Source: a virus (lineage: Duplodnaviria; Caudoviricetes). From it: a stretch of DNA of 64,000 nucleotides. The position numbers were made by a program, and so were the translations under genes. Positions 1-64,000 of the stretch are shown here, one piece after another. The notes below the pieces were generated by a model. The model did not search any database, was not told where the DNA came from, and saw only the letters and a program-made list of their open reading frames with translations. Positions within the stretch are counted from its first letter, which is position 1. Each line of letters opens with the position of its first letter. Location of the stretch: the IMG/VR virus record IMGVR_UViG_3300037400_003286; one strand, given 5' to 3'.

Positions 1-23
1 AAACTCTGTAAATAATTAATTAT

Positions 24-34
24 AGATAAATAGT
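24..34 (+). promoter_or_regulatory. Putative phage late promoter AGATAAATAGT (variant of T4 TATAAATA)
   Basis: The same motif recurs about 20-45 nt upstream of many structural genes in the window. Confidence 0.75.
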
Positions 35-58
35 TCAAAGGATTTAATTCACATATTA

Positions 59-310
59 ATGTATTATCCAAATAAAAGAAGTGGTCGCTGGTATTGTACA
101 CGTCATCAGGACATGTATACTGACTTAGGTTTCAAATACACTGGTCATATCTATGATCATACCATAAGTCCAGTGATTATGAGAAACAAGAGAAATAAAG
201 AGATACTATCACATATTGAACCTTTGATTGTATATATAATCGAAGCTGTAAAGCAAATCAAACTTCAATATATGTTCTCTTTAGACAAAAACGATACAAG
301 AGTTAACTAA
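59..310 (+). CDS. Small hypothetical late protein
   Basis: 83-aa ORF after a late promoter; its stop overlaps the ATG of the next gene (TAATG). Confidence 0.7.
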   Translation: MYYPNKRSGRWYCTRHQDMYTDLGFKYTGHIYDHTISPVIMRNKRNKEILSHIEPLIVYIIEAVKQIKLQYMFSLDKNDTRVN

Positions 311-3300
311 TGGGTGTTTTCAATTATAGCAGATTTCATTATTTCGACAAAGACGGTCATGAATTGATTCTTTCACACAAACCTGGTGTAAGAATCAACA
401 TCATTAATGACAATATCCCAGAATTCTATGCAGAATACGCTCTTGTAAAGAGTACACCAGACGTTGTTGATCCTGCAACAAACTCATCGTTGCATCAAAT
501 AAAGGCTGGTATGCGTTTTGATGTTGAGGAGGGAACAACATTCAGAGTGAAAACATCTATACTTGATTCAAGTACGGATGATACATACATAGGTGATGCT
601 TTCCTTAGAAAAGGAACATATGAACTGAAATATTACACTTCAACATTCGGAAGGGAAAACTATCCTTATCCTCTGTACAACGAGTCGAATGATGATTTAA
701 GAAGACTTACACTTGACAAAAACAATCTTGCTATTGATTCAAGCGTTAATTTCTTCCCTTCATATACATTCGAAGCAAGAATGGAGTTTGAGAAAGTCTC
801 AACTGGATTGGTTGAGACTCAGACTATATATGTGTTGATTGATGATGAATATGCTGTTGATAAAAACGGCATAGGACAATTTGTTCCAGTTTCTGAATAT
901 GCTGCACACTATGATGAATTTGTTGCTGCATGTGAGGTTTATGACAGCAGTATAGATAATTTGAATGATCAAATAGAAAACATAGACTCAAGTATATCAG
1001 AAGTTAAAGGAATATTGTCTGATGATCTTGCTGAAATATCAAGATTAACAAAAGAACAAAACACACTGAAAGAGGAAGCCCGTTATGTTACGAGAGAACT
1101 TAACAAGCATTTCGAATCATATGGTGTCGTAGATCCTCAACTGTGTGCAAGAAAGAGAGATCTTGATGAGCAAATAGCAGCATTAGATGCAAGCATAGAA
1201 GCTGTATATGATTCCGATCCTTATCACTTCGGACTTCTTGATGACTACACCAATCTTAAAGAAGCCAAAGAGAAGGAAATAAACGATCTGTTAAAAGAAG
1301 CTGAAGATCTGTACAACAAGAGAGATTACTTCAAAGGTGTAAAGGATTATATCGACAGATTTGATCTTCTATTCTTCATTGATTGCAGAGAGCAGAAAGA
1401 TTTCAGAATATTCGATGTAAGATATGATGAAATGAAATGGACAGACAGAAAGTTTCTTAATTTCAAGCAAGAAAGAGAGGACGGATGCAATAATAATGGT
1501 TTCTCTGTCAATGTCGGTTTCTCTGGAGAAAATGACGGTGTATATGAACAGGGACTTTATATCTGCCTGGTTGATAAAGCAAATACCGAAAACAGCGAAC
1601 TCGGTGAAGCATATCCTATAGGTGAAATAAAAATGGCTGCTGAAACAGAGGGTGAAGATGAAAGATACAGATCATTCTTTGATAATTTCGGTATACCTGA
1701 TCCTAAATACTACAATGATATTTTCATAGAGAGTGATATAAACAACGATTCTCCAGACTATATAAGCATCAATAAGAACTCTAAGAAGATGTTCCTTGCT
1801 TATAACGACATCTTCCCTTATATCGGCAGCTATAAGGCACTTCTTAACGCTATAAGAACACTTGGATATGAAGATGAGATATTCTTCAAGGAATGGTATA
1901 AAGAAATAGGAAACTCTGCTCTTGAGGATAGTGGATACACTACATATGAAATATCATTCAAGGATAATACAAACAGAAACCTTATATCGAATCTTGATAT
2001 TTCTGAAAGAATTCATCTGAGAAAGATGAACTGGGTTTCTATGGTTTACAAGATAAACGAAGAGCTTGATAAACCAGAGGATAAATTCGGATTTCCAACA
2101 GCGATAACAAATTATAAGAACTTTAACACAGACAGGCTCGCAAAGATATTAAGCCTTAAGAACTGGCTTGAGAAGTATGCAATGGGCGTAAACTGCCACA
2201 TTACAGATGTTGGTGGTGAAGGACTTGTATTTGAAAGATACAACCTAAATAAGTACGGAACATATCAGAAAGTATATGAGTATGATAACGAGAAAGCTAT
2301 TTCAGCAGTAATAAAAGATGATGCTGTCGCTTTAGTTAATGGTACTGCATCAATTGATGTTGATATACACACGACAGACAAAGATGTTATGATTGAGGAA
2401 CTTGGTGATATCAAATTCCTGGATCTTTGTGATGGTTATTTTGATAGTTCTTCAATATACCACGATTTCGATCGAAACGTGATTGATTCTCTTGATTACA
2501 GATACTTTGGTAAGTGTTTTGATTTACATGACAATATAAACACATTCGAGATAAGAACAAGAGGTAAGCATAATAGCTTCAGATTTAATAGATCTCTTGA
2601 TTATGAATCACCAAATTTACTTATTGATAATGATAAGATATTCTTTGATTACGCTCAATGCTTCAACAAATTTAAAAACTCTGTTTTTAAAAATCCTCCT
2701 GTAATTCAGATTGAGAATGGTATAATAAAAAGATATAAGCCAAGTAAAGAAAATTCTGGACAATATGATTATTACTCAAACATATATCCATATATTGAAG
2801 ATGATGTAACGTATTATAGAATAGAAGTTCTTAAAAATACATATGGTTCAGTAGAAACATATGATATTCTTAATGTTCCAACATTTATACCACCTATAAC
2901 TTATTCTTCGGATCCTGGTGAAAACGTAAATGATTATGTTCAGTTAGATCCTCTATCTTACGTATCAAAAATATCTGATGAGACAAGAATAAAAAGATAT
3001 AGAAATCACAAATACAGTACAGATAGTAGATATTTTGAAAGAAATGGAAATACATACGGATTGCGTTATTGCACAGATAACGCAAACGGTATACCTTGTT
3101 TCAAAATTCTTGGATATGAAGAGAAGAGTATGTTGTTATCATCAGACCATATAAGATATCCATTTACAAAAGAACAATCTGGATCAGAAGACAATGAAGG
3201 ATATGAATATATGCTTGAAATTATCAACGGCAGAATGATTTTCAATGATGTTGATAATAATAGTATTGTTACTCTTAATTTTGTATATGATGATAAAGAA

Positions 3301-5178
3301 AAACATCAAAGTATTTTCGTCAATACATTTAAGGAGTCAGATATGTCTTCATTATATCGTTATAAAACAGCAGCTTATAACACAACCGACAGATTCCTTC
3401 CTGGAGGTCAATATCAATATTTCATAGATGGTTATAATGATGATGTAGATTCATATGTTACATATGATGGTTCAAAAAGTGTAATTGTTAATAATGTTGG
3501 AGAATATACTGTCGATGCTATACTGTATGATGAATTTAATAATATATTCGCAAAACGTTCAAGTAAAACTATAAATATTCTCCCATCATTTGCTGATGCT
3601 AGTATATTCTCTGGCAATATTTCATCTGGAGAACCATATAATAAAAGAGGAATCACTGCTGGTATAAGTACACTTTCTGGGTTATTGAGCATATTCAATA
3701 ATTCAACAAATGGCGTAAGTGAATGTATATTTGAATATGTACCAAAACTTCAAATATCAACTATAAATAAAAGCACTCTAGAACTGACATACTATGGTAA
3801 TCAAACATTGTTTGATGGAAAAAACGATATAGGAACCAATTTAGTTAGAAACGAAGAAACATATTCAAAAGCCATATTCTCATCTATGGCTGACAGATAT
3901 GATATTGTAGCAGACGTATCAGATGAATATGAACATTCATCTTTATCTGACATTTTCATGTTAGTAAAAACCTCTGGATATAATGCGCATCTTGGCGTTT
4001 ATGATTGGTCATCAGTTTATTACATGCTTATACAATATGGTCAAAGATGGCTGACTGATATTGGTTATGACCTTGATTTGTTGTTTAACAAAAACGAAAA
4101 TGATCCAAACGGATCGTTTGCTGATGTAACATTATACGTTTATGATGAACTTTGTGAATATCCTGTGGCTTCAATACCAGGTATAATGCTTCCTGGTGTA
4201 GCATACGAAAAAGCAAATGATTATGATACATATTTCTTTATGCCTGTAAACGGATCAAAAACAACTGCTGCTACATTATCATCTACGCTTAAAGGATATT
4301 GTTCTAATAGTGGAGGTAAAACAGATTTCAAACGATTCACATATTATATTATACCACAATGGTCTATACCTTGCACAATAAACAAAATATCTCAATTAAG
4401 CAACAATATAGATATAGATCTTTCACATCAAATATTCAGTACAACATCATACAAACGAACAGACATAGAATCTGGAAAAATGATGTCTATATTCTATAAT
4501 ACAAGACACAATAATAACTACTATGGTAAGGGTTCTTACATGATAAAACGTGTAAAGAATAACAACTATACTGGTTACATTTTGTATGCTTATCTTGGAA
4601 ACAAGAAACAAACTATAGAAAATGATCAATCTGGTTTTGACGGAAGTACATGGTTTGGTCCAGCAAGCCTTGACTACATGACATATATGTGTGATCTTAA
4701 TAAAGATTATAGTGATAACCAGATAGATTATGCAGTGCTTGTTAATAATTCTGATTACAGATATTGTGAATATTTTGTTGATAGAGATTATTCTATTTCG
4801 CTTAGAAACTTTGATCCAAACGATGCTATAGAAATTTGGGAATATGATTCAGACAAATATAAAACAACAGGTAATATAATTGCAAAATATATACATAATG
4901 TACCAATCACTACAACAAGTCCATACATAGAACTTGTTCCTCATATTCCTGGTTATATCAATACTATGCAAAAGATAAGGAGCGAGAATGTTACTGTAAG
5001 ATGGAAAATATACAAACGTGTTGGTGAAGTTTCAAAGAACCTCATCATGGAAAGTTTCAACAAAGCTTTGTTCATAAAGCTTAAAGAAAAAGGAATATAT
5101 GATATTGAAATGACTGTATGGGATCAGCATGGTAACAGATTTGATAAGAAGATGGATGGATATATAACATATAAATAA
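310..5178 (+). CDS. Very large virion structural protein (possibly baseplate wedge-associated) with an internal coiled-coil segment
   Basis: 1622-aa ORF in a late operon; Y/D/N-rich; heptad-like region at about aa 205-345; PKD/Ig-like strands (GEYTVDAILYD, GIYDIEMTVWD). Exact function not identified. Confidence 0.6.
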   Translation: MGVFNYSRFHYFDKDGHELILSHKPGVRINIINDNIPEFYAEYALVKSTPDVVDPATNSSLHQIKAGMRFDVEEGTTFRVKTSILDSSTDDTYIGDAFLRKGTYELKYYTSTFGRENYPYPLYNESNDDLRRLTLDKNNLAIDSSVNFFPSYTFEARMEFEKVSTGLVETQTIYVLIDDEYAVDKNGIGQFVPVSEYAAHYDEFVAACEVYDSSIDNLNDQIENIDSSISEVKGILSDDLAEISRLTKEQNTLKEEARYVTRELNKHFESYGVVDPQLCARKRDLDEQIAALDASIEAVYDSDPYHFGLLDDYTNLKEAKEKEINDLLKEAEDLYNKRDYFKGVKDYIDRFDLLFFIDCREQKDFRIFDVRYDEMKWTDRKFLNFKQEREDGCNNNGFSVNVGFSGENDGVYEQGLYICLVDKANTENSELGEAYPIGEIKMAAETEGEDERYRSFFDNFGIPDPKYYNDIFIESDINNDSPDYISINKNSKKMFLAYNDIFPYIGSYKALLNAIRTLGYEDEIFFKEWYKEIGNSALEDSGYTTYEISFKDNTNRNLISNLDISERIHLRKMNWVSMVYKINEELDKPEDKFGFPTAITNYKNFNTDRLAKILSLKNWLEKYAMGVNCHITDVGGEGLVFERYNLNKYGTYQKVYEYDNEKAISAVIKDDAVALVNGTASIDVDIHTTDKDVMIEELGDIKFLDLCDGYFDSSSIYHDFDRNVIDSLDYRYFGKCFDLHDNINTFEIRTRGKHNSFRFNRSLDYESPNLLIDNDKIFFDYAQCFNKFKNSVFKNPPVIQIENGIIKRYKPSKENSGQYDYYSNIYPYIEDDVTYYRIEVLKNTYGSVETYDILNVPTFIPPITYSSDPGENVNDYVQLDPLSYVSKISDETRIKRYRNHKYSTDSRYFERNGNTYGLRYCTDNANGIPCFKILGYEEKSMLLSSDHIRYPFTKEQSGSEDNEGYEYMLEIINGRMIFNDVDNNSIVTLNFVYDDKEKHQSIFVNTFKESDMSSLYRYKTAAYNTTDRFLPGGQYQYFIDGYNDDVDSYVTYDGSKSVIVNNVGEYTVDAILYDEFNNIFAKRSSKTINILPSFADASIFSGNISSGEPYNKRGITAGISTLSGLLSIFNNSTNGVSECIFEYVPKLQISTINKSTLELTYYGNQTLFDGKNDIGTNLVRNEETYSKAIFSSMADRYDIVADVSDEYEHSSLSDIFMLVKTSGYNAHLGVYDWSSVYYMLIQYGQRWLTDIGYDLDLLFNKNENDPNGSFADVTLYVYDELCEYPVASIPGIMLPGVAYEKANDYDTYFFMPVNGSKTTAATLSSTLKGYCSNSGGKTDFKRFTYYIIPQWSIPCTINKISQLSNNIDIDLSHQIFSTTSYKRTDIESGKMMSIFYNTRHNNNYYGKGSYMIKRVKNNNYTGYILYAYLGNKKQTIENDQSGFDGSTWFGPASLDYMTYMCDLNKDYSDNQIDYAVLVNNSDYRYCEYFVDRDYSISLRNFDPNDAIEIWEYDSDKYKTTGNIIAKYIHNVPITTTSPYIELVPHIPGYINTMQKIRSENVTVRWKIYKRVGEVSKNLIMESFNKALFIKLKEKGIYDIEMTVWDQHGNRFDKKMDGYITYK

Positions 5179-5210
5179 AAAAGAGGTGAATTAAATTTCA
5201 CCTCTTTTTT
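5177..5210. terminator. Bidirectional intrinsic terminator
   Basis: AAAAAGAGGTGAA-loop-TTCACCTCTTTTTT between convergent genes. Confidence 0.85.
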
Positions 5211-5213
5211 GTT

Positions 5214-5891
5214 TTACTCTGATTTTGTTTTATCATCAGTCTTTTCTTCTACTGGCTGTTCTGGATCTCTTGGATCTGTTTCTGTATCCTCAAGAACATG
5301 CAAGTAGTAACCTTGCTCGAACATAGCCCACTTTTCCTTTAACTCGTCGCAAGCAGCAGCCTCTTTCTTATACCAATCAACCAACTCATGAAGAGTCTCG
5401 TAGATTGGAAGATACTCATCCCATATTTCAGCCATATGTCTTGCTGAATCAATACCGATTCCTCCGTAGTTCTCGAACAAAAGGAATGCGTACTGAACAG
5501 GTGCATACTCAAGAATGAGATCAACAGGGTTCTTTTCATCAAAACCTTCAATAAAATCATTCATCAAAGCAGAGAAATTAAGAACGCCTACGAACATTCT
5601 CTGACTCCACAAAGAATTATCATTGAAATCCTTCATGAACTTTGCAACACGAAGAGCATTATTCTTGTCAGCAACAAGATAATCCTTCTTTTCCTGCAAA
5701 GCCTTTGTTCTTTCCTCGAACTCCTTCTTTACATTTTCAATATCCTCACTTGTTGGAACCTTATCTGGATCTATCCAGTATTTACCCATATTCTGAACAT
5801 TGAATTCAGCAATGGCTTTTCTACGTTCCTCTTCAAGTCTAGCTGCCTGTGAAGCAGCATCATTCACATTCTTTTCAGTTTTCTTACTCAT
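5214..5891 (-). CDS. Hypothetical protein
   Basis: 225-aa ORF with phage-like codon usage; last gene of the minus-strand operon. Confidence 0.8.
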   Translation of the reverse strand: MSKKTEKNVNDAASQAARLEEERRKAIAEFNVQNMGKYWIDPDKVPTSEDIENVKKEFEERTKALQEKKDYLVADKNNALRVAKFMKDFNDNSLWSQRMFVGVLNFSALMNDFIEGFDEKNPVDLILEYAPVQYAFLLFENYGGIGIDSARHMAEIWDEYLPIYETLHELVDWYKKEAAACDELKEKWAMFEQGYYLHVLEDTETDPRDPEQPVEEKTDDKTKSE

Positions 5892-5923
5892 TTATAGCTA
5901 TAAAATTATTTTTAAGAAAAGGT

Positions 5924-6142
5924 CTATACCTTTATTATTTCTCTCCATTCTGGATAATGACATTCACAACTGAAATAATAGTCTTTCTTACCGTCATATC
6001 CGTCTGGTATTCCTTTTACACCAGTTATTATTTTTCCAGTGTATAACATAGTATTTCTTCCTGTTAACTTTTGATAAGGAAATTTCTGATACTTTGTATA
6101 TACATTTCTATACTTGTCTATACGAAACGACATAATGCCCAA
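5924..6142 (-). CDS. Small hypothetical protein (true start may be ATG at 6049)
   Basis: Fills the gap in the operon; short; ends in TAG. Confidence 0.35.
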   Translation of the reverse strand: MGIMSFRIDKYRNVYTKYQKFPYQKLTGRNTMLYTGKIITGVKGIPDGYDGKKDYYFSCECHYPEWREIIKV

Positions 6143-6573
6143 ATACCAACACCTATAATTCCAGCAAGCGCAAGGAATGTATAAAGAAGTTTTGTCAACG
6201 TCAAACTATATCCAGTAAACACAAACAATACACCATAAGATAAAGATGGGTTATCATTTTCATCGACGAAATTGTTTACCTGTGGCACAAGATAGTCACT
6301 CCATCCCAAATCCTGTCCAAGATACTGAATAACTGGCTTCAATTTTGTCATAACCATTCTGTCAAAATTGTAGTCAGCGTTTCTCAGATCTGTATCTGTG
6401 CAGTTAATCTGGACATATAAAATATTACCCAACCAATTTCTCTTAATACCTAGACTGTTCATTCCAGACTTCGGCTCACTAAGTTCCCTGCTAATATCTT
6501 TCTTGAACCTAAAAAAGTTCTTAAAGTCCATAAAAGCCTGGACAAGTTTATTATCATAAATATCGAATGCCAT
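6118..6573 (-). CDS. Hypothetical membrane protein
   Basis: 151 aa with a C-terminal hydrophobic helix (LLYTFLALAGIIGVGIWAL). Confidence 0.75.
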   Translation of the reverse strand: MAFDIYDNKLVQAFMDFKNFFRFKKDISRELSEPKSGMNSLGIKRNWLGNILYVQINCTDTDLRNADYNFDRMVMTKLKPVIQYLGQDLGWSDYLVPQVNNFVDENDNPSLSYGVLFVFTGYSLTLTKLLYTFLALAGIIGVGIWALCRFV

Positions 6574-6577
6574 TTTC

Positions 6578-7339
6578 TTAGCTGTTTCTCATTTCTTCAA
6601 ATATGTTATATAACTCATTGTGTTTGTCCATTACTTCATTCGCAAGTTCAGAACAACCTTTTCGAATCCAGTTTTTGACACTTGCAGAAGAAACCTTATT
6701 TTCTTCAGCAATTGTATCAACCTTCTTCTGATTTATATATCTCTCTTTCATAACGATCCTCAAATGATCAGGAAGATAATCCATACATTCTATGGATGCG
6801 TCGTATATATCAGATAACACCTTTGATTTTGTATATGTCTTGAACTCTCCACCGTTAAACGACATATTTTCGATCTCCTCGTCAGAGAACATATCATCAA
6901 ACAAGCATCCTTCATCAGATGATACTATTCTTTCATGAACATCTGAAAGATCTATATTTACTGTGTTTATCTTACTCTTATACCCACCAGACCTGAAATA
7001 TGTCACAGCATCATTATGTGCAATCCTATACATCCATGTTGAAAACTTACCAGCATCATCCTTGAAACTGTCTATTCTGAAATAAACATGTTCCATCGTT
7101 ATACTCAGTATGTTTTCAGTATCTTCCTTGCTTCCTGTCATACCGTAGATATAAGTCCTAAGCCCCCATGAACATCTTTTCATAAGAGCATTGAAATTTT
7201 TCTCACTATGGTCATCAATGAATCTCTGAGCTAGAAGCTGAATATCCTTGTTTTCTTCCTGAATCTTCTTCTTTTTCTCAGCAGGATCTACAACATGACC
7301 AGGATTAAATATACTATTTTTGGACATAGGCTCGCTCAT
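6578..7339 (-). CDS. RNA polymerase sigma factor, ECF-like (sigma70 regions 2 and 4)
   Basis: Region-2-like FNALMKR..SKEDTENIL..GKFSTWMYRIAHN; region-4-like LPDHLRIVM..TIAEENKVSSASVKNWIRKG. Confidence 0.85.
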   Translation of the reverse strand: MSEPMSKNSIFNPGHVVDPAEKKKKIQEENKDIQLLAQRFIDDHSEKNFNALMKRCSWGLRTYIYGMTGSKEDTENILSITMEHVYFRIDSFKDDAGKFSTWMYRIAHNDAVTYFRSGGYKSKINTVNIDLSDVHERIVSSDEGCLFDDMFSDEEIENMSFNGGEFKTYTKSKVLSDIYDASIECMDYLPDHLRIVMKERYINQKKVDTIAEENKVSSASVKNWIRKGCSELANEVMDKHNELYNIFEEMRNS

Positions 7340-7341
7340 AA

Positions 7342-7656
7342 TTACTTCTTTTGTGGTTCAATAGGTACAAAATATTTAAGGAAATTCTCCTTGTTGTTGA
7401 TTACACCCATCAACTGTACAACAACACGATAAGGAAGATATGACAAATCCCTTATAAGCTCATTAATTTGTGCAATAGGCATGATTCTGTTTTCAGCCTG
7501 ATCGATCTTATCAAAGAACTTCTGTGCATCCACATAAGCTACATCAGCCAATACTTTCTTAAGATCATTTACAAACAAATCGGATAACTTATAGTGTTGT
7601 CCATAATTCATTACCTGAGGTTCAGGCATTTCTGAAGATTTTGCAATATTATTCAT
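7342..7656 (-). CDS. Hypothetical protein
   Basis: 104-aa ORF tightly packed between helicase and sigma. Confidence 0.75.
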   Translation of the reverse strand: MNNIAKSSEMPEPQVMNYGQHYKLSDLFVNDLKKVLADVAYVDAQKFFDKIDQAENRIMPIAQINELIRDLSYLPYRVVVQLMGVINNKENFLKYFVPIEPQKK

Positions 7657-7666
7657 TTCTGTAAAT

Positions 7667-9451
7667 TTAATTATTTGGTACTATAGATGTTGGTGGTATC
7701 ACCTGTATTCTTCGTATGAAATCATCAGAGAACATTTTATATGAATTCTGCATCAAATAAGAATAGCATCCATCGAATATAAATGTTACACACCAATCGT
7801 GTTCGTTTCTTATTCCTCTACCTACTCCCTGTAGAATCGATATTGCTGTTGTATTGCTATACCATTCTGGGTTTATATTTTTCTTAGCTTTTACGAATTT
7901 GTCAGCCAGGCTAGGGTATGGAACCTTCATTATAATCTGGAACCTACAAAGATCATCATCGAATGACAAACCTTCTATAAGACTTGGGCCGACAAGAACC
8001 TTATCGTTACAATATTTGAAATATTCTATAGCCTCTGTCTTACCCTTTGTATCATCATATAATATCAACCTCTGTCTTACAGCAGGACCTACATAATCAA
8101 TCAGTTGCTTTGCGAACTGATAGCTTCCAGTTTGTATTATACCTCTCTTACCAGCGTACATATTTATCGTTGCTTCTATCAACTCTGCAACTTTAGGAAG
8201 GTTCTGTTCCTTCTCCTTATATGATAGTCTGTAATCTGGAATATAGAATATAGGCGAATTTGTAAAATCGAATGTCGAAGGTATATCTATAGAATGATAA
8301 TTACTGAACGAACATTCTTTTGCAAACGCATCAGCTTCACCTATTGTGGCAGACATATACATCTTGTTTTTACAATGAGCATGAAAATGCTTATTCATAA
8401 GATAAGACTCATTGATACAGTTAAATGTTATATTGTCTGGTGTAGAATCATCATAATTCTTTACAAGATTCTGTATTCCTACACTTTTTATAATCTCAAC
8501 ATAATCAGAGAATGAACTTATATGATTTTCAAGAAATTCACAATTGTATACGAGGTTTTTATCTTCTTTTGATAATGGTTCATTCTGATCCGTTTTCAAA
8601 GAAATATCTCTTTTGATTGTATCTATACCATCGTTCAACACTTTCATCTTTGAATTATATTCTTCAAGATAATCAAGTATAGAAGCATTGTCAGATGTTG
8701 CTACAATTTTCCTTCTGATAAGTTCAATTTCATCAACTATAGTGTCATTATCAAGACCAGACTCAACGATATTCTTCATTTTTCCTATATCGTCTGGTTT
8801 CATTGCTGGAGAAAAATGATTCTGAACTATACCGACAAGCTTGTGTGCCTCATCACATATAGTAAAATCTCTTTCATTAAAAGGTGCTTGCTCTCTTAAA
8901 AGAGCCTTTACAAGATTTTGCTGAATTAACCAGAACGAATATGTACAAACAAGAAGATCAGCACGCATGGCTTTTTCTCTTTCCTGAATATATGGGCATT
9001 CACATGCACATTCAGGAAACTTCTTCATTATATCACCATACGACTTACATCCTTTTAGCTTACATGCACCAGAACTGAAATTAAAGCCATTAACAAGGCA
9101 CTGGTAATTTTGCTGTCCTTTAATAACACTCCAATTCGGGAAATATTTTTCAACATCTCTCGAATACTGATCAATAAGGTTTAGATCCGATGCCAATATA
9201 TAACCAGTCATATCATAGAATCTGGTTAATACTCCAGCTATGGTTAAAGCTGTGATACTCTTACCAGATCCAGTAGGAGCAGAAATAATAACATTATCTG
9301 TTCCGTTCAACCAATTATCAACAGTTGTGGCTACGGCTTCTTTCTGATTTGGTCTGAATCTGAATGTCGGACCGAAAGACTCCATAGCAACAATATCAAT
9401 CTGCTCATTGATCTTATCTATTCCTGGTGATTTAATATTATTCTTATCCAT
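7667..9451 (-). CDS. DinG/XPD-family SF2 helicase
   Basis: Walker A APTGSGKS, DEAH box, Cys cluster typical of the Fe-S domain, QGVGRGIRNEHDW motif VI. Start moved to ATG 9451 because a promoter motif lies inside the longer ORF call. Confidence 0.85.
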   Translation of the reverse strand: MDKNNIKSPGIDKINEQIDIVAMESFGPTFRFRPNQKEAVATTVDNWLNGTDNVIISAPTGSGKSITALTIAGVLTRFYDMTGYILASDLNLIDQYSRDVEKYFPNWSVIKGQQNYQCLVNGFNFSSGACKLKGCKSYGDIMKKFPECACECPYIQEREKAMRADLLVCTYSFWLIQQNLVKALLREQAPFNERDFTICDEAHKLVGIVQNHFSPAMKPDDIGKMKNIVESGLDNDTIVDEIELIRRKIVATSDNASILDYLEEYNSKMKVLNDGIDTIKRDISLKTDQNEPLSKEDKNLVYNCEFLENHISSFSDYVEIIKSVGIQNLVKNYDDSTPDNITFNCINESYLMNKHFHAHCKNKMYMSATIGEADAFAKECSFSNYHSIDIPSTFDFTNSPIFYIPDYRLSYKEKEQNLPKVAELIEATINMYAGKRGIIQTGSYQFAKQLIDYVGPAVRQRLILYDDTKGKTEAIEYFKYCNDKVLVGPSLIEGLSFDDDLCRFQIIMKVPYPSLADKFVKAKKNINPEWYSNTTAISILQGVGRGIRNEHDWCVTFIFDGCYSYLMQNSYKMFSDDFIRRIQVIPPTSIVPNN

Positions 9452-9454
9452 CTG

Positions 9455-9469
9455 TTGCAAATATACAAC
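9455..9469 (-). promoter_or_regulatory. Host-type (Bacteroidota sigmaA -7) promoter GTTGTATATTTGCAA
   Basis: Contains TAnnTTTG; identical 15-mer at 12931 and 38215. Confidence 0.75.
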
Positions 9470-9488
9470 TTTTTCTTGAAACAAGAAA

Positions 9489-9519
9489 GGATCGATCCTA
9501 TTTTATTTTGGATCGATCC
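9489..9519. terminator. Hairpin/terminator between ligase and helicase
   Basis: GGATCGATCC-N11-GGATCGATCC; the arms are palindromic, so they pair with each other. Confidence 0.55.
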
Positions 9520-9543
9520 AATCTAAAAACAACAAATATACAA

Positions 9544-12881
<3,338 letters not shown>

Positions 12882-12930
12882 CTTTTATTTTTGTTTTTTT
12901 ACGTGAGTTATTTATTGATATTTTTGTCTG

Positions 12931-12945
12931 TTGCAAATATACAAC
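12931..12945 (-). promoter_or_regulatory. Host-type (Bacteroidota sigmaA -7) promoter GTTGTATATTTGCAA
   Basis: About 50 nt upstream of the MFS start; identical to the 9455 and 38215 copies. Confidence 0.75.
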
Positions 12946-13003
12946 TTATTTTCCAAACATAAAAGCTTATTTTGAATAAATAAAGAAAATTGTGACTTAA
13001 AAT

Positions 13004-13228
13004 ATGGCAAACAATGATATGAAATTGGTTGATGTCAATTGCGGAAGAATGATTCCTCAAGGAAACCTCAATCCTAACCAAGCTGGAAGCTATGCAAGTA
13101 TGCGTGCTGAATTAGACAAGAAACAAAACTCAAGTAAATGTTTCCAGTCGTCTACACCTAGCGGATTCAAGCCAGGATATACAACAAAAGGTTTGAATGA
13201 CGTATGCTGGGGATGCGCAACTTTCTAA
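13004..13228 (+). CDS. Small hypothetical protein
   Basis: 74-aa ORF preceded by late-like GAATAAATAAA (12974-12984) and followed by a terminator. Confidence 0.65.
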   Translation: MANNDMKLVDVNCGRMIPQGNLNPNQAGSYASMRAELDKKQNSSKCFQSSTPSGFKPGYTTKGLNDVCWGCATF

Positions 13229-13337
13229 TATAGTCTAAAAAATATATTATTTCAATACATTTAATCAAAACAAGAAATTCAATAATATCAAAATATCCAG
13301 GACTTCTAAACGATTACATTTGTTTGGACTAAAAAAT

Positions 13338-13363
13338 AAAGGTTGGATTAATTTCCAACCTTT
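13338..13363. terminator. Bidirectional intrinsic terminator
   Basis: AAAGGTTGGA-N6-TCCAACCTTT between convergent genes; same stem as at 33674. Confidence 0.8.
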
Positions 13364-13367
13364 TATA

Positions 13368-15161
13368 TTATACTGCTGCTTCTGGTGCAGGTTCTGGTTC
13401 AGTTGATATTTCCGCTTCTGGTGCAGGTTCTTCTCCGCCAGCTTCAAATCCTCCACTAGCTTCTTCTCCACCGAAACCTCCAGATTCTCCACCTCCAAAT
13501 CCGAATTCGGATCCTCCACCAAATCCTGTTTGTTGGCCAGCACCACCCTGATTTACAGCATTCTGAGCTTCCTCGTCTTCCTGTTTCTTCATCTTGTCAA
13601 TAAGCTTCCATTCATCATCATTGATGTCGAGATACTTCTGACACAGATATTTCATTGGGAATACTGGCTTACCGTCTGCTCCATTCAATCCAGATAATGT
13701 CTGAATAATCTGAGAAGAAATCTGAAGAACAGCATTTTCCTTTGCAAGCTTGAATATATTTTCCTCTACGAAATCAAGACCAAGAGAATTTTTAATGACA
13801 TCATTTCCAGCAAACTCTGGATTATGAAGTGAGAACTGTAACCATGTTGGTTTTATTACAATCTCCTGGTAAATATCTCTAATCTGATTGATGAAAAGCG
13901 AGAAACGATATTCCTCTCTTGTCATGTTATTATTATCAGGTATTGCTGACATTTCGTTTCCGTCGAAGATCATATTGAAACGATCTTTTGGAAGTTTTGA
14001 CTCAATCATGAATCTCTGCCAGAACCATTTCAACTGTTCTGTTGAATTCATATCGTGTCCCTCAATACCAATCTCACTTATTTCTGTTGTTGTTCCTTCC
14101 TTTGAAGGAAACACCATAGTCTTAGCGAAACTGAACTTAGGTTGTCCATTTACGGTGATTTCACCAGACATATTATCAACAACGATGTCTTCCTTATAAT
14201 AAGCTTCAAGTTGTCTTAATCTTGTCTTAGCCACCTGATCGGACTCTGTTCCGATAGGAACAACAATCTTGATTCTCTTCTGTGCGTTCTGTATGTTCCA
14301 TATGATACGACTGTTCTCTAGTGTTCTAAGCATATTGAAAGAACGTATAAGTCTTTCACAATATGAGAAGTGAGACACGAAGTTTGTCTTAGCCCATGAA
14401 ATATAAATCACGTTTGTATCAAGAAGCTCACGTTCATTCTGCTTATCACCCTTGTTTATGATCCATACTTTATACTCTTGTCCTTTAGAGTTAATTCTTA
14501 TCTCTGGCTGAAGAGTGATTGGATCAAGTTCCTTGAAACCTATAATATCAGAGGCAATGTTCTTATTTGATTTCTTATCAGAGTAGATAATCTCAAATGC
14601 AAGGAATCCATCAACAAGGAATTTCTTCACATAATGCCAAGCATCATTTGATTCGTTGAAATGGAACATGTGATAAATTCTTCTATATGCAGCATTTATC
14701 TCATCAACAATCTTCTTTCCTGACTCTGGCTTGAGTATAGTTCTCAACTGCTTTGTGTTTGGATATGCAAAATAGTGCATCTCATCATTGACAATCACTT
14801 CGTCAGCAATTGTATCCAAAACATAGTCAATCTCACCCTGCAAAGCAAACTTACGAAGAAAATCCCTTCTCATCTGATAAGTTTGATCGTAGAATGCTAT
14901 AAATTTATTGTTACCAGCAAGATTCTCATATTGTCTCGTAAACAAATCATCACCAGCAAACATTGAACGGTTGACGTTTCCTAATCCTGTATCGTTAGCG
15001 GCATCGAAATCATCATTAGTTCTGATTTGCTTGATAAGAGAACTGTTCCATTTTATACCAAGAGCACTAAGGTTGAGAAGGTTTCTCTCAAACGCTCTGT
15101 TTGCTCCCTGGTTTGCCTGTGCAATACTCGAACCAAGAGATTTTAATATATATCGAGGCAT
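13368..15161 (-). CDS. Portal vertex protein (T4 gp20-like)
   Basis: EIDYVLDTIADEVIV, FLVDGFLAF, GFKELDP, FNMLRTLENSRIIW, TREEYRFSLFI resemble gp20 motifs; Gly/acidic C-terminal tail. Confidence 0.9.
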   Translation of the reverse strand: MPRYILKSLGSSIAQANQGANRAFERNLLNLSALGIKWNSSLIKQIRTNDDFDAANDTGLGNVNRSMFAGDDLFTRQYENLAGNNKFIAFYDQTYQMRRDFLRKFALQGEIDYVLDTIADEVIVNDEMHYFAYPNTKQLRTILKPESGKKIVDEINAAYRRIYHMFHFNESNDAWHYVKKFLVDGFLAFEIIYSDKKSNKNIASDIIGFKELDPITLQPEIRINSKGQEYKVWIINKGDKQNERELLDTNVIYISWAKTNFVSHFSYCERLIRSFNMLRTLENSRIIWNIQNAQKRIKIVVPIGTESDQVAKTRLRQLEAYYKEDIVVDNMSGEITVNGQPKFSFAKTMVFPSKEGTTTEISEIGIEGHDMNSTEQLKWFWQRFMIESKLPKDRFNMIFDGNEMSAIPDNNNMTREEYRFSLFINQIRDIYQEIVIKPTWLQFSLHNPEFAGNDVIKNSLGLDFVEENIFKLAKENAVLQISSQIIQTLSGLNGADGKPVFPMKYLCQKYLDINDDEWKLIDKMKKQEDEEAQNAVNQGGAGQQTGFGGGSEFGFGGGESGGFGGEEASGGFEAGGEEPAPEAEISTEPEPAPEAAV

Positions 15162-15180
15162 TTATATCGTCTTTATTTTA

Positions 15181-15191
15181 ACTATTTATCT
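15181..15191 (-). promoter_or_regulatory. Late promoter AGATAAATAGT
   Basis: About 20 nt upstream of the portal ATG. Confidence 0.8.
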
Positions 15192-15192
15192 G

Positions 15193-15852
15193 TTAAGCGT
15201 CGCTACCCATAATTACATCGCGCTGAATATTTGCAAGATTTGCACCCCTAACGGAGTCTTTGAATGAGATATATGGTATGTATCCCCATTCATCGTATTC
15301 TATAAGTCTAACGTTAACAATATTACTTCTATTATATGTCCTGACACACTTTGAAAGATCAACTCCAGTCTTAGCTTTCATAAACGATAGAAATGCAGAA
15401 ACACCATTTTCAGATATAAGAAGCGATCCTAATTGTGTATTTGCTCTTACGTCTTTGATATTTGTTGTTTCCATTTCATCATAGAACTTCTGCTGACTCT
15501 CAGTAATAAGATCCATTACCCTGGCCCTTATATCATTAGGTATGAAGTTGAAATTTATTCCAGTAATAAACTTATCATTAACACCTGTACAAAATATAAG
15601 TGGACAAACATCATAAAAGTCATTATGCCCTATTGTCTCTGGTTTGTCGCTCTTAGCATACATAATAAGATAGAACATGGAAGGTACGAACTGATTCTTC
15701 AGCATATCCTCCATGTTATGTGCAGTCAATGTTCTTTGTTTATCGTTTCCTCTTAGATTTTTAGCAAGAAGATCGGTAACAAGAAAGTCAAATGCTTCTT
15801 TCTCCATTTGACCTTTATTTGACTTCATGTATGTTTCAAGATACTTACTCAT
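15193..15852 (-). CDS. DNA end protector (T4 gp2-like)
   Basis: FYDVCPLIF...GINFNFIP..R resembles the gp2 core; adjacent to gp4 as in T4-like phages. Confidence 0.7.
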   Translation of the reverse strand: MSKYLETYMKSNKGQMEKEAFDFLVTDLLAKNLRGNDKQRTLTAHNMEDMLKNQFVPSMFYLIMYAKSDKPETIGHNDFYDVCPLIFCTGVNDKFITGINFNFIPNDIRARVMDLITESQQKFYDEMETTNIKDVRANTQLGSLLISENGVSAFLSFMKAKTGVDLSKCVRTYNRSNIVNVRLIEYDEWGYIPYISFKDSVRGANLANIQRDVIMGSDA

Positions 15853-16424
15853 TAGATTATACCCATCTTTTCAAGAGTGTCCTCAGTATAAACCTTGAAG
15901 TTAAATCCTTTTTCTTCACACCATTTTATAGCAGCCTCCCATTTTGCCTTATTCTGCAAATAAGTCTTAACTGCATTAACGTATGCTTTCTGTTCCTTTA
16001 GTTTTGATCCGTAAAGTGAAGAAACTGGTCTTTCCGTCTGATACTTAGGCTTTATTTCTATAATTAACTTAAGTTCCTCACCTTCGTCATTCTTCAGATT
16101 AACATAAAAATCTGGATAATAATTAGCAACTGGCCAATTCATAGGATCCTGTGGATTTGCACCGAATTTCTTGCAAGCATCAAAATCAACACCAGCAGGA
16201 TTCCTGTATTGTACACACATAGGTTCACCACCCCATTCTACAACACAAGGATTTCTATCACACCATTGTGCAAATGCAAGCTCCCATCCAGATCTATATA
16301 TGATTTCACCGCCTATAACCTTCTCTGGATGCTGTGGAACATAGACACCCTGATGAGGCTTACCAGAATCATTTTCCATGACTGGCTTAGGTGGATGATT
16401 TTTCTTATATGTCTGTGTGTTCAT
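15852..16424 (-). CDS. Head completion nuclease (T4 gp4-like, TnsA/PD-(D/E)xK fold)
   Basis: IYRSGWELAF..WCD, YYPDFYV, IEIKPKYQT, NKAKWEAA. Confidence 0.9.
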   Translation of the reverse strand: MNTQTYKKNHPPKPVMENDSGKPHQGVYVPQHPEKVIGGEIIYRSGWELAFAQWCDRNPCVVEWGGEPMCVQYRNPAGVDFDACKKFGANPQDPMNWPVANYYPDFYVNLKNDEGEELKLIIEIKPKYQTERPVSSLYGSKLKEQKAYVNAVKTYLQNKAKWEAAIKWCEEKGFNFKVYTEDTLEKMGII

Positions 16425-16888
16425 TATGTCTTTCCTATCTTTATTTCCTCAATCCTGATACGATTATTGATAGCAAATATAATACCATCAATTGTCTTGA
16501 TAGTATTATCAAGATACCCAAGATGTGACTCCATGATATCTATGAGATATTTATCATCTGAAAGCTGAGATTCAATCTGTTCTCTTATCGCCGATTCTGT
16601 TGAAAACATAAATGTTGTAGCACCTTGTGCTGTCTTCATAAGACGAATCTCTTTATACAGTCTTGCTGAGTTTTCTTTGTACTTTTTTGAATATTTAGCA
16701 ATAGTGGCCGCAAGAGAATGATAATTCTCTACGGCCTCCTGTCTTTTGGTATAAACAACACCCTGAAGATTGACAACCGTATCAATAGATTTAAGGCTAT
16801 TGTTCATATCCTCTATCCATTTGATCCAATAATCACGTCTTTCTGTAAATTTGTTTTCTATAGCTTCAAATTTATTCTCCATCATCAA
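16424..16888 (-). CDS. uvsY: Recombination mediator (UvsY-like)
   Basis: Helical, about 150 aa, directly downstream of uvsX; C-terminus IKTIDGIIFAINNRI resembles UvsY. Confidence 0.6.
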   Translation of the reverse strand: MMMENKFEAIENKFTERRDYWIKWIEDMNNSLKSIDTVVNLQGVVYTKRQEAVENYHSLAATIAKYSKKYKENSARLYKEIRLMKTAQGATTFMFSTESAIREQIESQLSDDKYLIDIMESHLGYLDNTIKTIDGIIFAINNRIRIEEIKIGKT

Positions 16889-18098
16889 CGTTTAAAAGTT
16901 CCTCAATATCATCATTACCAGTATTTGATGGTAATTCAAAACTTGGTCTGATTATAGTTTCATCCAGGTTTTTTAAAACTTCTTCTGTGAGAACTTTCGA
17001 TGAGAATAATTCTACAGCAGGTAACTCACAACCAAGATGTTTTACAACTATGTTCTTTGATGTTTCTTTGGGATAAGCGTAACAAAGTTTTCCTTCAGAA
17101 TCCTTCATCTCACAACAAAGATTCTTTTCAAGGTCAGAAAGTTTATTATATTCTTTCTCTGTAATGAGTTTTCCTCTCATTATACCAGAATTATCCCAAG
17201 TTATATAAGATTCAAGACCAACATAAGGATTTGGTGCTTTAAAGAATGGTATCTGGAATCTAACTTTCTGTGGAATGGTGAATCTTGACTTCTCTGGCTT
17301 TGCTGTTACAACGACACCTGTTTTTACAAAATCACCAACTTTATTTTCAGCGATCTTATCTGATTGTTTATCTTCAAGTTTAGCTGTTGATAATAACAAT
17401 GTAACAGATGCATTAAAATTAATACCAGAACCTCCAGATACTACTGTTTTTGCAAACAGATCCTGTGTTCTATAAATATGGGCATTAACAATAAACGGTG
17501 CTTGAATTTTTCCGAGTGCTGTAGCATTTGTTCTAAAAAGGGCCTTAACAGCTTGAGCACGAGTCATATCCCTTTTATCGTTACCATCAATTGTATCATT
17601 AAGCTCTTTATCTGATGTTAAGTTTCCAAGAGAATCAAGAACAAATATTACCTTTGGTCTTTCTTCTTCTGGCATATCAAGAATTGATTTACAAGTACGA
17701 GCTATAAATGTTGATACTTCCGATACAGTGGTTACTTGTTTAATGATGAAATTATTTGGATCCGCTCCAAGCTTAGAAACCTGGTCCAGATCTATAGCAG
17801 ATTCAGAATCCAAATATATCGGTGTATATCCTTTCTTTTGAGCATTTCTACATACACTTATAGCAAGGAACGTTTTTCCAGTTCCAGGATCTCCAGCCAA
17901 AACAGTACATCTTCCAGCAGGAACACCCTTTAAAAGTGAACCAGATATGCAAGCATTAAGAATATAGCTACCAGTATCAATATAGTCACTGATAACTGCT
18001 GTCTTACTTTTACCAAGAATCTCTGCCGATTCATCAAAACTTTTTACGATATCGAAAATCGATCCACCAGCAGATTTAGTTGTCGTTTTCTTTGCCAT
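16872..18098 (-). CDS. uvsX: RecA-like recombinase UvsX
   Basis: IDTGSYILNACISG, Walker A GDPGTGKT, YLDSESA, VLDSLGNL, DMTRAQ, SGGSG. Confidence 0.92.
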   Translation of the reverse strand: MAKKTTTKSAGGSIFDIVKSFDESAEILGKSKTAVISDYIDTGSYILNACISGSLLKGVPAGRCTVLAGDPGTGKTFLAISVCRNAQKKGYTPIYLDSESAIDLDQVSKLGADPNNFIIKQVTTVSEVSTFIARTCKSILDMPEEERPKVIFVLDSLGNLTSDKELNDTIDGNDKRDMTRAQAVKALFRTNATALGKIQAPFIVNAHIYRTQDLFAKTVVSGGSGINFNASVTLLLSTAKLEDKQSDKIAENKVGDFVKTGVVVTAKPEKSRFTIPQKVRFQIPFFKAPNPYVGLESYITWDNSGIMRGKLITEKEYNKLSDLEKNLCCEMKDSEGKLCYAYPKETSKNIVVKHLGCELPAVELFSSKVLTEEVLKNLDETIIRPSFELPSNTGNDDIEELLNVDDGE

Positions 18099-18121
18099 TT
18101 TTCTATAATTGTTTATTTAAT

Positions 18122-18436
18122 TTATTTCTTATCTTTTCTCTCCTTGATTTCTATAAAGTTATCTTTTAAGAAACATCTGAAATCATCGCACTTCAAATCG
18201 TAGTAATAAAAACAGTCCTTACTTAGATTCTTCTTTCTCTCATCATCCTTATCTGTTTCTGGCAGGAGTTCATCCTTCAGCGTACCTTTTGCCTTTCTGA
18301 CACTTCCATCCTTCTTCTTGTAGCTAAATTCAACAACACCAGCCTTTAGTAGTTTCTTAAGTCTTGAGAGGTCTTTGGCTCTCTTTTCACGAATCTGTTG
18401 TTTCTCAGATTTCTTTTCATCAAGTCGAATAATCAT
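18122..18436 (-). CDS. SH3 beta-barrel (DUF2693/WYL-like) protein
   Basis: GVVEFSYKKKDGSVRKAKGTL...YYDLKCDDFRCF; start moved to ATG 18436, downstream of the promoters. Confidence 0.7.
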   Translation of the reverse strand: MIIRLDEKKSEKQQIREKRAKDLSRLKKLLKAGVVEFSYKKKDGSVRKAKGTLKDELLPETDKDDERKKNLSKDCFYYYDLKCDDFRCFLKDNFIEIKERKDKK

Positions 18437-18448
18437 ACGCTTTATATT

Positions 18449-18479
18449 ATTATACGTTAAATGAGCGAAATTGATTAAA
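18449..18479 (-). promoter_or_regulatory. Bipartite promoter TTTAATC-N16-CGTATAAT (putative middle promoter)
   Basis: Exact match; heads the DUF2693-uvsX-uvsY-gp4-gp2 operon. A late-like GGATAAATAC lies at 18491-18500. Confidence 0.8.
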
Positions 18480-18545
18480 CTTCGTTCAAAGTATTTATCC
18501 GTTTTTAAGGTCATTTCATAAAATACACAGCTTTGGTTTATTTTC

Positions 18546-18556
18546 AGATAAATAGT
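18546..18556 (+). promoter_or_regulatory. Late promoter AGATAAATAGT
   Basis: 23 nt upstream of ATG 18580. Confidence 0.8.
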
Positions 18557-18579
18557 GAAAAAGATAAAAACGATAGACA

Positions 18580-19173
18580 ATGACAGAATCAGAAGTTAGA
18601 TCAAAATGCACAAAGTTCTCGATAAAGAATTTCGTTGCCGATCTTCCAAGAATGCTGAATGAAGCTTTCAGTACAATATGTGACTGTATTTTCAGCTTCT
18701 ATAATGCAGACAACGGTGACATCCATCTTAAAAACATAGCAAAGCTTGAAGCCAGCTATATTGATGCAACCACAGTTGTTGCACAGAACCTGAGATTCAA
18801 AGGTTCTGACGGAACGATGTACAATTACAATGATATTGGAAGTATCCTTGAAAAAATAGAAAAGAAGATTAGCTCTATCAGCAATATATCCAAGTCACAA
18901 ATTGATTCACTTGATGTATATCCATTCCAACCCTGGCCTTTGTATGCTGATTTCTATATGATTAGACCTACAAGTCCAGAGCCAGGATGTAAAGTTCTTT
19001 CTGAATTCGGACTTACAATATGGGATGAAGATCCAGAAACACACGAATATGACTGGTTTGATACTCCAGTTGAGGACGGAGTGACATATCTTTGTGGATA
19101 CGATCTTCACATATACAAGAGAGATAAGGAAACAAGTCGTTGGATTGATCTTGGTAGTTACAAAAATAATTAA
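18580..19173 (+). CDS. Hypothetical late (probably structural) protein
   Basis: 197-aa ORF after a late promoter. Confidence 0.7.
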   Translation: MTESEVRSKCTKFSIKNFVADLPRMLNEAFSTICDCIFSFYNADNGDIHLKNIAKLEASYIDATTVVAQNLRFKGSDGTMYNYNDIGSILEKIEKKISSISNISKSQIDSLDVYPFQPWPLYADFYMIRPTSPEPGCKVLSEFGLTIWDEDPETHEYDWFDTPVEDGVTYLCGYDLHIYKRDKETSRWIDLGSYKNN

Positions 19174-19184
19174 TTAATTTTAAG

Positions 19185-21113
19185 ATGTCAAAGAAGCTTA
19201 GAACACCGATTATCATGCCAAGAATGCAAGGTGGAACATTCTACACCTTCGGTTCTGCTATGGAAGATATTGGTCTAAATATAAATGAAAATCACAACAG
19301 CGTAGAAATATCACACTATGTGTTGCTTGATATACCAAAATTCTCAAATGGTGTTGCACCAGAAGGTGTTTATCTCAACCTTGAAAGTGAGCAGAATTAT
19401 GACAGCGAAGAATATACTGTAGACTCAAGCACACAGGGTGATTTTATATTTGCCGATCAATTCCAGAATTACTGTCTTAACTTTGAAACTGTTCTTAGAA
19501 ACCAGGACAGTTATAATTATGCATCTAATAAAACAGTATCTGAAAGAGTATTCTGGAAATGGCTATTCAGCAATCTGAGAAACGAAGATCAAAGATTCAT
19601 AAAAGATGGTGATTACTATTATGAGAAAAAAGACAAGGCTATAGCCAAGGCTTTCGGTGCTATATCTGCTGGTTCACAAAGAACAGATGATAGCGGATTA
19701 TACAATGAAACGTTTGTTCAAATTCCATCATCTTATGGTCAAATGAGAGTATTGTTCAAAAGTACAATAGATGAAAACTACATCGAAAAGACTTATAACG
19801 GAACAAACATCGATCATATGATTGAAAATATCAATGAAAGTGAACTCACGGATGCTGCTGGAAAATCAGATATTATAACTTTCAGAATGACAGATGATAG
19901 TTTTTCATATCCTGGTGACGGAACAACAATCACAGAAAGAAGCACTGGAACCATACTTATGGTAATATCAACAGACAAACCAGAATATAAAATAACATGT
20001 AAGTTCCTCGATGAAATAGTAACTCTTCCAGAAAACGGTGATCTTACAATTGATGGAGAAGATCATTCATATGCTGGTTATAGTTACGGAAAAGTTATAA
20101 AGGCTACAGGTATTTCTCCTATAGCAAAATCAGATAATGATAGCCAAAAAAGTCCATCATATATCATATCATCTGGTAACATATATGATAAATTTGAGGT
20201 TGAATTCGATATAACAAAACTTAGAGAATATTACAACAATTCAAGCCTTACTTATGATGATATAGGTATGGGTAAAACAAATAGATCTGATGTTGATCTT
20301 GAAATGTATGATGATTTCAGATTCAACGCTATACTTGTTTATTATTCAATATATGATTCAAACAAGACAAAGAGACTGGCAACAAATGCTTACGGTGTAT
20401 ATATACTTGATGGTGCTATAGAATCATCTGATATAAGTAAAGTATTCTATTTCCCATCAATTATCAAAGCAAAATCAGGAACAAATAAAAACGGTACATC
20501 TTATTCGTTTAGAATAAATGTCAAACCATCTACAGCTTATAGTGGTGATATTGTTGTTAATGATAATTCAACCGCAGGATATAGCATGTCAGAGGATTTC
20601 AACGATGTGTTGAGAAATCTTACAGCAGCTATAACAACCCTTAAGGAAAATGCAAAAGTTCTTTATAGTGTTTCAAAAAACAACAATGAGATGAAGACTC
20701 TTGTCGAAAACACAATGGAAAAGATTAACGATATTGAAACAGATATAAAAAATATAAAGAACGGTAATTTTCCATATACTGCTGATGCAATATTCAAAGA
20801 AGAAGAATCTGTTGGAAATGCCTTAAGTGCGTCAATAGCAAGAAATGTATTAAACGCAATAAATGTAACATGTAATACATCGACTGGAGATATAGGCATG
20901 GAATTAAATACAACTGGACTTTCTGGTACAGCATTGGTTATAGCAAAAGCACTTAGAAAAAACATCCAGGATAACAATCATTTGAATATTATTAATATGA
21001 TCGCTTTGCTTGTCGCAAGAACATCTGGCGTATCAGCAACAATGTCAAAAAAAGTTGAATATATAGCTAATGCATTTGATAAAAGAGATCCGACAATCAT
21101 AAGAATGGACTAA
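19185..21113 (+). CDS. Putative virion structural protein
   Basis: 642-aa ORF in a late operon; C-terminal coiled coil. Confidence 0.6.
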   Translation: MSKKLRTPIIMPRMQGGTFYTFGSAMEDIGLNINENHNSVEISHYVLLDIPKFSNGVAPEGVYLNLESEQNYDSEEYTVDSSTQGDFIFADQFQNYCLNFETVLRNQDSYNYASNKTVSERVFWKWLFSNLRNEDQRFIKDGDYYYEKKDKAIAKAFGAISAGSQRTDDSGLYNETFVQIPSSYGQMRVLFKSTIDENYIEKTYNGTNIDHMIENINESELTDAAGKSDIITFRMTDDSFSYPGDGTTITERSTGTILMVISTDKPEYKITCKFLDEIVTLPENGDLTIDGEDHSYAGYSYGKVIKATGISPIAKSDNDSQKSPSYIISSGNIYDKFEVEFDITKLREYYNNSSLTYDDIGMGKTNRSDVDLEMYDDFRFNAILVYYSIYDSNKTKRLATNAYGVYILDGAIESSDISKVFYFPSIIKAKSGTNKNGTSYSFRINVKPSTAYSGDIVVNDNSTAGYSMSEDFNDVLRNLTAAITTLKENAKVLYSVSKNNNEMKTLVENTMEKINDIETDIKNIKNGNFPYTADAIFKEEESVGNALSASIARNVLNAINVTCNTSTGDIGMELNTTGLSGTALVIAKALRKNIQDNNHLNIINMIALLVARTSGVSATMSKKVEYIANAFDKRDPTIIRMD

Positions 21114-21131
21114 ATATATTTTATATAAAAA

Positions 21132-21170
21132 TAATGATCGAATTTCATTTAAGAAGTTCGATCATTTTTT
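21132..21170 (+). terminator. Intrinsic terminator
   Basis: AATGATCGAA(T)TTC...GAAGTTCGATCATT followed by a T-run. Confidence 0.75.
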
Positions 21171-21202
21171 ATTATCCAAAATTGCGCAATAATGTTCTTG
21201 TT

Positions 21203-21213
21203 AGATAAATAGT
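21203..21213 (+). promoter_or_regulatory. Late promoter AGATAAATAGT
   Basis: Upstream of ATG 21242. Confidence 0.8.
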
Positions 21214-21241
21214 GAAAAAGACGAAAACATCTACATATAAG

Positions 21242-23569
21242 ATGGCTAATACAAATAGTTATTCAGAAAACATGGCTCAATTAACAAAGGCAGCAAGCGA
21301 TATGCTTGATGTTGCGAAAGCCATGAACGAAACAATTGTCGGTAACGATTCAGAAGTTGTCGTTTCAGAGGACGTTGTTCTTCCTTCATATCAAAATATT
21401 GTAAACCGTGTTGAAAGAGCAGAAAGAACAATTTCGAGATTTACAGCAGGAAAGGGCGTAATTGAGACAGACGATGGAACATATAGAAAAATAAATGTTC
21501 AAGCAATATCAAGACCAGCAAACACTATCGAAAATCTCGGTGGTATAACTCAGTTTGATATTGATCCAAACTGGTTCTTTGAATCACTTCAATACCCAAG
21601 ATGTATAGCTAAAATTGATCTTGCTGGAAAAATAGAAGAAGATTCCGACAGGGTTTATATATCAAGACTTATCATTGATGTTAATCAAAGCAGATTAACA
21701 GACAGCATAAAAAATGATATTCTTAACTCAACTCTCTCATATGGAGAGATGATTAAATACCTGGAAGAAAATTATATAGAATATAAGGAAGATAAAGATG
21801 AAAACAAATTACCATTAACATATGAAAAATTTAATGGTGATTTCCAGGTGACTGGTATCAACCTTATCAAAAATTCAGACACTGGATTAAACTACACTTG
21901 GTATTATCTTTCAACTATAAACTATGCAACCGTTGACGATAATGGAGCAAGCGATGAAGCTGGGCACGTACTTCAGGTTGGAGATTATCTTAGATTTAAG
22001 AATTCTTTGTTCAAGGTCAAGGAAATAAATCAATCTGAAATGAGAGTAAGACTTGAATATAATGTCGGATATGACAATATAGGTCTTTATGATACTCTTG
22101 AATTCTATAACGATCCTTTCAAAGAAAAAATTGTAAGCGTAGGTATAGGTATAGATGAGCTTGACATTATTTACATCAAAGGTGTAAACGAGAAATTCAA
22201 TCTTCTTTCAAGAGAATGGTCCAATCCTATAACATTTGAGTCTAATTCACTTATATACGCTAAAGATAGCGAGGTTAATATGCGTGAATATTACACAAAA
22301 AATGTTGCCGATTTCGGTAGAATGTGGATCGCTCAAGTAAAGGAAGGTAGAATGCCAGCATACGGTGGTAAGACACCTTCGGCTCCTATTCTTAACGAAG
22401 AAGATTTGAGAGTTGTTCAGATTAATACACAACTTAATGCTACTCTTGACAGCGAAAGATATATTTCTATTACATCTGAGATAGCATCTGTTAAATCCAA
22501 TATCACAGCAACACGTAACACAATTGCATCAAATAAGAATAAACTTATTACTGAATACGATTCGAACAGACGAGATATTATCACAAATTCTATCAACTCT
22601 GACACTGATAAACTGAATAATCTTACAACACAGTTTAGCTCTCTTGTTGATGAATTGAACACTCTGTTGAATGACGCTGGAACAATTAACTATACACCTA
22701 AGTATCATGTAAGAGGATTCTTTGCTATTCCAGATCCACAATATACAATCGATGAATCAAAAATAGGTAAGCAGAGTATTATCGGATTCGAGACAATGTA
22801 CAGATATTTACATGTCGATGAAACTGGTGCAAAATTGAATACGTTTAATTATACAGATTCATCAAATGATACAGTTGAAAGCGGTGTATTTACAGACTGG
22901 TCTATAGAATCTTCGCCTATACTTGACAAACAATATAATGAAGAAACAGACACATTTGAATGGAAGTCTGAAACATTAGACGGTACGCATGTGACAATCA
23001 ACCAGGTTGATATTCCTATAAGATCTGGAGAAAAGGTTGAGTTAAAGGTAAGATCCGTTTCAGAAGCAGGATATCCGTATGCACCATTGAAATCAGATTG
23101 GAGTAACTCTGTTATCATTTCTTTCCCTGATAATTTAAGCACAAACGATTCAGTTACAACAATTCTTGACAATGTGAAGAGTGATCTTATTGCTGTTACT
23201 TTACAGGAAACATTGTCTGCTGCTGGTTTGTATACTCATATTTCTGATAGTAATTCAAAATACAAGCACAGTGCTGATAATATTGAATATACGGAAACAG
23301 ATACAGACGATGCTGGTAACGCAAACGTTATCACAATGTCACTTGCTGATAAGTTGAGATCTATTTCTGGTACAGCAGATCAGACATCGCCTGCTATCGA
23401 ATTCAACTTACAGAAGGATTCTTCTACTTACGGCGGTAAACTTGTCATTAAAGCTCCTAACCTTAGTAGAGCAGATAGACGACTTGTTGATGGTGATATG
23501 CGTAACTATCTCAACGAGACAATCTATCCATTCTTCACAAGAACATTGAATACATTTAGAAATGATTAA
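21242..23569 (+). CDS. Putative virion structural protein
   Basis: About 775 aa (start MANTNS); coiled-coil segment and FN3-like strands (VELKVRSVSEAG..SDWSN). Confidence 0.6.
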   Translation: MANTNSYSENMAQLTKAASDMLDVAKAMNETIVGNDSEVVVSEDVVLPSYQNIVNRVERAERTISRFTAGKGVIETDDGTYRKINVQAISRPANTIENLGGITQFDIDPNWFFESLQYPRCIAKIDLAGKIEEDSDRVYISRLIIDVNQSRLTDSIKNDILNSTLSYGEMIKYLEENYIEYKEDKDENKLPLTYEKFNGDFQVTGINLIKNSDTGLNYTWYYLSTINYATVDDNGASDEAGHVLQVGDYLRFKNSLFKVKEINQSEMRVRLEYNVGYDNIGLYDTLEFYNDPFKEKIVSVGIGIDELDIIYIKGVNEKFNLLSREWSNPITFESNSLIYAKDSEVNMREYYTKNVADFGRMWIAQVKEGRMPAYGGKTPSAPILNEEDLRVVQINTQLNATLDSERYISITSEIASVKSNITATRNTIASNKNKLITEYDSNRRDIITNSINSDTDKLNNLTTQFSSLVDELNTLLNDAGTINYTPKYHVRGFFAIPDPQYTIDESKIGKQSIIGFETMYRYLHVDETGAKLNTFNYTDSSNDTVESGVFTDWSIESSPILDKQYNEETDTFEWKSETLDGTHVTINQVDIPIRSGEKVELKVRSVSEAGYPYAPLKSDWSNSVIISFPDNLSTNDSVTTILDNVKSDLIAVTLQETLSAAGLYTHISDSNSKYKHSADNIEYTETDTDDAGNANVITMSLADKLRSISGTADQTSPAIEFNLQKDSSTYGGKLVIKAPNLSRADRRLVDGDMRNYLNETIYPFFTRTLNTFRND

Positions 23570-23599
23570 TAGATCATAATATAAAAAAACAGGAAGAAA

Positions 23600-26500
23600 A
23601 TGGCTACTTATACAAGCACAAGAAAAACTTTAATTATACCTGGATCATCAAGTAAAACATTTCATTACAATGATGGTGAAGGTGATATATACATAAATTC
23701 ATCAATATTAAGAAGAAATCAAGGTGAAAACTCAATTGAAGTTGAACCTATTAATGATAATTTTGTTATATATTTTGATTCATCCGTTAATGTGAATATG
23801 ACATCAACAGATGGAGATATATTCACATATGAACCATCCGACACTGGTAATTCTGATGATGCTAAAAAGATGAGATATAAAAGACTTGATATGATGATCG
23901 ATGACGATACATCATATGCAGTTCTTCGTGTTAATCCTAAACTTACAGGTAATGTTAAGGTTGTTGTAGATTCAGATTCTAATTTATATCTTGATACTTT
24001 CAAGGTTTCTCTTGGTTTGTCACAAAATAAGTACAGACATATAGCTATAAATCCATCAGAATATTATGGACGCACGCTTATGGCTAAGATGAAACATATG
24101 CCTGTAGATGACTTCTATAAGATTGAGGATACATGCTATGATTTATTCGCAACAGCAAATGATTTTGATGAGCAATACTATGACACATACAATTATGGTG
24201 TTAGAACAAATACAGATAAAATGTACAAGGAGAACTACTCTCTTCTTGCCCCTCTTTGCGTCAGAAAAGTTCTACCAGATTTCTTCCTTGTTTTTAAAAT
24301 AAATGATTATGAATCTCTATTCTCAGGAGATCCAAACGATCCAATAAAAATTGAAGATAGAACAAAATTCATAAATCTTGATAAATGTGAACTTATAAAA
24401 TCATTTGATTTTAGAGAAGGTTCAAATCTTGGAACATATGTAAGAACCATACTTGAAAACAACAAGTCTTCTGTAGGTGACGTTTATACAGGTTATGATT
24501 ATGATCATTTCAATATTTTCAACGGAATTTCTGTTGATAGTGGAGTAGTTGCAAACATATATGAGGAAACAACATCAGAAAGAACTATCAATAATCAGGT
24601 TTCGATGAATGACTGGTATACACTTGGATTCCAGAGAAATCACATTGTTAGTAAGGATATTATTAATTTTGAATTTATGTTCGATGATACAAGTAATCAA
24701 TTATTTTCACTTCCAACATATTTCGGATTATATGTTAGACTTAACGGTGAGGATGAAACATTTACTTGTATAGATACAGATTCACAAGGTTCGATTTTTG
24801 ATAGCACAATGCATGGAGAAAATTTTGATCCGCAAAACTATCCAACTGTAATATACGGAATATCTACACCAGATTCATTTGTCAGATTACACAATAATGT
24901 TAAAAGGGATGCTGAGGTTTCAAAACATAAATTGGAAATTTATAAAAGCATCATAACAGTTGATACTTTTGATATAAGTGATTTAATTGATGGAAATTGG
25001 TGCTACGTTTCAAATGTTCTTAACGATGTTCTAGACCCAGGAGAGCATTATAGATTGATAATACCAGAGAAAAATACGATTTACGAAGTAATAGCATCTA
25101 ACTATTTTGATAACAACGAATTAACCGATATATCTTATCAGGAAGAAAAAATATCAGAAACTTCGTGGTATATATACAGAATAGCTATATTAAATGTAGA
25201 ATACAGATCAAACATAGACGAAAAAGATAAGCCAGAAATTATAAAAAATCAATTAAGTCTTATAACAAAGGCTTTTGAAAGATTCAACGATGATGATCTT
25301 AAAGTATATAACGACGGCGAATCTTCTTTCTCTGTATTATATAACGACGAGGATGTTATGTTTGAAAAAGTGTCATCAATATGTGGATTTAATAAAACAA
25401 ACGATGACATAATAAAGGATCCAGTTAATGAATTCTTTGATGAATCATCTTATCTTTTCGGTTGTGATAATATACCAAAAATGATTATTGATCCAAACAT
25501 GAACAACTTCGAATCATCAGATTTAAGAGGATTATATCCAATAGGTTTCGAAAGTTTGGGTACAAGAGTTTGTTATTGTGTATTACTTAAAAAAATAGTT
25601 TATAATACAAATTCTAACCCTATAGTTCTTGTTAGTGAAGATATACAAAAGACACTATCAACATATAAAACAGTTCTTTATAAGACATATCTAAACGAAA
25701 ATAAAATCTTCAATAAAAATGTAAATGTAAATTACTTTAAGATTGAAGGTAATAATATGGTTATTGGCCATACTGACAATGTATATGATATCGTTGGATT
25801 CGGAACAAATAAATCATATATGGTTCAATTTGACAAAACACCACAAATAAAATCAAACGGTAAAATGCAATTCTACCAGAATTATCCTATGAATTCTGGT
25901 ATATGTTCTATATTCCCAATTAAAGACTATAATTTTGATGTTCTTGATCAAAATAGTGTATTCTTTGTTCAAAACGAAAATGATCCAACAGAAAGTATAA
26001 GAATAAATGGAGATAAAAGTGAATACAGTTCAGCAGAAAATAATATTTATGGTAAATCTATCATAGAAAGCTCCAAATCTGAAGAATTTATAGCCGATTA
26101 TTGTGACAAATTCAAAACATATAACGTTGACTCAAGTTCATTAGGATATATGACGCTTGATTCTGAGAACGATCTTGGATTGTTCTTGTCAAATATGCAG
26201 AAAAACGGTCACAATAAATTTGACGTTTCTCTAATATCGCCATATTGCTGCAAGTGGAAATTGCTTGGAACAGATATGACTGGTAACAGAATGCGTGTAA
26301 TGTATTATTTCAACAACATAGAAAGAGAAATAATAACATACGATGCAAGCACATGGGTTGATGGATATATTAGTGTTTGGAATCCTGGTGAAATTCAGCC
26401 ATCATCATATTTTAAATCGACACAACTTATCGATATTTCACAATATAAAGATATATATGTGAATCCTAATATGAAGAGTTATATAGACTCTGTAGGATAT

Positions 26501-29500
26501 TATTATGGTGCTGGAACAACACCAAGAGTAGAATGGTTTAATCAAACATTACCAACTACAGGAGAATGGCAACCTTCATTTGAAAATTTCAATGAAGAGT
26601 TTTTACAAGAATGTGTATATATAAGAGTGGCTATAAATCTATACATGGCTGCTGGTCGTTTTGATGATATTTATATTTCATTATCTAAAAAAATATATAA
26701 TATACCATTTTTACCAAAAGATATAAATTCTTACTGGATAGCAAAAAATGATGACGACCATATTGGATATGTGTCTTCAGACATAACAGATTCATCAGCA
26801 GCCAAATACATATCAGACGAATACGATGAAGATGAAACTGGACATTTTAACAATTATATCTGTACAGGAGAAGGATCTATAGATGATTTATTATATAGAA
26901 CAAACAATTATGATAATAAATTCTCAAAAATTTACAAATATGGTGACAACTCTATAGAATTTGTTTCTTGTGGTGTCAAAATAAGAATAAAATCAACCGA
27001 CAAATCTATAATAAATTTATCAAGATATGTCGGATACTCTGTTATTGCTATAGCAATGAGTGGTAATAACGCAAACCAGCCAGGAACATATGAATTATTT
27101 ATAGATGAAACAAAAGAACAGATAGCATTTGTAATATATAATGGTATTTATAGTGAGCATAACAAAATAAATTATATTAAAAATAATCCTGGAACATACA
27201 GAATAAAGCACTCTGGGAAATTAACAAACATTATTCACGATAGTGGATATAATGTTCTTGTTGAAGATGATGGATTTTTATCAGATTGTAGCACTGGATT
27301 AGAAAATTCTAAAATCTTTATTGTTTCTAAACCGACAGATGATGTACAGGAGAGCACAAACAAAAAGCAAATAATATTAACTGGTGATTTTGTTGAAATA
27401 AGAGATAAACAAATATTATTATCAAATACAACATGTGCGATCCTTGGTGAAATAACACCAGTATCGGATCAGGAAAAAATAAAAGAATTGATAAATTCAA
27501 ACAACAACGTTGATGCTTATATAATAACAAGTAAGACATCATCTGTTGCTACACATTCACTTTCTGTTAATAATTTAAAACAACTTACAACATCATATGC
27601 AATTACCATAAAAACAAAAAACGGAACAAAAAAACATAATGACATAGCAAGTATATTGAGCATTGATATTGTTGATCCATTTGAAATCAAACGAGAAAAT
27701 TCAAATTATGAGATTATAACAAAAGGATATGTTCATCCTTCATATGCTGTTCCTGTAATGAAAGATATATTAAAATTCAATTATAAGGAAGAAAGTGAAA
27801 TATCTGATGAATTTGAAACATGGTTTGATGGTTGTAACATTATGATTTCCGATGTCAATACAATAAACCAAACATGGATGAAAAAGGTTATTGATATTGA
27901 TAACACAATGAAACAAGAAAGTAGCGAAACACATACAGAAATTATTATACCATTCATAAGATATATAATAGAGCATAAACCGTATGATGATGAACAATAT
28001 ATAAGAGAAATAAAAGTAAATTCAACATATAAAGAAAAAAATATCAGTGATGCTAGTTCATTCATTTTTACAGTAGAAACATTTACTCCAGATCATTCAA
28101 CAGCAGTAGATGAAATAACACACGAATATGAAATAGAAAGACAGCAATTATTGGTTCATCCTATTAATTCGGACTGGAAGGGATATTCTTTCCATCAATG
28201 GAGATCAGATCGTCACACACTTAAATATGATACAGATCCAAATAAAAACAACTTCAAAGAAGTTAATTTAACATTTGACAACACAACAAGAACATATAAT
28301 GGATCTATGATATTAGATAATATTGGAGCAAGTGGAGATGAAATTTTAAGTGTAAATGAAAAAATGAGTTATATGACAAATATCCTTGTTGGAACTATAG
28401 ATGCATCATCAGCAACAAGCGTTATAACAAATTTGGAATATAATGATATATTATATGGTAACACAAAGGATAGTTCAACATATAACAAAAAATTTTACTT
28501 TGATGGAACGATACCAAACGAAAACACAGGTAAAACATTATTATCATTAAGAACTGACGACGCAATAGATTCTGGTACTGACATTCAATCATTTTATTTT
28601 TCAACAGAAAAAAATGATAGTTCAGCAAATTGTATAAAATTTGATAAGAATTACATCGCTAATTTTTATAGAAAGGGTGATCCACAAGCAGTATCAAACC
28701 TTATTTATTTTAAGATTAAAAATGTAAAAAGCAAAACAATACAAAAGTATAAAAGTGCTTCTATACAGATAAGATGTAATGATCCTAATGCTACATTATA
28801 CGTAACACCTGGACTACTTGAAGGTGTTGGTGATTCCTCAACAGAACCAGATATTAATTATACTGTTATAGAAAAACCAGATACATCACAAAAGGTTGAA
28901 ACTGTAATATCAACATATATTAATCAGTCAAGTTCTGTTACGTTATTAAGATCACATGATCCGCTAATAGGATATTGGTATACAAACATATGCCGTCTAT
29001 TTAGCAAATATGATACATATGAATCATATTATGGAGCCTTCTCTGGATTTGAGAAAAATAACTATATCGCTTCAAGGGGTATCAATTTAAAAACAAAAGA
29101 CACAGATGGAAACATTATACACGGATTTATAATATCTACATGGAATGACAGTGTGATTGATCCAGACAAGAGAACAATATCATTAAATGTAACATCTTCT
29201 ATAATAAACTTTATAAACGATGGTACAAAGACAGGATACAGCGAATCATGGAACAAAAATCAGCCATATATAACAGATATGTATGATCCTTATAAAACAA
29301 AGTATATCGAAAACACCATACTTAAATTAATAGACATAAATAATAACACAAAGTTTATACTATATGTTGATAAGAGTGTCAATGATTTGATTTTCAATAC
29401 AGACAAAGAACAAATTGACACAACGAAGTTTGAAGAGGTAAAGAACCTTAAAAATACTCTTGTGTTCTCGGAAAACAGATATTACATGAATATTGAGAAT

Positions 29501-29545
29501 CTTGAACCTCACAGCTATTACGCTGAAATGATAATTAATTTTTAA
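23600..29545 (+). CDS. Very large virion structural (tail/baseplate) protein
   Basis: 1981-aa ORF in the late operon; N/D/Y/I-rich. Confidence 0.6.
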   Translation: MATYTSTRKTLIIPGSSSKTFHYNDGEGDIYINSSILRRNQGENSIEVEPINDNFVIYFDSSVNVNMTSTDGDIFTYEPSDTGNSDDAKKMRYKRLDMMIDDDTSYAVLRVNPKLTGNVKVVVDSDSNLYLDTFKVSLGLSQNKYRHIAINPSEYYGRTLMAKMKHMPVDDFYKIEDTCYDLFATANDFDEQYYDTYNYGVRTNTDKMYKENYSLLAPLCVRKVLPDFFLVFKINDYESLFSGDPNDPIKIEDRTKFINLDKCELIKSFDFREGSNLGTYVRTILENNKSSVGDVYTGYDYDHFNIFNGISVDSGVVANIYEETTSERTINNQVSMNDWYTLGFQRNHIVSKDIINFEFMFDDTSNQLFSLPTYFGLYVRLNGEDETFTCIDTDSQGSIFDSTMHGENFDPQNYPTVIYGISTPDSFVRLHNNVKRDAEVSKHKLEIYKSIITVDTFDISDLIDGNWCYVSNVLNDVLDPGEHYRLIIPEKNTIYEVIASNYFDNNELTDISYQEEKISETSWYIYRIAILNVEYRSNIDEKDKPEIIKNQLSLITKAFERFNDDDLKVYNDGESSFSVLYNDEDVMFEKVSSICGFNKTNDDIIKDPVNEFFDESSYLFGCDNIPKMIIDPNMNNFESSDLRGLYPIGFESLGTRVCYCVLLKKIVYNTNSNPIVLVSEDIQKTLSTYKTVLYKTYLNENKIFNKNVNVNYFKIEGNNMVIGHTDNVYDIVGFGTNKSYMVQFDKTPQIKSNGKMQFYQNYPMNSGICSIFPIKDYNFDVLDQNSVFFVQNENDPTESIRINGDKSEYSSAENNIYGKSIIESSKSEEFIADYCDKFKTYNVDSSSLGYMTLDSENDLGLFLSNMQKNGHNKFDVSLISPYCCKWKLLGTDMTGNRMRVMYYFNNIEREIITYDASTWVDGYISVWNPGEIQPSSYFKSTQLIDISQYKDIYVNPNMKSYIDSVGYYYGAGTTPRVEWFNQTLPTTGEWQPSFENFNEEFLQECVYIRVAINLYMAAGRFDDIYISLSKKIYNIPFLPKDINSYWIAKNDDDHIGYVSSDITDSSAAKYISDEYDEDETGHFNNYICTGEGSIDDLLYRTNNYDNKFSKIYKYGDNSIEFVSCGVKIRIKSTDKSIINLSRYVGYSVIAIAMSGNNANQPGTYELFIDETKEQIAFVIYNGIYSEHNKINYIKNNPGTYRIKHSGKLTNIIHDSGYNVLVEDDGFLSDCSTGLENSKIFIVSKPTDDVQESTNKKQIILTGDFVEIRDKQILLSNTTCAILGEITPVSDQEKIKELINSNNNVDAYIITSKTSSVATHSLSVNNLKQLTTSYAITIKTKNGTKKHNDIASILSIDIVDPFEIKRENSNYEIITKGYVHPSYAVPVMKDILKFNYKEESEISDEFETWFDGCNIMISDVNTINQTWMKKVIDIDNTMKQESSETHTEIIIPFIRYIIEHKPYDDEQYIREIKVNSTYKEKNISDASSFIFTVETFTPDHSTAVDEITHEYEIERQQLLVHPINSDWKGYSFHQWRSDRHTLKYDTDPNKNNFKEVNLTFDNTTRTYNGSMILDNIGASGDEILSVNEKMSYMTNILVGTIDASSATSVITNLEYNDILYGNTKDSSTYNKKFYFDGTIPNENTGKTLLSLRTDDAIDSGTDIQSFYFSTEKNDSSANCIKFDKNYIANFYRKGDPQAVSNLIYFKIKNVKSKTIQKYKSASIQIRCNDPNATLYVTPGLLEGVGDSSTEPDINYTVIEKPDTSQKVETVISTYINQSSSVTLLRSHDPLIGYWYTNICRLFSKYDTYESYYGAFSGFEKNNYIASRGINLKTKDTDGNIIHGFIISTWNDSVIDPDKRTISLNVTSSIINFINDGTKTGYSESWNKNQPYITDMYDPYKTKYIENTILKLIDINNNTKFILYVDKSVNDLIFNTDKEQIDTTKFEEVKNLKNTLVFSENRYYMNIENLEPHSYYAEMIINF

Positions 29546-29547
29546 AG

Positions 29548-31071
29548 ATGAAAGAATCATTCAAATTTGAATATAAAGCAACGAACATGTTTCACGATAT
29601 ACAGCCAGCAGGTCTGTCTGTATATGGTGAACGTGGTTTAGCTGGAAGGGATGGCACAAGCGGTTCGACACTTTACTTTGTTAATTATGTTGACATAACA
29701 GACACAATTAAAACAAATCTGTTAAGAAACATACAGAACTCATATACACTTGATGGTAGTGGCCAAGCATTAAGAGAATATCAGAATAATGATCTTATCA
29801 TATGTAAAGTCGGTCAAAGTATATACAATAACGTTTATAAGATAACAAGAAGCCAAAAAACCAACATTTATAATATAGAAAAGGTTGGTCAATTGATCGT
29901 CAGAACAAATGTTAAGAATATATTTGACACAATAAACAGCGTAAAATTAAATCGAGGAGAATATAAGGAAACAACTTGTCATATTCCTGTAAATCGTTCA
30001 TATGAAATAAATGACGGAACATATTTAGCATATAGAGACGGATATAATGTATATTCAACATCAACGTCAACAACAGCATACAGTGATGCTTTAAGATCAT
30101 TATTTGGATTTTCATTACACCCAACAATTACGATTACTGATAAAACAAATGCTGAAAATTACAATTTTTATCTTAAGATTTATATTAAAAATACAAAATC
30201 AATCTTAGGTAGAAATTTCATATCTATACGTGATGGATATACAAACGCAAATACAGCATCATCTGTTATCAGAAAAGAACCTGTAACAGTTGAAAATAAC
30301 ATTGATATTATTTCGTTTGATAAAGTTATAGAGATTCCAGTTACAAAATATTATCGTGGAGCACAAGGTGATGAAATAATAGATACAAATTACAATGAAG
30401 TTTTCTTGTCTGATATGGGATGTGACAAACTTCATCCGTCTTTAAATAATTATTCATCATCATTCTTCGATCCTTATAGAAATCGTGGATACATGACAGC
30501 AGCAAAAGATTCTAATCTTTATCCATTTCATGCTTTTAGCTTCTCATATTCACAGGAATTTAACAAATATATAATTAATGGACAAACACTTATAAAACCA
30601 AATCGTAACAAGGATATTCTTGAAAGTATATTAAACAAACATACCAACACTTACGTGTATAGTTCTGATGTTATACAATATTCAAAAGATCCAGTCGTAT
30701 CTGATACATATTGCCGTGTTAATTTCAGAAGCGGTGAAAGTGCATATTTCTCTGGAATGTTATCAAACACAGGTTTTCCATCAGAGGATTTTGAAACTGG
30801 AAATCCGTATACAAAGATGTTAGGATCTTTATCAACAAACAGCTTTGATCAGTATGTTGCTGCACAGCGTTCATTAAATCCAAAAGTTAATGAAGTACAA
30901 GATAGTAATGATACATATGCAGCAAAAAGAAGAAAATACGTTATGGATTATGTTTGTTCAGAAATGAATAAATTCATATTAAATGAAGATAACGTTTTTG
31001 AACTGATATGTATAGATAAAAAATCTGGACGAACTAGATCTAAAATATACACATTAAATCAATTACAATAA
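29548..31071 (+). CDS. Putative tail fibre/adaptor protein, paralog 1
   Basis: N-terminal short G-X-X repeat (GERGLAGRDGTSG) shared in form with the next two genes. Confidence 0.5.
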   Translation: MKESFKFEYKATNMFHDIQPAGLSVYGERGLAGRDGTSGSTLYFVNYVDITDTIKTNLLRNIQNSYTLDGSGQALREYQNNDLIICKVGQSIYNNVYKITRSQKTNIYNIEKVGQLIVRTNVKNIFDTINSVKLNRGEYKETTCHIPVNRSYEINDGTYLAYRDGYNVYSTSTSTTAYSDALRSLFGFSLHPTITITDKTNAENYNFYLKIYIKNTKSILGRNFISIRDGYTNANTASSVIRKEPVTVENNIDIISFDKVIEIPVTKYYRGAQGDEIIDTNYNEVFLSDMGCDKLHPSLNNYSSSFFDPYRNRGYMTAAKDSNLYPFHAFSFSYSQEFNKYIINGQTLIKPNRNKDILESILNKHTNTYVYSSDVIQYSKDPVVSDTYCRVNFRSGESAYFSGMLSNTGFPSEDFETGNPYTKMLGSLSTNSFDQYVAAQRSLNPKVNEVQDSNDTYAAKRRKYVMDYVCSEMNKFILNEDNVFELICIDKKSGRTRSKIYTLNQLQ

Positions 31072-31075
31072 TCAG

Positions 31076-31936
31076 ATGGCAGACGATTTACACATATTCA
31101 GAAATGGTATAAGTGGATATGCACCACAGGGTAGCACTGGATCATCAGGTTCAGACGGATATTCTGTACACTATTCATCTTTTGATTCATCTGAACAAAG
31201 TATAGATGATATGTTGTTGTTGATAAGCCAGAAAAAGGTACTTTCAACAAACCCAAATTACGGTGTAGGAATAAAAATAAATTATAAATTGGGTGATGCT
31301 ATTATTACTATAGATTCAACTATGTTTATAATTGAAGGAGATAGTATAGAAGACTGTCACCTGACAAATATAGGATTACTCAAAATAATATCAAATACAT
31401 CTGGTGAGGGAACAGATATATTTGGTGATGCTGAATTGGTATATAATTTCACAAATAATCATACAGCAACAAACGATTATAATTATATAAACAGAGGCGC
31501 TTCTCCATTATATCACCACAGAGATACAAATGATGATACATGCAATGGAAATTACATACAAATAAGCGACACTTCTCTGTTATATAGTAAGCTTGCTAAC
31601 AATGATGAAAATAATCCTATAATTGATGGACATTTCTGTACACTTGTACTCAATTTTGCTTCTGGATTAAGACTTGAAAAAATATTAACAACTTCTAACT
31701 GTAATGATCCTATATTCATAGATAACAGATATCTATATCCATTCGGTAATTCTGACGATAATACAAAATGGAGTATAGGATCTTCAATAACAACATACAG
31801 TGATGAAAAATCAGAAACAATTTCAAACGGATTAAGAAATAACATAAAAACAGAAAATTCAATGTGTATGTGTTCTGGATACATCACATATCATATAGCT
31901 AACAGCGAATATAGAAAACAGATAATAATACGTTAA
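31076..31936 (+). CDS. Putative tail fibre/adaptor protein, paralog 2
   Basis: N-terminal QGSTGSSGSDGYSVHYS...YKLGDAII. Confidence 0.5.
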   Translation: MADDLHIFRNGISGYAPQGSTGSSGSDGYSVHYSSFDSSEQSIDDMLLLISQKKVLSTNPNYGVGIKINYKLGDAIITIDSTMFIIEGDSIEDCHLTNIGLLKIISNTSGEGTDIFGDAELVYNFTNNHTATNDYNYINRGASPLYHHRDTNDDTCNGNYIQISDTSLLYSKLANNDENNPIIDGHFCTLVLNFASGLRLEKILTTSNCNDPIFIDNRYLYPFGNSDDNTKWSIGSSITTYSDEKSETISNGLRNNIKTENSMCMCSGYITYHIANSEYRKQIIIR

Positions 31937-31940
31937 CAGC

Positions 31941-33668
31941 ATGGCTCCTAGAAAAATACTTAAAAGCGGATCTACATCAACATTTATACCTGGAGGTACT
32001 GGATCTTCTGGAACCAGGGCTGGTGTGACATTTTACGGCTCAAAATCTCAAGATACACAAACATCAAACACAATAACATTTAAATTAAATAACGAAAACG
32101 TAACAATAGATAATCAATATGGAAATATATTAAATCCAGCAATAAATGATTTTATTGTTTATGCTGATAACAATATAACATATTTGTTATCGATTGTTGA
32201 TATATTAGAAAGTGTATGTTATACTAATGTTGTTGATTCGTGGAATACTCAATCACAGTCATCTGGTCAGCAGCAAACAGACATATCAACAATATCTTTG
32301 GATATTGCATGTAATGCTTCAGATAGTCAGGATTATATAGGATATAAAAAATTTATATCAACATCAGTAATCTCTGATATTAATAATCTAGAAACAGCAG
32401 AATACACTGGAACAAATGATATAAATGTATTAAAAATGCATTCATCTTGTGCATTTACATTTACAATATCATCAATTAATGAATATCCTATAGGAAATTA
32501 TAAAATAGTTATAGAATTTATAACGGATTGGTCTTCACCAGCTATGGATACAAGAATAGCTAAAAAATTTCAAACTCCAAAACTATATAGTGGATTAAAT
32601 GAATATGATGAAGACGATGAAGTAACTCAATATCAAACTTTCAGAGGATATTTTTCTAATTATTCATGTAAAGGAATAAGCAATGACGACGCATATACAG
32701 ATATATGTTCAGAATGTGGCAATACTGTTAAATTCATGTTAAGTAACGGTAAGATGATAACATCTTGCCCAACATGTAAAAATGTCGTTGTTCTCGATGA
32801 TTTAAATCCAAAAAATGCATCCGAAAATTTTGATGATGAAAAATTGGATAATTTTGTTATGACAGTTAAAGATTACAACCAAGGTATTGGTAATATGTCA
32901 TATAAATCAACAATATATATTCAAAAAGATGTTATTATAAATGCAATCGAGAAGAATCATCCATATAAATGTAACATGTATATTTACGTTAATGGTATAA
33001 ATGGTTCAAAGGAAAAGGTTTGGATGAGAGATTTATCAACACTTATTAACAATACTGTTAAATTAAGTGACAATGATATATACGATGATTATAAATCAAC
33101 ACAAACAGATGGTGGTTCAATCATAATACCAGAGGAACCAGACTTACCTATCATTATACCAGATATTACAACATATCCTGGAACTAGACACGCTGGACAA
33201 GATTCTAATATGATTTATCTCTATAATACATCAGAATCTTTACAGCCACGTCGTGCTCAATTTGTAGAAGATGAAGATATTCTTATAGATGATGATTATG
33301 TTCAAAATGATCCAGATACATTAATGTCATATAACGACAATGTATATGTTGATAATATAACGATTCAGAGATTTGCTGGTGCAAATAACTGGTGTAAATG
33401 TACATATGATGCAGCAACACACACAGTAACATATAAAGCTCTTTCTCAAAACCCAACAACATCAGTAAGAAAAGCTTACTTTATACACACAACAACGGAT
33501 GAAAGACTTGCTAGAGGTCCTCATACTGGTGATCTTGCTATGTCGCAATGGACTGTTACAGTACAACAAGCAGCTAAAGCTAGTTCTAGTAGTGGAGGAG
33601 GTGGAGGAGGACACGTACAACCATATGTTAGGATAGAAGATAATGATGATATATATATTATTGAATAA
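31941..33668 (+). CDS. Putative tail fibre/adhesin with zinc ribbon and C-terminal BACON-like domain
   Basis: PGGTGSSGTRAG N-terminus; CSEC..CPTC; W..N..R..VTVQQ pattern typical of BACON. Confidence 0.55.
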   Translation: MAPRKILKSGSTSTFIPGGTGSSGTRAGVTFYGSKSQDTQTSNTITFKLNNENVTIDNQYGNILNPAINDFIVYADNNITYLLSIVDILESVCYTNVVDSWNTQSQSSGQQQTDISTISLDIACNASDSQDYIGYKKFISTSVISDINNLETAEYTGTNDINVLKMHSSCAFTFTISSINEYPIGNYKIVIEFITDWSSPAMDTRIAKKFQTPKLYSGLNEYDEDDEVTQYQTFRGYFSNYSCKGISNDDAYTDICSECGNTVKFMLSNGKMITSCPTCKNVVVLDDLNPKNASENFDDEKLDNFVMTVKDYNQGIGNMSYKSTIYIQKDVIINAIEKNHPYKCNMYIYVNGINGSKEKVWMRDLSTLINNTVKLSDNDIYDDYKSTQTDGGSIIIPEEPDLPIIIPDITTYPGTRHAGQDSNMIYLYNTSESLQPRRAQFVEDEDILIDDDYVQNDPDTLMSYNDNVYVDNITIQRFAGANNWCKCTYDAATHTVTYKALSQNPTTSVRKAYFIHTTTDERLARGPHTGDLAMSQWTVTVQQAAKASSSSGGGGGGHVQPYVRIEDNDDIYIIE

Positions 33669-33673
33669 AATAA

Positions 33674-33700
33674 AAAGGTTGGAATTATTTTCCAACCTTT
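33674..33700. terminator. Bidirectional intrinsic terminator
   Basis: AAAGGTTGGAA-N5-TTCCAACCTTT at convergent gene ends. Confidence 0.75.
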
Positions 33701-34650
33701 CTTTTTTGTTCAAGGAATCTATGAAAGACATCGAATACATTCTGTCCACTTGCTGATATAAACAGCGTATGTCTTGAATTCTTCTTATCAACAAGCACAT
33801 CCTTCATCTTCAGTCCGATATATGTAAATGGATTGTTCTCGACATATTCTGTAAGTTTTATCATCTTGTCACAATCCTTCTTTCTCCATTCATTATCATC
33901 CCAGGAGTATCCAGAATATGTCTCGTTGGGTGGTACTGTCTTTACACGGGTTCCTATGTTGTATTTCTGTGGCTTCAATTCATCGTTCACTTCATAGTCT
34001 GGAAGATAAGTGTATGAAAGCATATACAAGCTTTTATAATACTCAGGACCAGCATAATCGATATAGCAGCAACCTATAAGGCAATCATCAACATGATCCA
34101 CACCATCACGAAGTTTCATGTTCCAATCACTATAAAGGAATTTCATTGCATTATCCAGAATACCTTTCATTACGTTCTTATCGAAAATCATAAGATCTCC
34201 ACGAGCATAAAGGTCATCACAATATGCGCAGTTCAAATTTACATAACTGTTAAGTGCGTTACCATACATACTGTTCGGTTTGAATGTCGCAATAGCGGCA
34301 TCAAGAAGATCAATATTCAACCACATAGAAATATTCATACGAACATACCAGTCACACTCATTATTCCTATAAATGTAATCAAAAGCCTTTATTGACTTCT
34401 CGAATGTACGATAAATGCTTTCTTCCTCCTTAACCTCAATAAATTTAAGGTTAGGATATTTTGTTGAATCTGAAACCTTTACTTCCTCTTCCATTCCTTC
34501 ACCACCAGACCAATAGAAATAGAAGTCGTATTCATGCTTAAATCTTTCCTTGTGTTCATTCTGATACTTTACGAGTGTATTCTGTATAGCATCAAGATTT
34601 CTTGTGGACGGCTCTACATTAGCAGCCATCACCATAATTGCAATCTTCAT
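33685..34650 (-). CDS. Glycosyltransferase-like protein (GT-A, GT31/galactosyltransferase-like)
   Basis: KIAIMVMA start, EKSIKAFDYI...DWYVRMN, YARGDLMIF, VDDCLIG pattern. Confidence 0.6.
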   Translation of the reverse strand: MKIAIMVMAANVEPSTRNLDAIQNTLVKYQNEHKERFKHEYDFYFYWSGGEGMEEEVKVSDSTKYPNLKFIEVKEEESIYRTFEKSIKAFDYIYRNNECDWYVRMNISMWLNIDLLDAAIATFKPNSMYGNALNSYVNLNCAYCDDLYARGDLMIFDKNVMKGILDNAMKFLYSDWNMKLRDGVDHVDDCLIGCCYIDYAGPEYYKSLYMLSYTYLPDYEVNDELKPQKYNIGTRVKTVPPNETYSGYSWDDNEWRKKDCDKMIKLTEYVENNPFTYIGLKMKDVLVDKKNSRHTLFISASGQNVFDVFHRFLEQKRKVGK

Positions 34651-34653
34651 ATC

Positions 34654-35508
34654 TTAAATCTCTGTTAAATTGTACTTTGGGTTAATATATTGCTTAGGTA
34701 ATCTATTTACGACAACTTCATAATTAGGTGTGTTGAACATTATAATAGCATTCTGTCCTTCCTTGTAATTATTGTATCTGTCAAGAATTCTTTCTCTCAA
34801 TCCTACAGCATTATCGAAATATTTTCTTGATGACCAGTTATCTATCTTTGATCTTATATCCTGTCTGATCCATGATAGATGGTGCATCTTTACAGTACCG
34901 AAACTTAAAATGCTATAGAATTCACCTTCCTGTGTTATCATGTATCTTCTCGTAGGATCAGAAGGTTTATCGAAACTCCCATGCTTGAAATTAAACCTGT
35001 AATGACTTTCTGTTATAAATGGAACATAACAAAGGAAAGGCCACACCATAAGATGTCTGTAGTCCCTATAATAATTAATATACTGACAGTAAGAAATCTT
35101 TATCTTATCTGTCCTGTCTATAATATCCTTAGCTCTTGCAAAATCCTCTCTGTCGTAGAATTCATCGCTGTCTATTACCATGCTGTGAGAACATCCCTTT
35201 TCTCTCTCAAGATAATCCAGGATGAAATTTCTCTTATCAGTCTCAACGAATCTCGGAGAATGATTTCCCTCATCTTCATGCATGTTTTCTGGTGTAAACC
35301 ATATGACATCATCGACAAGGTTTTCTTCGACAAGGAATTTTACATGATCAATAACTTTAGGATTAATAGGTATTCCATAATATGACTCGTTCTGCAAACA
35401 CACCACGATTTCATCACAAAGTGGTCTAACCTCTGTCAGCATGTTTCTCAGATGACACACATCATCAAATACGATAATTCCGTATCCAAGCTTTGTAATC
35501 TTACTCAT
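34654..35508 (-). CDS. Glycosyltransferase-like protein (GT-A/GT2-like)
   Basis: ETDKRN..L..., VIDSDEFY (DxD), MHHLSWIR. Confidence 0.7.
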   Translation of the reverse strand: MSKITKLGYGIIVFDDVCHLRNMLTEVRPLCDEIVVCLQNESYYGIPINPKVIDHVKFLVEENLVDDVIWFTPENMHEDEGNHSPRFVETDKRNFILDYLEREKGCSHSMVIDSDEFYDREDFARAKDIIDRTDKIKISYCQYINYYRDYRHLMVWPFLCYVPFITESHYRFNFKHGSFDKPSDPTRRYMITQEGEFYSILSFGTVKMHHLSWIRQDIRSKIDNWSSRKYFDNAVGLRERILDRYNNYKEGQNAIIMFNTPNYEVVVNRLPKQYINPKYNLTEI

Positions 35509-35514
35509 TCTCGA

Positions 35515-35703
35515 TTATTCGTGAAACTTTACGATATATGGTTTGTGTGATTTTGTATCTACTATTGTGAAATCGTTACTATTCTCGTTAAACTTATCTG
35601 ATGGGAAATTGAAATAGTTTCCCTCTGGTGTAATTACGAAAAAATCGTTGCTGTCCATTTCAACATCAGCATACAAAACATCGTTCTGTTCATTATCCAA
35701 CAT
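35515..35703 (-). CDS. Small hypothetical protein
   Basis: 62-aa first gene of the GT operon, downstream of a middle promoter. Confidence 0.65.
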   Translation of the reverse strand: MLDNEQNDVLYADVEMDSNDFFVITPEGNYFNFPSDKFNENSNDFTIVDTKSHKPYIVKFHE

Positions 35704-35731
35704 TTCAATTAAATAAGTTTTCCTTTATATT

Positions 35732-35762
35732 ATTATACGGTAAATAAACGAAAACGATTAAA
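35732..35762 (-). promoter_or_regulatory. Bipartite promoter TTTAATC-N16-CGTATAAT
   Basis: Exact match upstream of the glycosyltransferase operon. Confidence 0.8.
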
Positions 35763-35787
35763 AAAGGAGGCAACAAATATTGCCTCC
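35759..35787 (-). terminator. Intrinsic terminator
   Basis: GGAGGCAA-loop-TTGCCTCC followed by a U-run on the minus strand. Confidence 0.8.
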
Positions 35788-35789
35788 AA

Positions 35790-36020
35790 CAAATTCCTAT
35801 GAAAAAAGTAATTGTAAACAGCTGGATACACGAAAGATGTCGTAGCTTTAGCCAAGGATTAATCCTAGGACATGGTGCGTTTACGAGCACTCTTACATCA
35901 TCTGTTGTAAATACAACATTTGATTTGCGTTATATATTATATATCTTAATTTTGAAAATTAAAAAAATGAATTGCCGCGATTCCTATGCGGCACTGAAGA
36001 TATAGCGTTTCCTCGCGCAT
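35790..36020 (-). ncRNA. Candidate structured non-coding RNA(s)
   Basis: Intergenic; several GC-rich hairpins; no credible ORF; no family recognised. Confidence 0.3.
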
Positions 36021-36053
36021 TTATTTATGAAAAAGTTCAAAGAGAACCTTGTT

Positions 36054-36560
36054 TTACTTAAAAGTTGCAAGATACTTCCATTTTCCAATATTATGTGTCA
36101 TATCCTCAAGTTCGTTAACAATACCACTGTAAAGCTTATCATTCTCAAGACAAGCACACAACTGAATCACAGCTTCATGAAGCTCACAAAGAAGCGGACT
36201 AAGCTCAACCTGGTTTGTCATTGTAGGAACAACAGCACCAACCTGGATTCTGAATCCACAAACACCCATCAGATCCTCAGCAATATTATCCTCGAATTCC
36301 TCAAGTGATGATATAATGTCGTCAGTCAACAGATGTTTTGAATTTCTCTCTGCAACCCAATGTAACTCTCTCAGTCTGATTCTAACGCCTTCTATGTATT
36401 TTATGAAATCAAGAACAGCTTCCTGTGGTGTAACAACCTCTTCCTCTACAGCATTCTGTTTGTTAGCAATAGCCATTATAGCTGTAGCAATTGCATCTGT
36501 ACCATACTTATCTTCCAGGCTCTCAAGAAGCATTCTATCTTGTCTACGTATTCTTTTCAT
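36054..36560 (-). CDS. Ferritin/Dps-like four-helix protein
   Basis: LRELHW...HLLTDD...EDNIAEDLMG...KWKYLATF; late promoter AGATAAATACT at 36584-36594. Confidence 0.7.
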   Translation of the reverse strand: MKRIRRQDRMLLESLEDKYGTDAIATAIMAIANKQNAVEEEVVTPQEAVLDFIKYIEGVRIRLRELHWVAERNSKHLLTDDIISSLEEFEDNIAEDLMGVCGFRIQVGAVVPTMTNQVELSPLLCELHEAVIQLCACLENDKLYSGIVNELEDMTHNIGKWKYLATFK

Positions 36561-36603
36561 CTTGATAAAACCAAAATCATTTTAGTATTTATCTCGAAAA
36601 CGT

Positions 36604-38175
36604 TCAACTAAATAGACTCTTTTGAGTTAGATCGACATTGAATGTGTTACAAGGGAATCCTCTTTTGTTGTATATGTCTATTCTTTCCATTCCATGCTTG
36701 AAAAGATAATTCTCTTCATAATATCCTCCACCGAATCTGAAATCATCAACAAAGTCAATCATTATAGTCTTGTCCTTTCCCTCGAATTTACGCATACCAC
36801 GACCAAGGATCTGTGCAAGAATTGTATCTGACTTTGTTGTCTCAACCAAGAATATATTCCACATATTAGCAATATCAATACCCTCTGAGAAACATCCCAT
36901 AGAAGCAATTATAATTGTATTTCCAGTAAGATCATCTTCCATAGCCTGTTTCATTTCATCACGAGCATTCGTGTTAGTGTTACCGTCAATATAGAAACAT
37001 GTCTTGTCTGTTGCTTCCCTAACCCTGTCATATATTCTTCTTCCGTATCCATTTTCAACATCAGAGAATATAACAAGAGTATTCTTGGTTGTCTTGCCAA
37101 TCATATCACATATGTAACTTAGTCTGAGTGTGCTATCCCTGGCAATCTCCCTTTCCTTTGCCAATATCTTGTTTCCTATCGTTGGATCATCTGATTTACT
37201 GACAGATCTTATCTTGTAAAGACCTTCAAGCGTCTCATAATCCAAATATCTCAGGAAAAACGAGTTTATATAAACTGGAGTAGCTGATTTCTTTGTCTCA
37301 ATGAGTTCGTAGCTTGGAAGTCTGAACACAACAGGTCCAACATAAGATGCAAGTACAAAGCTCTCATATGAATCATCATCTGGATATGTACCAGTCATTC
37401 CTATCTTATACTGAGCATTGACACACTTTCTTACGATCTTTCTTATACTGGGAGATGTAGCATGGTGACACTCATCTATAATAACAGCATCGAATTTCTC
37501 AAAGAAATCATTACTCTTTCTACAAAGAGACTGATAGTTACCGAAAATTATATTTTCGTCGTAAGACTCTTTTTTCTTGGCCTTAGCATGAACCTCGCTA
37601 TAAGTCCAATCAGTAAGCATTTGATTCGTCTGATCATACTCTACAAATTTATTTGCCGATTGCGTTGTAAGATTTGTCTTTGGTGTGATGAACAAAATAT
37701 GATTGAAATGAAGAAAATCCTTCATGAATCTGAAAAGCATGTAAGCCATCAGCGTCTTACCTCCAGACGTTGAAACCTCTACACAACATCTCATGAATTC
37801 AATCATCTTGAACACACCATCGATCTGATAGTCTCTTGGAGTCATCTTTGAGTTCTGGAACAATCCATTAATGTACTCCTTGAAAGTATCATATGATATA
37901 TTAGGATTTCTTATCTTCTTATCAAAATCATCAATAAATGCTATCTGATAACTGAATCTCTTGCAAGCATTTATCAGTTCTATCCACAATCCAACAGGAA
38001 TAAGACCGAAGTTGTTCATAAAATTCTCTTCAACTACGGCATTAGGATTCTTGCTCTTAATAATGAACCATGATGGTATCTTCTTCGTAAAGCACAACCT
38101 AAGTTGTCTTAACTCGATGACATCACCTTCTACAAGTATCCAATTCTTATCTTCTGTTAATCTCGCTGTAAGCAA
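36604..38175 (-). CDS. uvsW: UvsW-like SF2 DNA helicase
   Basis: PRDYQ, STSGGKT, DECHH, GMTGT, FSEGIDI, QILGRGMR; TTG start. Confidence 0.9.
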   Translation of the reverse strand: MLTARLTEDKNWILVEGDVIELRQLRLCFTKKIPSWFIIKSKNPNAVVEENFMNNFGLIPVGLWIELINACKRFSYQIAFIDDFDKKIRNPNISYDTFKEYINGLFQNSKMTPRDYQIDGVFKMIEFMRCCVEVSTSGGKTLMAYMLFRFMKDFLHFNHILFITPKTNLTTQSANKFVEYDQTNQMLTDWTYSEVHAKAKKKESYDENIIFGNYQSLCRKSNDFFEKFDAVIIDECHHATSPSIRKIVRKCVNAQYKIGMTGTYPDDDSYESFVLASYVGPVVFRLPSYELIETKKSATPVYINSFFLRYLDYETLEGLYKIRSVSKSDDPTIGNKILAKEREIARDSTLRLSYICDMIGKTTKNTLVIFSDVENGYGRRIYDRVREATDKTCFYIDGNTNTNARDEMKQAMEDDLTGNTIIIASMGCFSEGIDIANMWNIFLVETTKSDTILAQILGRGMRKFEGKDKTIMIDFVDDFRFGGGYYEENYLFKHGMERIDIYNKRGFPCNTFNVDLTQKSLFS

Positions 38176-38201
38176 TATTATTTTCTTCTTTCTGTTTTCT
38201 A

Positions 38202-38229
38202 ACTATTTATCCTTTTGCAAATATACAAC
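38202..38229 (-). promoter_or_regulatory. Tandem host-type (GTTGTATATTTGCAA) and late (GGATAAATAGT) promoters of uvsW
   Basis: The two motifs lie back to back, 2 nt apart. Confidence 0.7.
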
Positions 38230-38285
38230 AAAAATTTCGGCTACAAAAATAACATATACAAAAAATGAGCGAAATGCCTTATATT

Positions 38286-38296
38286 AGATAAATAGT
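38286..38296 (+). promoter_or_regulatory. Late promoter AGATAAATAGT
   Basis: 17 nt upstream of ATG 38314. Confidence 0.8.
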
Positions 38297-38313
38297 GAAA
38301 GAAATTACGAAAA

Positions 38314-39852
38314 ATGTCAGTAATAAATGATGTTACATCAATACAAGAGGCTGCAACGAAATTCGTAAGCGATATTCTGGGAGGTCTCAATACAGCAGCT
38401 ACACAAATAGCTGGTGTTGATGTTATGTGGTTCAGACTTCAGCCAGACAAGCGTTCACAAGATGTTATATTCCAGTCTTATACGCTTTATGGTGTTGAGG
38501 ACTGTCCTCTGTCGTTGAAAGCAATGTACGCTGATAACAGCTATGATGATGCAGCAATAACATATAATATCATGGGTATAAACTTCAACGTTCCTATGAC
38601 ACTTGATATTGCACTAAATACATGGAATGAAGCTACTGGAAACGACGGAACAATACCACAGAAAGGTGACATAGTTTTCATACCGATGACAAGAAAGCTT
38701 ATGGAGGTAGTAAGTATGCAACCAGTAAAGCAGCTTGGTGGACAGCTTACATCCTACAAAGTTAATCTTTCAATATATACACCTACAAGAAACAGGATTG
38801 TTGGGGAACAACTCAAGGAAAGCATCGAAAACAACACAACCAATCTTATGGAAAGATTCGGTGAGGATATTCATAAAAATGTCGAGGATATTGTTGATGA
38901 TAACCAGCTTTCACTATTCGATTCGACATCAAAGGATAAACAGAAGAAAGTTACTCCAACAAACACAAGCGAAACAATAATGCTTGATGTAAGGACAATT
39001 ATATCATACGATCTTATAATTGACGGACACACAGTAGCAAGAAACTACTATAATCTTGATTCTCCATCTAAGCATATTGTAGATTATAAGGAACACGATA
39101 TTGTTTCAACAGAAAACGAAAGATGCCTGTCTTGTTGGTTCAAGATAAACGATACAAAGAACACCGCTATCAAAAACATAAAAGACGGTATTATTGTATC
39201 TAAGGAAAATGGTGAATATTTTATAGATACATCTGTTGGAAGCAAATTTGCAAAGGATGAGAATGTTGTGATAAAGAGAGGATCTATTGTTATTCCTGGT
39301 GTTGTTGTAAACGAATCAAGAATAAAAGTAAACGGAGATCTTATAACGAAGATTAACAAATCTGTTCCTGGTTGGAAAAATATGCCAGGATATGCTATCA
39401 CATCAGACAGTGTAATAGGATTGCTGAACAGCGATGTTTTCAATGTTTCTGTCAAGGGTGGTAAGATGATTTCAATATCTACATCAGATGAAGAAGCTCT
39501 CATCACAATGACAGAAGACATAAAGACAGAAAAATGGTATGGTGTTATCGTTAACTTCGGTGATGACTTCAGTGTTGACTTATATACAACAGTTGACGAC
39601 AAACTTACAAACATATCATCAGTTTCTGGAATAAGTAATGAGATTTATGAAAGTGTTGAAATAGATCATTATTACATCAACTCATCAAATGGTGCATTGA
39701 CAAACATCAGATTATATAATACTTTCAACAGAGAAATAGACAAACAACTAACGGATTTGGTATCTTATAACATCAGAAATGATCATAATGCTATCATTAA
39801 TGACAGTGCAGATACTTATCTGAATAAAGAATATAAGGGTAGACAAAGATAA
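38314..39852 (+). CDS. Neck protein (T4 gp14-like) with C-terminal LamG/ConA-like extension
   Basis: QDVIFQSY...PQKGDIVFIPMTRKLMEV resembles gp14; LSCWFK..KWYGVIVN..LTNIRLYN resembles LamG. Confidence 0.65.
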   Translation: MSVINDVTSIQEAATKFVSDILGGLNTAATQIAGVDVMWFRLQPDKRSQDVIFQSYTLYGVEDCPLSLKAMYADNSYDDAAITYNIMGINFNVPMTLDIALNTWNEATGNDGTIPQKGDIVFIPMTRKLMEVVSMQPVKQLGGQLTSYKVNLSIYTPTRNRIVGEQLKESIENNTTNLMERFGEDIHKNVEDIVDDNQLSLFDSTSKDKQKKVTPTNTSETIMLDVRTIISYDLIIDGHTVARNYYNLDSPSKHIVDYKEHDIVSTENERCLSCWFKINDTKNTAIKNIKDGIIVSKENGEYFIDTSVGSKFAKDENVVIKRGSIVIPGVVVNESRIKVNGDLITKINKSVPGWKNMPGYAITSDSVIGLLNSDVFNVSVKGGKMISISTSDEEALITMTEDIKTEKWYGVIVNFGDDFSVDLYTTVDDKLTNISSVSGISNEIYESVEIDHYYINSSNGALTNIRLYNTFNREIDKQLTDLVSYNIRNDHNAIINDSADTYLNKEYKGRQR

Positions 39853-42089
39853 TGGGTGATGACGATAAAATTTACAACGGTGGAAGTATTAATGAAGTAA
39901 CAGTTACTGGTACAGCACCTGCTACCGATGTTAGTAGAGAACAAGAAAAATTCATTAACGAAGGAAGAATGAATCTATTCGATACAAGATTGTATCGAAC
40001 TCTTGTGCTATATAATGAACAGATAAAACATGATCAGGTATTCTATCCACACTTCGACTATGGTTCATATGTCATGGACTTCCATGAAACAACAACCTCT
40101 GTCGAAAGAATGATCGAGGAAACTAATGAAAAAGAACAGCCAAAGGTTAAACAAGGTCTCGAAAAAAGAAAAGATTATATTGACACGTTTGTTAAAGAAA
40201 ACGAAAACAAATATCTTGCTGCTCGTTCATTCATTCACCCTTATGCTCTTGTTAGACTTGCTGGTGCTCATGGTAGTCCAAATGTTGTAGCAAAATTCTT
40301 AACATACGACCAATATAACAAAAGAAGATTCTATGAAATTGATGGTGATCCAGAATATGCTGGAAATTATTCAAGAACACCTACAACAACCACACTTATA
40401 AAATGGGGTAATGAATCAGAAAGAGGAAAGACACCATATTCTTTCCAAGATTTTGTATTCTGTAAATGGTGGAATAAAATAGAAAACAATAGAATGATAA
40501 CGCTTAGACGTTATGCTGCACCAGTAACAGATAATATAGAATTCTCAGATTATGTTGTAAGTGAAGCAGCTTCAACTGGAGATGATAGCGGAACATTTCA
40601 AGTAACCGTAAAAGAAGGTGACAGAGAAGTAGTTAAGAATTATTCTGGTAGAAACAGTACAAACCCTTGGACACCTCTTGCTACAGCCGTTACATATTTC
40701 GGAGAAGGAACTGGAAATGATCTATCTGATATAATGACATTCAGTGCTCACTACAACTGGGCTGAAGTAAAAGCTGAAAAATCTCCTATAGATATAACAG
40801 CACAACAAAATGACGCTGGTAATGGATTAGTTAGTGATGACTTTAGTGGAATATCAAGTGGTCTTGGTACTATAGCTAAATTTATGGGATTCTTAGGTGA
40901 AGCTACAGGCGGAAGAACCATTAATCTTGATGGCGCTCCAAATAACGTTCCACCAGATCCTTATAAAGACGGTCCATACGAAAACAGAATTCTCGGTCCA
41001 ATAAATGTAATAATGAATACAGTAAGACGTGAAAGAGGACTTGAATTCAAACAGGATGGATTGAAAATTACATTCGATTATGTTGCAAGACCTATTGCTG
41101 GTATAAACAGCAAGGCTGTATTACTTGACTTAATGTCAAATATTCTTATTCTTACATATTCTTCTGGCTCGTGGTTTGGTGGTATGTGGAGATTTAAGGC
41201 TATGGGAAATCCAGCCGTATATCCCTGGAAATATGGAGATGCAATGAATAAACTTTATCGTGGTGAGATTTTTGGTAAAAACGGTGCTGTAATGACACTT
41301 ACAAAACACGTATTCTCTGATGGTAAGAATTATCTTTCATCGTTCCTTCCAGATGCAGCTAAATTCATTTCAAACTTGTTCAAAGGAGCAATTGATGCAA
41401 TATACGGAGTTATTACTGGTAAGGACGAAAGAACACAAAGAGCAGCAATAGAGTTCCAAAATGTATTGGGTACTGGTACAGCCAAAGCTATTCAGAAAGT
41501 TATAGCAGCTAAAGCTATGAAAGGAACAACAGTTCCATACATTCAAAATCAAAGAGCTTTGCTTACTGGTGAACCTGTTGGTGACTGGCATTTAACAATA
41601 GGAAATCCTCTTAATCCAATAGCAATGATAGGAAACCTTATCGTCAAGGATGTTACTTTTAAATGGAGTAACGAACTTGGCCCAGATGATTTTCCTATCG
41701 GATTCACAGCAGAGATAACATTAGATCACGGATTAGGACGAGATAGAGATGCAATCGAATCAATGTTCAACAGAGGTTTCGGTAGAATCTATACACTATC
41801 AAAACATTTCAGATCGTCAGCAGACGGAGAAACTAAAGTTGATGCTTATACTGGTGGACAGAACACTAAAAACGGACGTGTTAAATATAATGAAATAAGA
41901 AGCACATATTTCGGTGGCGGAACTAGATTCATAGCTAAGACACAACATTCAGCACTTAGAAATACTGGTGTTATATACACTGGTGCAACAAATGATATAG
42001 CATCGTTGAAACCAACCAACACAATAATGTCAAACCAAACAGTTTCGTCATACTATGTAAATACTTGGCAAATGGGTATGAATATGTAA
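39852..42089 (+). CDS. Putative baseplate/tail-tube junction protein
   Basis: 745 aa; first gene of the baseplate cluster; exact family uncertain. Confidence 0.45.
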   Translation: MGDDDKIYNGGSINEVTVTGTAPATDVSREQEKFINEGRMNLFDTRLYRTLVLYNEQIKHDQVFYPHFDYGSYVMDFHETTTSVERMIEETNEKEQPKVKQGLEKRKDYIDTFVKENENKYLAARSFIHPYALVRLAGAHGSPNVVAKFLTYDQYNKRRFYEIDGDPEYAGNYSRTPTTTTLIKWGNESERGKTPYSFQDFVFCKWWNKIENNRMITLRRYAAPVTDNIEFSDYVVSEAASTGDDSGTFQVTVKEGDREVVKNYSGRNSTNPWTPLATAVTYFGEGTGNDLSDIMTFSAHYNWAEVKAEKSPIDITAQQNDAGNGLVSDDFSGISSGLGTIAKFMGFLGEATGGRTINLDGAPNNVPPDPYKDGPYENRILGPINVIMNTVRRERGLEFKQDGLKITFDYVARPIAGINSKAVLLDLMSNILILTYSSGSWFGGMWRFKAMGNPAVYPWKYGDAMNKLYRGEIFGKNGAVMTLTKHVFSDGKNYLSSFLPDAAKFISNLFKGAIDAIYGVITGKDERTQRAAIEFQNVLGTGTAKAIQKVIAAKAMKGTTVPYIQNQRALLTGEPVGDWHLTIGNPLNPIAMIGNLIVKDVTFKWSNELGPDDFPIGFTAEITLDHGLGRDRDAIESMFNRGFGRIYTLSKHFRSSADGETKVDAYTGGQNTKNGRVKYNEIRSTYFGGGTRFIAKTQHSALRNTGVIYTGATNDIASLKPTNTIMSNQTVSSYYVNTWQMGMNM

Positions 42090-42106
42090 AAATAAGTTTA
42101 ATCAAT

Positions 42107-42715
42107 ATGTTTGCAAGAACTTTAGACGCGAAAGGAACATACAAAATAGATAATGATACTGAAGTTATCGATCTTGCTGATGGAATATTCGATCCAAATA
42201 AGGCAATGACTCAGATTTGCAGTATATACAAGGTCAGAAAAGAATACGAAATGAGACCAGATCTTGTTTCTGCCGCACTTTATGGTACTACGGACTATAC
42301 TGAAATGATCCTGAAATATTCATTGATAAGCAACCCATTTGCAATAGAGAAGGATGACCTTATATACGGTGCATCAATGGCTGATATATATAATCCTGTA
42401 AAGGATACGGCAATAGACAGCACTGGCGTATTCGATGCAGTTAAGAATTATCACAAATACATAGATAAGAGCAAGGTTCCAGAAAAGCCTGGTTCTGATA
42501 AAGTAACAGTAAATATTCCTGGACCTAAGAAATCTGATTCAGAAGCCAATATATCAAAGACTGGAAATACTGGACTTACAGTTAAGGACGGTAAGATTTA
42601 TTTCGGTGACATAGACGATCAGATAACAAAGGTTGACTCATCAATAGTAAATTGCGCAACAAACGGAACATCACTCGGTGAATTCCTCAACGCAGCATTA
42701 AAGAACAGTAAATAA
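42107..42715 (+). CDS. Baseplate wedge subunit (T4 gp53/LysM-like)
   Basis: EMRPDLVSAALYGTTDYTEMILKYSLISNPF. Confidence 0.75.
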   Translation: MFARTLDAKGTYKIDNDTEVIDLADGIFDPNKAMTQICSIYKVRKEYEMRPDLVSAALYGTTDYTEMILKYSLISNPFAIEKDDLIYGASMADIYNPVKDTAIDSTGVFDAVKNYHKYIDKSKVPEKPGSDKVTVNIPGPKKSDSEANISKTGNTGLTVKDGKIYFGDIDDQITKVDSSIVNCATNGTSLGEFLNAALKNSK

Positions 42716-44346
42716 TGGCAATAGTATTAAATAACATAACAGACAGACCAGCCTCATATAATCAGTTACAAGAGGTTCAATCTCCTAATATCGTGAGACT
42801 TGTAGAAGACTCTGATATTCAGAAGACAATACGCTTTGATGAAATGTCGATAGACGATGGGCCAGATCCTACAACTGAGCAGGGAGGTAACAAGAAATTG
42901 GACGAATTAGGACTTGTTTATCCAATGATACGTATCAATGACATGATACTTTCAAGATCAAACATTCGTTCAATGACATTATCGATGACTGGATTCATGC
43001 CTACGATTTCATTGAATCTTATGTTTGATAATACGAATTTCCTTAGTAAGAATATGCCTAAGGATGGTGATATTATCTCAATATTCATACGTGTAGATAC
43101 TGCTGCCTTAACATACCTGAGAGATGATTTCGTTATCACAAGCTGTTCTGGCGTAAATGCGAACAGAGGTGAGATGAGTTCAAATGTATCATTAAGTGGA
43201 AGATTATTCATAGAAGCATTTGATTCTAGAACATCAATAGACGCATTTGCTGGTTCAAGCAAATTCGTTATGAAGGAACTTGCGAAGAAATTCGGTTTAG
43301 GATTTGCCTACAATGATTTTGATGATACGGATGACTTTATGAACTGGATACAATGCAGGGAGTCAACTCAAACATTCATTGAAAATGTTATGAGACATTC
43401 ATGGAAAAATGAGACATCATTCTTCAAGACATGGATTGACTTATACTATAACATCTGTTTTGTGAATGTTAATAAATTCCTACTTTCAACAGAGAATGAA
43501 GAAGAGGTTGATGTTACATTTGCAACCAATATCATGAACATGTATAATCAGTTAGCTGCTGATACATCAGTAGGAAGTGCAAGAATGTCTGTAAAAGTCC
43601 TGACAACAATGCCAGAATTCAAAAACACACCATTCTTCATAAGAAACTGGAGTCCTGTTAATAATTCATCAGCCATATCAATGTCAACTGGATACAGTAC
43701 ATCAAGTTTCACGTTCAAACACAATCAGAACATGATTAATGGTGGTGACTATAACTGTTTCGAGGAACTTACGAATATTCCAGCATATGACCAGAAAAAG
43801 ACTGATTCGTTCATACTTCTGAGAGGTAGAGCAAAATATGAAGCTGGTAAAAACCCAGATAATGAGCAAGCTCGTGTAAATCACGAATACATAGGAACAT
43901 ATAACAGAGCAGAATGGTCTGGTGTTGAATATGTTATGAGTGACGGTGATGATAAAAAGAATCCAAACGAATGGTCTGGAAATGTTCATAAGAACTATAA
44001 CAGATCACCTTATCATAACACACAGAATTTCAGCGAGTTAAATAAGATGTACATCAATGTTACATGTGAAGGTTTGAATCTACAGATAATGAAAGGTGAG
44101 AGAATACCTGTAATTATAGGATTCACAAACTCGTTTGAAAATGATATGTATAATGCAGCTACACCAAACGATGAGCCAAGAGAAATAAACAAATTCTATT
44201 CTGGATACTATATCGTTGACAGTGTTGAATATCTATATAATCCTATGTCGAATGAAGGTGTTTCACCATATACAACAAAATATGTACTCAAGAGAAGAGA
44301 ATGGCCTGCACCTGAGGCAATCGCAAAAGATAATAACGGTAAATAA
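42715..44346 (+). CDS. Baseplate hub protein (gp27/VgrG N-terminal-like)
   Basis: Position between gp53-like and gp5-like genes; GLNLQIMKGERI..YSGYYIVDSVEY..LKRREW C-terminus. Confidence 0.6.
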   Translation: MAIVLNNITDRPASYNQLQEVQSPNIVRLVEDSDIQKTIRFDEMSIDDGPDPTTEQGGNKKLDELGLVYPMIRINDMILSRSNIRSMTLSMTGFMPTISLNLMFDNTNFLSKNMPKDGDIISIFIRVDTAALTYLRDDFVITSCSGVNANRGEMSSNVSLSGRLFIEAFDSRTSIDAFAGSSKFVMKELAKKFGLGFAYNDFDDTDDFMNWIQCRESTQTFIENVMRHSWKNETSFFKTWIDLYYNICFVNVNKFLLSTENEEEVDVTFATNIMNMYNQLAADTSVGSARMSVKVLTTMPEFKNTPFFIRNWSPVNNSSAISMSTGYSTSSFTFKHNQNMINGGDYNCFEELTNIPAYDQKKTDSFILLRGRAKYEAGKNPDNEQARVNHEYIGTYNRAEWSGVEYVMSDGDDKKNPNEWSGNVHKNYNRSPYHNTQNFSELNKMYINVTCEGLNLQIMKGERIPVIIGFTNSFENDMYNAATPNDEPREINKFYSGYYIVDSVEYLYNPMSNEGVSPYTTKYVLKRREWPAPEAIAKDNNGK

Positions 44347-44349
44347 TAA

Positions 44350-46320
44350 ATGGCTATAACAGATCAAATATTAGGAATGGATGGTGGAGGATATGGTAAT
44401 ATCCTTAGTTCTGTCGGAAATATCGCTGGAAGTGCTGGAAGTATAATCAAAAAGATTAAAAGCCTCAGCGGTAAAGAAATGTCAGTAGGTGCTATAAGAG
44501 ATTATAACACTAACGGATTCCTTGCACAAAATAGTCTGTTTATACCAGAGTTCTTTGCAAGAGCGTTTGACGAACCAACATATCTGTCATTCAGGGTTGA
44601 ATTTATGTTCAATGATCCAGAAATGACAATAAGAAATACAGCATACAACAACCAGGGTATCAAAAAAAATGCAATAAGAACTGCGTTTTATGGTCAGATG
44701 TATGACTATATGCCAGAGCCTTTCCTGAATGATTTCTTTACAAGGGACGGTAAAGGTGCTATGACACCAACCGATACTTCTGTTGGTATATTGTATTCAA
44801 CAGAAAATTATCTTGATTTCAACCTTGGTGATCACGGAAGAGCTATGCTTCTGCATACATTCAAACGTGCATTAAAGGATATACAGGAAAACTTCCCTTA
44901 CTATTTCAAATCACTAAGCGGTATCGATACATTAACATCAATAAATCCAGAGGAAGGTATTCGTGTAAAGGAAGGTGAAATTATACTTGAATGTATGGAA
45001 GGTCTTGATCTTAAGATAACACAACTCCTTCAACTTTATAGAAAAATCGTATGGGATGACGTTTATCAAAGATGGGCATTACCTGATATGATGAGATTCT
45101 TCGGAATGAGAATATACGTTTCAGAAATAAGACTTTTCAGTGATGTCAAAAAAGAAAACGATTCACCTGAAGCATTAGATTTCTCTGATGCTGGAATCAG
45201 AAATATGACTTATCGAGGACAGGCTGAATCTGGTGGTGGTGGATTCTTGGGATTAGTAAACAAAGGTGCAAGCATATTAGGAAATGCAACAGCCGTATCT
45301 CAGTCTTTCTTAGGTACAAAAAGCGTGATAACAAAGGCACTTAACTATACATCTGGTACTGTCAATACAGCACTCGGAGCATATAATTCAATAGCTGGTG
45401 CTCTCAACCAACTTGAATATTGCAACAACGCTATAAATGAAGTGATGCCAACATTATGCTTTGAATGTCATATGTGTGAATTTGACATTAAAGATACATT
45501 ATCACATATAGCAGACTTAAGTTCATCAAACCAGGATACATCTTCACCAAAACCAAAAATAAAGATTAAAGTCGGTCAGGTAAGAGAAAAACAGTCATAT
45601 CCACTGAATGCAACATTGAAAGCTGGAAAGAACGGTTATATGAAAACCGTCATTGATAGAATTGATGAAGATGGTCAATTAGAAGGTACTTTAATCAATA
45701 TACACGATTTTGGACCTTTATTCCAAGCCAGAGATGGTAAAGCAGCATTTATGGGCAATTTCCTTAATGATGACGTGCTCAATAAGAAATATTTCCATAA
45801 AGGAATGGGTGATAGACAGAGTGATTACCTGTATAACCTCAGCGAGAATGTCGGTCAATCAAAAGCAAACACGATAAGTGTAAGAAGATTACCAGACAAT
45901 CTTGAAAATGATATGGATAAGATGAGTTATATACCTGAAAATTCATCTCAAGGTGCAGCACAGGCTGGTTTGTTCTCTACAGTAATGAATGAAGCTGTAT
46001 CAATAGCGTCACACGCTGGAGTAGGAAGTAATATAATCGGAACAAAGAGTCTTGCTACCGATCCTCAGAAAGAACAGGTTGAAACTATGGAAGCAATCGG
46101 AGAAATGATGAATGCAGCAGTAGAAAGAATATATAACGGACCAGAAATGAAATCTATGGCAGCACAAGGTGTATCAGATTCACAGCGTGCAGCAATAGCA
46201 AATAATTCGTTTGCTGCTTTCATAGATGAACTTGAACTTTCAGCAGCAACATCAGACGATTACTACATGAAGGAATTCCTCAGAAACTATCGTGTAATCA
46301 AAAACGAAGAACAACAGTAA
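44350..46320 (+). CDS. Putative baseplate/tail-tube-fold protein
   Basis: 656 aa within the baseplate cluster. Confidence 0.45.
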   Translation: MAITDQILGMDGGGYGNILSSVGNIAGSAGSIIKKIKSLSGKEMSVGAIRDYNTNGFLAQNSLFIPEFFARAFDEPTYLSFRVEFMFNDPEMTIRNTAYNNQGIKKNAIRTAFYGQMYDYMPEPFLNDFFTRDGKGAMTPTDTSVGILYSTENYLDFNLGDHGRAMLLHTFKRALKDIQENFPYYFKSLSGIDTLTSINPEEGIRVKEGEIILECMEGLDLKITQLLQLYRKIVWDDVYQRWALPDMMRFFGMRIYVSEIRLFSDVKKENDSPEALDFSDAGIRNMTYRGQAESGGGGFLGLVNKGASILGNATAVSQSFLGTKSVITKALNYTSGTVNTALGAYNSIAGALNQLEYCNNAINEVMPTLCFECHMCEFDIKDTLSHIADLSSSNQDTSSPKPKIKIKVGQVREKQSYPLNATLKAGKNGYMKTVIDRIDEDGQLEGTLINIHDFGPLFQARDGKAAFMGNFLNDDVLNKKYFHKGMGDRQSDYLYNLSENVGQSKANTISVRRLPDNLENDMDKMSYIPENSSQGAAQAGLFSTVMNEAVSIASHAGVGSNIIGTKSLATDPQKEQVETMEAIGEMMNAAVERIYNGPEMKSMAAQGVSDSQRAAIANNSFAAFIDELELSAATSDDYYMKEFLRNYRVIKNEEQQ

Positions 46321-47075
46321 TGGATTTAAGTAAGGATTTTTTAGGAAGGGTAGCATTCAATGAGGATCCTACATTCTCTGGAAGATGTAAAATCCAGGTA
46401 TTCGGACTATTCGATACATTTGAGATAGAGAACATTCCCTGGTTTACACCTCAATATTCAACTGTGTTCAGTAGCGGAAACGGGTTCGGAAACCTTTCCG
46501 TACCAAAGGTAGGAACAATAGTTAGAGTAAGATTCCCGTTTGGAAACATATACTCTGGAGAATACAGCAATATACAGAATATCGATCCAGCACTTATCGA
46601 GGAAATAAAGGATGACTACCAGAATACACATGTGATGCTTTATGATTCAGAAAAGGATCTTATTGTCATATACCAGCCTATGACTGGATATAAAATGTGG
46701 CTTGGTGGATCGATGATTCTAATAGATGCAAACGGATCTATCCAACTTAAGCACAAGAATAACAGCAACGTTATTGAAGTAAATAACAATAACATCAACA
46801 TAGCAACTACTGGAGAAGGTGGAAGTAATGCTAATGGTGAAATCAATATCGCTGCTGGTGCTACTGTAAACATCAACGTTCCTACTGCAAATGTTAATGC
46901 AAGCAGTATCATGCTTGGTGAGAATGCTTCGGCGACTGCGGTAAAAGGAGAAAAGCTTATAAATGTACTACAACAGATAGTAACGGAGCTTAATACAAAA
47001 TATCCAGTAGGTGTTTCAACCCTGGCTGGAAGAGACTTTAAAGAGATACTTTCGGATACAGTTAAATTAAATTAA
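46320..47075 (+). CDS. Baseplate central spike (gp5/gpV OB-fold plus beta-helix, no lysozyme domain)
   Basis: GRVAFNEDPTFSGRCKIQVFG..IPW..VPKVGTIVRVRF. Confidence 0.85.
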   Translation: MDLSKDFLGRVAFNEDPTFSGRCKIQVFGLFDTFEIENIPWFTPQYSTVFSSGNGFGNLSVPKVGTIVRVRFPFGNIYSGEYSNIQNIDPALIEEIKDDYQNTHVMLYDSEKDLIVIYQPMTGYKMWLGGSMILIDANGSIQLKHKNNSNVIEVNNNNINIATTGEGGSNANGEINIAAGATVNINVPTANVNASSIMLGENASATAVKGEKLINVLQQIVTELNTKYPVGVSTLAGRDFKEILSDTVKLN

Positions 47076-47077
47076 TT

Positions 47078-47112
47078 ATAAGTTGTTGATTTTCAGCAAC
47101 TTATTTTATTTT
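47078..47112 (+). terminator. Intrinsic terminator
   Basis: ATAAGTTGTTG-loop-CAGCAACTTAT followed by a T-rich tail. Confidence 0.7.
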
Positions 47113-47230
47113 TATAAACACAATATATAAAATATTATTTAGACAAAATCTAAATTACATTTTTATTTCACTGATTATCAATGAGTTACAAACAAAATGA
47201 AAAAATATTTCGAAAAAAAGTTTCAAAAAA

Positions 47231-47261
47231 TTTAATCGTTTTGCAAAAAGTTGCGTATAAT
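47231..47261 (+). promoter_or_regulatory. Bipartite promoter TTTAATC-N16-CGTATAAT
   Basis: Exact match; about 190 nt from the next ATG, inside a long AT-rich intergenic region. Confidence 0.75.
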
Positions 47262-47396
47262 AAATTGAGGACAATTTGAAAATGATATTATATTTTTTAT
47301 TAATATTATAAATATTCTTAGAACGCAAAACGCCCGTCTAAAGTTAAACTTTTGATAAGAAATTCCTCTGAATTTTTATAGATCGATCCAGAAAAA

Positions 47397-47407
47397 AGAT
47401 AAATAGG
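47397..47407 (+). promoter_or_regulatory. Late promoter AGATAAATAGG
   Basis: Upstream of ATG 47450; another perfect copy at 48015-48025 precedes the 48197 gene. Confidence 0.7.
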
Positions 47408-47449
47408 AACGAGAAAGGATTCTCTTAAAAAAGAAAACAAAAACAGAAA

Positions 47450-48196
47450 ATGAATACTTTTTTAAATTTCCTCAAGAATATTTTTGTTTGGATCTTCAAA
47501 GACTGGAGAAATGTTGTTAGTATTGCTTCTCTTATTGCTGTGATCATATTGGCTTGCAAATATAGAAGTCTTAAGAGTGATTACAATGATATTCAGAACA
47601 GTGCTCAGGATACATTGACTGTATATAAGAATAAAGTCGGTGAACTGTATGCACAGCAGAAAACATACATTGTTGAAATCAAGGATCTGAAGAAGCATAA
47701 CCAGGAACTTTACGATGAAGTTAAGAATCTGAAAGATCATCCTATCGTCGTTACTAAGATAAAGACTGTGACGGAATACAAGGATAAGATAGTAAAGGAT
47801 ACCGTTACAATAGATCCATCTGGTAACTATACCTTCAATATGAATTACAATGATCCTTGGCTTAACCTGTCTGGAAAGTCTACATTAAACATAGAGACAA
47901 TGATAGGAACTGCAAAATTCGACTCCATATCATTCCCGAATACAATTACTGTAGATCTTATAGAAAAGAATAACCAGCTTTCATTCATCGCAAAGTCGGA
48001 TAATCCATATTGTCAGATAAATAGTTTAAACGGATCGATCCTGTCACCAGAGACATCATCCGTTCTGAAGAAGAGATTCGACAAGAAATGGGCTGTTGTC
48101 GTTGGAGTAGGCCCTACGTTGTCCGTATATGATAACAAGATTGTAATTCTTCCAGGACTACAGGTGACGATTGGTCGTAAATTATTTGCATTCTAA
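47450..48196 (+). CDS. Membrane-anchored coiled-coil protein, possible spanin-like lysis protein
   Basis: N-terminal TM helix, coiled coil, C-terminal amphipathic beta strands ending in Phe. Confidence 0.5.
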   Translation: MNTFLNFLKNIFVWIFKDWRNVVSIASLIAVIILACKYRSLKSDYNDIQNSAQDTLTVYKNKVGELYAQQKTYIVEIKDLKKHNQELYDEVKNLKDHPIVVTKIKTVTEYKDKIVKDTVTIDPSGNYTFNMNYNDPWLNLSGKSTLNIETMIGTAKFDSISFPNTITVDLIEKNNQLSFIAKSDNPYCQINSLNGSILSPETSSVLKKRFDKKWAVVVGVGPTLSVYDNKIVILPGLQVTIGRKLFAF

Positions 48197-50140
48197 ATGG
48201 CACTGAAGAGTAGATTTTTACAGATTAGTGATATTATGATGTTTGAGTACGTCATGCATGAGGGACCTAACAATGCAGACGAGTCAAACCCAACGTCTTT
48301 CATATATACAAAGCTGAAGGATAACCATACCCTTCTGCTTTCACCTATTTCATATGAGTGTGTCAAGACATCGGACGGAGAAAAGGATAAGTATAAAATA
48401 CTGAAGGATCCGCTGACTATCAATACACTCAACCATACGGTTATACCTACTGATGAAAAGGATTCCATGTTCTTCCACTTCCTTGATCCAGATTACAAGT
48501 ATGTGGATGAGTCGATTATGGATGAACTCTACTATAATCAGATTAAGCCAAGGATGTACAATAAGCACATGGTTAATCCTATCGAACCGAATGGATATCC
48601 TCTCAGTGACTATTATTCTGATATTACCGATGTCAGATGGGATTCTGCTAGATTGTATTTCGTTAACGGATATGATTTCAGCAATGTGTATGGTATATAC
48701 ATGAGAATATCTGTGAATGGTAACGATATAAAGGACAGTAAGGGAAATATCGTGGAGAGTGACAGAGTGATCGATCTTTGCGACATATTCATAAACAAGT
48801 CTAATTTCTATAAGCTGTGCAAGTATTCAGTTAATCCGACAATGTTCGGAAACAACATATACGACAGATATATTGAAGTCAATGTTGCATGCGTATGGGA
48901 TCTTATTCAGAACAGATATAACCATGAACATTATGACACTGAACTGTTTGAGATCCTTAACATCAAGGATGATACTCAAGTAAGGTTAAGCTTCGCATAT
49001 ATCATGGATGAGGATATGTCAACACGTATTCTCGATCTTAATGAATATACTGATGCTGATAAGGAGAAGTTCCCTACAATAGATACGGATCAGGTTGTTC
49101 TTGAATTCACTAGATCATCTGTACTTAACGGTACTATACCAAGAGTTGATCTTAATTCGGATAATCTCGGTGCTTATATAGCCGAATGTCAGGATATGCC
49201 TTATCTTATATTTTATGCTACATGGAGGGATAAGCCTCTGACTGCACATACGGTATGGTCGTTCAATAAAGGTATAAGGCTGTATGACAGATCACTTATC
49301 AGGGATGACTATGAAGAAGAAGTAAGTGATGATTATGAACCAGAATATGATATGAAGAAATGGCTTGTCATCCATGAAATAAAGTGTTCATTCTGTATGG
49401 GTGATCATGTAGTCAAGGAAGAGACATATTCAATGACTCAGATTTTCGTGAACGAGACAGATGCTGACAAGTTCTACTACAGACCTATCATATTTGATGA
49501 GGCTGTTGGATTGTATATAGACAATGTTCAGATTGTATATACGATGAGACTTGTTAACTCACATGACAAGATTCAGTTCGTGAAGGTTTCAACTTTGTCT
49601 CTTTATGGCAATATGTCAAAATACTATGTCAAGGGTACAAGCCTTAAGACTGCTGATTTGACACCATATAAGATTTACAATAAGATCATAGAACAGAAGC
49701 ATGAAAATGTACCAAGTGTAAACAATGTACAGAAGACAAAGTATGTAAAGGTATTCTATAATTCAACAGAAGTTGTGCTTGATGATCAGGGTAATGTCGT
49801 AAACGGTGAGTATAACTACACACTTACTGTAAGCCAGGCTCCTAAATCATACAAGTTTGTGTTCAAGACACTCGGTGCTAACGGCACGTATTCATATATG
49901 GATATGTCAAACGGATATTACAAACTTATGTTCAAGGATGAAGGAAAAGAAACTAATTTGATCGATCCTACATTCTCAACAAACATGAATCTGTATATCG
50001 GTGAGCTTGAATTCAATTTCAATATGACTATGCTTAACAAGATGGCTGCTGTACCAGAGGAAGACAGAAAGATGTCTATCGTTGCATACAACGAGGATGG
50101 TTCAGTAAGTTCTATGTTTGATTTCATGTATGTTATTTAA
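48197..50140 (+). CDS. Hypothetical late (structural) protein
   Basis: 647-aa ORF with an upstream late promoter. Confidence 0.6.
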   Translation: MALKSRFLQISDIMMFEYVMHEGPNNADESNPTSFIYTKLKDNHTLLLSPISYECVKTSDGEKDKYKILKDPLTINTLNHTVIPTDEKDSMFFHFLDPDYKYVDESIMDELYYNQIKPRMYNKHMVNPIEPNGYPLSDYYSDITDVRWDSARLYFVNGYDFSNVYGIYMRISVNGNDIKDSKGNIVESDRVIDLCDIFINKSNFYKLCKYSVNPTMFGNNIYDRYIEVNVACVWDLIQNRYNHEHYDTELFEILNIKDDTQVRLSFAYIMDEDMSTRILDLNEYTDADKEKFPTIDTDQVVLEFTRSSVLNGTIPRVDLNSDNLGAYIAECQDMPYLIFYATWRDKPLTAHTVWSFNKGIRLYDRSLIRDDYEEEVSDDYEPEYDMKKWLVIHEIKCSFCMGDHVVKEETYSMTQIFVNETDADKFYYRPIIFDEAVGLYIDNVQIVYTMRLVNSHDKIQFVKVSTLSLYGNMSKYYVKGTSLKTADLTPYKIYNKIIEQKHENVPSVNNVQKTKYVKVFYNSTEVVLDDQGNVVNGEYNYTLTVSQAPKSYKFVFKTLGANGTYSYMDMSNGYYKLMFKDEGKETNLIDPTFSTNMNLYIGELEFNFNMTMLNKMAAVPEEDRKMSIVAYNEDGSVSSMFDFMYVI

Positions 50141-50166
50141 TCATTTTAATCAATTTAACGTATAAT
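50136..50166 (+). promoter_or_regulatory. Bipartite promoter TTTAATC-N16-CGTATAAT
   Basis: Exact match upstream of the gp26-like gene. Confidence 0.8.
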
Positions 50167-50197
50167 AATATAAAGACAAATTATATCTTATAAACAA

Positions 50198-51223
50198 ATG
50201 AAGAAGAAAACTGAAGAGGATTTAATGAGTGCATATGTTGCACAAGAGGAAACTCCTGTGACACAGAGTCCTTTTAAGGAAGCAAAGGTCGAGGTTGTAC
50301 AGCAGCCAGATGAGCCGCAAGTACCTCAGAAGACTATGGCTGAAATTGCTAGGGAAAACAGAACTCACGGTAAGGAAGGAATGCCTTTTACTGGAAACGG
50401 TTCTGGATTGAAATACAGAGACAACATCGGTTGGCTCAAGATTGACGTTAAGACACTTCCTACACAGGGACTTTTCTATCCAGACGGAATGGAAATCAGT
50501 ATCCGTGCTGCAAGAGGTGAGGAAATCAAGCACTGGTCAACAATGAACGATCAGGATATTAACCAGCTTTCAAGGGTTGATGATATTCTTAACTATATGA
50601 TCGAGAAATGCTGCAACGTCAAGAATCCTAACTATCCTGGAAACTGTTGGAAGGATTTGAAGAATGTTGACAGATTCTATATTCTTCTTGCAATCAAGGA
50701 GTTTACTTTCATCGATGGTGAGAATGAACTTATGGTTCCTATTTCTGAGGATAAGCAGATTCCTGTCGTAAAGGAAATGATTGACTTCATCAAGATTCCT
50801 GAAGAGATCATGAAGTTCTACAATCCAGATGAGAAATGCTTCATTTTCAATATCGCTGGTAATCCTATGAAGATTCATGTTCCTTCTCTCGGTGTAAACG
50901 ACTGGCTGAAGAAATATGTAGCACAGAAGATCAATGCTAAGGAAGGATATGATGAGGACTTCATCACATATGCTCCTATGCTTATCAAAGACTATCGTGG
51001 ATTAGGACAGAGAGCATACGAGGAAATGGTCGGTGCTTCACGTCTTTGGAATGTGAAGGAATGGTCTGTACTCGCTTATGTAACGGAAAAACTTGGTGGC
51101 GCAACTGAGCCTAAGATTAAATATACTAACGAGGATGGTGGGGAAGTGGAAATCCCCTTAACCTTTCGCGGAGGTATCCGCTCTCTTTTCGTGCTTTCAA
51201 ATCCGCTACTCTCAATATGTTGA
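50198..51223 (+). CDS. Baseplate hub assembly chaperone (T4 gp26-like)
   Basis: LPTQGLFYP..ISIRAA..EI..; DLKNVDRFYILLAIKEFT. Confidence 0.7.
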   Translation: MKKKTEEDLMSAYVAQEETPVTQSPFKEAKVEVVQQPDEPQVPQKTMAEIARENRTHGKEGMPFTGNGSGLKYRDNIGWLKIDVKTLPTQGLFYPDGMEISIRAARGEEIKHWSTMNDQDINQLSRVDDILNYMIEKCCNVKNPNYPGNCWKDLKNVDRFYILLAIKEFTFIDGENELMVPISEDKQIPVVKEMIDFIKIPEEIMKFYNPDEKCFIFNIAGNPMKIHVPSLGVNDWLKKYVAQKINAKEGYDEDFITYAPMLIKDYRGLGQRAYEEMVGASRLWNVKEWSVLAYVTEKLGGATEPKIKYTNEDGGEVEIPLTFRGGIRSLFVLSNPLLSIC

Positions 51224-51500
51224 ACTGGAACTGGTGTTCGCAATGAAGCTTAACATCAGTCCTATCGAAATGGGACAGATGTACTTCTATGACATAATGA
51301 TGCTTTATAACAGATATGAAGCATTCTTGAAAGACGAGAAGGAAGCTCAGGACAAACAACAGGCTGAATACGAGGAACAATATGGAAATCCGCAGGATCA
51401 ATATTCAAATATACAAAGCCAGATTTCACAGGCCACAGCAAAGATGGGTTCTTTAACACCAAGCTCTATAACAAGCGGATTTAATTTTCCTAAATTCTAA
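51162..51500 (+). CDS. gp51-like baseplate assembly ORF, probably reached by +1 frameshift from the gp26-like gene
   Basis: Frame is open from 51162 (PFAEVSALFSCFQIRYSQYVELELVFAMKLNISPIEMGQMYFYDIMMLY...) and overlaps the end of the gp26-like gene. Confidence 0.6.
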   Translation, partial: PFAEVSALFSCFQIRYSQYVELELVFAMKLNISPIEMGQMYFYDIMMLYNRYEAFLKDEKEAQDKQQAEYEEQYGNPQDQYSNIQSQISQATAKMGSLTPSSITSGFNFPKF

Positions 51501-51504
51501 TCAC

Positions 51505-51540
51505 AAAGGATCGATCTTTTAATAAGGTTGATCCTTTATT
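51505..51540 (+). terminator. Intrinsic terminator followed by late promoter TGATAAATAGA (51540-51550)
   Basis: AAAGGATCGATCTT-loop-AAGGTTGATCCTTT. Confidence 0.7.
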
Positions 51541-51575
51541 GATAAATAGAAGGAACAAAACGTTTTTCATATAAG

Positions 51576-51899
51576 ATGGAGAAATTGAAAAAATACTGGA
51601 AAGAAATTGTAATAGTGATCCTTGCTATACTTTTCGTATCGAATTGTACAGGAAAGGGTAACTATAAGAGAAAATATGAGAAGCAGATGCAACAGACAGA
51701 ATATGTAAAGGATTCCCTTACACATGTGTTCAGTAATGCTTCACAACACATCGACAGCCTCAACAGTGAGATAAAGATGCTTAATAAGGAAATCGCATCA
51801 TTGAACAATGAGATTTCCATATATAAGGAACAGAACAATAAACTGGCAAACAAGCCTGTAATTGTTCGTGTAAACAATAATAACGGAGAAAAGAAATAA
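51576..51899 (+). CDS. Small membrane/lipoprotein-like coiled-coil protein (possible lysis accessory)
   Basis: Basic N-terminus, hydrophobic stretch ending LFVSNC, then a coiled coil. Confidence 0.6.
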   Translation: MEKLKKYWKEIVIVILAILFVSNCTGKGNYKRKYEKQMQQTEYVKDSLTHVFSNASQHIDSLNSEIKMLNKEIASLNNEISIYKEQNNKLANKPVIVRVNNNNGEKK

Positions 51900-52852
51900 T
51901 GAAGAAAAGTTTAACAAACAAGATATTCATCTATGCCTTCCTTTTCTTGTATGCTCTTGTCGCATTCATATCGTTCTGTCATGCGATAGAATTCTTCGAT
52001 ATAGGTAACACACATTGGATGTCTGTAATGCTTGCATTCGCATTTGAGCTTGGTCTTGCTGTGTGCCTTGCATCTATTCTGATAGGAACAAACAAAAGGA
52101 ACAACATAGCATGGGTTCTACTCACTATACTTGTACTTGTGCAGGTGATAGGTAATACATATTCTGTATTCAAATACATATCTGAATCTGGATATGACTA
52201 TTACAATTATCTTGCAAAGCCTATGCTGTTCATGATAGAGGAAGTCAGCCAGGAAACTGTACAGATTATCATATCATGGATTATGGGTGCTATTCTTCCT
52301 ATCGTTGCACTTCTTATGACTGAAATGGTAGCTAACGGTATAAAAGAAGAACAGATGATAGAAGACAAGCCAGAAGAAAAAACAGAAGAGATCGTTCATC
52401 AAGAGGAAAATCATTCTAAGATAGTTCCTCCAGTTATTCCTCAACCAGAACCTCTTGAAACAAAGTATGAAGATGAAAAAGCGGAATCAAATGAAGATGA
52501 GAATAACGAATCTGATGAACAAGAAGTAATTTTAAATGATGTTGATGACGATCCAGAGGAACAGATAAGTATAGATGAGAAGCCTGAAGAACCTGTTGAA
52601 ACACAGGAAAATGTGGAAGATGTCACTCCTTTTGAACAGAAAAGTGTGATTGAACCAGAAGAAACTACGGTTAAAGATGAGGAAACTCAAGTTTCTGTCG
52701 AGCCTGTAATTGAACAGACTCCTGTAAAAGTCAATGAAGATACATCGAATAAAGAATACGAACTATCAAACGAAAATCACAAGAAATTTGTAGCGATAGA
52801 CAAAGAACCAAAGACGATGTTTGATGAATTGCAAAAAGAAAGCCTGAATTAA
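51899..52852 (+). CDS. Multi-pass membrane protein with long acidic tail
   Basis: Four hydrophobic helices in aa 1-140, then E/D/P-rich low complexity. Confidence 0.75.
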   Translation: MKKSLTNKIFIYAFLFLYALVAFISFCHAIEFFDIGNTHWMSVMLAFAFELGLAVCLASILIGTNKRNNIAWVLLTILVLVQVIGNTYSVFKYISESGYDYYNYLAKPMLFMIEEVSQETVQIIISWIMGAILPIVALLMTEMVANGIKEEQMIEDKPEEKTEEIVHQEENHSKIVPPVIPQPEPLETKYEDEKAESNEDENNESDEQEVILNDVDDDPEEQISIDEKPEEPVETQENVEDVTPFEQKSVIEPEETTVKDEETQVSVEPVIEQTPVKVNEDTSNKEYELSNENHKKFVAIDKEPKTMFDELQKESLN

Positions 52853-53313
52853 ATATTCAGGCTTTTACTTTGTATATCGAGATTATCGCTTGCCGCTAAT
52901 CTGTATCCTCCATATTGATCAAGTCCTTTCGGAATAAGAAGCTCAAGATTATCATCTGCTCTTATCGCTACAAGTTTAGCTGTCTTTAATGATTGTATAT
53001 AAAGACAGACAACTTCACCTTTCTCATTCTTCACTATACGGTTCACAACGCCAGTATAATGTTTATCACCATTATTGAATCCAACACCTCTCACAGTACA
53101 TCCAGGATGAATGTAATATTGGTGCTCTATCTTATTCGGCTTCTGCTGAAGAGTATCAGTCATAGGTAAGATTGAATAAATGTATCCTGGCTGCTTACCC
53201 TGCACATTATATGATGCTGGTGATAACGTATTGTCGTATCCACCTCCACCAACAAATCCGTACCCTCCACTTATAAGCGTACTTTCGTTTATACTTCTTC
53301 TTTTACTCTTCAT
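52849..53313 (-). CDS. Hypothetical late protein
   Basis: Start MKSKRRSINES; Gly-rich segment; end of the tail-tube operon. Confidence 0.65.
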   Translation of the reverse strand: MKSKRRSINESTLISGGYGFVGGGGYDNTLSPASYNVQGKQPGYIYSILPMTDTLQQKPNKIEHQYYIHPGCTVRGVGFNNGDKHYTGVVNRIVKNEKGEVVCLYIQSLKTAKLVAIRADDNLELLIPKGLDQYGGYRLAASDNLDIQSKSLNI

Positions 53314-53314
53314 A

Positions 53315-54754
53315 TTATGCAAATGCTAAATATTTAACTTGAACTGGGAATGGATTTGGATTATAAACAATTACACTTGGGATAAGGTTCTTTACCTCTG
53401 GATAGTTAGGATCATCAGGAATTGTAGTTCTAGCATAGAACTGTCCTACAGTCATCCAGTTGTTAGTTTTTGAAAGATAAGCGCAATATCCTTCAACACC
53501 CATCTGGTCTCTGTGTTCAAGATTTCTCTCGATCGATCTACCACTGTCTGTATATGATATGCTTGAATTTTCCCATTCATCAAGCATTTCTGGTACAACC
53601 TGAGGTATCTCATCGGAATCAATCCAGTCATCATATACTGAATTATGGCTGTAGAATCCCATCCACTTGTTGTAAAGATCCCTATCATATTCGCACTGGA
53701 AAAGATCATTCACGTCAACAATCTTTCTAACAGCAACGAATGTACCATCCAACAGGCATTCAGGAATAGCATAGAATTCCTGTACACGATCAGCAATATG
53801 AGCAACCTTTACGGCCTTCTGTATAGGTTCGATTGCTTCAGTGTTGTACTGAGGATAAACAATGTTCAGTACAATACCTAGCATAGCACCGTTCTTATAT
53901 CTCTTTGAAGGAACATATCTTCTGAAATCCTCGAAAAGATAAATCTTCCTTACATCATTTTCCTCAAGTATTTCGTTAAAGTCCGTATCAAGACAATTAA
54001 GAAGATTGTAAAGTCTTGTATAATCTTCTTTCTTGAGTATTGATGAATATGCATTTATAGCACCAGGTGAATAATTATCAATATTGTTACCCTTAACATA
54101 TCCATCATCCCATCCATAATCATATGAGTGACCATGTTCAATCATCCACTGGTTAATGTAATAGAATATGTCAGTACCGTCTTCTGAATTCCAGAACATT
54201 ACATGGCTTACCCAGAATTCGTAATCAAGCTTAGTTGCAGTGAATACTACATATCCGTCATCAAAAGTAACAGTGATTGGAATTTCCTTTTTCTCGAAAT
54301 AATTATTCATAGCATCTATGAATGTTATTTCCTCATCTATATTTCCAGTACACTTGATAATCTCTATCACTTTGTTACCAGTCTTAAGGTTAAGATACTT
54401 GATAACAAAGAATATCATTCCTTTGTACATCCAGTCTTCATCTTCTGTGATAGGACCGATTATTCTTCCGTAAGACTTCGAGCAATATGAATCACCGAAC
54501 AACCAACCTCTGATATAACAGAACTCATTTGGCTGGAGTATTCTTGAGTTTGATGTGTACTGTGAAAGTCCGACATGTATATCTGACAGATCGATCGAAG
54601 AAAGAACACCGTTGTTGTCTGTTATCTCTCCGCTTGATTCGTTAATGTCGAATGATAGTTCATCGGCAGAATCACCATTGCTACACAGTATATCGGCATA
54701 AATGTATGATTTTGTCGGATTGTTATAATATTTTGAAAAAAGATCCGTTGCCAT
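53315..54754 (-). CDS. Hypothetical late (structural) protein
   Basis: 479-aa ORF downstream of the tail-tube-like gene. Confidence 0.65.
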   Translation of the reverse strand: MATDLFSKYYNNPTKSYIYADILCSNGDSADELSFDINESSGEITDNNGVLSSIDLSDIHVGLSQYTSNSRILQPNEFCYIRGWLFGDSYCSKSYGRIIGPITEDEDWMYKGMIFFVIKYLNLKTGNKVIEIIKCTGNIDEEITFIDAMNNYFEKKEIPITVTFDDGYVVFTATKLDYEFWVSHVMFWNSEDGTDIFYYINQWMIEHGHSYDYGWDDGYVKGNNIDNYSPGAINAYSSILKKEDYTRLYNLLNCLDTDFNEILEENDVRKIYLFEDFRRYVPSKRYKNGAMLGIVLNIVYPQYNTEAIEPIQKAVKVAHIADRVQEFYAIPECLLDGTFVAVRKIVDVNDLFQCEYDRDLYNKWMGFYSHNSVYDDWIDSDEIPQVVPEMLDEWENSSISYTDSGRSIERNLEHRDQMGVEGYCAYLSKTNNWMTVGQFYARTTIPDDPNYPEVKNLIPSVIVYNPNPFPVQVKYLAFA

Positions 54755-54778
54755 TCTCTTTTTGTATTTATATTTCTT

Positions 54779-55327
54779 TTAATTTATATCAAACCTGTTA
54801 TATCTCAGGTTTATACTGAATGTGTTGTATGAAGCAACCGTTGCAGCATAACTAAGATTAAGCTCACTTGTATTTGTAGGTGTTATCTCCCAGAATGTAA
54901 ACTCAAGCATTTGGAATCCAGAATCCGAAAGGAATGCAAGCTTCACTGGTTCCATCCAGCAAGGCTGCTTCTGCTTTGGATCATTCACATAATGAAGGAA
55001 TACATCCATCTGATGCCAGAAGATCCAATATGAAAGATAGCTTTCTGTGAGCTTCATTGTAAGTTTGAGGTTCTTGTCTATCAGTGGTTCAAGTTCTTTA
55101 CCACCGTAGTAAGCAACCTCATATTGTCCTCGTTGCTGTGTTGATAAATCAAGGTTCATTGCTGGGAATACAACACCCTGTACCTGATCGTTCATGAAAT
55201 CAGCAACAGATTCATACGGTAGCCTCATTCTCTGTACCATAGGTGTCCACGTCTGAACAACATCGTCATACCAGAAGTTTGACGGGAAGTAGAACGAAAA
55301 CATCTGAGGTAAATTGTTTAATACCAT
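54779..55327 (-). CDS. Tail tube-fold protein (gp19/gp3-like)
   Basis: VQGVVFPAMN..LKLTMKLTESYLSY..FWEITPTNTSELNLSY..TFSINLRYNRF; late promoter at 55347-55357. Confidence 0.7.
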   Translation of the reverse strand: MVLNNLPQMFSFYFPSNFWYDDVVQTWTPMVQRMRLPYESVADFMNDQVQGVVFPAMNLDLSTQQRGQYEVAYYGGKELEPLIDKNLKLTMKLTESYLSYWIFWHQMDVFLHYVNDPKQKQPCWMEPVKLAFLSDSGFQMLEFTFWEITPTNTSELNLSYAATVASYNTFSINLRYNRFDIN

Positions 55328-55372
55328 CTATTGAGACTTTCTTTTCACTATTTATCTGATCTTACTAATGTA

Positions 55373-56800
55373 TTGAAAACATATAATTTTATAAATTTTA
55401 TAAACTATATAAATTCATTTAAGGGTTAATATTTAACACCTTTGGTGATACAATGTCACCTCTATCTCGTAAGCTAACAATGCTAGCATCTGAGATTTCT
55501 TTTGCTTTTCTCATGATGCCTATAGCACCATTTATATCAGCATTAATTAATTTTCCTGTTGAACTTTTGAACATACCACGTTTTATTCTCCTACCGAGAT
55601 ATTCGTCATGATGTTCCATCGTTTCAAACATTAAATGGTCACACTTTGAAGTATAACTTTCTTCTACTATCTTAAGATTAAGATTAAGATATTTCTCAAC
55701 TTTATAATTCAATATATCAATTAACCTGTTAAACGGAATCGAAACAAAATTCTGGTTATTCCTTTTGCCTAAACTTATATCCTGTTTCCAGTTATTATTA
55801 TGCCCTATACATATAGTTTCAATTTTGTTTTCTAAGCATAACTTAATAATTCTATTTGCAACGGTATGCATGTAATGTTCTATTCTAAGGTTTCTTTTCT
55901 TAGATAGTAAAATAAGTCTTTTACTTGTTTTTCGTTTTTCACCGTTACATTTATTTAACTCAGAAAGAATTTCAGATTTTCTTTTGTTATAATACTGGTT
56001 TATACTTTTTAATGGACCACCCTTAACAACGTATGATATACTTTTGTCGTTTGCAGTTATAGCACATAAATTATTCAAACCAATATCTATACCTATAGCA
56101 GAACCTTTATCAATTTCATTGTCTATATACTTTAAATCTTCATATACTATATTGAATTTTATTTTATCATAAAATTTAGAGAAGGAAATCATATGAACAG
56201 AATCCATTTTTATATGCAAAGGTATCTGTAGTTTATACTGTGTATTAGGGATACGTATTTCATTCTCCTTACACCATTTAGTCCTAAATCTTGATGAATC
56301 TACCTGAACTATATTATATTTCTTTCTCTTATGTAAATAATTAGGTATACAAGGCTTACCTTTAAAGTTAGATGGATTTTTATAATATGATTTCAATGCT
56401 TTCATATAATCCCTCCAGTTCTGTGATACCTGCCTTATAGCATAGGTTTTTGGGCCTATGTCAAGTTTAGAATCCTTATATGCTGGAGTTAATTTTACTA
56501 AATCCCACAACTCCTTAAAAGAATATGCCTTGTATTTTTCATTGTTATTCCTACCTCTAAAATATTCCTGTCTCTGATAATATAATGCCTGATCATAGAT
56601 AGATAAACTATCCTCCATACAACTTAAAAGTTCTGGAGTATTATTTGTTACTATTTGAATTACACTTAACATTATATTATTAGATATTATCGTTTATATA
56701 TTTATCTATATTTTATAAATAAATTTTATTATTTTTTGATTTTATAATCTAAAATATATATTTATGATTTATATAATTTATATGATATTTACTGATTTGA
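55373..56800 (-). mobile_element. IS200/IS605-family solo-TnpB element (no tnpA); left boundary approximate
   Basis: Right end on the minus strand reads GAAT-hairpin-TTTTCAA, as in the IS608 GR/CR arrangement; more AT-rich than the flanks; inserted between two divergent late promoters. Confidence 0.7.
55419..56672 (-). CDS. tnpB: RNA-guided endonuclease TnpB
   Basis: RuvC-I GIDIGLNNL, GHNNNWKQ..LGKRNNQNFVSIPF, VEESYTSKC, RuvC-III INADINGA. Confidence 0.92.
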   Translation of the reverse strand: MLSVIQIVTNNTPELLSCMEDSLSIYDQALYYQRQEYFRGRNNNEKYKAYSFKELWDLVKLTPAYKDSKLDIGPKTYAIRQVSQNWRDYMKALKSYYKNPSNFKGKPCIPNYLHKRKKYNIVQVDSSRFRTKWCKENEIRIPNTQYKLQIPLHIKMDSVHMISFSKFYDKIKFNIVYEDLKYIDNEIDKGSAIGIDIGLNNLCAITANDKSISYVVKGGPLKSINQYYNKRKSEILSELNKCNGEKRKTSKRLILLSKKRNLRIEHYMHTVANRIIKLCLENKIETICIGHNNNWKQDISLGKRNNQNFVSIPFNRLIDILNYKVEKYLNLNLKIVEESYTSKCDHLMFETMEHHDEYLGRRIKRGMFKSSTGKLINADINGAIGIMRKAKEISDASIVSLRDRGDIVSPKVLNINP

Positions 56801-56825
56801 GTATAATCGTATTCGCAATTCTCTC

Positions 56826-56836
56826 AGATAAATAGT
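56826..56836 (+). promoter_or_regulatory. Late promoter AGATAAATAGT
   Basis: 23 nt upstream of ATG 56860. Confidence 0.8.
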
Positions 56837-56859
56837 CAAAAGGAATCTGAAGCTTTACA

Positions 56860-57093
56860 ATGGCTTATTATTTAAGAAAGAAAAAGGTTGTTGATGAATG
56901 TGACGGTGGTTGTGATGTAGCTTGCGCTGCGCCTATGACTGATATTCCAGACGGAATCGGACCAGTCATTCCTGGACATTCTGGTGACAGGTTTGACAAT
57001 ATATTAGGTGCTGGATTTGTCAATACAATACCTATGATGTCAGCAACATCTAAGAAGAAATACAAGATTCGTAAAAGAAAGACGAAACAATAA
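56860..57093 (+). CDS. Small hypothetical late protein with basic termini
   Basis: 77 aa; TAATG overlap with the next gene. Confidence 0.65.
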   Translation: MAYYLRKKKVVDECDGGCDVACAAPMTDIPDGIGPVIPGHSGDRFDNILGAGFVNTIPMMSATSKKKYKIRKRKTKQ

Positions 57094-58469
57094 TGGAAGA
57101 ACAGAAAACACCTTTATACCAGAGATATAATTTCGATAACGTTTTCAACAGAAGCGTTATTGCTGGTTTATTGTACCTTCTTAATCACAACCTAACATAC
57201 GAACAGGTATGGGATGATAATACTGTTGAACAAGTTACAGTACCGTTTGCATATAATTTCGCACATGCAAGAGATCAAAGATTTGCTCAGGATAACTATA
57301 CATTCTTCGGAAGAGAATGTTTCTCCGATAAATTCATAGACGGTAAGTTCGATATGTGTCCAAGATTCGCAATGACATATACTGGTTCTCAGATTGAAGC
57401 ATCAAACATAACAAACAGATTCGTAAAGGGAACATACATGAAGGATGAGAATGGTGTACTTACATCATATACAGCTTTCATGTACTCAATTCCACTTACT
57501 TTGAATTTTGAATTTGAAGGATGGATTGATACACTAGAAACCGCATTCAAAATTGAACAGGCAATCAGAGAAGCATTCTATAAGAATCAGACATTCAATG
57601 TTTTGTATAGAGGAATGAAAATCGGATGCCGTGCTGGATTCCCAGAATCTTATTCTGTCGGAGAGAAAACCGTAAGCTATTCATTCGAATCTGAATCACA
57701 GCTTATCAAAATGAGTTTCTCTCTTGCAATTGAAGCATACCAGCCTTGCTTTGATGAATCTCAGTCTATACAAAGTGAAAAGAAGATTGAATATTTTGCT
57801 TTCGATCCTGCCGTTTATAATAATCACAACACACCGACAAACAAGCAGATAGAATTACATCTTCATCCTATTGATACATCAATATATTACGCTGCTGGTC
57901 AGACCATAGAAATATCATGGGATGCAATATCAAACTCATCTGACGTATATACAATATTGCTTTATTATATAACACCAGACGGTGACAAACATATAATAGA
58001 ATGTTCACTTCGTCAACACAACTTCTTTGACTGGACTATACCAGGAAACATTTCCAATTTCAAACAACCTAATGTTCTGTTCTATGATACCGATGAAATT
58101 CAGATCAAGAAACAACCTAATATCGTTGTCATACCAGAATCAACAGGATATGTCAACAGTGGATGTTTCGGTATATTGGATCCAGGAGAATTTTCAAATG
58201 ACGGATATGTTCAGGTATCATGTGAATATAATGATGCATCATCGAACATAAAAATACACGATTGTTACATTGCTGAAGTATCAAAAGAAGAAGGTGTAAA
58301 ACAAATTTTCTATTATAAAGATACACCTGTTTATGAAGAGTTTGTTGTAACGAATCCGAAACGCTTAAAATACAAAAAAGGTGACTTTGGAACCGAAATT
58401 ACAGTAGGAATCGCATATCCACAAAATATGGAAATTAAGGATGAAATACATAATTTGTTGATAATCTGA
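57093..58469 (+). CDS. Tail terminator/sheath stabiliser (T4 gp15-like) with C-terminal Ig-like extension
   Basis: VTVPFAY..PRFAMTYTG..SIPLTLNFEFEGW..FKIEQAIREAFY; extension YAAGQTIEISWD..FDWTIP. Confidence 0.7.
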   Translation: MEEQKTPLYQRYNFDNVFNRSVIAGLLYLLNHNLTYEQVWDDNTVEQVTVPFAYNFAHARDQRFAQDNYTFFGRECFSDKFIDGKFDMCPRFAMTYTGSQIEASNITNRFVKGTYMKDENGVLTSYTAFMYSIPLTLNFEFEGWIDTLETAFKIEQAIREAFYKNQTFNVLYRGMKIGCRAGFPESYSVGEKTVSYSFESESQLIKMSFSLAIEAYQPCFDESQSIQSEKKIEYFAFDPAVYNNHNTPTNKQIELHLHPIDTSIYYAAGQTIEISWDAISNSSDVYTILLYYITPDGDKHIIECSLRQHNFFDWTIPGNISNFKQPNVLFYDTDEIQIKKQPNIVVIPESTGYVNSGCFGILDPGEFSNDGYVQVSCEYNDASSNIKIHDCYIAEVSKEEGVKQIFYYKDTPVYEEFVVTNPKRLKYKKGDFGTEITVGIAYPQNMEIKDEIHNLLII

Positions 58470-58562
58470 TAGTTACAATTTTACATTTTTATAAAAATTT
58501 TTTGCGTTTTGAAAATAAATAGTAAAAGGATAATTTTAAACATATTTAACACATAATTTTAC

Positions 58563-61500
58563 ATGGAAAAAATGGAAAACAAAACACTCTCTATGGTCAC
58601 GATCGTACCGATTCGTGCCGCAATTGAGAAGCTTTCGCTTTCCGAGTCAAATTCCATAGCCATTCAGAATTTCTGTAAAGAATATAATGAGAAGCTTGAC
58701 AGCGGATTGCACGAGGAACAGATCTGTGAGCAATTTGTGATCGATCTTTCTAAGATTGCAGAATCCGAAACAGCAAAGGCTGTTCTGAATGACGTGAATG
58801 AGGCTGTGAAAGCTAACGAAGCTAACATTAAATTAGCAAACAATGTTTATAATCTTAGCAAAGGATCATGTATGTTCGTTGCTCCTATGATTGAATCAGC
58901 AGTTGTTGATTACATCATAGACAAGAATTCTACTACAAGAGACAATGTGAAGATTAATCTTTCGTTGTTTGAAAGTGACAGCACAGTTCAGAATATTCTT
59001 GAGACATTGCAATATGAGCAATACGAGGAGAAGAACGGAAAGACTCTCGTAAATGCAGAGTTGAAGGAAGCTTTCAAGACCCCTGAAGTAAAGACTTACA
59101 CACAGGAGGAAGTTGACAGAATCCTTAGCGACAAGGTTAATGAGATGGCAGAAGCTGAGAAGAATGTCGAGAAGAAGACAAAGAATATGATCAAGAGTCA
59201 TATCGGCCTCAGTGAAGCAATTACGGCGATTCTGAAAGAAAACAAGAATGAAAAACTTAAGGTATTCTGTGAGCAGTACATTGATGCTCTTAACTCTGGT
59301 AAGCCAGAGGAGCTTCTTTATGAGTCATTCATTTCTGGTATTTCTAATTGGAATTACCTGAGTGCTGTTGACACAGAGCTTTCAGCATTGAAGGACAGAG
59401 TTTCACAATATAAGCAGGACATTGATCTTAAGAAGATTCTTGAGACGATGGCTCAGACTGGTTCATATTATATTGTTCCATTGATCGAGGATGTTGTTGT
59501 TGATTATGTTGAGAACAAGAACATGGCTACACGCGCTATCCTGTTGCAGAGACTTGAAGCATTCGAGTATGATCCATTCGTGCGTGATATGGAGTGCTTG
59601 ATCACAAGAGACCTTTCAATCGAGAATACGGTTTATCTTGGTGAGTCTGTTGAGTATCTTAACAGCCAGGTTAAGACTGAACTTATTTTCTCTCCTGTTC
59701 AGTACATTAAGGAAAATGAGTGTGTATTCAATGTGAAGGGTGCTTACTACGCAAGAAAGGGTACTAACATTGCAAAGCTTACAAAGAATGAGGTTGCATC
59801 ATTAAGTGAGTCGTTCAAGTCACTTTGTAATCTTGTAAATTCAGATAATGTTAAATTCTCTCAGGAACTTAACTCTATCACAGTTTACGGTGGTGCTAAT
59901 ACTTGTGTTATCACTGAGTCAGAGATCACAGTAAATGGCAAGGAAGTTACTTCAGATGAATTGAAGAAACTTATGGAAACAGCTATCGCCATGAGAAGTG
60001 ATGATGCTGAGTTCTACGCTATGTCTGTCGCATTGAACGAACATTACAATGATATTGCTTATATTGATTTTGTTAAGAGAATCGAGGCAAGAGACAACAG
60101 TGGTAAGTCTTGTGATGTATTCAAGCTGAAGGAGAGTATTTTCGTTAATACTACAAATAGCAATCTTGGAAGATCTACTTTCTATCGTAATGTTAATCCT
60201 ATTCAGTGCCGTAAGTATATCAACGAGCATATGGAAATCAATTGCGGTCCTTTGTTCGAGGATGAGCTTCCAGAGCAGGAGAAAGTAGCAAAGGCTATTG
60301 ATGATAAGAAGAAAGAATATCAGGACTATATCGATTCACTTGAGGAGAAGAAAGAAACTCTCCAGGCTATGAAGGATGAGGGTGCTGATACAGATGATAT
60401 TGATAAGGCTATCGACATGATCGATAAGGAACTTGAGGATACAAAATCTGATTTCCTGAAATATCAGAAGGATGCTGACAAGTATCTGAATGGTGATGAG
60501 GATGATGCTGATGATTCTTTGAAGAATGAAGTTCCCGATACAGAGGATGATGATAAGGAAGGATCAGACGATGCTGAAAATAAGGATGGAGAAAACGGTG
60601 AGGACAACGATGATAGCAAAGTCGGTGACGAGCTTGATCCAGACAAGGAGTCGGCAGAGGACATGGAAAAGCCTATCGAGGGTGAACCAGGTGAAGATGC
60701 AGCAGAGACAGAATTCCCAACAGATGATGAGTTTGCTGATGTTGCTGAATATGATCCAGATTTCGATGTTCCTACTGAGGTTGTAAAGACAGAGACAGAA
60801 CAAGACCAGTCAACTGATATTGGCTACGGCAAGTTCCAGATCGTAAAGGTTTCTTACAACAGAAATGTAAAGACTGGTGCTGAGAACGGTCACGGTGAAG
60901 TTATCCTTGTGATTCCTTCAGTTGATGCTAATGGTGATGTACATGATGATATGAGAAAGGTTACTTTCTATCTTGATCAGGACAAGACACCTACCATCAA
61001 TAACGAGTACATGCCTCTTGATATGTACACACAGATTGTTGACGCAATCGTAAACGATCCTCAGACAGAATCAGTTTCGGTTGGTGATGTTAAATCCCCA
61101 GAAACAGATGAAACACTTCCTGCTGAATCAGTAGAGGAGCCAAAGGATGTAGAGAACATCAACGTTGAAGACGCTGTTGCTACTACAGAGCCAGAGGAAA
61201 AGTCTGAAGATGAAATAAAAATAGAAGATACAAAACCAGCAGAGATTCAGGAAACTCCAGCAGAAGTTCAGAAAGCTGATGCAGAAGAGGCTTCATATCC
61301 TATCACTGTAGGTTTGTATCCAGAAGAGATCGCTCCTATCGAGGTATCAGATTTCGAGAAGGATCTTGATGATAAGATGAAGATCGAGCATACTGAGAGT
61401 GAGGCAAATGACGGAGAAATCTGTTTGAAGATCGCTAATAAGGCTCAGGCACATGCTTTGAAGAAGTATTTCCATGAGTGGAAGGCTTACGATGACGATC

Positions 61501-63209
61501 AGTTCTGTTCATTCTTCCCAGAGTTACAGAAGTGCTTCGATAACAAGCCAGCAAATATCGATGTAATGCCAGCAAATGAAAGTGTTAAGATTACTGGAGT
61601 AAAAGCTATCAGCGAAAGCAAGAAAGAGCCTTTTCGTGTAATGCTTCCATGTAACGAGTCGCTTTGTGAATTGTTCGGTATTGAGAAGAAAGGAAACATG
61701 ATACAGTTCCAGGTTGTTCCTGAGAACAAGGATGAAGAGTATAAGATTTATGAGTCTCTTTACAACTATGCAAGAAAGAACAACGGTAACGTTGAACAGG
61801 ATGTTGTAGACTTCCTTGAGAAGTATGGTGACGAATATGGACACCTTTGTGAGAGCAACTACAGCTACAAGCTTAATGTTCCATATAACAACTTCCTTGC
61901 ACAGAAACTTACAGCCAACGGATTCGAGGTTAAGTCTGTTAACGAAAGCATGTCAACAGAAATCTTGAAGGAAGACTATAAGAAAGCAAAGAAGATTCTC
62001 GAATCATTCTATGGTGATGCTGCACCTGTTGAGGCAAGGGATTTTTTTCAATTCCTCAGTGAGAACGTCAGGATCACTGTAAAGGACGAAACGACTGGTA
62101 AGACCGTCGAGATTAATACTGACGACTTCAATGGTAAGAATGAAGGAACAGCAGATAACGGTGTAGCAGCCGATTTCGATGATTCATTCAAGAACGTTAC
62201 ATTTAACCCGCAAGACAGCCTTGCATTCAAGGATGATGAAGAATCAGCCGATGATGAGGATGAAGACAAGGATAAGAAGGATAAGAATGACAAAAACGTA
62301 AGCGATACTAATGAAGGAACTGAAGACGAAAAGTCTGAGAAAACTGAGGATGTCGAATCCAATAAAGAAAATTCCGAGGAAGAACATAACGAGGAAGAGT
62401 CTAAAGAGGATAATGGATCAGAGGATAAAAAGTCAGAAGACGAGAAGCCAAAGAAGAAGTTTAAATTCAAGGTTAAGAAGTCAAAGGCTGACGAATCGCT
62501 GAAACAGGATGAAAAAAATCATCTTAACGAATCAGATTTGAACATTGCGGAACCAAACGTTCTTGACTATGTTAAATGTAAAGACGGAAACAAAGGTCAG
62601 ATTATCTGCAAACAAGCTGATGGTGACTTTATTGTGAACGTCAATGGTCATACTAAGATATATCCAAAGTCTGATGTAGAATTGGTACATGCAAGATTCG
62701 ATCTTGTTGATACTCCATTCAAGTATGACGATGCTACTCTTAGGGGTGTTTACGAAAGCTATGTAAACTGCGGACTTTTTGTTAATAACACTCAGGTTAC
62801 TCCTAATGATTGCAAAGTTCAGCTTCTAGAATTCATGACAGCAAACGACGATGCAGAAATTAACCTAATTATCGAAGGAGAAAAGACAAAAGCACAGAAG
62901 AAGTATATTAGAATCACAGAAAGCCTTGATGAGCTGATCGATCTTGCAAATTATTCAAAGGGTACTATGACTTACATCGTTGAAGGTGTTGAGCAGAAGA
63001 CCGATGTGTTGATTAATACAAGAGATTATCAGACATACATGGTTATGAATGAGTCTACTATCCCTGTCAGAACTCTTATTTTCGATGAGAACGGTGAAAC
63101 TCATATGAGTAATATTCCTGGTGGAAATCTTATGATTTGTGAATCTGAGGATTACTTCAAGCCAGAAAGTGAAAGATTAATGGAGAGTGCTATTGCAGCA
63201 CTTTCCTAA
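58563..63209 (+). CDS. Giant acidic putative prohead core/internal head protein
   Basis: 1548 aa; internal duplication; many L/I/V/M-x-E-S sites; late-like promoter AAATAAATAGT at 58513-58523. Confidence 0.55.
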   Translation: MEKMENKTLSMVTIVPIRAAIEKLSLSESNSIAIQNFCKEYNEKLDSGLHEEQICEQFVIDLSKIAESETAKAVLNDVNEAVKANEANIKLANNVYNLSKGSCMFVAPMIESAVVDYIIDKNSTTRDNVKINLSLFESDSTVQNILETLQYEQYEEKNGKTLVNAELKEAFKTPEVKTYTQEEVDRILSDKVNEMAEAEKNVEKKTKNMIKSHIGLSEAITAILKENKNEKLKVFCEQYIDALNSGKPEELLYESFISGISNWNYLSAVDTELSALKDRVSQYKQDIDLKKILETMAQTGSYYIVPLIEDVVVDYVENKNMATRAILLQRLEAFEYDPFVRDMECLITRDLSIENTVYLGESVEYLNSQVKTELIFSPVQYIKENECVFNVKGAYYARKGTNIAKLTKNEVASLSESFKSLCNLVNSDNVKFSQELNSITVYGGANTCVITESEITVNGKEVTSDELKKLMETAIAMRSDDAEFYAMSVALNEHYNDIAYIDFVKRIEARDNSGKSCDVFKLKESIFVNTTNSNLGRSTFYRNVNPIQCRKYINEHMEINCGPLFEDELPEQEKVAKAIDDKKKEYQDYIDSLEEKKETLQAMKDEGADTDDIDKAIDMIDKELEDTKSDFLKYQKDADKYLNGDEDDADDSLKNEVPDTEDDDKEGSDDAENKDGENGEDNDDSKVGDELDPDKESAEDMEKPIEGEPGEDAAETEFPTDDEFADVAEYDPDFDVPTEVVKTETEQDQSTDIGYGKFQIVKVSYNRNVKTGAENGHGEVILVIPSVDANGDVHDDMRKVTFYLDQDKTPTINNEYMPLDMYTQIVDAIVNDPQTESVSVGDVKSPETDETLPAESVEEPKDVENINVEDAVATTEPEEKSEDEIKIEDTKPAEIQETPAEVQKADAEEASYPITVGLYPEEIAPIEVSDFEKDLDDKMKIEHTESEANDGEICLKIANKAQAHALKKYFHEWKAYDDDQFCSFFPELQKCFDNKPANIDVMPANESVKITGVKAISESKKEPFRVMLPCNESLCELFGIEKKGNMIQFQVVPENKDEEYKIYESLYNYARKNNGNVEQDVVDFLEKYGDEYGHLCESNYSYKLNVPYNNFLAQKLTANGFEVKSVNESMSTEILKEDYKKAKKILESFYGDAAPVEARDFFQFLSENVRITVKDETTGKTVEINTDDFNGKNEGTADNGVAADFDDSFKNVTFNPQDSLAFKDDEESADDEDEDKDKKDKNDKNVSDTNEGTEDEKSEKTEDVESNKENSEEEHNEEESKEDNGSEDKKSEDEKPKKKFKFKVKKSKADESLKQDEKNHLNESDLNIAEPNVLDYVKCKDGNKGQIICKQADGDFIVNVNGHTKIYPKSDVELVHARFDLVDTPFKYDDATLRGVYESYVNCGLFVNNTQVTPNDCKVQLLEFMTANDDAEINLIIEGEKTKAQKKYIRITESLDELIDLANYSKGTMTYIVEGVEQKTDVLINTRDYQTYMVMNESTIPVRTLIFDENGETHMSNIPGGNLMICESEDYFKPESERLMESAIAALS

Positions 63210-63228
63210 AAACAAACTGGATTGAAAA

Positions 63229-63666
63229 ATGGCTATAGATTGGACAACAATTGTTGTGACTATAATTGGTCTTATTGGTAGCGGTGGTATCGGTTCTCTG
63301 ATTGCTCTTAAGTATTCTAAAAGAAAGGCTAAGACTGAAGCAAATTCAGCAGCCAATCAGGAACAGGCTGAAAGAATAGATTTGGGTGACAAGTATGTTA
63401 ATCAGATGCTTGCTATGCTTGAAAAACTTCAATCAGCACAGGATCAGAATCTAGCAATGAGTAAGGTTAACAGCTACGAAAGAAAAGAATCCTGGGATGC
63501 TGTTGAAAAAAAGATGACGGAAATTCACGATGACATTGTAAACGTAAAGAGTGAAGTGTCAAGTATTGTCCTGTACTTGAATGGCGGTTACAGACAATAT
63601 AAGGCAGAGCATCCAGAGCTTAAAGCGTTAGATGTAATTTCTGAAGAATCTGAAAGCAACGATTAA
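63229..63666 (+). CDS. Single-TM coiled-coil protein (holin-like candidate)
   Basis: DWTTIVVTIIGLIGSGGIGSLIAL followed by a basic patch and coiled coil. Confidence 0.55.
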   Translation: MAIDWTTIVVTIIGLIGSGGIGSLIALKYSKRKAKTEANSAANQEQAERIDLGDKYVNQMLAMLEKLQSAQDQNLAMSKVNSYERKESWDAVEKKMTEIHDDIVNVKSEVSSIVLYLNGGYRQYKAEHPELKALDVISEESESND

Positions 63667-63678
63667 TGTTTTAAATAT

Positions 63679-63719
63679 AAACAAAGAGACGGGAGAAAAA
63701 TCTTCCGTCTCTTTGTTTT
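63679..63719 (+). terminator. Intrinsic terminator
   Basis: AAACAAAGAGACGG-loop-CCGTCTCTTTGTTTT. Confidence 0.85.
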
Positions 63720-63747
63720 AATCGTTTTTATAAAAAATACGTATAAT
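63717..63747 (+). promoter_or_regulatory. Bipartite promoter TTTAATC-N16-CGTATAAT
   Basis: Exact match, 25 nt upstream of ATG 63773. Confidence 0.8.
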
Positions 63748-63772
63748 AATATAAACGAAGAACTTTAAACAG

Positions 63773-64000
63773 ATGTCTACAAAATTACAGGAAAAACTGA
63801 GATGTCAGAAACGTGGAGAGGAATTTGTTGACGAAACACTTAGCAGTATAGGAAGAACACCTGAATCACAGCATTATGTAAAGAACTCAGTATTGCTTGC
63901 TGAAATACTAAAATGTAAGAGAGAGAACAACGGACAGGCGAGCGATGAATTGGCTAAGATGTTTATACAGATTGCAACAAAGCTTTCAAATAAGCTTAAA
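63773..64000 (+). CDS. Late-transcription sigma factor (T4 gp55-like), 5' part only, truncated by the window edge
   Basis: Not in the ORF track. Manual translation MSTKLQEKLRCQKRGEEFVDETLSSIGRTPESQHYVKNSVLLAEILKCKRENNGQASDELAKMFIQIATKLSNKLK; HYVKNSVLL..ELAKMFIQIATKLS resembles gp55 NYVNNKELL..IGLAIMLIAEGLS. Confidence 0.75.
   Translation, partial: MSTKLQEKLRCQKRGEEFVDETLSSIGRTPESQHYVKNSVLLAEILKCKRENNGQASDELAKMFIQIATKLSNKLK

Follow-up and report, generated by a model that had tools for sequence, protein, structure and literature searches.

A possible relay of host sigmaA, a phage ECF-type sigma and gp55 in a T4-related jumbo phage of gut Bacteroidota

Which sigma factors read which promoters, and in what order, is the question raised by a 64,000-nt stretch of phage DNA (the window) that encodes two sigma factors of its own, one of the ECF type and one resembling the late sigma gp55. 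The DNA appears to come from a T4-related jumbo phage with anaerobic gut Bacteroidota as host, and its virion module is T4-like (Portal_T4 match). Phage developmental programmes are almost unstudied in Bacteroidota, and a literature search for promoter schemes of T4-related phages that infect this phylum returned none. The window was compared with the related phage records G1 (the closest) and G2 and G3 (~260 kb together); G1 is 60% and G2 21% complete. In the window and in the ~260 kb of G2 and G3 the ECF sigma is the only sigma-70-family gene besides gp55. The reading that we favour, with moderate confidence, is a three-step relay on the host core RNA polymerase, running from host sigmaA to the phage ECF sigma and from there to gp55.

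Three classes of motif occur far above chance in the window, at positions that are conserved in two related phages. Sites of the TTGACA/TATAAT type are found at chance level only and Shine-Dalgarno motifs are rare (6-14% of the genes), both of which speak for a Bacteroidota host; motif searches gave no fourth promoter class. Class 1, TTTG/TAnnTTTG, is of the host sigmaA type and equals the published Bacteroidetes consensus, a -7 element TAnnTTTG (TAHHTTTG) with an upstream -33 TTTG (PMC6847099). The Bacteroidota-type box TATATTTG appears three times in the window, each within an identical 14-mer, and a search with the class 1 18-mer found 3 sites at up to 3 mismatches, versus 0.14 expected. 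Furthermore, TTTG-N19-TA(A/T)CTTTG is present in dozens of upstream regions in G1 and G3, and the early region of G1 contains ~17 full copies of TTTG-N19-TAnnTTTG.

One class 1 promoter (GTTGTATATTTGCAACAG, 9452-9469, minus strand, with its -7 box at 9458-9465) heads the operon that contains the ECF-type sigma gene, as the original prediction had it, and a class 1 promoter is found before this operon in the window, G1 and G3. The operon, 4.3 kb long and on the minus strand, begins with a DEAD/ResIII-type DNA helicase (7667-9451; phrog_2488, 2e-108), followed after 10 nt by ORF104 (7342-7656), conserved and with no function assigned in profile searches, and after another 2 nt by the sigma gene (6578-7339, 253 aa). 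Directly behind it lies the conserved ORF151 (6118-6573), with a hydrophobic C-terminal helix that is probably a membrane (tail) anchor and with no family or fold match. ORF225 (5214-5891, no function assigned) is the last gene, and an intrinsic terminator with a 14-bp stem and a T-run (5177-5210) closes the unit. A helicase start at TTG 9484 was rejected in favour of ATG 9451; the -7 box is only 6 nt before this ATG, so that the mRNA would be nearly leaderless. An identical 18-mer (12928-12945, minus strand) heads an MFS transporter (11706-12881) and an NAD ligase (9544-11694), and the third class 1 promoter (38212-38229, minus strand) abuts a late box (38202-38212) upstream of a phrog_16 DNA helicase (36604-38175). 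In the first step of the relay host sigmaA would read these promoters and transcribe early operons, including the one formed by helicase, ORF104, ECF sigma, ORF151 and ORF225, whose layout is observed here and whose early timing is presumed.

The 253-aa protein matches Pfam Sigma70_r2 (2e-9) and r4_2 as well as phrog_1740. Both Pfam and an AF2 model give the ECF architecture of sigma2 (residues ~19-116) and sigma4 (171-252) only, joined by a disordered linker (121-166); region 1.1 and a folded sigma3 are both missing. Top Foldseek matches of the model were sigmaE, sigmaW, sigmaH, sigmaL and AlgU, the best structural ones being 1or7 and 5wur, with a TM of 0.77-0.81 for region 2 of sigmaE. Among curated models only the general TIGR02937 passes its cut-off (58.5 vs 42.9 bits), and Sig70_bacteroi1, SigW, SigX, RpoE and the other subfamily models all stay far below theirs. 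The protein represents a divergent, virus-specific branch; its gene belongs to the conserved core of four phages. It shares the two-domain sigma2-sigma4 build of cellular ECF sigmas such as B. subtilis sigmaW and E. coli sigmaE, but unlike them it has a 45-aa disordered linker and an N-terminal extension and is accompanied by no recognisable anti-sigma domain. It also differs in regulation, since no class 2 promoter is found upstream of its operon in the window, G1 and G3, and the autoregulation typical of ECF sigmas is therefore absent.

Class 2 promoters consist of a complete -35 and -10 pair at fixed spacing, with the consensus TTAATCGTTTT-N11-(C/A)GTATAAT. The pattern TTAATC-N15-17-CGTATAAT gave 5 sites in the window versus 0 expected. 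The one at 63718-63747 (plus strand) is the promoter of the gp55-like gene; here a TTTAATC-N16 promoter had been predicted before the gene at 63773, and the site is indeed present, and conserved in all three phages. Its -35 box abuts the terminator hairpin of the preceding gene (63683-63719, plus strand), a layout shared by the records L001 and L002. On the minus strand, the promoter at 18449-18478 heads a WYL_2 gene (ATG 18436) and UvsX (16872-18098), an operon behind class 2 in both the window and G1, and that at 35732-35761 heads three genes with no functions assigned (35515-35703, 34654-35508 and 33685-34650). On the plus strand, 50137-50166 heads 50198-51223 (phrog_36717, no function assigned) and is kept in G1 and G2, and 47232-47261, with its position kept in G1 and G3, lies 188 nt upstream of 47450 and is followed only by a 9-codon ORF. 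The class 2 genes of G1 (family-B DNA polymerase, gp41-like helicase, the anaerobic RNR NrdD, WYL_2-UvsX and gp55) look like a typical "middle" set. Of the middle genes named in the original prediction, uvsX and gp55 do lie behind class 2 promoters, the supposed uvsY is the WYL_2 protein, and for the glycosyltransferases and the baseplate chaperone family and PDB searches returned no match.

In the second step the ECF-type sigma would direct the polymerase to class 2, which heads DNA-metabolism and recombination genes together with gp55. This pairing, which we can only infer, is the weak link of the scheme. The sigma4 domain is nearly invariant across the phages and so is the class 2 -35 box; the layout TTAATC-n-TTTT ... 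N16 ... CGTA resembles cellular ECF promoters (tGAAACnTTTt ... CGTA), although in class 2 the -10 region continues to a full TATAAT. Actually, TATAAT is the invariant -10 core and the ECF-like CG is lost in G2 and G3. Such a core is of the type used by group 1-3 sigmas, and an RpoD/RpoS-like phage sigma might read class 2 instead, leaving the ECF sigma with another, small or host-directed regulon. G1 encodes a candidate, a second early sigma of 286 aa (RpoD/RpoS/RpoH-like) under its own host-type class 1 promoter, and for the window phage such a gene would be presumed to lie outside the window. A programme of this kind is proposed for Rak2-like phages: in CBB, promoters of the similar form T(G)AA(A)CG-N16-TATAAT occur alongside a single sigma-70-family gene, whose RpoD-like product aligns to the 286-aa protein (E 9e-6) and not to the ECF sigma. 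Nevertheless, the 286-aa type is missing from the ~260 kb of G2 and G3, where class 2 is still used, its gene sits in a poorly conserved early region of G1, the class 2 spacing is 1 nt off that of CBB, and motif searches gave no separate motif for the ECF sigma to read. We consider this explanation possible but rather unlikely.

T4 itself uses sigma70 for early, MotA/AsiA for middle and gp55/gp33/gp45 for late transcription. By analogy, class 2 could be read by host sigmaA that an unrecognised activator of the phage has remodelled, or else by a host alternative sigma, many ECF sigmas being carried by Bacteroidota; ORF104, ORF151 and ORF225 of the early operon, all without known function, leave room for an activator. 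MotA and AsiA (PF09114, PF09010) gave no match in G1 or G2, in searches whose controls were equally blank and on records 60% and 21% complete. The proposal that an ECF sigma replaces MotA/AsiA is consistent with this result as far as the missing factors go, and its other half depends on the inferred pairing with class 2. A -35/-10 pair with fixed spacing is typical of direct recognition by a sigma, and a suitable phage sigma is encoded early and conserved, both of which argue against an activator or a host factor and make it improbable.

The gp55-like gene (63773-64000, plus strand) is cut by the window end after the first 76 of ~148 codons. The 76-aa fragment alone gave no match in profile searches, but a full-length relative (148 aa, 92% identical) matches phrog_234 at 4e-18 and a second one (72% identical) at 2e-18; the best PDB match is gp55 in 7d7c_F (E 0.02), and tblastn reaches annotated cyanophage gp55. 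Through these relatives the identification of the 63773 ORF as a gp55 homologue, one of the points on which the prediction depended, holds. The 148-aa version of this clade, unlike that of T4, matches only the first ~107 of the 181 phrog_234 profile positions.

Class 3, GATAAATAG, is a single-element motif similar to T4 late promoters. Searching AGATAAATAGT with up to 1 mismatch gave 13 sites in the window versus 3.8 expected, and 14 of the 20 [AG]ATAAATA sites are 10-50 nt upstream of a start codon on the same strand (null mean 0.3). As expected for the gp55 family, such TATAAATA-type boxes precede virion genes, and the prediction of a late box before structural genes is confirmed at the portal gene (13368-15161), with a box 21 nt upstream (15181-15191, minus strand), and at the connector/tail/baseplate operon (38314-47075; box at 38286-38296, plus strand). 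Other plus-strand boxes are upstream of 59-310 and a 1622-aa ORF (24-34), of 18580-21113 (18546-18556), of large ORFs from ~21242 to 33668 (21203-21213), of 51576-52852 (51541-51549) and of 56860-58469 (56826-56836), with variants before 47450-48196 (47397-47407) and before the 1548-aa ORF 58563-63209 (58513-58523). On the minus strand, 54779-55327 is preceded by a box at 55347-55357 and 36054-36560 by a variant with 1 mismatch (36584-36594). Orthologous genes in the window and its relatives carry class 2 and class 3 upstream. By homology with T4, gp55 would read the box ~20-45 nt upstream of structural genes in the third step. Neither gp33 nor a gp45-type clamp (phrog_254, PF02916) had a match in the 60% and 21% complete records of G1 and G2.

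In the window, G1 and G2 plus G3, class 1 precedes the helicase-ORF-sigma operon and class 2 precedes gp55, so that the gene for each sigma follows a promoter of the class one step earlier. Judged from sequence, all three phages share the wiring that a cascade requires; the proposed temporal order of the classes is read from their gene content. The motifs might be promoters that follow no ordered three-step programme, for instance with classes 1 and 2 active together from the start and just one switch from early to late, a scheme proposed for T4-like cyanophages. Mixed promoters do exist (classes 1 and 3 at 38202-38229, classes 2 and 3 at 47232-47407), and orthologues can swap class, the phrog_16 helicase having classes 1 and 3 in the window and class 2 in G1. 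However, the gene sets of the three classes show a clean functional split, and TATAAT-type promoters are reported as unused by Bacteroidetes sigmaA (PMC6847099), so class 2 should be unreadable for the host factor. An unordered programme is thus hardly likely, and the relay is the reading that we retain.

Its logic has precedents. In the SPO1 cascade sigmaA is followed by gp28 and then by gp33/34, each phage sigma gene being in the preceding temporal class; as in the proposed relay, the host core polymerase exchanges the host sigma for one phage sigma after another, although the lineage is unrelated, its sigmas are not orthologous and the late factor here is a T4-type gp55. With T4 the clade shares a gp55 homologue, a similar single-element late promoter and a pre-late class with recombination/replication genes and gene 55; the T4 middle promoters have a MotA box, whereas those of the clade have their own -35/-10 pair. 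The original prediction saw a hybrid programme here, which is not new: an in-silico analysis had already arrived at this three-tier logic for the Rak2-like phages CBB and GAP32 (Buttimer et al. 2017, PMC5259590), and the present scheme is a variant on it. These are also T4-related jumbo myoviruses, with host-type early promoters covering the phage-sigma region, an ATAAATA late class before structural genes, and gp33 and gp45 not detected. The second class of CBB, TGAAACG-N16-TATAAT (21 forward sites checked), precedes DNA-metabolism genes and a gp55-like gene, its -35 word and its spacing each being one base apart from class 2. Their host is enterobacterial and the early promoters are therefore RpoD-type, unlike our class 1, and the sole extra sigma of CBB is RpoD-like with regions 2-3-4, whereas that of the window is ECF-type. 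Every group 2 jumbo phage carries genes for a minimal sigma, for RpoD-like sigmas or for both (Iyer et al. 2021, PMC7824862), in a survey where the term ECF has 0 occurrences and no promoter classes are given. In the Lak-A1 megaphage both the ECF-like sigma and gp55 have homologues and there is one further region-2 match, and the class 2 motif is not enriched in it.

A more elaborate version, which we regard as a quite unlikely one, would make the virus-specific ECF sigma the conserved middle sigma of the clade, with an RpoD-like sigma added in some members (a four-sigma programme) and the tail-anchored ORF151 acting as anti-sigma or timer that ties the switch from early to middle genes to an event at the membrane. 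If this reading of ORF151 were true, the pair would be the first case of an ECF sigma and its anti-sigma serving as a phage developmental clock. Three sharp promoter consensus sequences can be taken from the window, together with two small phage sigmas whose wiring is kept in three genomes, and with the motifs uncultured jumbo phages from rumen and gut can be annotated by their promoters and assigned to a host phylum. If the ECF sigma reads class 2, the pair would probably be orthogonal to host sigmaA, because the latter reportedly avoids TATAAT-type promoters, and it would be a compact expression switch for the engineering of Bacteroides and Prevotella. T4-related phages would then have solved the "middle" step in at least three ways, by MotA/AsiA, by an RpoD-like sigma and by an ECF-like sigma.

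The window has a G+C content of ~34% and is densely coding along its 64 kb. Its portal gene matched Portal_T4 (2.5e-47) and head-closure, DNA-end-protector and baseplate genes, UvsX, two helicases and a NAD-dependent ligase are also encoded; scanning the window for Rfam families and tRNA genes gave no match. No close or near-identical relative appeared among the GenBank phages searched with the window DNA, and statements on genes outside the window rest on three related IMG/VR contigs, G1, G2 and G3. G1 (3300012983_000031, 220 kb, 60% complete by CheckV) is collinear with the window over its 39-107 kb region in reversed orientation, with protein identities of 31-90%. G3 (3300021431_000080, 164 kb) is collinear with the window too and abuts G2 (3300021431_000095, 96 kb). 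Their contig ends share 126 nt at 100% identity (5-130 of the G2 locus L020 and 1-126 of the G3 locus L086), so both belong to a single phage genome of ~260 kb or more.

Three classes of promoters were recognized. The first is represented by the 18-mer GTTGTATATTTGCAACAG, matched on the minus strand at 9452-9469 and 12928-12945 and, with one mismatch, at 38212-38229 (three sites versus 0.14 expected in the window). Its core TATATTTG agrees with the sigmaA -7 element of Bacteroidetes, TAnnTTTG (TAHHTTTG) with the G at -5 (PMC6847099), and TTTG-N19-TA(A/T)CTTTG was found upstream in dozens of cases in G1 and G3. TTGACA/TATAAT-type sites were at chance level (36 versus 36.7 expected), Shine-Dalgarno motifs were rare (6-14% of genes) and one homologue of ORF151, a member of the sigma operon described below, is located in a MAG labelled Paludibacteraceae, which together point to a putative Bacteroidota host. 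The nearest named phages with homologues of both sigma factors are the Prevotella Lak megaphages. In G1, between 170 and 215 kb (loci L017-L019), ~17 early promoter cassettes, nearly identical and ~60 nt long, stand ahead of small ORFs and consist of an UP-like/-33 part TTTAACTAAAATAATTTGG, N19 and then CGTAACTTTGCA; ~30 copies of the palindrome GTAATGTCAATGACATTAC are found in this region too. A conserved element, GTATTAACCAACAAA, located ~20 nt 5' of many early-gene start codons (G1 170-212 kb), may be a signal for translation initiation or of the 5' UTR, in a host without Shine-Dalgarno usage.

The class 1 promoter at 9452-9469 heads an operon of helicase, ORF104, ECF sigma and ORF151 with gaps of 10, 2 and 4 nt, followed by ORF225 and a strong terminator at 5177-5210; no convincing terminator was detected in the operon interior. 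A promoter of this class also heads the operon in G1 and G3. The original observation that the ECF sigma belongs to an operon under a host-type promoter held. The helicase ATG lies 6 nt past the G of the -7 box in the window (9449-9469, minus strand) and 5 nt in G3 (about 35530-35556 of locus L087). With the G at -5, this predicts an mRNA leader of just 1-2 nt, and the first gene of the sigma operon would be essentially leaderless in both phages. An early operon (9544-12945, minus strand) starts with an MFS transporter, unusual cargo for a lytic phage, and continues with the NAD-dependent DNA ligase. Palindromes GGATCGATCC / GATCGATC recur in intergenic DNA beside promoters and terminators of the window (9488-9516, 47381-47390 and about 51510-51535).

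The sigma factor of this operon (6578-7339, minus strand, 253 aa) contains the Pfam domains Sigma70_r2 and r4_2 and lacks region 3. Among NCBIfam models it passes only the general sigma-70 one, its best subfamily matches being ECF types, all well under their thresholds. In an AlphaFold model, built with 20 homologues as input, a disordered linker (121-166) joins a helical sigma2 domain to a sigma4 domain, and the closest structures are E. coli sigmaE, B. subtilis sigmaW and M. tuberculosis sigmaH and sigmaL. These features together identify an ECF-type sigma of a divergent branch, which the protein atlas shows exclusively in viruses. A search with the sigma alignment for further relatives added one contig of 47 kb, and ENA/Logan contigs as long as 323-329 kb also carry the sigma or ORF151. 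ORF151 (6118-6573, minus strand), directly 3' of the sigma gene, has a hydrophobic C-terminal helix that is probably a tail anchor. Its metagenomic homologues number more than 250 (55-96% identity). It had no family match, and a role as anti-sigma gained no support, its model (pLDDT 74) having no PDB fold match at E <= 0.001.

The second promoter class is bipartite. TTAATC-N15-17-CGTATAAT occurs at five sites in the window versus 0 expected, and 21 sites in the window, G1 and G2 gave the consensus tTTTAATCGTTTT-N11-(C/A)(G/A)TATAAT, then AAT(G/A)TA(A/G)AGG, with fixed spacing and the start codon usually 24-31 nt past the -10 box. Scanning IMG/VR with this pattern produced multiple matches in G1, G2 and G3 only, and gp55 was absent from all 7 of the checked long contigs with a single match. 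The motif is not enriched in Lak-A1 and was not found upstream of gp55 in Lak-A1 or LR756500. Class 2 promoters precede the WYL_2-UvsX operon and the 35515 operon in the window and G1 and, in all three phages, the 50198 gene. G1 also has them ahead of an anaerobic ribonucleotide reductase, a gp41/DnaB-like helicase and the N-terminal part of a family-B DNA polymerase. These genes form the set whose expression precedes that of the late genes in T4-type phages. Another class 2 promoter, in 47232-47449, stands 188 nt ahead of the next gene with nothing but a 9-codon ORF and A/T-rich DNA between; at a position conserved in G1 (54058-54088) and G3 (259-288), it could serve transcription of a small RNA or of a long leader. 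The phrog_16 DNA helicase (window 36604-38175) has swapped promoter class between relatives, with class 1 plus class 3 in the window (38202-38229) and class 2 instead in G1 (63060-63089).

The ORF starting at 63773 (plus strand) leaves the window after 76 codons, and this fragment searched alone had no match. Its full-length relatives (148 aa, 92% and 72% identity) matched the PHROG "late sigma transcription factor" (~1e-18), T4 gp55 as top PDB hit (7d7c) and annotated gp55 genes of T4-like cyanophages, which confirms it as a gp55 homologue. As had been noted, it lies behind a class 2 promoter, preceded by a terminator hairpin, in the window, G1 and G2, the last two being the only further relatives found with the gp55 alignment. 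Where T4 gp55 has its clamp-binding tail, gp55 in this clade has the conserved C-terminal sequence SLSDNIY(N/S)I (5001-5447 of both L001 and L002), present in no other protein of the window, G1, G2 or G3; a clamp-binding C-terminal tail common to gp55 and other proteins was looked for and not found.

Class 3 resembles the T4 late promoter TATAAATA. With up to one mismatch, AGATAAATAGT occurs at 13 sites of the window versus 3.8 expected, and 14 of 20 [AG]ATAAATA sites lie 10-50 nt 5' of a same-strand start codon (null mean 0.3). The late boxes noted ahead of structural genes lie upstream of the portal, the connector-to-baseplate operon and very large ORFs, presumably fibre or tail genes, at positions conserved in relatives. 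A late-type box also lies 26 nt upstream of a TnpB-like gene (55419-56672, minus strand; OrfB_IS605 plus Cas12f1-like TNB, without tnpA) that is missing from the equivalent G1 site and found elsewhere in G2.

The somewhat favoured candidate for reading class 2 is the ECF sigma, which would direct transcription from these promoters, that of gp55 included. Its gene belongs to the conserved core, both its sigma4 region and the class 2 -35 box are almost invariant, and the class 2 layout (TTAATC-n-TTTT, hexamer to CGTA 16 nt) parallels the ECF pattern tGAAACnTTTt ... CGTA (PMC5758882), all of which argue for this assignment. So does the promoter inventory, since neither 8-mer enrichment nor unexplained intergenic regions yielded a fourth class for a second sigma. 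Recognition of class 2 by an RpoD-like phage sigma instead seems unlikely. G1 does encode a second sigma of RpoD/RpoS/RpoH type (286 aa), headed by a separate, perfect class 1 promoter, and the invariant class 2 -10 core is TATAAT, the CG being lost in G2/G3. Besides, the T4-related jumbo phage CBB has 21 forward TGAAACG-N16-TATAAT sites, confirmed in its sequence, a GGAACG-N16-TATAAT site ahead of the gp55-like gene and a single sigma-70 region-2 gene, RpoD-like, that aligns to the 286-aa sigma of G1 and not to the ECF sigma. Apart from gp55, no sigma-70-family gene other than the ECF sigma was found in the window or in the ~260 kb of G2 plus G3, which speaks for the ECF sigma as the reader of class 2.

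With class 1 ahead of the ECF sigma, class 2 ahead of gp55 and class 3 ahead of structural genes, all conserved, the arrangement expected at the DNA level for a sigma relay is present and conserved in these genomes. The promoter classes and their wiring stand, and the three-tier cascade originally predicted is partly supported; the names uvsY, glycosyltransferase and baseplate chaperone found no supporting match. AsiA, MotA, gp33 (phrog_254) and a gp45-type clamp gave no match in G1 or G2, incomplete records in which the controls were silent too. All group 2 jumbo phages, a group that holds Lak and Tenacibaculum PTm1, encode sigma factors (Iyer et al. 2021, PMC7824862). A comparable three-class logic was already proposed in silico for CBB and GAP32 (Buttimer et al. 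2017, PMC5259590), where early promoters of RpoD-like type surround a phage sigma gene, the second class takes in the gp55-like gene, and ATAAATA promoters stand ahead of structural genes. The present case adds another host phylum, exact consensus sequences and, as conserved candidate middle factor, an ECF-type sigma. The phage would represent a variant of this known three-tier logic with a putative Bacteroidota host, and the pairing of the candidate ECF-type sigma with its promoter is the least secure step of the cascade reading.

Follow-up and report, generated by a model that had tools for sequence, protein, structure and literature searches.

The ECF promoters of Bacillus subtilis carry tGAAACnTTTt followed, for SigW, by CGTA at a total spacing of 16 nt (Gaballa et al. 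2017, PMC5758882), and some ECF promoters, in B. subtilis the SigV-responsive ones, also have a T-tract adjoining the -35 element (PMC5758882). In bacteriophage T4 the MotA box of middle promoters reads (a/t)(a/t)(a/t)TGCTTtA and is located 12 +/- 1 bp from the -10 element (Hinton 2010, PMC2988021), and the T4 tertiary origins need a middle promoter according to references B126 and B127 as cited in PMC2988021. Phage SPO1 operates a cascade of gp28 followed by gp33/34 (PMC13401047), and the available part of PMC4331800 gives the consensus of the phiEco32 and 7-11 phage sigma as TAATGTATA, a single 9-bp element of the -10 type. The primary promoters of Bacteroidota display the -7 consensus TAnnTTTG (PMC4747536), in which altering TTTG destroys promoter activity in Bacteroides (Bayley et al., cited in PMC4747536).

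The window, the whole 64,000-nt stretch of DNA analysed here, is part of a giant cattle-gut phage that is Lak-related, of the T4 type, huge and hosted by Bacteroidota. Three promoter classes are found in it, comprising the host-type early class TTGTAnnTTTGCAA, a bipartite class, termed class A, and the T4-late-like class AGATAAATAGT. The bipartite pattern TTTAATC-N16-CGTATAAT displays exactly five exact matches in the window against 0 expected, and none in 100 dinucleotide-preserving shuffles. All five copies listed in the original prediction are thus recovered:

18449-18479, minus strand: P1, class-A (putative middle) promoter, 12 nt 5' of the ATG of the WYL_2-domain gene 18122-18433
35732-35762, minus strand: P2, class-A promoter, 28 nt 5' of a 62-aa ORF followed by 284-aa and 321-aa genes
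47231-47261, plus strand: P3, class-A 'orphan' promoter, the next ATG being 188 nt away
50136-50166, plus strand: P4, class-A promoter, 31 nt 5' of the 341-aa gene 50198-51223
63717-63747, plus strand: P5, class-A promoter, 25 nt 5' of a gp55-like late sigma gene
63773-64000, plus strand: T4 gp55-type late sigma, N-terminal 76 residues, the ORF running past the window end

No weaker copies are gained in the window scan at one or two mismatches, and the three extra matches obtained at three mismatches correspond to chance level. In a weight-matrix scan the five sites score 36-56 bits while the rest of the window reaches 12 bits at most and the maximum of 10 shuffles is 10.6; because the matrix was built with the five sites included, only the empty score gap is informative. 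All five sites are intergenic and sense-oriented toward the downstream gene. Four of them extend as CGTATAATAATATAAA, with 12, 25, 28 and 31 nt between the end of TATAAT and a same-strand ATG, in agreement with the 12-31 nt originally described, and the fifth (47231) extends as AAATTGAGG. Strong terminator hairpins immediately precede three of the five: P2 directly follows the hairpin 35766-35787 (-14.8 kcal/mol, z -3.7), P3 is preceded by the terminator 47078-47104, and P5 directly follows the terminator 63680-63717, which has a 17-bp stem (-25.5 kcal/mol, z -8.7). The -35 box of P4 shares bases with the stop codon of the gene before it, and in the P1 unit the UvsX/RecA-like gene 16872-18098 comes after the WYL_2-domain gene. 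The two boxes are constant and the spacer sequence is variable. A generic sigma-70 pattern, scanned over window positions 5000-19000 only, returned 66 promoter-like sites with 58 expected, and therefore cannot single out real promoters in that range. The five two-box sites are thus confirmed and, judged from the sequence, are read as real promoters forming a distinct, phage-specific bipartite class.

The class is retained in relatives of the phage, of which G001 is a 220-kb IMG/VR contig and G002 a 164-kb contig. Three motif-bearing stretches of G001 show no similarity to the window by default blastn. G001 carries 11 motif sites (reversed-pattern control, 0), whose spacer is 16 nt long in 10 cases and 17 nt in the remaining one; two sites each are present in G002 and G005. 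The G001 sites include positional orthologues of P1 (89132-89162, plus strand, ahead of WYL_2 and UvsX), of P3, with 77% identity across the entire intergenic region, and of P5 (39189-39219, minus strand, 24 nt before the G001 gp55 homologue). The G001 site 51072-51102 on the minus strand, which adjoins the P3 orthologue and precedes a 350-aa gene, is the probable orthologue of P4, by position only. The partial protein encoded at 63773-64000 is 92% identical to a 148-aa protein of G001, which matches phrog_234, 'late sigma transcription factor', with an E of 7e-19 and has homologues annotated gp55 in T4-like cyanophages. Class A in G001 precedes the gp55-like late sigma, WYL_2/UvsX, a DnaB-like helicase, NrdD and a PolB piece, and some class-A sites stand in tandem with host-type promoters. 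Because the G001 sites precede the orthologous genes together with the DnaB-like helicase, NrdD and the PolB piece, the bipartite class is read as the predicted middle class, serving genes of DNA recombination as well as the gp55-like late sigma gene.

Across the four phages (window, G001, G002 and G005) the spacer measures 16 nt in 19 of 20 sites, within the 14-17 bp of the short, rigid ECF spacers, and the -35 box is followed by the consensus gTTTT. The -10 element starts with CGTA in all five window sites and in 4 of the 11 G001 sites, and with AGTA in the remaining 7, which read AGTATAAT; CGT is thus variable and the invariant part is GTATAAT. The ECF-like layout originally proposed is supported by the rigid 16 nt and, in addition, by the T-tract behind the -35 box, and the CGTA of the window sites is that of the SigW type (PMC5758882), though CGT is not kept throughout the class. 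The AAC core of ECF-type -35 elements is absent, the box being TTTAATC (AATC), or TTTAATG in G005. By comparison with canonical sigma-70 promoters (TTGACA-N17-TATAAT, spacer 17 +/- 1 bp) the -10 hexamer is perfect, whereas the best -35, TTAATC, matches at 3 of 6 positions with an 18-bp spacer. The class is also distinct, as first suggested, from Bacteroidota sigmaA and T4 MotA promoters. A Bacteroidota primary-sigma promoter (-7 TAnnTTTG, -33 TTTG) is rejected, with TATAATAA at the -7 place and true host-type examples elsewhere in the same DNA. A T4 MotA-dependent middle promoter is rejected with no MotA box, an upstream box lying 18 nt from TATAAT, and no MotA/AsiA homologue in any of the four phages. 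A T4-type late promoter (TATAAATA-like, a single -10 element and no -35) is likewise rejected, the separate AGATAAATAGT class filling that role and class A preceding the gp55 gene.

The proposed reader of class A and the promoters that surround its gene are as follows:

6578-7339, minus strand: phage ECF-type sigma factor, 253 aa, proposed class-A reader, with Pfam Sigma70_r2 and r4_2
9533-9543, minus strand: host-type (Bacteroidota sigmaA-like) early core TTGTATATTTG, 48 nt 5' of the helicase operon
12934-12944, minus strand: host-type early core TTGTATATTTG, 5' of MFS transporter and NAD-ligase genes
13338-13363, minus strand: terminator after the portal gene, between the P1 transcription unit and the early operon of the sigma gene
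15181-15191, minus strand: T4-late-like promoter AGATAAATAGT, 19 nt 5' of the T4-type portal gene
24-34, 18546-18556, 21203-21213, 38286-38296, 48015-48025 and 56826-56836, plus strand, and 55347-55357, minus strand: other copies of AGATAAATAGT
38202, minus strand, and 47397 and 58513, plus strand: one-mismatch variants of AGATAAATAGT
51541, plus strand: a further GATAAATAG

The 6578-7339 protein contains the Pfam domains r2 and r4_2 only. Its AF2 model displays two helical domains (residues 19-116 and 171-252) connected by a disordered linker (121-166), which is acidic and spans about 45 residues, and lacks the sigma-3 domain; the best 12 Foldseek matches of this model are all ECF sigmas. The protein scores 58.5 bits against NCBIfam TIGR02937 (cut-off 42.9) and partially matches the SigW, SigX, RpoE and Sig70_bacteroi1 models (NCBIfam); the best solved relative of its family profile is SigW (5wuq, E 1.7e-13), aligned over both domains. 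The original assignment as an ECF-like sigma is therefore borne out by Pfam, NCBIfam, the SigW profile match, the AF2 fold and Foldseek, and the protein is a genuine two-domain ECF (group 4) sigma without region 1.1 and the sigma-3 domain.

In the window and in G001 alike, the sigma gene sits behind conserved host-type promoters. The operon behind the 9533-9543 core comprises the helicase gene 7667-9484, a 104-aa gene, the ECF sigma gene and a 151-aa gene, and this promoter arrangement is repeated in G001 (98237, plus strand), where the equivalent of the 12934-12944 core lies at 94657 on the plus strand. Host-type TTTG-N20-TAnnTTTG promoters number about 36 in G001 and three in the window. The AGATAAATAGT class, which precedes the portal gene and genes of large, probably structural proteins, is also present in G001, including ahead of its portal gene. 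ECF sigmas are commonly, but not universally, autoregulated from their own target promoter and co-transcribed with a cognate anti-sigma factor. The window scan revealed no class-A site ahead of the sigma operon, with the host-type promoters 9533(-) and 12934(-) in that place instead, and the terminator 13338-13363 isolates the operon from P1; because no motif copy precedes the sigma operon, autoregulation is taken to be absent. The downstream 151-aa protein (6118-6573) is kept in G001, G002 and G005 and possesses a C-terminal membrane helix, and presents no Pfam or PHROG match and no recognisable anti-sigma domain.

All three motif-bearing relatives (G001, G002 and G005) encode a homologue of the sigma at 41-53% identity, and no relative with the motif and without the sigma was found, the finding that the original prediction had named as contrary to it. 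Lak-A1 has a homologue only ~22% identical, and its motif scan gave 24 matches with 24 in the control, showing no enrichment. The presumed reading of the motif by 6578-7339 is thus strengthened by the sigma of every motif-bearing relative and by Lak without the motif, and weakened by a credible rival reader, the second, RpoD/RpoS-like sigma of G001 and putatively of Lak-A1. In 17 of 20 members of the family the sigma-4 recognition helix is SVKNW[IL]R[KR]G, against SVQNWLLKG in G005, where both sites read TTTAATG and are orthologous to two TTTAATC sites of G001. This covariation of the -35 box with the sigma-4 helix is seen in one lineage (G005) at two sites.

TATAAT hexamers are found more typically with group-1 sigmas than with ECF sigmas, and the -35 of ECF promoters usually contains AAC. 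The invariant TATAAT, AATC in place of AAC, the change of C to A in 7 of the 11 G001 sites and the lack of autoregulation all speak against an ECF reader. We nonetheless regard 6578-7339 as the likely reader of class A, with appreciable room for doubt, and on balance favour the five sites as middle promoters read by this sigma within a cascade. The proposed reading factor, start point and timing would combine as follows. Early in infection the host polymerase with the host primary sigma would fire the host-type promoters (TTTG / TAnnTTTG), including the two 5' of the sigma operon. The phage ECF-type sigma would then join the host core polymerase, its sigma-4 domain recognising TTTAATC and the T-tract and its sigma-2 domain recognising (C/A)GTATAAT exactly 16 nt downstream, with transcription presumably beginning inside the conserved AAT(A/G)TA(A/G)AG block. 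The class-A transcripts would include the gp55-like sigma gene, whose product may then switch on the AGATAAATAGT late promoters, along with WYL_2/UvsX in this phage and, in a relative, the DnaB-like helicase, NrdD and PolB. Beyond the original prediction, class A is thus proposed as a middle tier through which the gp55-like late sigma is switched on. Since its sites are most likely read by the phage ECF-type sigma, the timing of gene expression in this T4-like phage appears to depend on a sigma-factor chain, in place of the T4 MotA/AsiA mechanism.

The perfect TATAAT and the ~20-nt distance between the boxes would suit a group-1-like reader, and the relatives encode such a candidate, a second phage sigma (286 aa, RpoD/RpoS-like) that in this phage would lie outside the window. 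It would act as a diverged short primary sigma of the Bacteroidota type, its -10 and -35 specificity altered, on middle promoters of the form TTTA-N21-TATAATAA, modelled on TTTG-N20-TAnnTTTG. In G001 it is encoded at L131:2140-3000 behind a canonical host-type promoter and has many 57-60% identical homologues in ENA and Logan assemblies, and Lak-A1 presents a second strong Sigma70_r2 match at ~213 kb. Region 2.3/2.4 of this second sigma has lost the WW dyad and the base-contact positions of region 4.2 are altered, suggesting a specificity neither host-type nor standard; because these DNA-contact regions have diverged from those of cellular primary sigmas it may depend on a separate promoter class, and a fourth class was looked for and none found. 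Still, we hold this reader unlikely. It is absent from the window and was not found in the motif-bearing 164 kb of G002, and its region 4.2 base-contact residues are E..H in G001 and K..N in an abundant 58%-identical lineage, assumed to be the window's own, although the -35 box is the same in G001 and the window. Moreover, the rigid 16-nt spacer, the T-tract and CGTA suit ECF promoters better, and the -35 change in G005 goes along with substitutions in the ECF sigma-4 helix.

T4 middle promoters combine an excellent host -10 with a phage-specific upstream box (PMC2988021), and class A, with a perfect TATAAT hexamer and a gene set of the same kind as the T4 middle genes, could by analogy be served by the host polymerase carrying a host sigma, either the primary sigma alone or with a phage activator at the TTTAATCGTTTT box (MotA/AsiA-like), or a host ECF sigma. 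This is improbable, as other genes of the same phage use canonical Bacteroidota promoters (TTTG / TAnnTTTG) whereas class A has TATAATAA where Bacteroides activity requires TTTG (Bayley et al., cited in PMC4747536), the box is 18 nt from TATAAT against 12 +/- 1 for the MotA box, and searches of the window, G001, G002 and G005 gave no MotA or AsiA homologue; a host ECF sigma would leave the tracking of the phage clade by the motif unexplained. The promoter call is drawn from sequence, and P3 lies far from any gene in an unusually conserved intergenic region, as might befit a repeat serving protein binding or recombination, or the remnant of a small mobile element. The strictly sense orientation, the start codons 12-31 nt away and the placement right behind terminators make this extremely improbable, as do two boxes flanking a spacer of variable sequence, orthologous positions retained in G001 despite no blastn similarity in the stretches tested, and the absence of flanking repeats or shared flanks outside the motif.

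Extending the favoured ECF reading, it is quite possible, though tentative, that an ECF sigma replaced MotA/AsiA within one clade of huge T4-type phages infecting Bacteroidota, giving a chain from host sigmaA through ECF to gp55-type sigma in which the specificity for TTTAATC-N16-CGTATAAT co-evolves with the sigma-4 helix and P3 serves as a transcription-primed origin like T4 oriF/oriG.

The phage sites, TTAATCgTTTT-16 nt total-CGTA, parallel the SigW type in being bipartite, with a -35 ending in C plus a T-tract and a rigid 16 nt, and SigW is the closest solved relative of the phage sigma. In contrast to SigW promoters, the -35 core is TTAATC and not TGAAAC, without AAC, and the -10 extends to the invariant GTATAATAAT, its C being often A in a relative. 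The phage sigma differs from SigW in its 45-residue disordered acidic linker, in the lack of autoregulation and of a partner with a recognisable anti-sigma domain, and in being phage-encoded, with a proposed role in a developmental cascade rather than an envelope-stress response. Similarly to T4 middle promoters, class A stands ahead of genes for replication and recombination, uvsX among them, is often paired in tandem with early promoters, and joins an excellent TATAAT-type -10 to a phage-specific upstream box; the orphan P3 parallels the middle promoters required by T4 tertiary origins. In contrast to T4, the upstream box occupies the sigma-4 position and the switch would be a replacement sigma instead of host-sigma remodelling. 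The Lak megaphages (Al-Shayeb et al. 2020, PMC7162821) belong to the same broad phage group, and Lak-A1 encodes an ECF-like sigma and a gp55-like sigma and has a second Sigma70_r2 match, with the bipartite motif absent. As in SPO1 and phiEco32, a phage sigma expressed from host-type early promoters would redirect the host core to a phage middle class, and the G001 sites contain TAATGTAAA, one base off the phiEco32 consensus given in the available part of PMC4331800. The sigma lineages and hosts are different in those phages, and the cascade proposed here ends in a T4 gp55-type late sigma, within a T4-type virion and replication gene set.

The original prediction of five exact copies of a bipartite element, TTTAATC-N16-CGTATAAT, is confirmed in full, strands and coordinates included: the pattern matches the window five times, with no match in 100 shuffles. 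These class A sites, considered as candidate middle promoters, are:

18449-18479, minus strand: class A site P1
35732-35762, minus strand: class A site P2
47231-47261, plus strand: class A site P3
50136-50166, plus strand: class A site P4
63717-63747, plus strand: class A site P5

Copies with one or two mismatches are absent from the window, and at three mismatches extra matches appear only at chance level. With a weight matrix derived from the window's five sites together with those of a relative, the five reach 36-56 bits, and the rest of the window stays at 12 bits or less. The aligned sites share TTTAATC(G/A)(T/A)TTT, a variable spacer and CGTATAAT, with the continuation AATATAAA(G/C) in four of the five window sites. 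The AATATAAAG tail was considered as a T4-late element and rejected, as the tail varies (AATGTAGAG and others) and a distinct late class is present. All five sites fall between genes and run in the same direction as the next gene, the distance from the end of TATAAT to the ATG being 12, 25, 28 and 31 nt at four sites and 188 nt at the fifth. P2, P3 and P5 lie directly 3' of strong hairpin-plus-T-run terminators (z = -3.7, -5.4 and -8.7).

The portal protein of this phage (13368-15161, minus strand) is T4 gp20-like and shares about 40% identity with those of Prevotella Lak megaphages, and the window also codes for helicases, an MFS transporter, an NAD ligase and a protein resembling UvsX/RecA. 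When 12 kb of the window were compared with the phage collection by megablast, no match emerged. Scanning IMG/VR with the class A core pattern returned mostly single chance matches; among the matches listed, multiple sites were found only in G001, a 220-kb relative. The more specific pattern with AATATAAA gave no match and the pattern ending in GTATAATAAT matched G001 only, which suggests that the window's own lineage does not appear in IMG/VR. G001 carries 11 class A sites (0 for the reversed-pattern control), and three of its motif-bearing stretches display no similarity to the window by default blastn. Two further relatives, the 164-kb contig G002 and G005, carry two class A sites each; a scan for the G005-type variant TTTAATGG matched only G005 itself. 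Across the window and these three relatives the class A spacer measures 16 nt in 19 of 20 sites.

Two other promoter classes accompany class A. Class H, a host-type early motif of the form TTGTATATTTG(CAA), includes the Bacteroides -7 consensus TAnnTTTG (PMC4747536) and is located, at its three occurrences in the window, upstream of two helicase genes and of the MFS/ligase genes. Class L, AGATAAATAGT, resembles the T4 late element TATAAATA and is present in at least 11 copies in the window, positioned 18-45 nt upstream of start codons, one of them before the portal gene. The sites, to which variants of class L are to be added, are:

9533-9543, minus strand: class H
12934-12944, minus strand: class H
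38218-38228, minus strand: class H
24-34: class L
15181-15191: class L
18546-18556: class L
21203-21213: class L
38286-38296: class L
48015-48025: class L
55347-55357: class L
56826-56836: class L

G001 displays about 36 near-identical class H sites that follow the complete Bacteroidota layout TTTG-N20-TAnnTTTG, clustered at 165-216 kb in a region of small genes, and about 20 class L sites, one upstream of the portal gene; class L is scarce in G002 and G005. The class H copies of G001 share a long conserved upstream part, TTTAACTAAAATAATTTGGTG, and in six cases a conserved leader motif with TTAACCAAC (AGTATTAACCAACAAAA in most) comes next, 11-18 nt upstream of the ATG. One host-type early promoter in the window has the MFS transporter gene (11706-12881, minus strand) as its first gene and the NAD ligase gene next, an order kept in G001.

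An ORF cut by the window end (63773-64000) lies 25 nt after P5 and shares 92% identity with a G001 protein of 148 aa, which matches the PHROG family of the T4 gp55 late sigma (E 7e-19), has homologues annotated as gp55 in T4-like cyanophages and is encoded 24 nt downstream of a class A site of its own. P1 is located upstream of a WYL_2-domain gene and a UvsX-like gene, as is its equivalent in G001, where other class A sites precede genes for a DnaB-like helicase, a piece of a family-B polymerase and the anaerobic ribonucleotide reductase NrdD. Two of these sites stand in tandem with class H promoters. T4 middle promoters serve the same kind of gene set and are frequently paired with early promoters (PMC2988021). 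By this analogy, the class A gene set, with the gp55-like gene included, points to class A as the middle tier in a programme of early, middle and late genes, a timing that we infer from the genes, and the sites upstream of the gp55-like gene suggest that class A switches on the late sigma. Homologues of T4 MotA and AsiA are absent from the window, G001, G002 and G005, and the class A upstream box is 18 nt from TATAAT, compared with 12 +/- 1 nt between the MotA box and the -10 element (PMC2988021). Two class A sites of G001, 63059-63089 and 126882-126912 (both plus strand), have stable-looking hairpins directly 3', one of them with no gene within 1.6 kb downstream, and may drive small RNAs.

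The region round P3 (47100-47460) is intergenic and 77% identical to G001 53852-54200 (L134:13840-14200, minus strand), in contrast to the three G001 stretches for which blastn found no similarity in the window. Kept in both are an upstream block (TAAATTACATTTTTATTT..ATCAA..AGTTACAA..TCGAAAAAAAGTT), the promoter, AAAkTGAGG and an AT-rich tract. The window has no tRNA genes downstream of P3. The region is reminiscent of T4 oriF/oriG, at which replication is primed from a middle promoter; it could also encode a small RNA.

The identification of the 253-aa protein at 6578-7339 (minus strand) as an ECF-like sigma holds, since it contains Sigma70_r2 and r4_2 domains and matches ECF models. The best solved relative of a profile of 20 family members is B. 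subtilis SigW, with both domains aligned. The predicted structure comprises two helical domains and a disordered 45-residue linker, without a sigma-3 domain, and the structural neighbours of this model are all ECF sigmas. A gp55 homologue at this locus was rejected, as there is no similarity and a separate gp55 homologue exists. Sigma homologues also occur on long contigs of 265, 323 and 186 kb. The operon order is conserved: the helicase gene comes first, then a gene for a product of about 105 aa, the ECF sigma gene and a gene whose product of about 150 aa carries a C-terminal membrane helix. Class H promoters are found upstream of the operon in the window and in G001, and the window has a terminator between the operon and the P1 unit, an arrangement suggesting early production of the ECF sigma from host-type promoters, as a switch to middle genes would require.

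Directly downstream of the sigma gene, the 151-aa protein (6118-6573, minus strand) has the C-terminal membrane helix, matches no family and, judged by identity to G005, is more conserved than the ECF sigma (71% versus 45%); it may act as an anti-sigma factor or as some other partner. The palindrome GGATCGATCC has eight matches at one mismatch or fewer, against about one expected, including:

9489-9498: exact copy
9510-9519: exact copy
48032-48041: further copy
47380: one-mismatch copy
49959: one-mismatch copy
51508: one-mismatch copy

Two exact copies 21 bp apart lie between the early promoter at 9533 (minus strand) and the point where the helicase-sigma operon begins, forming a candidate operator that would shut off early transcription of the operon.

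The ECF sigma is rather probably the factor that reads class A. B. subtilis ECF promoters display tGAAACnTTTt with spacers of 14-17 bp, CGTA being the SigW-selective -10 element and the T-tract beside the -35 functionally important (PMC5758882, Gaballa et al.). The predicted ECF-like layout is borne out, as class A reads TTAATCgTTTT with exactly 16 nt between the C of the box and CGTA. Conservation of the motif in relatives lacking the sigma, which would have spoken against the pairing, was not encountered: all three motif-bearing relatives encode it (41-53% identity). Lak-A1, a Lak megaphage, has a homologue only about 22% identical, and there the class A motif is not enriched and no class A site lies upstream of the gp55 homologue. 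A metagenome scan with the sigma alignment retrieved mostly generic ECF sigmas and one useful relative, L161, with no class A site in its flanks. Of 20 family members, 17 have the sigma-4 recognition helix SVKNW[IL]R[KR]G; the relative P0044 has SVNNWIIKG, and G005 has SVQNWLLKG, with K-to-Q and R-to-L changes. Both G005 class A sites read TTTAATG and are, by flanking gene orthology, counterparts of two TTTAATC sites of G001. Layout, co-occurrence and covariation favour the original assignment of class A to the ECF sigma, with a second sigma as a rival.

This second, RpoD-like phage sigma is an unlikely reader of class A, although several observations speak for it. G001 encodes such a protein (286 aa, RpoD/RpoS/RpoH-like; 165139-165999, L131:2140-3000) behind a canonical host-type promoter, and Lak-A1 gives three sigma-region-2 matches, one ECF-like, a second strong Sigma70_r2 match and one gp55-like. 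ENA and Logan assemblies contain many homologues of the G001 protein, at 57-60% identity; therefore the phage, with no homologue inside the window, probably carries one outside it. The G001 protein is similar to short primary sigmas, but its region 2.3 WW (tryptophan) dyad is replaced (YAQAYI[RS]RNM) and residues at base-contacting region 4.2 positions are altered, so that this sigma probably reads something unusual, and k-mer enrichment in G001 upstream regions yielded only the three classes and the 5'-leader motif, with no fourth class to assign to it. Moreover, the perfect TATAAT and the A replacing the C of CGT in 7 of 11 G001 sites fit the classic ECF -10 less well. However, its 4.2 helix varies between lineages while the -35 box is constant, and it was not found on G002, an incomplete contig. 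Reading by host factors is improbable: the phage has proper TAnnTTTG promoters elsewhere, which argues against host sigmaA, as does the abolition of Bacteroides promoter activity when TTTG is replaced (Bayley et al., as cited in PMC4747536).

The pairing of the ECF sigma with class A provides a clean, testable combination of a candidate sigma and a 31-bp promoter, for which G005, with TTTAATG and the two recognition-helix changes, offers a natural specificity variant. To our knowledge, the early-to-middle switch of T4-type phages without MotA/AsiA is poorly understood, and huge phages carry many annotated sigma genes, of which we know very few with an established target. The three-tier promoter map makes gene timing readable directly in uncultured rumen and gut phage genomes, the analysis gives evidence for a Bacteroidota host, and the elements may give Bacteroidota genetics a compact promoter/sigma set that could be orthogonal. 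Class A resembles ECF (SigW-type) promoters in layout, T4 MotA-dependent promoters in its place within the programme and the sigma cascades of SPO1 and phiEco32 in logic (PMC4331800); by definition, its sites are members of none of these systems.

Follow-up and report, generated by a model that had tools for sequence, protein, structure and literature searches.

Predicted programmed +1 ribosomal frameshifting at a conserved C_TTT_C site joins two overlapping reading frames of a tailed-phage gene

Results

Two overlapping frames very probably form one gene

ORF1 and the +1-frame ORF downstream of it (ORF2) very probably constitute one gene with two products, generated by a programmed +1 ribosomal frameshift at C_TTT_C, and the products may have a role like that of the lambda G and GT proteins. 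The gene, probably one for tail or baseplate assembly, lies in a 64,000-nucleotide stretch of DNA (the window) from a giant phage of the gut. With some ribosomes slipping one base ahead at C-TTT-C, a single message would yield a short and a long protein. On comparative sequence evidence, the two-product arrangement and the slip position are demonstrated; the mechanism of the slip, in which a P-site UUU would re-pair to UUC beside a slow A-site codon, is proposed by analogy with known UUU_Y sites. The original prediction of a +1 shift at ACC_UUU_CGC, giving a 341-aa protein and a 433-aa fusion, is supported by the conservation of the frame, the invariance of TTT and the lack of a start codon belonging to ORF2. 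No published description of this frameshift was found in the literature.

ORF1 (50198–51223, plus strand) encodes the zero-frame product of 341 aa and ends in TGA. Its frame reads ATC CCC TTA ACC TTT CGC at 51152–51169, where the conservation analysis described below places the shift site ACC_TTT_CGC at 51161–51169 (plus strand) and its core C_TTT_C at 51163–51167. In the +1 frame, a TAA formed from the TTA_A of Leu321-Thr322 (51159–51161, plus strand) lies one codon 5′ of the slip site, and the frame is then open from 51162 up to the TAA at 51498–51500. In this frame, GTG first occurs at 51234 and ATG at 51243–51245 (plus strand), 11 and 20 nt past the ORF1 stop, respectively, and the ATG, which the homologue alignment shows to be non-conserved, lies 81 nt past the frame opening. 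The frame layout read in the original prediction, with the site, the TAA at 51159, the open frame to 51500 and an ATG about 80 nt further on, matches the sequence throughout.

The predicted products are a short form of 341 aa and a fusion of 323 + 110 = 433 aa. The +1 coding part of the long form (51168–51500, plus strand; 110 aa plus TAA), delimited by homologue comparison and a predicted model, combines a small helical domain with a long, charged helix and ends in a tail of the F-x-x-P-K-F type. Synonymous entropy, +1 motif conservation and pLDDT define the dual-coding overlap at 51168–51223 (plus strand). In the zero frame it specifies the tail that is conserved in the short form; in the +1 frame it specifies a short variable linker followed by the start of the conserved ORF2 domain, LFSCFQIRYSQYV, whose residues have a pLDDT of 82–93 in the predicted model. 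The last 18 residues of ORF1, RGGIRSLFVLSNPLLSIC, occur in the short form only and are conserved up to the stop in 20 homologues.

The +1 frame is conserved without a start codon

We assembled ~80 distinct junctions, comprising 69 from IMG/VR and metagenomes, 4 from cultured phages and 7 from further marine loci. The homologous junctions are 19–96% identical and include those of Lak megaphages, Sphingomonas phage PAU, Tenacibaculum phage PTm1, Chryseobacterium phage MA9V-2 and Flavobacterium phage MaF61. At all ~80 distinct junctions the conserved downstream domain is in the +1 frame, which is open across the ORF1 stop and opens 44–176 nt 5′ of it; in approximately half of the homologues a +1-frame stop (TAA or TGA) is found at the position of TAA 51159. 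An open +1 stretch of 20 codons in one sequence is within chance expectation, and its conservation in every homologue is beyond chance. In three clades (L019/L096, L026 and L090-95) an LFKIPY motif lies 3′ of the ORF1 stop, in non-overlapped sequence, and is still in the +1 frame without a consistent start. The retention of this motif in the +1 frame even there indicates that the predicted +1 peptide is real. The +1 domain is represented by 627 clusters at 50% identity.

No conserved start codon for the +1 domain was found in the homologous junctions. The conserved domain starts inside or at the overlap, and ATG, GTG and TTG are absent from this region at many loci. In 150 representative 'proteins' from gene calling, the start positions range from −89 to +37 on the profile, over 126 positions. 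The ATG at 51243 is restricted to the closest clade; relatives have L, F, K, Y or H in its place, and it is located inside the conserved domain, 7 residues after the domain crosses the ORF1 stop. An independent conserved start for ORF2, the opposite outcome foreseen in the original prediction, was therefore not found. Nor was an in-frame fused form detected: the 120 best ORF1 homologues do not exceed 376 aa, the 150 best representatives of the ORF2 domain do not exceed 196 aa, and no fusion was present among proteins of 238–758 aa with words common to the ORF2 part.

These observations bear on the simplest alternative, that of two ordinary genes in which translation of ORF2 begins by itself at GTG 51234 or at the ATG (51243) and the +1 frame is open further upstream by chance. 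Both codons stand close behind the ORF1 stop in the window, and the GenBank records of relatives list separate small ORFs; the public records of the four cultured phages annotate the arrangement as two unrelated small genes. However, the ATG is confined to one clade, the conserved xIELVFA and LFSLFQIPY motifs lie upstream of it, and the many loci wholly without start codons in this region, together with the scatter of called starts and a +1 relation in every junction examined, are not what two independently initiated genes would leave. Independent initiation would also leave the invariance of TTT unexplained, and we consider this alternative very unlikely.

TTT is invariant at the slip site

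In the frameshift reading, the slip site itself should be visible as a synonymous constraint. All 64 sequences use TTT for Phe323, and the next base is C in 62 of them and T in the other 2, counts that overstate the number of independent events as the junction sequences are kin. At four control Phe columns the TTT:TTC ratios are 30:32, 36:31, 36:28 and 26:34, so the synonymous change at TTT that would have spoken against the original prediction is absent at a codon for which roughly equal usage is seen elsewhere. The normalised synonymous entropy is 0.0 at Phe323, against 0.90 at Pro320, 0.94 at Leu321, 0.83 at Gly325 and 0.88 at Gly326, and it falls again once dual coding begins at codon 327. 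The saturation of the neighbouring synonymous sites argues against simple shared ancestry as the cause of the TTT invariance.

At least 54 of 70 sequences have a C immediately 5′ of TTT, and TTT_C or TTT_T was found in every junction examined. Only three lineages lack Phe323, and all of them carry the site at Phe331, eight codons downstream (L006 and L030, TTT_CGA; MA9V-2, TTT_CTA), a position where TTC is otherwise the rule (63 of 68 sequences overall). The old slip position is blocked in L006 by a +1-frame TGA. The slip site has moved by eight codons in these three lineages with its sequence kept.

The codon that follows is more variable. CGA follows TTT in 26 sequences, which belong to the Arg clade of the window, and makes up 1% of the Arg codons elsewhere in those genes; CGC, the codon in the window, accounts for 7% of Arg codons elsewhere in the Arg-clade genes and ~1% across the ORFs of the window. 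TTT is followed in another clade by CAA, a common codon that accounts for 78% of Gln codons, and a rare A-site codon is therefore no general requirement. Of the TTT_CGN originally proposed, the TTT is invariant, whereas a rare CGN codon next to it is a feature of the clade of the window only. Elsewhere in the 70 ORF1 cores, C_TTT_C has 2 occurrences. In-frame TTT_C is depleted approximately two-fold in ORF1 and in the window, and 26 of the 70 cores have at least one further in-frame copy, which indicates that the site is not defined by the tetranucleotide alone.

A frameshift at another place or of another kind (at CTT_T at 51182 or 51191 in an RF2-like manner, at the TGA stop, a −2 shift or polymerase slippage) is highly improbable in the light of the same data. 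CTT_T sites are present in the overlap of the window, but codons 330 and 333 vary between CTT, ATT and GTT by lineage and are thus not conserved slip sites, and the dual-coding constraint begins at codon 327, upstream of them. The codon 5′ of the stop varies freely, which speaks against a shift at the TGA, and re-pairing of UUU two bases back on CCU is impossible. One marine clade has seven consecutive T at the slip site, which could in principle allow transcriptional slippage, but the three consecutive T in the window are too short for it. Least probable of the readings is a free ORF2 protein made from a non-canonical +1-frame start inside the overlap, for which T4 gene 26, annotated with an internal second product, 26′, that begins at AUU, offers a precedent and near-cognate codons such as ATC (FQ-I) are available in the +1 frame, but no near-cognate codon is conserved 5′ of the LFSLF motif, and the TTT_C invariance, its relocation in three lineages and the rare CGA would be unexplained.

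RNA signals near the site

No consensus for a downstream RNA structure was obtained with RNAalifold on 39 non-redundant sequences, single-sequence z-scores were ~0, and an Rfam search gave no match. A small hairpin, GCGGA-GGTA-TCCGC (51168–51181, plus strand), begins one base 3′ of the slip site and is present solely in the clade with Arg328=CGC. It is probably incidental, being too near the site for a classical downstream stimulator. A Shine-Dalgarno-like upstream stimulator was considered and rejected: the GGAGGT-like strings ~21 nt upstream are conserved Gly-Gly-Glu codons, and their spacing is not RF2-like. A second candidate was the C_TTT_C close to the end of the ORF at 33685–34650 (minus strand), where the +1 frame is likewise open. 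It was judged to be due to chance, because this +1 ORF follows a terminator hairpin, runs antisense to a 575-aa gene and does not resemble protein sequence.

Proposed mechanism

In the programmed +1 frameshift that we favour, the majority of ribosomes would read ORF1 to its TGA and produce the 341-aa form. A minority would pause with tRNA-Phe on UUU (51164–51166) in the P site and the rare CGC in the A site; the tRNA-Phe would re-pair one base forward, from UUU to UUC, and reading would go on in the +1 frame from GCG at 51168 to the TAA at 51498. The 433-aa form would then comprise ORF1 residues 1–323 and a 110-residue helical extension that replaces the 18-residue tail. As in lambda G/GT, many short-form and few long-form copies, in a ratio that would follow the slip frequency, would serve the tape measure or hub complex, and a further tail component would be recruited through the extra domain with its F-x-x-PKF tail at the C-terminus. 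Neither form would be expected in the virion.

ORF1 is probably a distant relative of T4 gp26/gp51

By transitive comparison, ORF1 can be placed, as a remote relative, in the T4 gp26/gp51 family of hub assembly chaperones (PF12322), an assignment that follows from the Pfam matches of intermediate homologues and from fold matches. The gathering cut-off of PF12322 (T4_baseplate), 24.5 bits, is exceeded by PAU gp93 (33.9 bits) and a metagenomic homologue, L037 (28.1 bits). L034 (17.5 bits) and MA9V-2 (13.6 bits) score below it and are colinear over profile positions 12–208. ORF1 of the window itself has no match to PF12322, and its direct profile comparison with T4 gp26 and gp51 was not significant. 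The 'baseplate hub' family phrog_150 matches 4 of 21 ORF1-family members. The predicted ORF1 fold resembles BFVD models, themselves predicted rather than solved structures, of a baseplate hub subunit, a hub assembly protein and a hub assembly chaperone, with E-values from 2e-6 to 1e-3 and TM-scores (target) of 0.5–0.57. The original description of ORF1 as gp26-like is thus upheld through PAU gp93, the metagenomic homologue and the BFVD folds, but not by a PF12322 match of ORF1 in the window.

The N-terminal domain of the ORF1 model weakly resembles tail assembly chaperones. The best three of 48,161 PDB chains are all of this type and cover model residues ~50–183: 3fgx_B (Z 5.8, rmsd 5.1, 90 aligned), HK97 2ob9_B (Z 5.8, rmsd 4.9, 86 aligned) and YqbN 3klu_A (Z 5.2, rmsd 5.8, 96 aligned), each of them weak against an advised Z of 8. 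Foldseek found no match of the ORF1 model in the PDB. From the sequence relationships, the predicted models and the analogy with known systems, we infer a chaperone role for ORF1 and the long form.

ORF2 has no Pfam or PHROG match, and its predicted fold gave generic helical matches only (best Z 4.7; Foldseek E > 0.3). When the ORF2 and gp51 families were compared by hhalign, small profiles yielded E 0.09 and richer ones, of 181 and 92 sequences, respectively, yielded E 0.19, over differing regions. The idea that ORF2 is the gp51 C-terminal domain (KLLxNPDEIFxFYQI versus KLHIxPxEMxxMxFYDI; E 0.33 and 0.09) was discarded, as the similarity was gone with the richer profiles. T4 gp26 and gp51 both belong to PF12322 and are both listed as hub assembly chaperones, gp51 being a paralogue of gp26. 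With profile E-values of 0.09–0.19 and gp51 itself a PF12322 protein, the earlier label 'gp51-like' for ORF2 is not supported.

Gene neighbourhood

In MA9V-2 the gene order is sheath, tube, two genes, the ORF1 homologue, the +1 ORF and a tape measure gene (phrog_4372, E 1e-6), which lies directly downstream of the pair. The order in PAU is sheath, gp91, tube (gp92), gp93 and the +1 ORF. The pair in the window is flanked by baseplate-like genes upstream and small membrane proteins downstream, and no tape measure gene adjoining it was identified there. Two candidates in the window were dismissed: the 647-aa upstream protein is not detectably a sheath, and a weak tube candidate has no match to the PAU tube.

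Comparison with known systems

In bacteria, UUU_Ynn sites are documented to be prone to +1 shifting, and influenza PA-X uses UCC_UUU_CGU (PMC5009743). The Yersinia YopN-TyeA site, UUU_Ynn, shares with the present one the tetranucleotide and the host domain, and needs neither a stop codon nor a Shine-Dalgarno stimulator (PMC5009743). Here, in contrast, the site is conserved over a very large family of phage proteins, its signature at synonymous sites is clear and the trans-frame domain is obligatory. Like influenza A PA-X and the amalgaviruses (UUU_CGN), the present site has a P-site UUU that would re-pair on UUC, a C before UUU, a CGN next codon in the clade of the window, where it is rare, and no evident stimulatory RNA structure. 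It differs in belonging to a bacterial virus read by bacterial ribosomes and in the next codon, which is CAA, CAG, CUC, CUU or CCN in other clades, with UUU_U in two distant clades. These varied codons and the UUU_U clades indicate that the general rule here is the bacterial UUU_Y type.

As far as the lambda G/GT type is characterised in the work of Xu, Hendrix and Duda (2004), as relayed in PMC5009743, the present gene resembles it in having two products and overlapping ORFs, in the position of the MA9V-2 pair directly 5′ of the tape measure gene and after sheath and tube, and in the weak fold matches of ORF1 to HK97 gp10, YqbN and 3fgx. It differs from the lambda G/GT type in four respects. 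The lambda shift is −1 on a heptamer, whereas the present one would be +1 at UUU_C. The first ORF, ~100–140 aa in lambda-type tail assembly chaperones, is ~340 aa here and is related to T4 gp26/gp51. The short form has its own conserved 18-residue tail, hence the ~55 nt of dual coding, and the gene in the window adjoins baseplate genes, with no identified tape measure gene beside it.

With T4 gp26/gp51 the ORF1 family shares the two members above the PF12322 cut-off, the hub-protein folds among BFVD models and the CxxC motif of gp51, which is retained in distant members. In T4, however, the proteins are two separate paralogues (208 and 249 aa) without a frameshift. ORF1 of the window has an extra ~75-residue N-terminal region and has lost the CxxC, and ORF2 has no significant similarity to the gp51 C-terminal domain.

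Implications for tail assembly

Tail assembly chaperones made by frameshifting are characteristic of long-tailed phages, and none is known to have been described for T4-like phages. As a tentative extension, which we hold to be possible but rather doubtful, the T4 gp26/gp51 family might be the T4-type counterpart of lambda G/GT, encoded in jumbo phages and megaphages by one gene with an obligatory +1 slip at C_UUU_C and in T4 by paralogues, 26 for the short form and 51 for the long form. If so, T4-like phages would no longer be an exception to the near-universal chaperone frameshift, and gp26 and gp51, hub chaperones that are mechanistically obscure in T4-like and jumbo myophages, would gain a testable role.

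The conserved +1 recoding predicted in this hub-chaperone family is very widespread, from the Lak megaphages of the gut to four cultured phages that are genetically testable. The small downstream 'hypothetical proteins' annotated in the cultured phages would be truncated pieces of the trans-frame domain, and their annotation would need correction. The junctions also offer a clean natural data set on the shift-proneness of UUU_C on bacterial ribosomes, including those of Bacteroidota, which make little use of Shine-Dalgarno pairing.

Base and codon composition around the overlap

The region at 51140–51245 has a GC content of 48%, against 34% window-wide, and falls within the top 0.5% of 106-nt windows. 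CGC makes up 7 of the 670 Arg codons in the ORFs of the window, and 2 of these 7 are in the overlap. TGA is the stop codon of 3 of the 43 ORFs in the window. The GC-rich overlap, its two CGC codons and the uncommon stop of ORF1, all remarked on in the original prediction, are borne out by these counts. TTT_CGN has only 2 occurrences in ~20,000 codons.

Layout of the overlapping frames

The zero-frame gene (ORF1, 341 aa) runs on the plus strand from 50198 to a TGA at 51221–51223 and reads ATC CCC TTA ACC TTT CGC at 51152–51169. The +1 frame has a TAA at 51159–51161 and is then open until the TAA at 51498–51500, with its earliest GTG at 51234 and its earliest ATG at 51243. The sequence therefore reads as the original prediction described it, and the accompanying compositional remarks were borne out: the overlap is GC-rich (51140–51245, 48% GC compared with 34% for the window, within the top 0.5% of same-size windows), CGC accounts for 7 of the 670 Arg codons in the window ORFs, with 2 of those 7 in this stretch, and only 3 of the 43 ORFs end in TGA. 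TTT_CGN occurs twice in ~20,000 codons. Reading ACC_T as one step yields the predicted fusion without any stop, and the two predicted products are a 341-aa short form and a long form of 323 + 110 = 433 aa. A single open +1 stretch of 20 codons is unremarkable alone, and the case depends on comparing relatives. The comparative data strongly support the proposed +1 frameshift and, judged from sequence, a +1 shift at TTT_C very probably takes place.

Conservation of the proposed slip site

When 70 ORF1 cores were aligned by codon, the control residues Phe93, Phe171, Phe215 and Phe255 exhibited TTT:TTC ratios of 30:32, 36:31, 36:28 and 26:34, respectively, whereas the ratio was 64:0 at Phe323, the codon of the predicted slip site ACC_TTT_CGC (51161–51169), and 5:63 at Phe331. 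The expected conservation of TTT_C in homologues was thus observed, with TTT in 64 of 64 sequences followed by C in 62 and by T in 2. Normalised synonymous entropy, which is 0.5–1.0 over most of the gene, was 0.90 at Pro320, 0.94 at Leu321, 0.0 at Phe323, 0.83 at Gly325 and 0.88 at Gly326; from Ile327 on it drops again (0.51, 0.39, 0.38, 0.0, 0.2), at the point where the +1 domain comes under constraint. At least 54 of the 70 sequences have C immediately ahead of TTT (AAC 24, ACC 23, TCC 5), and Asn or Thr codons with other final bases almost never stand ahead of TTT. The three lineages without Phe323 carry the motif at Phe331, where 63 of the 68 sequences overall use TTC: loci L006 and L030 have TTT_CGA, and Chryseobacterium phage MA9V-2 has TTT_CTA. 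In L006, a +1 TGA lies between positions 323 and 331, so that only the new site is usable. Two distant clades have TTT_T inside T-runs.

The C_TTT_C motif is close to unique to the shift site, turning up only twice more in the 70 cores. ORF1 cores show about a two-fold depletion of in-frame TTT_C (7.4% versus 15.6%), and the window as a whole is short of it as well (24 observed versus ~47 expected); codon 323 is the first in-frame TTT_C of the window's ORF1. Among the window ORFs, 63 of 382 TTT codons precede C or T, compared with ~124 expected from codon first-base frequencies, which may reflect a general avoidance of the shift-prone tetranucleotide or merely codon-pair bias. Of the further slip candidates within the overlap, neither CTT_T (codons 330 and 333) nor the last codon before the stop is constant among lineages. 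A second C_TTT_C on the minus strand, near the end of ORF 33685..34650 and with a long open +1 frame (33462–33800), was attributed to chance; the +1 frame runs antisense to a gene of 575 aa, lacks protein-like character and lies behind a terminator-like hairpin.

The arrangement among relatives

A word-indexed collection contained 262 detectable ORF1 homologues, the best 120 of which are all ≤376 aa (most 324–376 aa) and include no fused longer form. The zero-frame C-terminus (IPLTFRGGIRSLFxxSNPLxxIC) is kept right up to the stop. We compared 52 viral and 54 metagenomic loci and four cultured phages, namely Flavobacterium phage MaF61, MA9V-2, Tenacibaculum phage PTm1 and Sphingomonas phage PAU; Prevotella Lak megaphages match too, at 44% identity. 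A downstream conserved domain was found in the +1 frame at 69 of 69 distinct junctions (19–96% identity, C-terminal part), in all four cultured phages and in seven further marine loci. Independent genes would not hold a constant relative frame across this range of identity. The +1 frame opens 44–176 nt upstream of the ORF1 stop and extends 157–469 nt past it, with two apparently truncated exceptions, L030 (3225+64) and L097, in which the +1 ORF ends 64 and 169 nt past the stop, respectively. A further locus, L058, has a premature TAG near 2530, three codons ahead of the usual ORF1 stop. These three anomalies may be damaged copies or assembly errors.

A conserved domain without its own start

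Alignment of the +1 translations revealed a domain of the form ~LFSLFQIPY-x5-IELVFA-x-KLHI-x-P-x-E-x3-M-x-FYDI, followed by a charged helix and, at the C-terminus, an F/M-x-x-P-K/S-F tail. The domain begins within the overlap, and many loci (e.g. L019, L021, L022 and L024) lack any ATG, GTG or TTG both ahead of its first part and inside it. Other clades have L, F, K, Y or H opposite the window's ATG at 51243, and conserved residues stand upstream of this codon. A profile of the domain retrieved 627 clusters at 50% identity from 1.8 billion representatives; the best 150 are 70–196 aa each, and the first residues assigned to them are spread between 89 positions ahead of the profile and position 37 inside it, as gene callers behave where no real start exists. 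In three clades (L019/L096/L097, L026 and L090–95) the LFKIPY part lies 3′ of the ORF1 stop, behind a variable linker, with the +1 frame kept and no consistent start, so that the +1 peptide which other clades encode in the overlap is real protein and does not merely result from conservation of the zero frame. The AlphaFold model of the +1 product, helical over residues 11–70 with block means of 82–96 pLDDT, agrees with this.

In the four cultured phages, small 'hypothetical protein' genes are annotated behind the ORF1 homologues (PAU 6899–7036, PTm1 6899–7021, MA9V-2 6866–7042 and MaF61 6839–7009). They start at internal Met codons of the +1 domain, the first 20–40 conserved residues being missing, and appear to be wrongly annotated fragments of the predicted trans-frame product.

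Putative slip mechanism

The sequence pattern fits slippage of P-site tRNA-Phe, which would move from UUU (wobble pair) to UUC (Watson–Crick pair). In bacteria, UUU_Ynn is particularly prone to +1 shifting, with no stop codon needed, and the influenza PA-X site, UCC_UUU_CGU, works at low efficiency and without an evident stimulator (PMC5009743). In the Arg clade, to which the window belongs, TTT is followed by CGA in 26 sequences and by CGC in 7, including the window; elsewhere CGA makes up 1% of Arg codons in the same genes and CGC 7%, and 26 of the 60 CGA codons of the whole alignment stand at this single position. This is a classic hungry-codon arrangement. It is not universal: in one clade the codon is CAA, commonly used there for Gln, and in others it is CUC, CUU, CAG or CCN.

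Searches found no conserved RNA structure 3′ of the site, no Rfam match and no Shine–Dalgarno-like element at suitable spacing, so the predicted efficiency is probably intrinsic, and low. As lambda G:GT, at ~30:1 (PMC5009743), illustrates, a few percent shifting suffices for such a system. A hairpin, GCGGA-GGTA-TCCGC at 51168–51181, followed by TCTCTTTTCG, starts one base past the slip site; it is clade-specific and needs the rare CGC at Arg328, being absent with AGA or AAA there. Slippage by the polymerase instead of the ribosome is unlikely, given just three T in a row at the site, and a −2 shift would allow no re-pairing.

Programmed frameshifts in tail assembly chaperone genes are a known kind, with haloarchaeal HSTV-2 cited as a likely +1 case (PMC5009743), and +1 shifts in structural genes were described in a paper on Listeria phage PSA. 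Full-text literature searches found no publication describing the present frameshift. New here are the family (T4 gp26/gp51-like, ~340 aa) and its breadth, the kind of site, C_UUU_C, which in one clade resembles that of PA-X, a dual-coding overlap of 55 nt together with the conserved private tail of the short form, and the truncated small ORFs that public records carry in place of the predicted trans-frame product. The +1 shift is directly testable in the four cultured phages.

Identity and genomic context

ORF1 matched only phrog_36717 (unknown function) and had no direct Pfam family match. Among its relatives, PAU gp93 (33.9 bits) and the L037 protein (28.1 bits) exceeded the 24.5-bit cut-off of PF12322 (T4_baseplate), of which T4 gp26 and gp51 are both strong members; L034 and MA9V-2 matched more weakly, colinear over profile positions 12–208, and 4 of 21 members matched phrog_150 'baseplate hub'. 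The ORF1 AlphaFold model (pLDDT 70, core mostly 80–93) retrieved the PAU gp93 and PTm1 models from BFVD (E 1e-14), followed by baseplate hub subunits and hub assembly proteins or chaperones (E 2e-6 to 1e-3). Foldseek against the PDB gave no matches. Against 48,161 solved chains, the model's top three matches, 3fgx, HK97 2ob9 and YqbN 3klu, are structures of tail-assembly-chaperone type; they span ORF1 residues ~50–183 and are suggestive, with Z 5.2–5.8, below the advised trust level. ORF2, the downstream +1-frame ORF, had no family or fold match, and the name 'gp51-like' originally given to it is wrong.

In MA9V-2 the sheath is followed by a tube-like protein, two small genes, the ORF1 homologue, the +1 ORF and a 1082-aa protein matching a tape measure PHROG (E 1e-6); the PAU order runs sheath, gp91, tube (gp92, phrog_45), gp93 and +1 ORF. 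The pair thus occupies the canonical place of a chaperone in MA9V-2 and, being located after the tube gene, partly so in PAU. In the window, ORF1 sits behind a baseplate-like cluster (gp25-like at 42065, gp5-like at 46320), and its neighbours include no identified tape measure gene. We infer with moderate strength a G/GT-like role for ORF1/ORF2, and the balance tips slightly towards a chaperone-type function.

The ORF1 profile weakly matches polyubiquitin (5vix_A, E 0.0023) at profile positions 199–267 (window ~50795–51000), and the middle of ORF1 may hold a beta-grasp-like domain. The T4 gp51 homologues P0121–P0212 carry a second, newer Pfam family, PF28602, on their C-terminal ~50 residues in precomputed annotations, a part missing from gp26. 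Distant ORF1 homologues (L034, L037, L043, L051, L103, MA9V-2 and PTm1) have a CxxC motif (e.g. CPKCG) ~15 residues before the slip site, just ahead of P-L-x-F. T4 gp51 also has one (CPKCKKE), and the window's clade has YTNEDGGE there instead; this clade appears to have lost a zinc-ribbon-like element.

Follow-up and report, generated by a model that had tools for sequence, protein, structure and literature searches.

Our window, the whole stretch of viral DNA analysed here (64,000 nt), comes from a giant (jumbo) T4-like phage of the cattle gut. Its gene set includes a T4 gp20-type portal, head-closure and baseplate proteins, together with helicases, an NAD ligase, a RecA/UvsX-like recombinase and a sigma-70-family gene; CheckV estimates for two IMG/VR relatives imply a genome of ~400 kb, and blastn of positions 53300-58500 against the GenBank phages of INPHARED returned no DNA match. 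Next to a tail-tube-like gene, the minus strand carries a tnpB gene within an element that, to judge by its sequence and its relatives, is a tnpA-less derivative of the IS607 family and not an autonomous member of it. The principal features, in window coordinates, are these:

6578-7339: sigma-70-family gene
16872..18098, minus strand: RecA/UvsX-like recombinase (Pfam RecA, E = 6e-14)
54779..55327, minus strand: tail-tube-like gene, 182 aa (ESM Atlas look-alikes; a lead only)
55366..56803, minus strand: whole element, 1438 bp, tnpA-less IS607-family OMEGA element (copy comparison and empty-site contig)
55419..56672, minus strand: tnpB, 417 aa, RuvC triad D196/E338/D379 (Pfam OrfB_IS605 and Cas12f1-like_TNB)
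56673..56803, minus strand: non-coding left end, TACTCAAATC..., with tnpA deleted (aligned with L003, L006 and L020/L114)
56804..56808, minus strand: GATTA, the insertion target, adjoining the left end on its 5' side and presumed to be the TAM (a single copy kept in the empty allele)

The name of the 182-aa gene comes from ESM Atlas look-alikes called tail tube (score 0.97-0.99), some of whose clusters carry Phage_TTP_2 in 26-44% of members and Phage_T4_gp19 in 10%; Pfam and PHROG searches with it gave no match. As for the recombination genes (UvsX/UvsY/UvsW) on which the original prediction of a homing nuclease relied, the phage encodes a RecA/UvsX-like recombinase and helicases.

Ends, empty allele and family of the element

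We set the ends of the element from four other copies and from a natural empty-site contig of an independent cattle metagenome. Similarity to copies at other loci begins and ends at 56803 and 55366 (94% identity for L003, L132 and L133; 73-75% for L006 and L113), and the contig (X2, 479 nt, from a different cattle-gut run) joins 55365 to 56804, skipping the intervening 1438 nt, with flanks that differ from the window at 1/110 and 3/369 positions and are thus 99% identical; four nucleotides at the joint, ATTA, can be assigned to either side. Compared between the empty and occupied alleles, the insertion is clean, with neither target duplication nor terminal inverted repeats: on the minus strand the empty site reads ...ACGATTA/GTAAGATCAGATAAATAGTG... 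(slashes mark junctions) and the occupied junctions read GATTA/TAC...CATTA/G, the element ending in ...TCAATACATTA. TACATTA at the right end is kept in all copies, and its conservation, together with the empty-site contig, corrects the earlier placement of this end at TTTTCAA (55373), moving it 7 nt further to 55366. Across 10 independent junctions GATTA, GATTG or GAATG abuts the left end, while the right ends read CATTA, CATTG, CAATA or CAATG; the shared A(T/A)T would fit the crossover core of a serine recombinase. The GC content of the element is 25-31%, against ~36% in the flanks and genome.

Empty-site alleles in related phages, the proposed means of fixing the left end, were found and did fix it. 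The same phage carries the element at the same site in a pig-gut run (X6) and lacks it in the cattle run that yielded X2, and in relatives at ~55% protein identity the two promoter motifs stand 4-7 nt from each other, uninterrupted by any insert. Presence and absence among near-identical genomes, with a predicted nuclease target that spans the empty site, is the pattern of a homing element; the same polymorphism can equally arise from TnpA-mediated insertion or excision.

The element belongs with IS607 and not with IS608, because clade relatives carry a serine-recombinase TnpA directly upstream of tnpB. Two of them (L014 and L020) have there an open reading frame of 197-199 aa with a helix-turn-helix and a serine-recombinase domain (PF00239, E = 1e-21 and 2e-17), the upstream frames of L102 and L114 end in the same TnpA C-terminus, and the left end of the autonomous L020/L114 begins TACTTAAATAGATAAATAC and is followed by tnpA. 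That tnpA might exist elsewhere had been raised as a point to check; that the window copy (ORF 55419-56672, minus strand) lacks it also stands, tblastn of the 64 kb with clade TnpA giving only E>2. The nearest bacterial homologues of known type are the TnpBs of Helicobacter pylori IS607-type loci, 35-37% identical over residues 22-410. The GAAT/TCAA right-end logic of IS608 that had been read into the sequence thus names the wrong family: the transposase is a serine recombinase wherever one is present, which rules out IS200/IS605 (IS608-like), no Y1 transposase gene was seen beside any copy examined, and the supposed subterminal hairpins with TTAC/TCAA sites are the omegaRNA helices described below, the end lying 7 nt past TCAA. 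Canonical IS607 elements have GG ends, insert at GG and use AGGAG or GAGGG as TAM (PMC13565253), whereas the corresponding sequences here are the AT-rich GATTA and CATTA.

The predicted nuclease, its omegaRNA and its guide

The RuvC triad, D196 (IGIDLG), E338 (EESYTSK) and D379 (NADINGA), shows no substitution across 36 aligned sequences, and an AlphaFold2 model (pLDDT 85.9) matches Cas12f, ISFba1 TnpB and ISDra2 TnpB with a Foldseek probability of 1.0. A profile search of the PDB gave weak Cas12f matches spanning the first and last RuvC motifs; phmmer against the PDB with TnpB found no match. The CxxC..CxxC zinc finger of the TNB domain is absent, its region reading SKCDH...HH with a single, non-invariant Cys. 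By its catalytic triad the nuclease appears intact, and we infer that it is active. In IMG/VR, a single-protein query found distant TnpBs only, and an alignment had to serve as the query.

Downstream, the 3' end of tnpB overlaps a predicted structured RNA that runs to the right end of the element and, by the logic of TnpB systems, would take its guide from the flank:

55366..55496, minus strand: omegaRNA-like scaffold, six helices at 55496-55374 and then an unpaired tail, AATACATTA (RNAalifold)
55346..55365, minus strand: predicted guide/target, GTAAGATCAGATAAATAGTG (flank from the first base past the conserved right end; ~16-20 nt assumed)

Across 16 copies RNAalifold yielded a structure of 37 pairs. 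Compensatory changes occur in 11 of these, in several cases at synonymous sites within codons. Paired cells make up 96.4%, against 30-44% in slid controls, the covariation of 0.279 (controls, 0.125) was reached by 0/500 shuffles, and the single-sequence fold of the right-end region has z = -3.0. The structure occupies the last ~130 nt of the element, as expected of an omegaRNA, which we predict it to be, and no family matched in Rfam at E<=1 over 54700-57200. Two hairpins noticed at the outset, GGTGA..TCACC and an AT-rich one, are real, being helices 3 and 5/6 of the covarying structure. In an RNA run (X19), contig depth summed to 22.6 and 12.1 across 55307-55508, whereas the body of tnpB had 0-5, and one contig of an RNA library continues past the right end into another flank; the signal consists of Logan contigs that derive from other copies, and from a library that may hold DNA, so that it is a weak hint at most and no evidence of an omegaRNA.

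With the right end at 55366, the guide register shifts by 7 nt and the guide starts at 55365. The guide originally proposed, 55372-55353, was out of register by that distance, but its reach into the late promoter of the tail-tube-like gene is borne out, the shifted guide covering the whole motif. In the empty allele GTAAGATCAGATAAATAGTG directly follows GATTA, so that an exact guide match and the presumed TAM are joined there. A search of the window for other tnpB or omegaRNA-only elements found only a 25-nt right-end-like stretch at 13238-13262.

Late-promoter-like motifs in the phage and in the element

Three motifs at the locus bear on when tnpB might be expressed:

55347..55357, minus strand: AGATAAATAGT, the late-promoter motif that precedes the ATG of the tail-tube-like gene by 21 nt, wholly within the predicted guide
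56699..56707, minus strand: late-promoter-like AGATAAATA, inside the element, 26 nt 5' of the tnpB ATG
56826..56836, plus strand: divergent late-promoter motif AGATAAATAGT of the 56860 operon, 17 nt from the GATTA target

The window holds 11 copies of the 9-mer AGATAAATA where 2.7 would be expected, a count that 0/100 shuffles reach. Most copies lie 19-30 nt 5' of a start codon of a structural gene, among them the portal gene, the tube-like gene and a head-closure-like gene; GT follows directly in 8/10 copies other than that of tnpB. The 9-mer resembles TATAAATA, which we take to be the T4 late consensus, and AGATAAATA(GT) has the make-up of a T4-type late promoter, a single TATAAATA-like -10 element before late or structural genes. 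Sigma-70-type promoters, by comparison, show no enrichment (20 against 15.8 expected). The two divergent late-promoter motifs said to flank tnpB are both in place, and no terminator was found on the tnpB strand between tnpB and the tube gene. Among other phages, AGATAAATAGT recurs in the flanks of several hosts of near-identical element copies; as an 11-mer common to all hosts it is ruled out, being absent from G001-G004. The 9-mer is enriched in G004 and G005 only, partly via their own IS607 copies, with no enrichment in G001 and G002, the closest sequenced relatives. The absence of the 11-mer and the unenriched 9-mer in G001 and G002 leave promoter specificity across hosts uncertain.

Before tnpB itself, the motif stands where it had been reported, at a spacing within the range of most structural-gene copies. 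The same position is occupied throughout the clade: (N)ATAAATA, mostly AGATAAATA, lies 20-31 nt 5' of the ATG in 13/13 full-length copies (>=54% identity), amid neighbouring bases that differ, and the summed log10 shuffle probability over 10 representatives is -8.7, on an assumption of independence although the copies share ancestry. That other copies might carry the motif had been raised as a check, and they do. In L020/L114 it also precedes tnpA by ~22 nt, and in L014 AATAAATA lies ~24 nt 5' of tnpA. It is absent before TnpBs at 35-40% identity on viral contigs, and before the tnpB of Helicobacter IS607 and the other bacterial relatives examined (35-37% identity). Since the upstream DNA is transcribed away from tnpB, the gene has no other visible promoter.

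Several properties of the motif counsel caution. TA directly follows the tnpB copy, unlike the GT of most host copies; the upstream DNA is up to 93% AT, giving a ~20% chance of a 7-mer match per copy; and in autonomous copies the final codons of tnpA (E-D-K-stop) run into the motif, whose conservation could in part be left over from coding. The phage copy here did not acquire the motif: it lies inside the element, and copies at other loci share it unchanged. The idea of a solo TnpB with its own phage late promoter therefore survives as regards an internal late-promoter-like motif, which is a feature of the whole clade and not an acquisition at this locus.

Distribution of the clade and a possible homing cycle

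Copies 92-96% identical to the element occur at >=5 other loci (L003/L004, L005, L131-L133), and near-identical copies at many loci require transposition. The clade was found only on viral (large-phage) or metagenome contigs, one member being annotated in a Lak megaphage; among 185,579 species genomes there was none, the best match being 48% identical. In each of 18 DNA runs the sampled words that are present amount to about the share contributed by the element; the 24 runs listed come from 15 studies. A promoter motif abuts 2 of ~14 insertion sites, and the guides of most copies are unrelated to promoters. The second such site is empty in the window and occupied in a relative (L113):

14..38, plus strand: second, empty target, AATTA (14-18) then ATTATAGATAAATAGTTCAA

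There a sister element, 75% identical, follows GATTA and stands 5 nt before the late-promoter motif corresponding to window 24-32; its right flank matches window 19-120, its left flank matches window 1-18 at 15/18 positions, and the empty site of the window perfectly matches 20 nt of its guide. Insertion just upstream of a promoter directs the guide at constrained sequence; landing there is most simply explained by such spots being harmless in a packed genome.

The element shares with IS607 (H. pylori IS607, IS1535) its TnpB homology, the helix-turn-helix and serine-recombinase TnpA of its clade relatives, the lack of inverted repeats and target duplication and, by prediction, an omegaRNA at the 3' end with its guide drawn from the flank. 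It departs from IS607 in having lost tnpA and the zinc finger, in its AT-rich GATTA / CATTA ends and target in place of a TAM of the AGGAG/GAGGG type (PMC13565253), in matching no Rfam family, and in belonging to a clade of phage-like contigs only, with a T4-type promoter motif 5' of tnpB that two autonomous copies also have 5' of tnpA. With the TnpB elements ISDra2 and IS608 it shares the modelled fold of an RNA-guided RuvC nuclease and, as in their restorative homing (PMC10055086), a presumed TAM that is the transposon target site and a guide matching the element-free joint; unlike these Y1 HUH elements, it belongs to another transposase class with another end architecture, has no TTAC/TCAA hairpin logic and no TnpA in cis, and its proposed target is a co-infecting genome rather than an excised sister copy. 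A functional parallel may be the non-restorative homing of IS605 in plasmid populations (PMC13565253), in which TnpB, but not TnpA, is needed to copy the element into the empty orthologous site of a co-resident replicon; we propose homing of this kind here. Plasmids are where it has been demonstrated, phages being named only as a theoretical possibility (PMC13565253). Like the free-standing homing endonucleases of T4 (Seg, Mob; I-TevI), the element places a selfish nuclease gene between conserved T4-like phage genes and is present or absent among close relatives; those endonucleases spread by recombinational repair in mixed infection, some of them late-expressed, and the same is proposed for the element. 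Unlike them, it would have its target set by RNA and self distinguished from non-self by the insertion itself, and it retains transposon ends.

On balance we favour a reading in which late-expressed TnpB-omegaRNA cuts element-free co-infecting genomes, leading to homing or exclusion; expression, cleavage and biased inheritance are all read from the features of the locus. The phage late transcription machinery would read the motif 5' of tnpB, and TnpB and an omegaRNA processed from the tnpB transcript would be made late, while many phage genomes recombine. The ribonucleoprotein would recognize GATTA followed by GTAAGATCAGATAAATAGTG, a joint present only in element-free genomes, and its cut would fall inside the late promoter of the tube-like gene. 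Repair of the break from an element-bearing genome by UvsX-like recombination would copy the element in (non-restorative homing), failed repair would remove the competitor genome, and new sites would be reached by IS607 TnpA supplied in trans. A more far-reaching version is possible, and we advance it tentatively: a phage-restricted IS607 lineage may have brought its genes under late promoters of the kind that T4-like jumbo phages use, and members without tnpA may persist as RNA-guided homing drives between co-infecting phages. Sitting beside late promoters, they would aim the guide at a motif that the victim cannot easily mutate.

The most serious alternative, to our minds rather unlikely, is a passive passenger: an IS607-derived element that landed, through TnpA acting in trans, at one of a packed genome's few harmless spots, immediately 5' of a promoter, with ATAAATA no more than AT background, a relic of tnpA or a TnpA-binding repeat, and with the polymorphism a product of insertion or precise excision. 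Related megaphages commonly carry IS607 TnpA genes (the 673-kb G005 has 6 Resolvase matches), near-identical copies are scattered over many different loci, and only 2 of ~14 insertion sites adjoin a promoter motif, all of which fits a passenger. So do the overlap of the motif with the tnpA stop in L014, L020 and L102, the chance-match rate of ~0.2 per copy for the 7-mer and the TATAAA-like repeats also found in the right end. Against a relic, however, the motif keeps its position 20-31 nt 5' of the ATG in solo copies that have no tnpA frame, while the surrounding bases have changed, and it precedes tnpA itself as well. The passenger reading also sits poorly with a tnpB that has no other visible promoter, and with the clear purifying or compensatory selection that acts, in solo copies, on the tnpB frame, the RuvC triad and the pairing of the omegaRNA.

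Homing as we favour it would copy the element. In an improbable variant, the nuclease is instead mainly a weapon: by cutting an essential late promoter it destroys co-infecting relatives that lack the element (marker exclusion), to the benefit of the carrier phage, while the element itself is copied rarely or not at all. The target, the conserved promoter of a structural gene, suits such a role, as does the keeping of an intact nuclease in a phage-restricted clade, and the free-standing homing endonucleases of T-even phages behave in this way (PMC13565253); yet flanks that are 99% identical, together with a RecA-like recombinase, make homing repair hard to avoid, and the two outcomes are not exclusive. 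A domesticated regulator tuning late transcription by guide-directed promoter binding without cutting, akin to TldR and to the nuclease-dead TnpB repressors that Wiegand et al. reportedly described in 2024, we consider highly implausible: the guide does overlap a promoter in the window copy and in L113, but the invariant D-E-D triad rules out a dead nuclease of this type, most copies have guides unrelated to promoters, and since the element separates TAM from target in the carrier genome, the carrier's own promoter is not a target.

Phages frequently carry TnpB (PMC12607003), and our literature search returned no report linking it to phage late promoters. The locus offers exact ends, a natural empty allele whose TAM-target joint matches the guide, a candidate late promoter, a covarying omegaRNA, an AT-rich presumed TAM (GATTA or GATTG) unlike that of canonical IS607 and a compact, zinc-finger-less nuclease of 417 aa, and so makes RNA-guided homing between phages directly testable. 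If the favoured reading is true, the homing elements of T4-like phages include a class guided by RNA, and a transposon can adopt the temporal programme of its viral host. The clade also includes reduced forms: in a miniature element (L105) the left end directly abuts what are otherwise the final ~185 nt, and a further copy (L118) also looks tnpB-less.

Variation among element copies and their neighbours

Relative to the element in the window, the copy occupying the same site in the pig-gut run X6 and the element-bearing contigs of the cattle-gut run X2 have in common 19 substitutions clustered at 55746-55863, a pattern suggestive of recombination between element copies. Near-identical copies in two other phage-like contigs, L132 and L133, adjoin genes encoding Acb3 (anti-CBASS) and a GmrSD_N domain, and L133 carries another, different TnpB gene 2 kb from its copy.

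Miniature derivatives and a right-end-like stretch

Miniature derivatives without tnpB occur in two further contigs:

L105:11865-12047
L118:~900-1032 (apparently tnpB-less)

In the former, the last ~185 nt of the element, comprising the omegaRNA region, are joined straight onto the left end. Within the window, a 25-nt intergenic stretch without a nearby tnpB, AAAAATATATTATTTCAATACATTT (13238-13262, plus strand), agrees at 23 of 25 positions with the L003-type element's right-hand terminus (blastn E = 0.08), and may be a right-end footprint or, given the AT-rich DNA, a chance match. The phage genome also holds a transporter gene, adjoining that for an NAD-dependent DNA ligase:

11706-12881, minus strand: MFS-type transporter (Pfam MFS_1, E = 5.5e-20)

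A second repeated motif and a phage sigma-70-family protein

A further repeated motif, TTGCAAATATACAAC, differs from the late motif and recurs in the left flank of the sister element in L113. Its exact copies in the window number three, rising to five when up to two mismatches are allowed, against 0.3 expected:

9455-9469, plus strand
12931-12945, plus strand
38215-38229, plus strand

TTGCAAATATACAAC may mark another promoter class in this phage lineage. Among the phage's own proteins, one is a candidate for reading the AGATAAATAGT motif:

6578-7339, minus strand: sigma-70-family protein (Sigma70_r2 and r4_2; PHROG RNA polymerase sigma factor)
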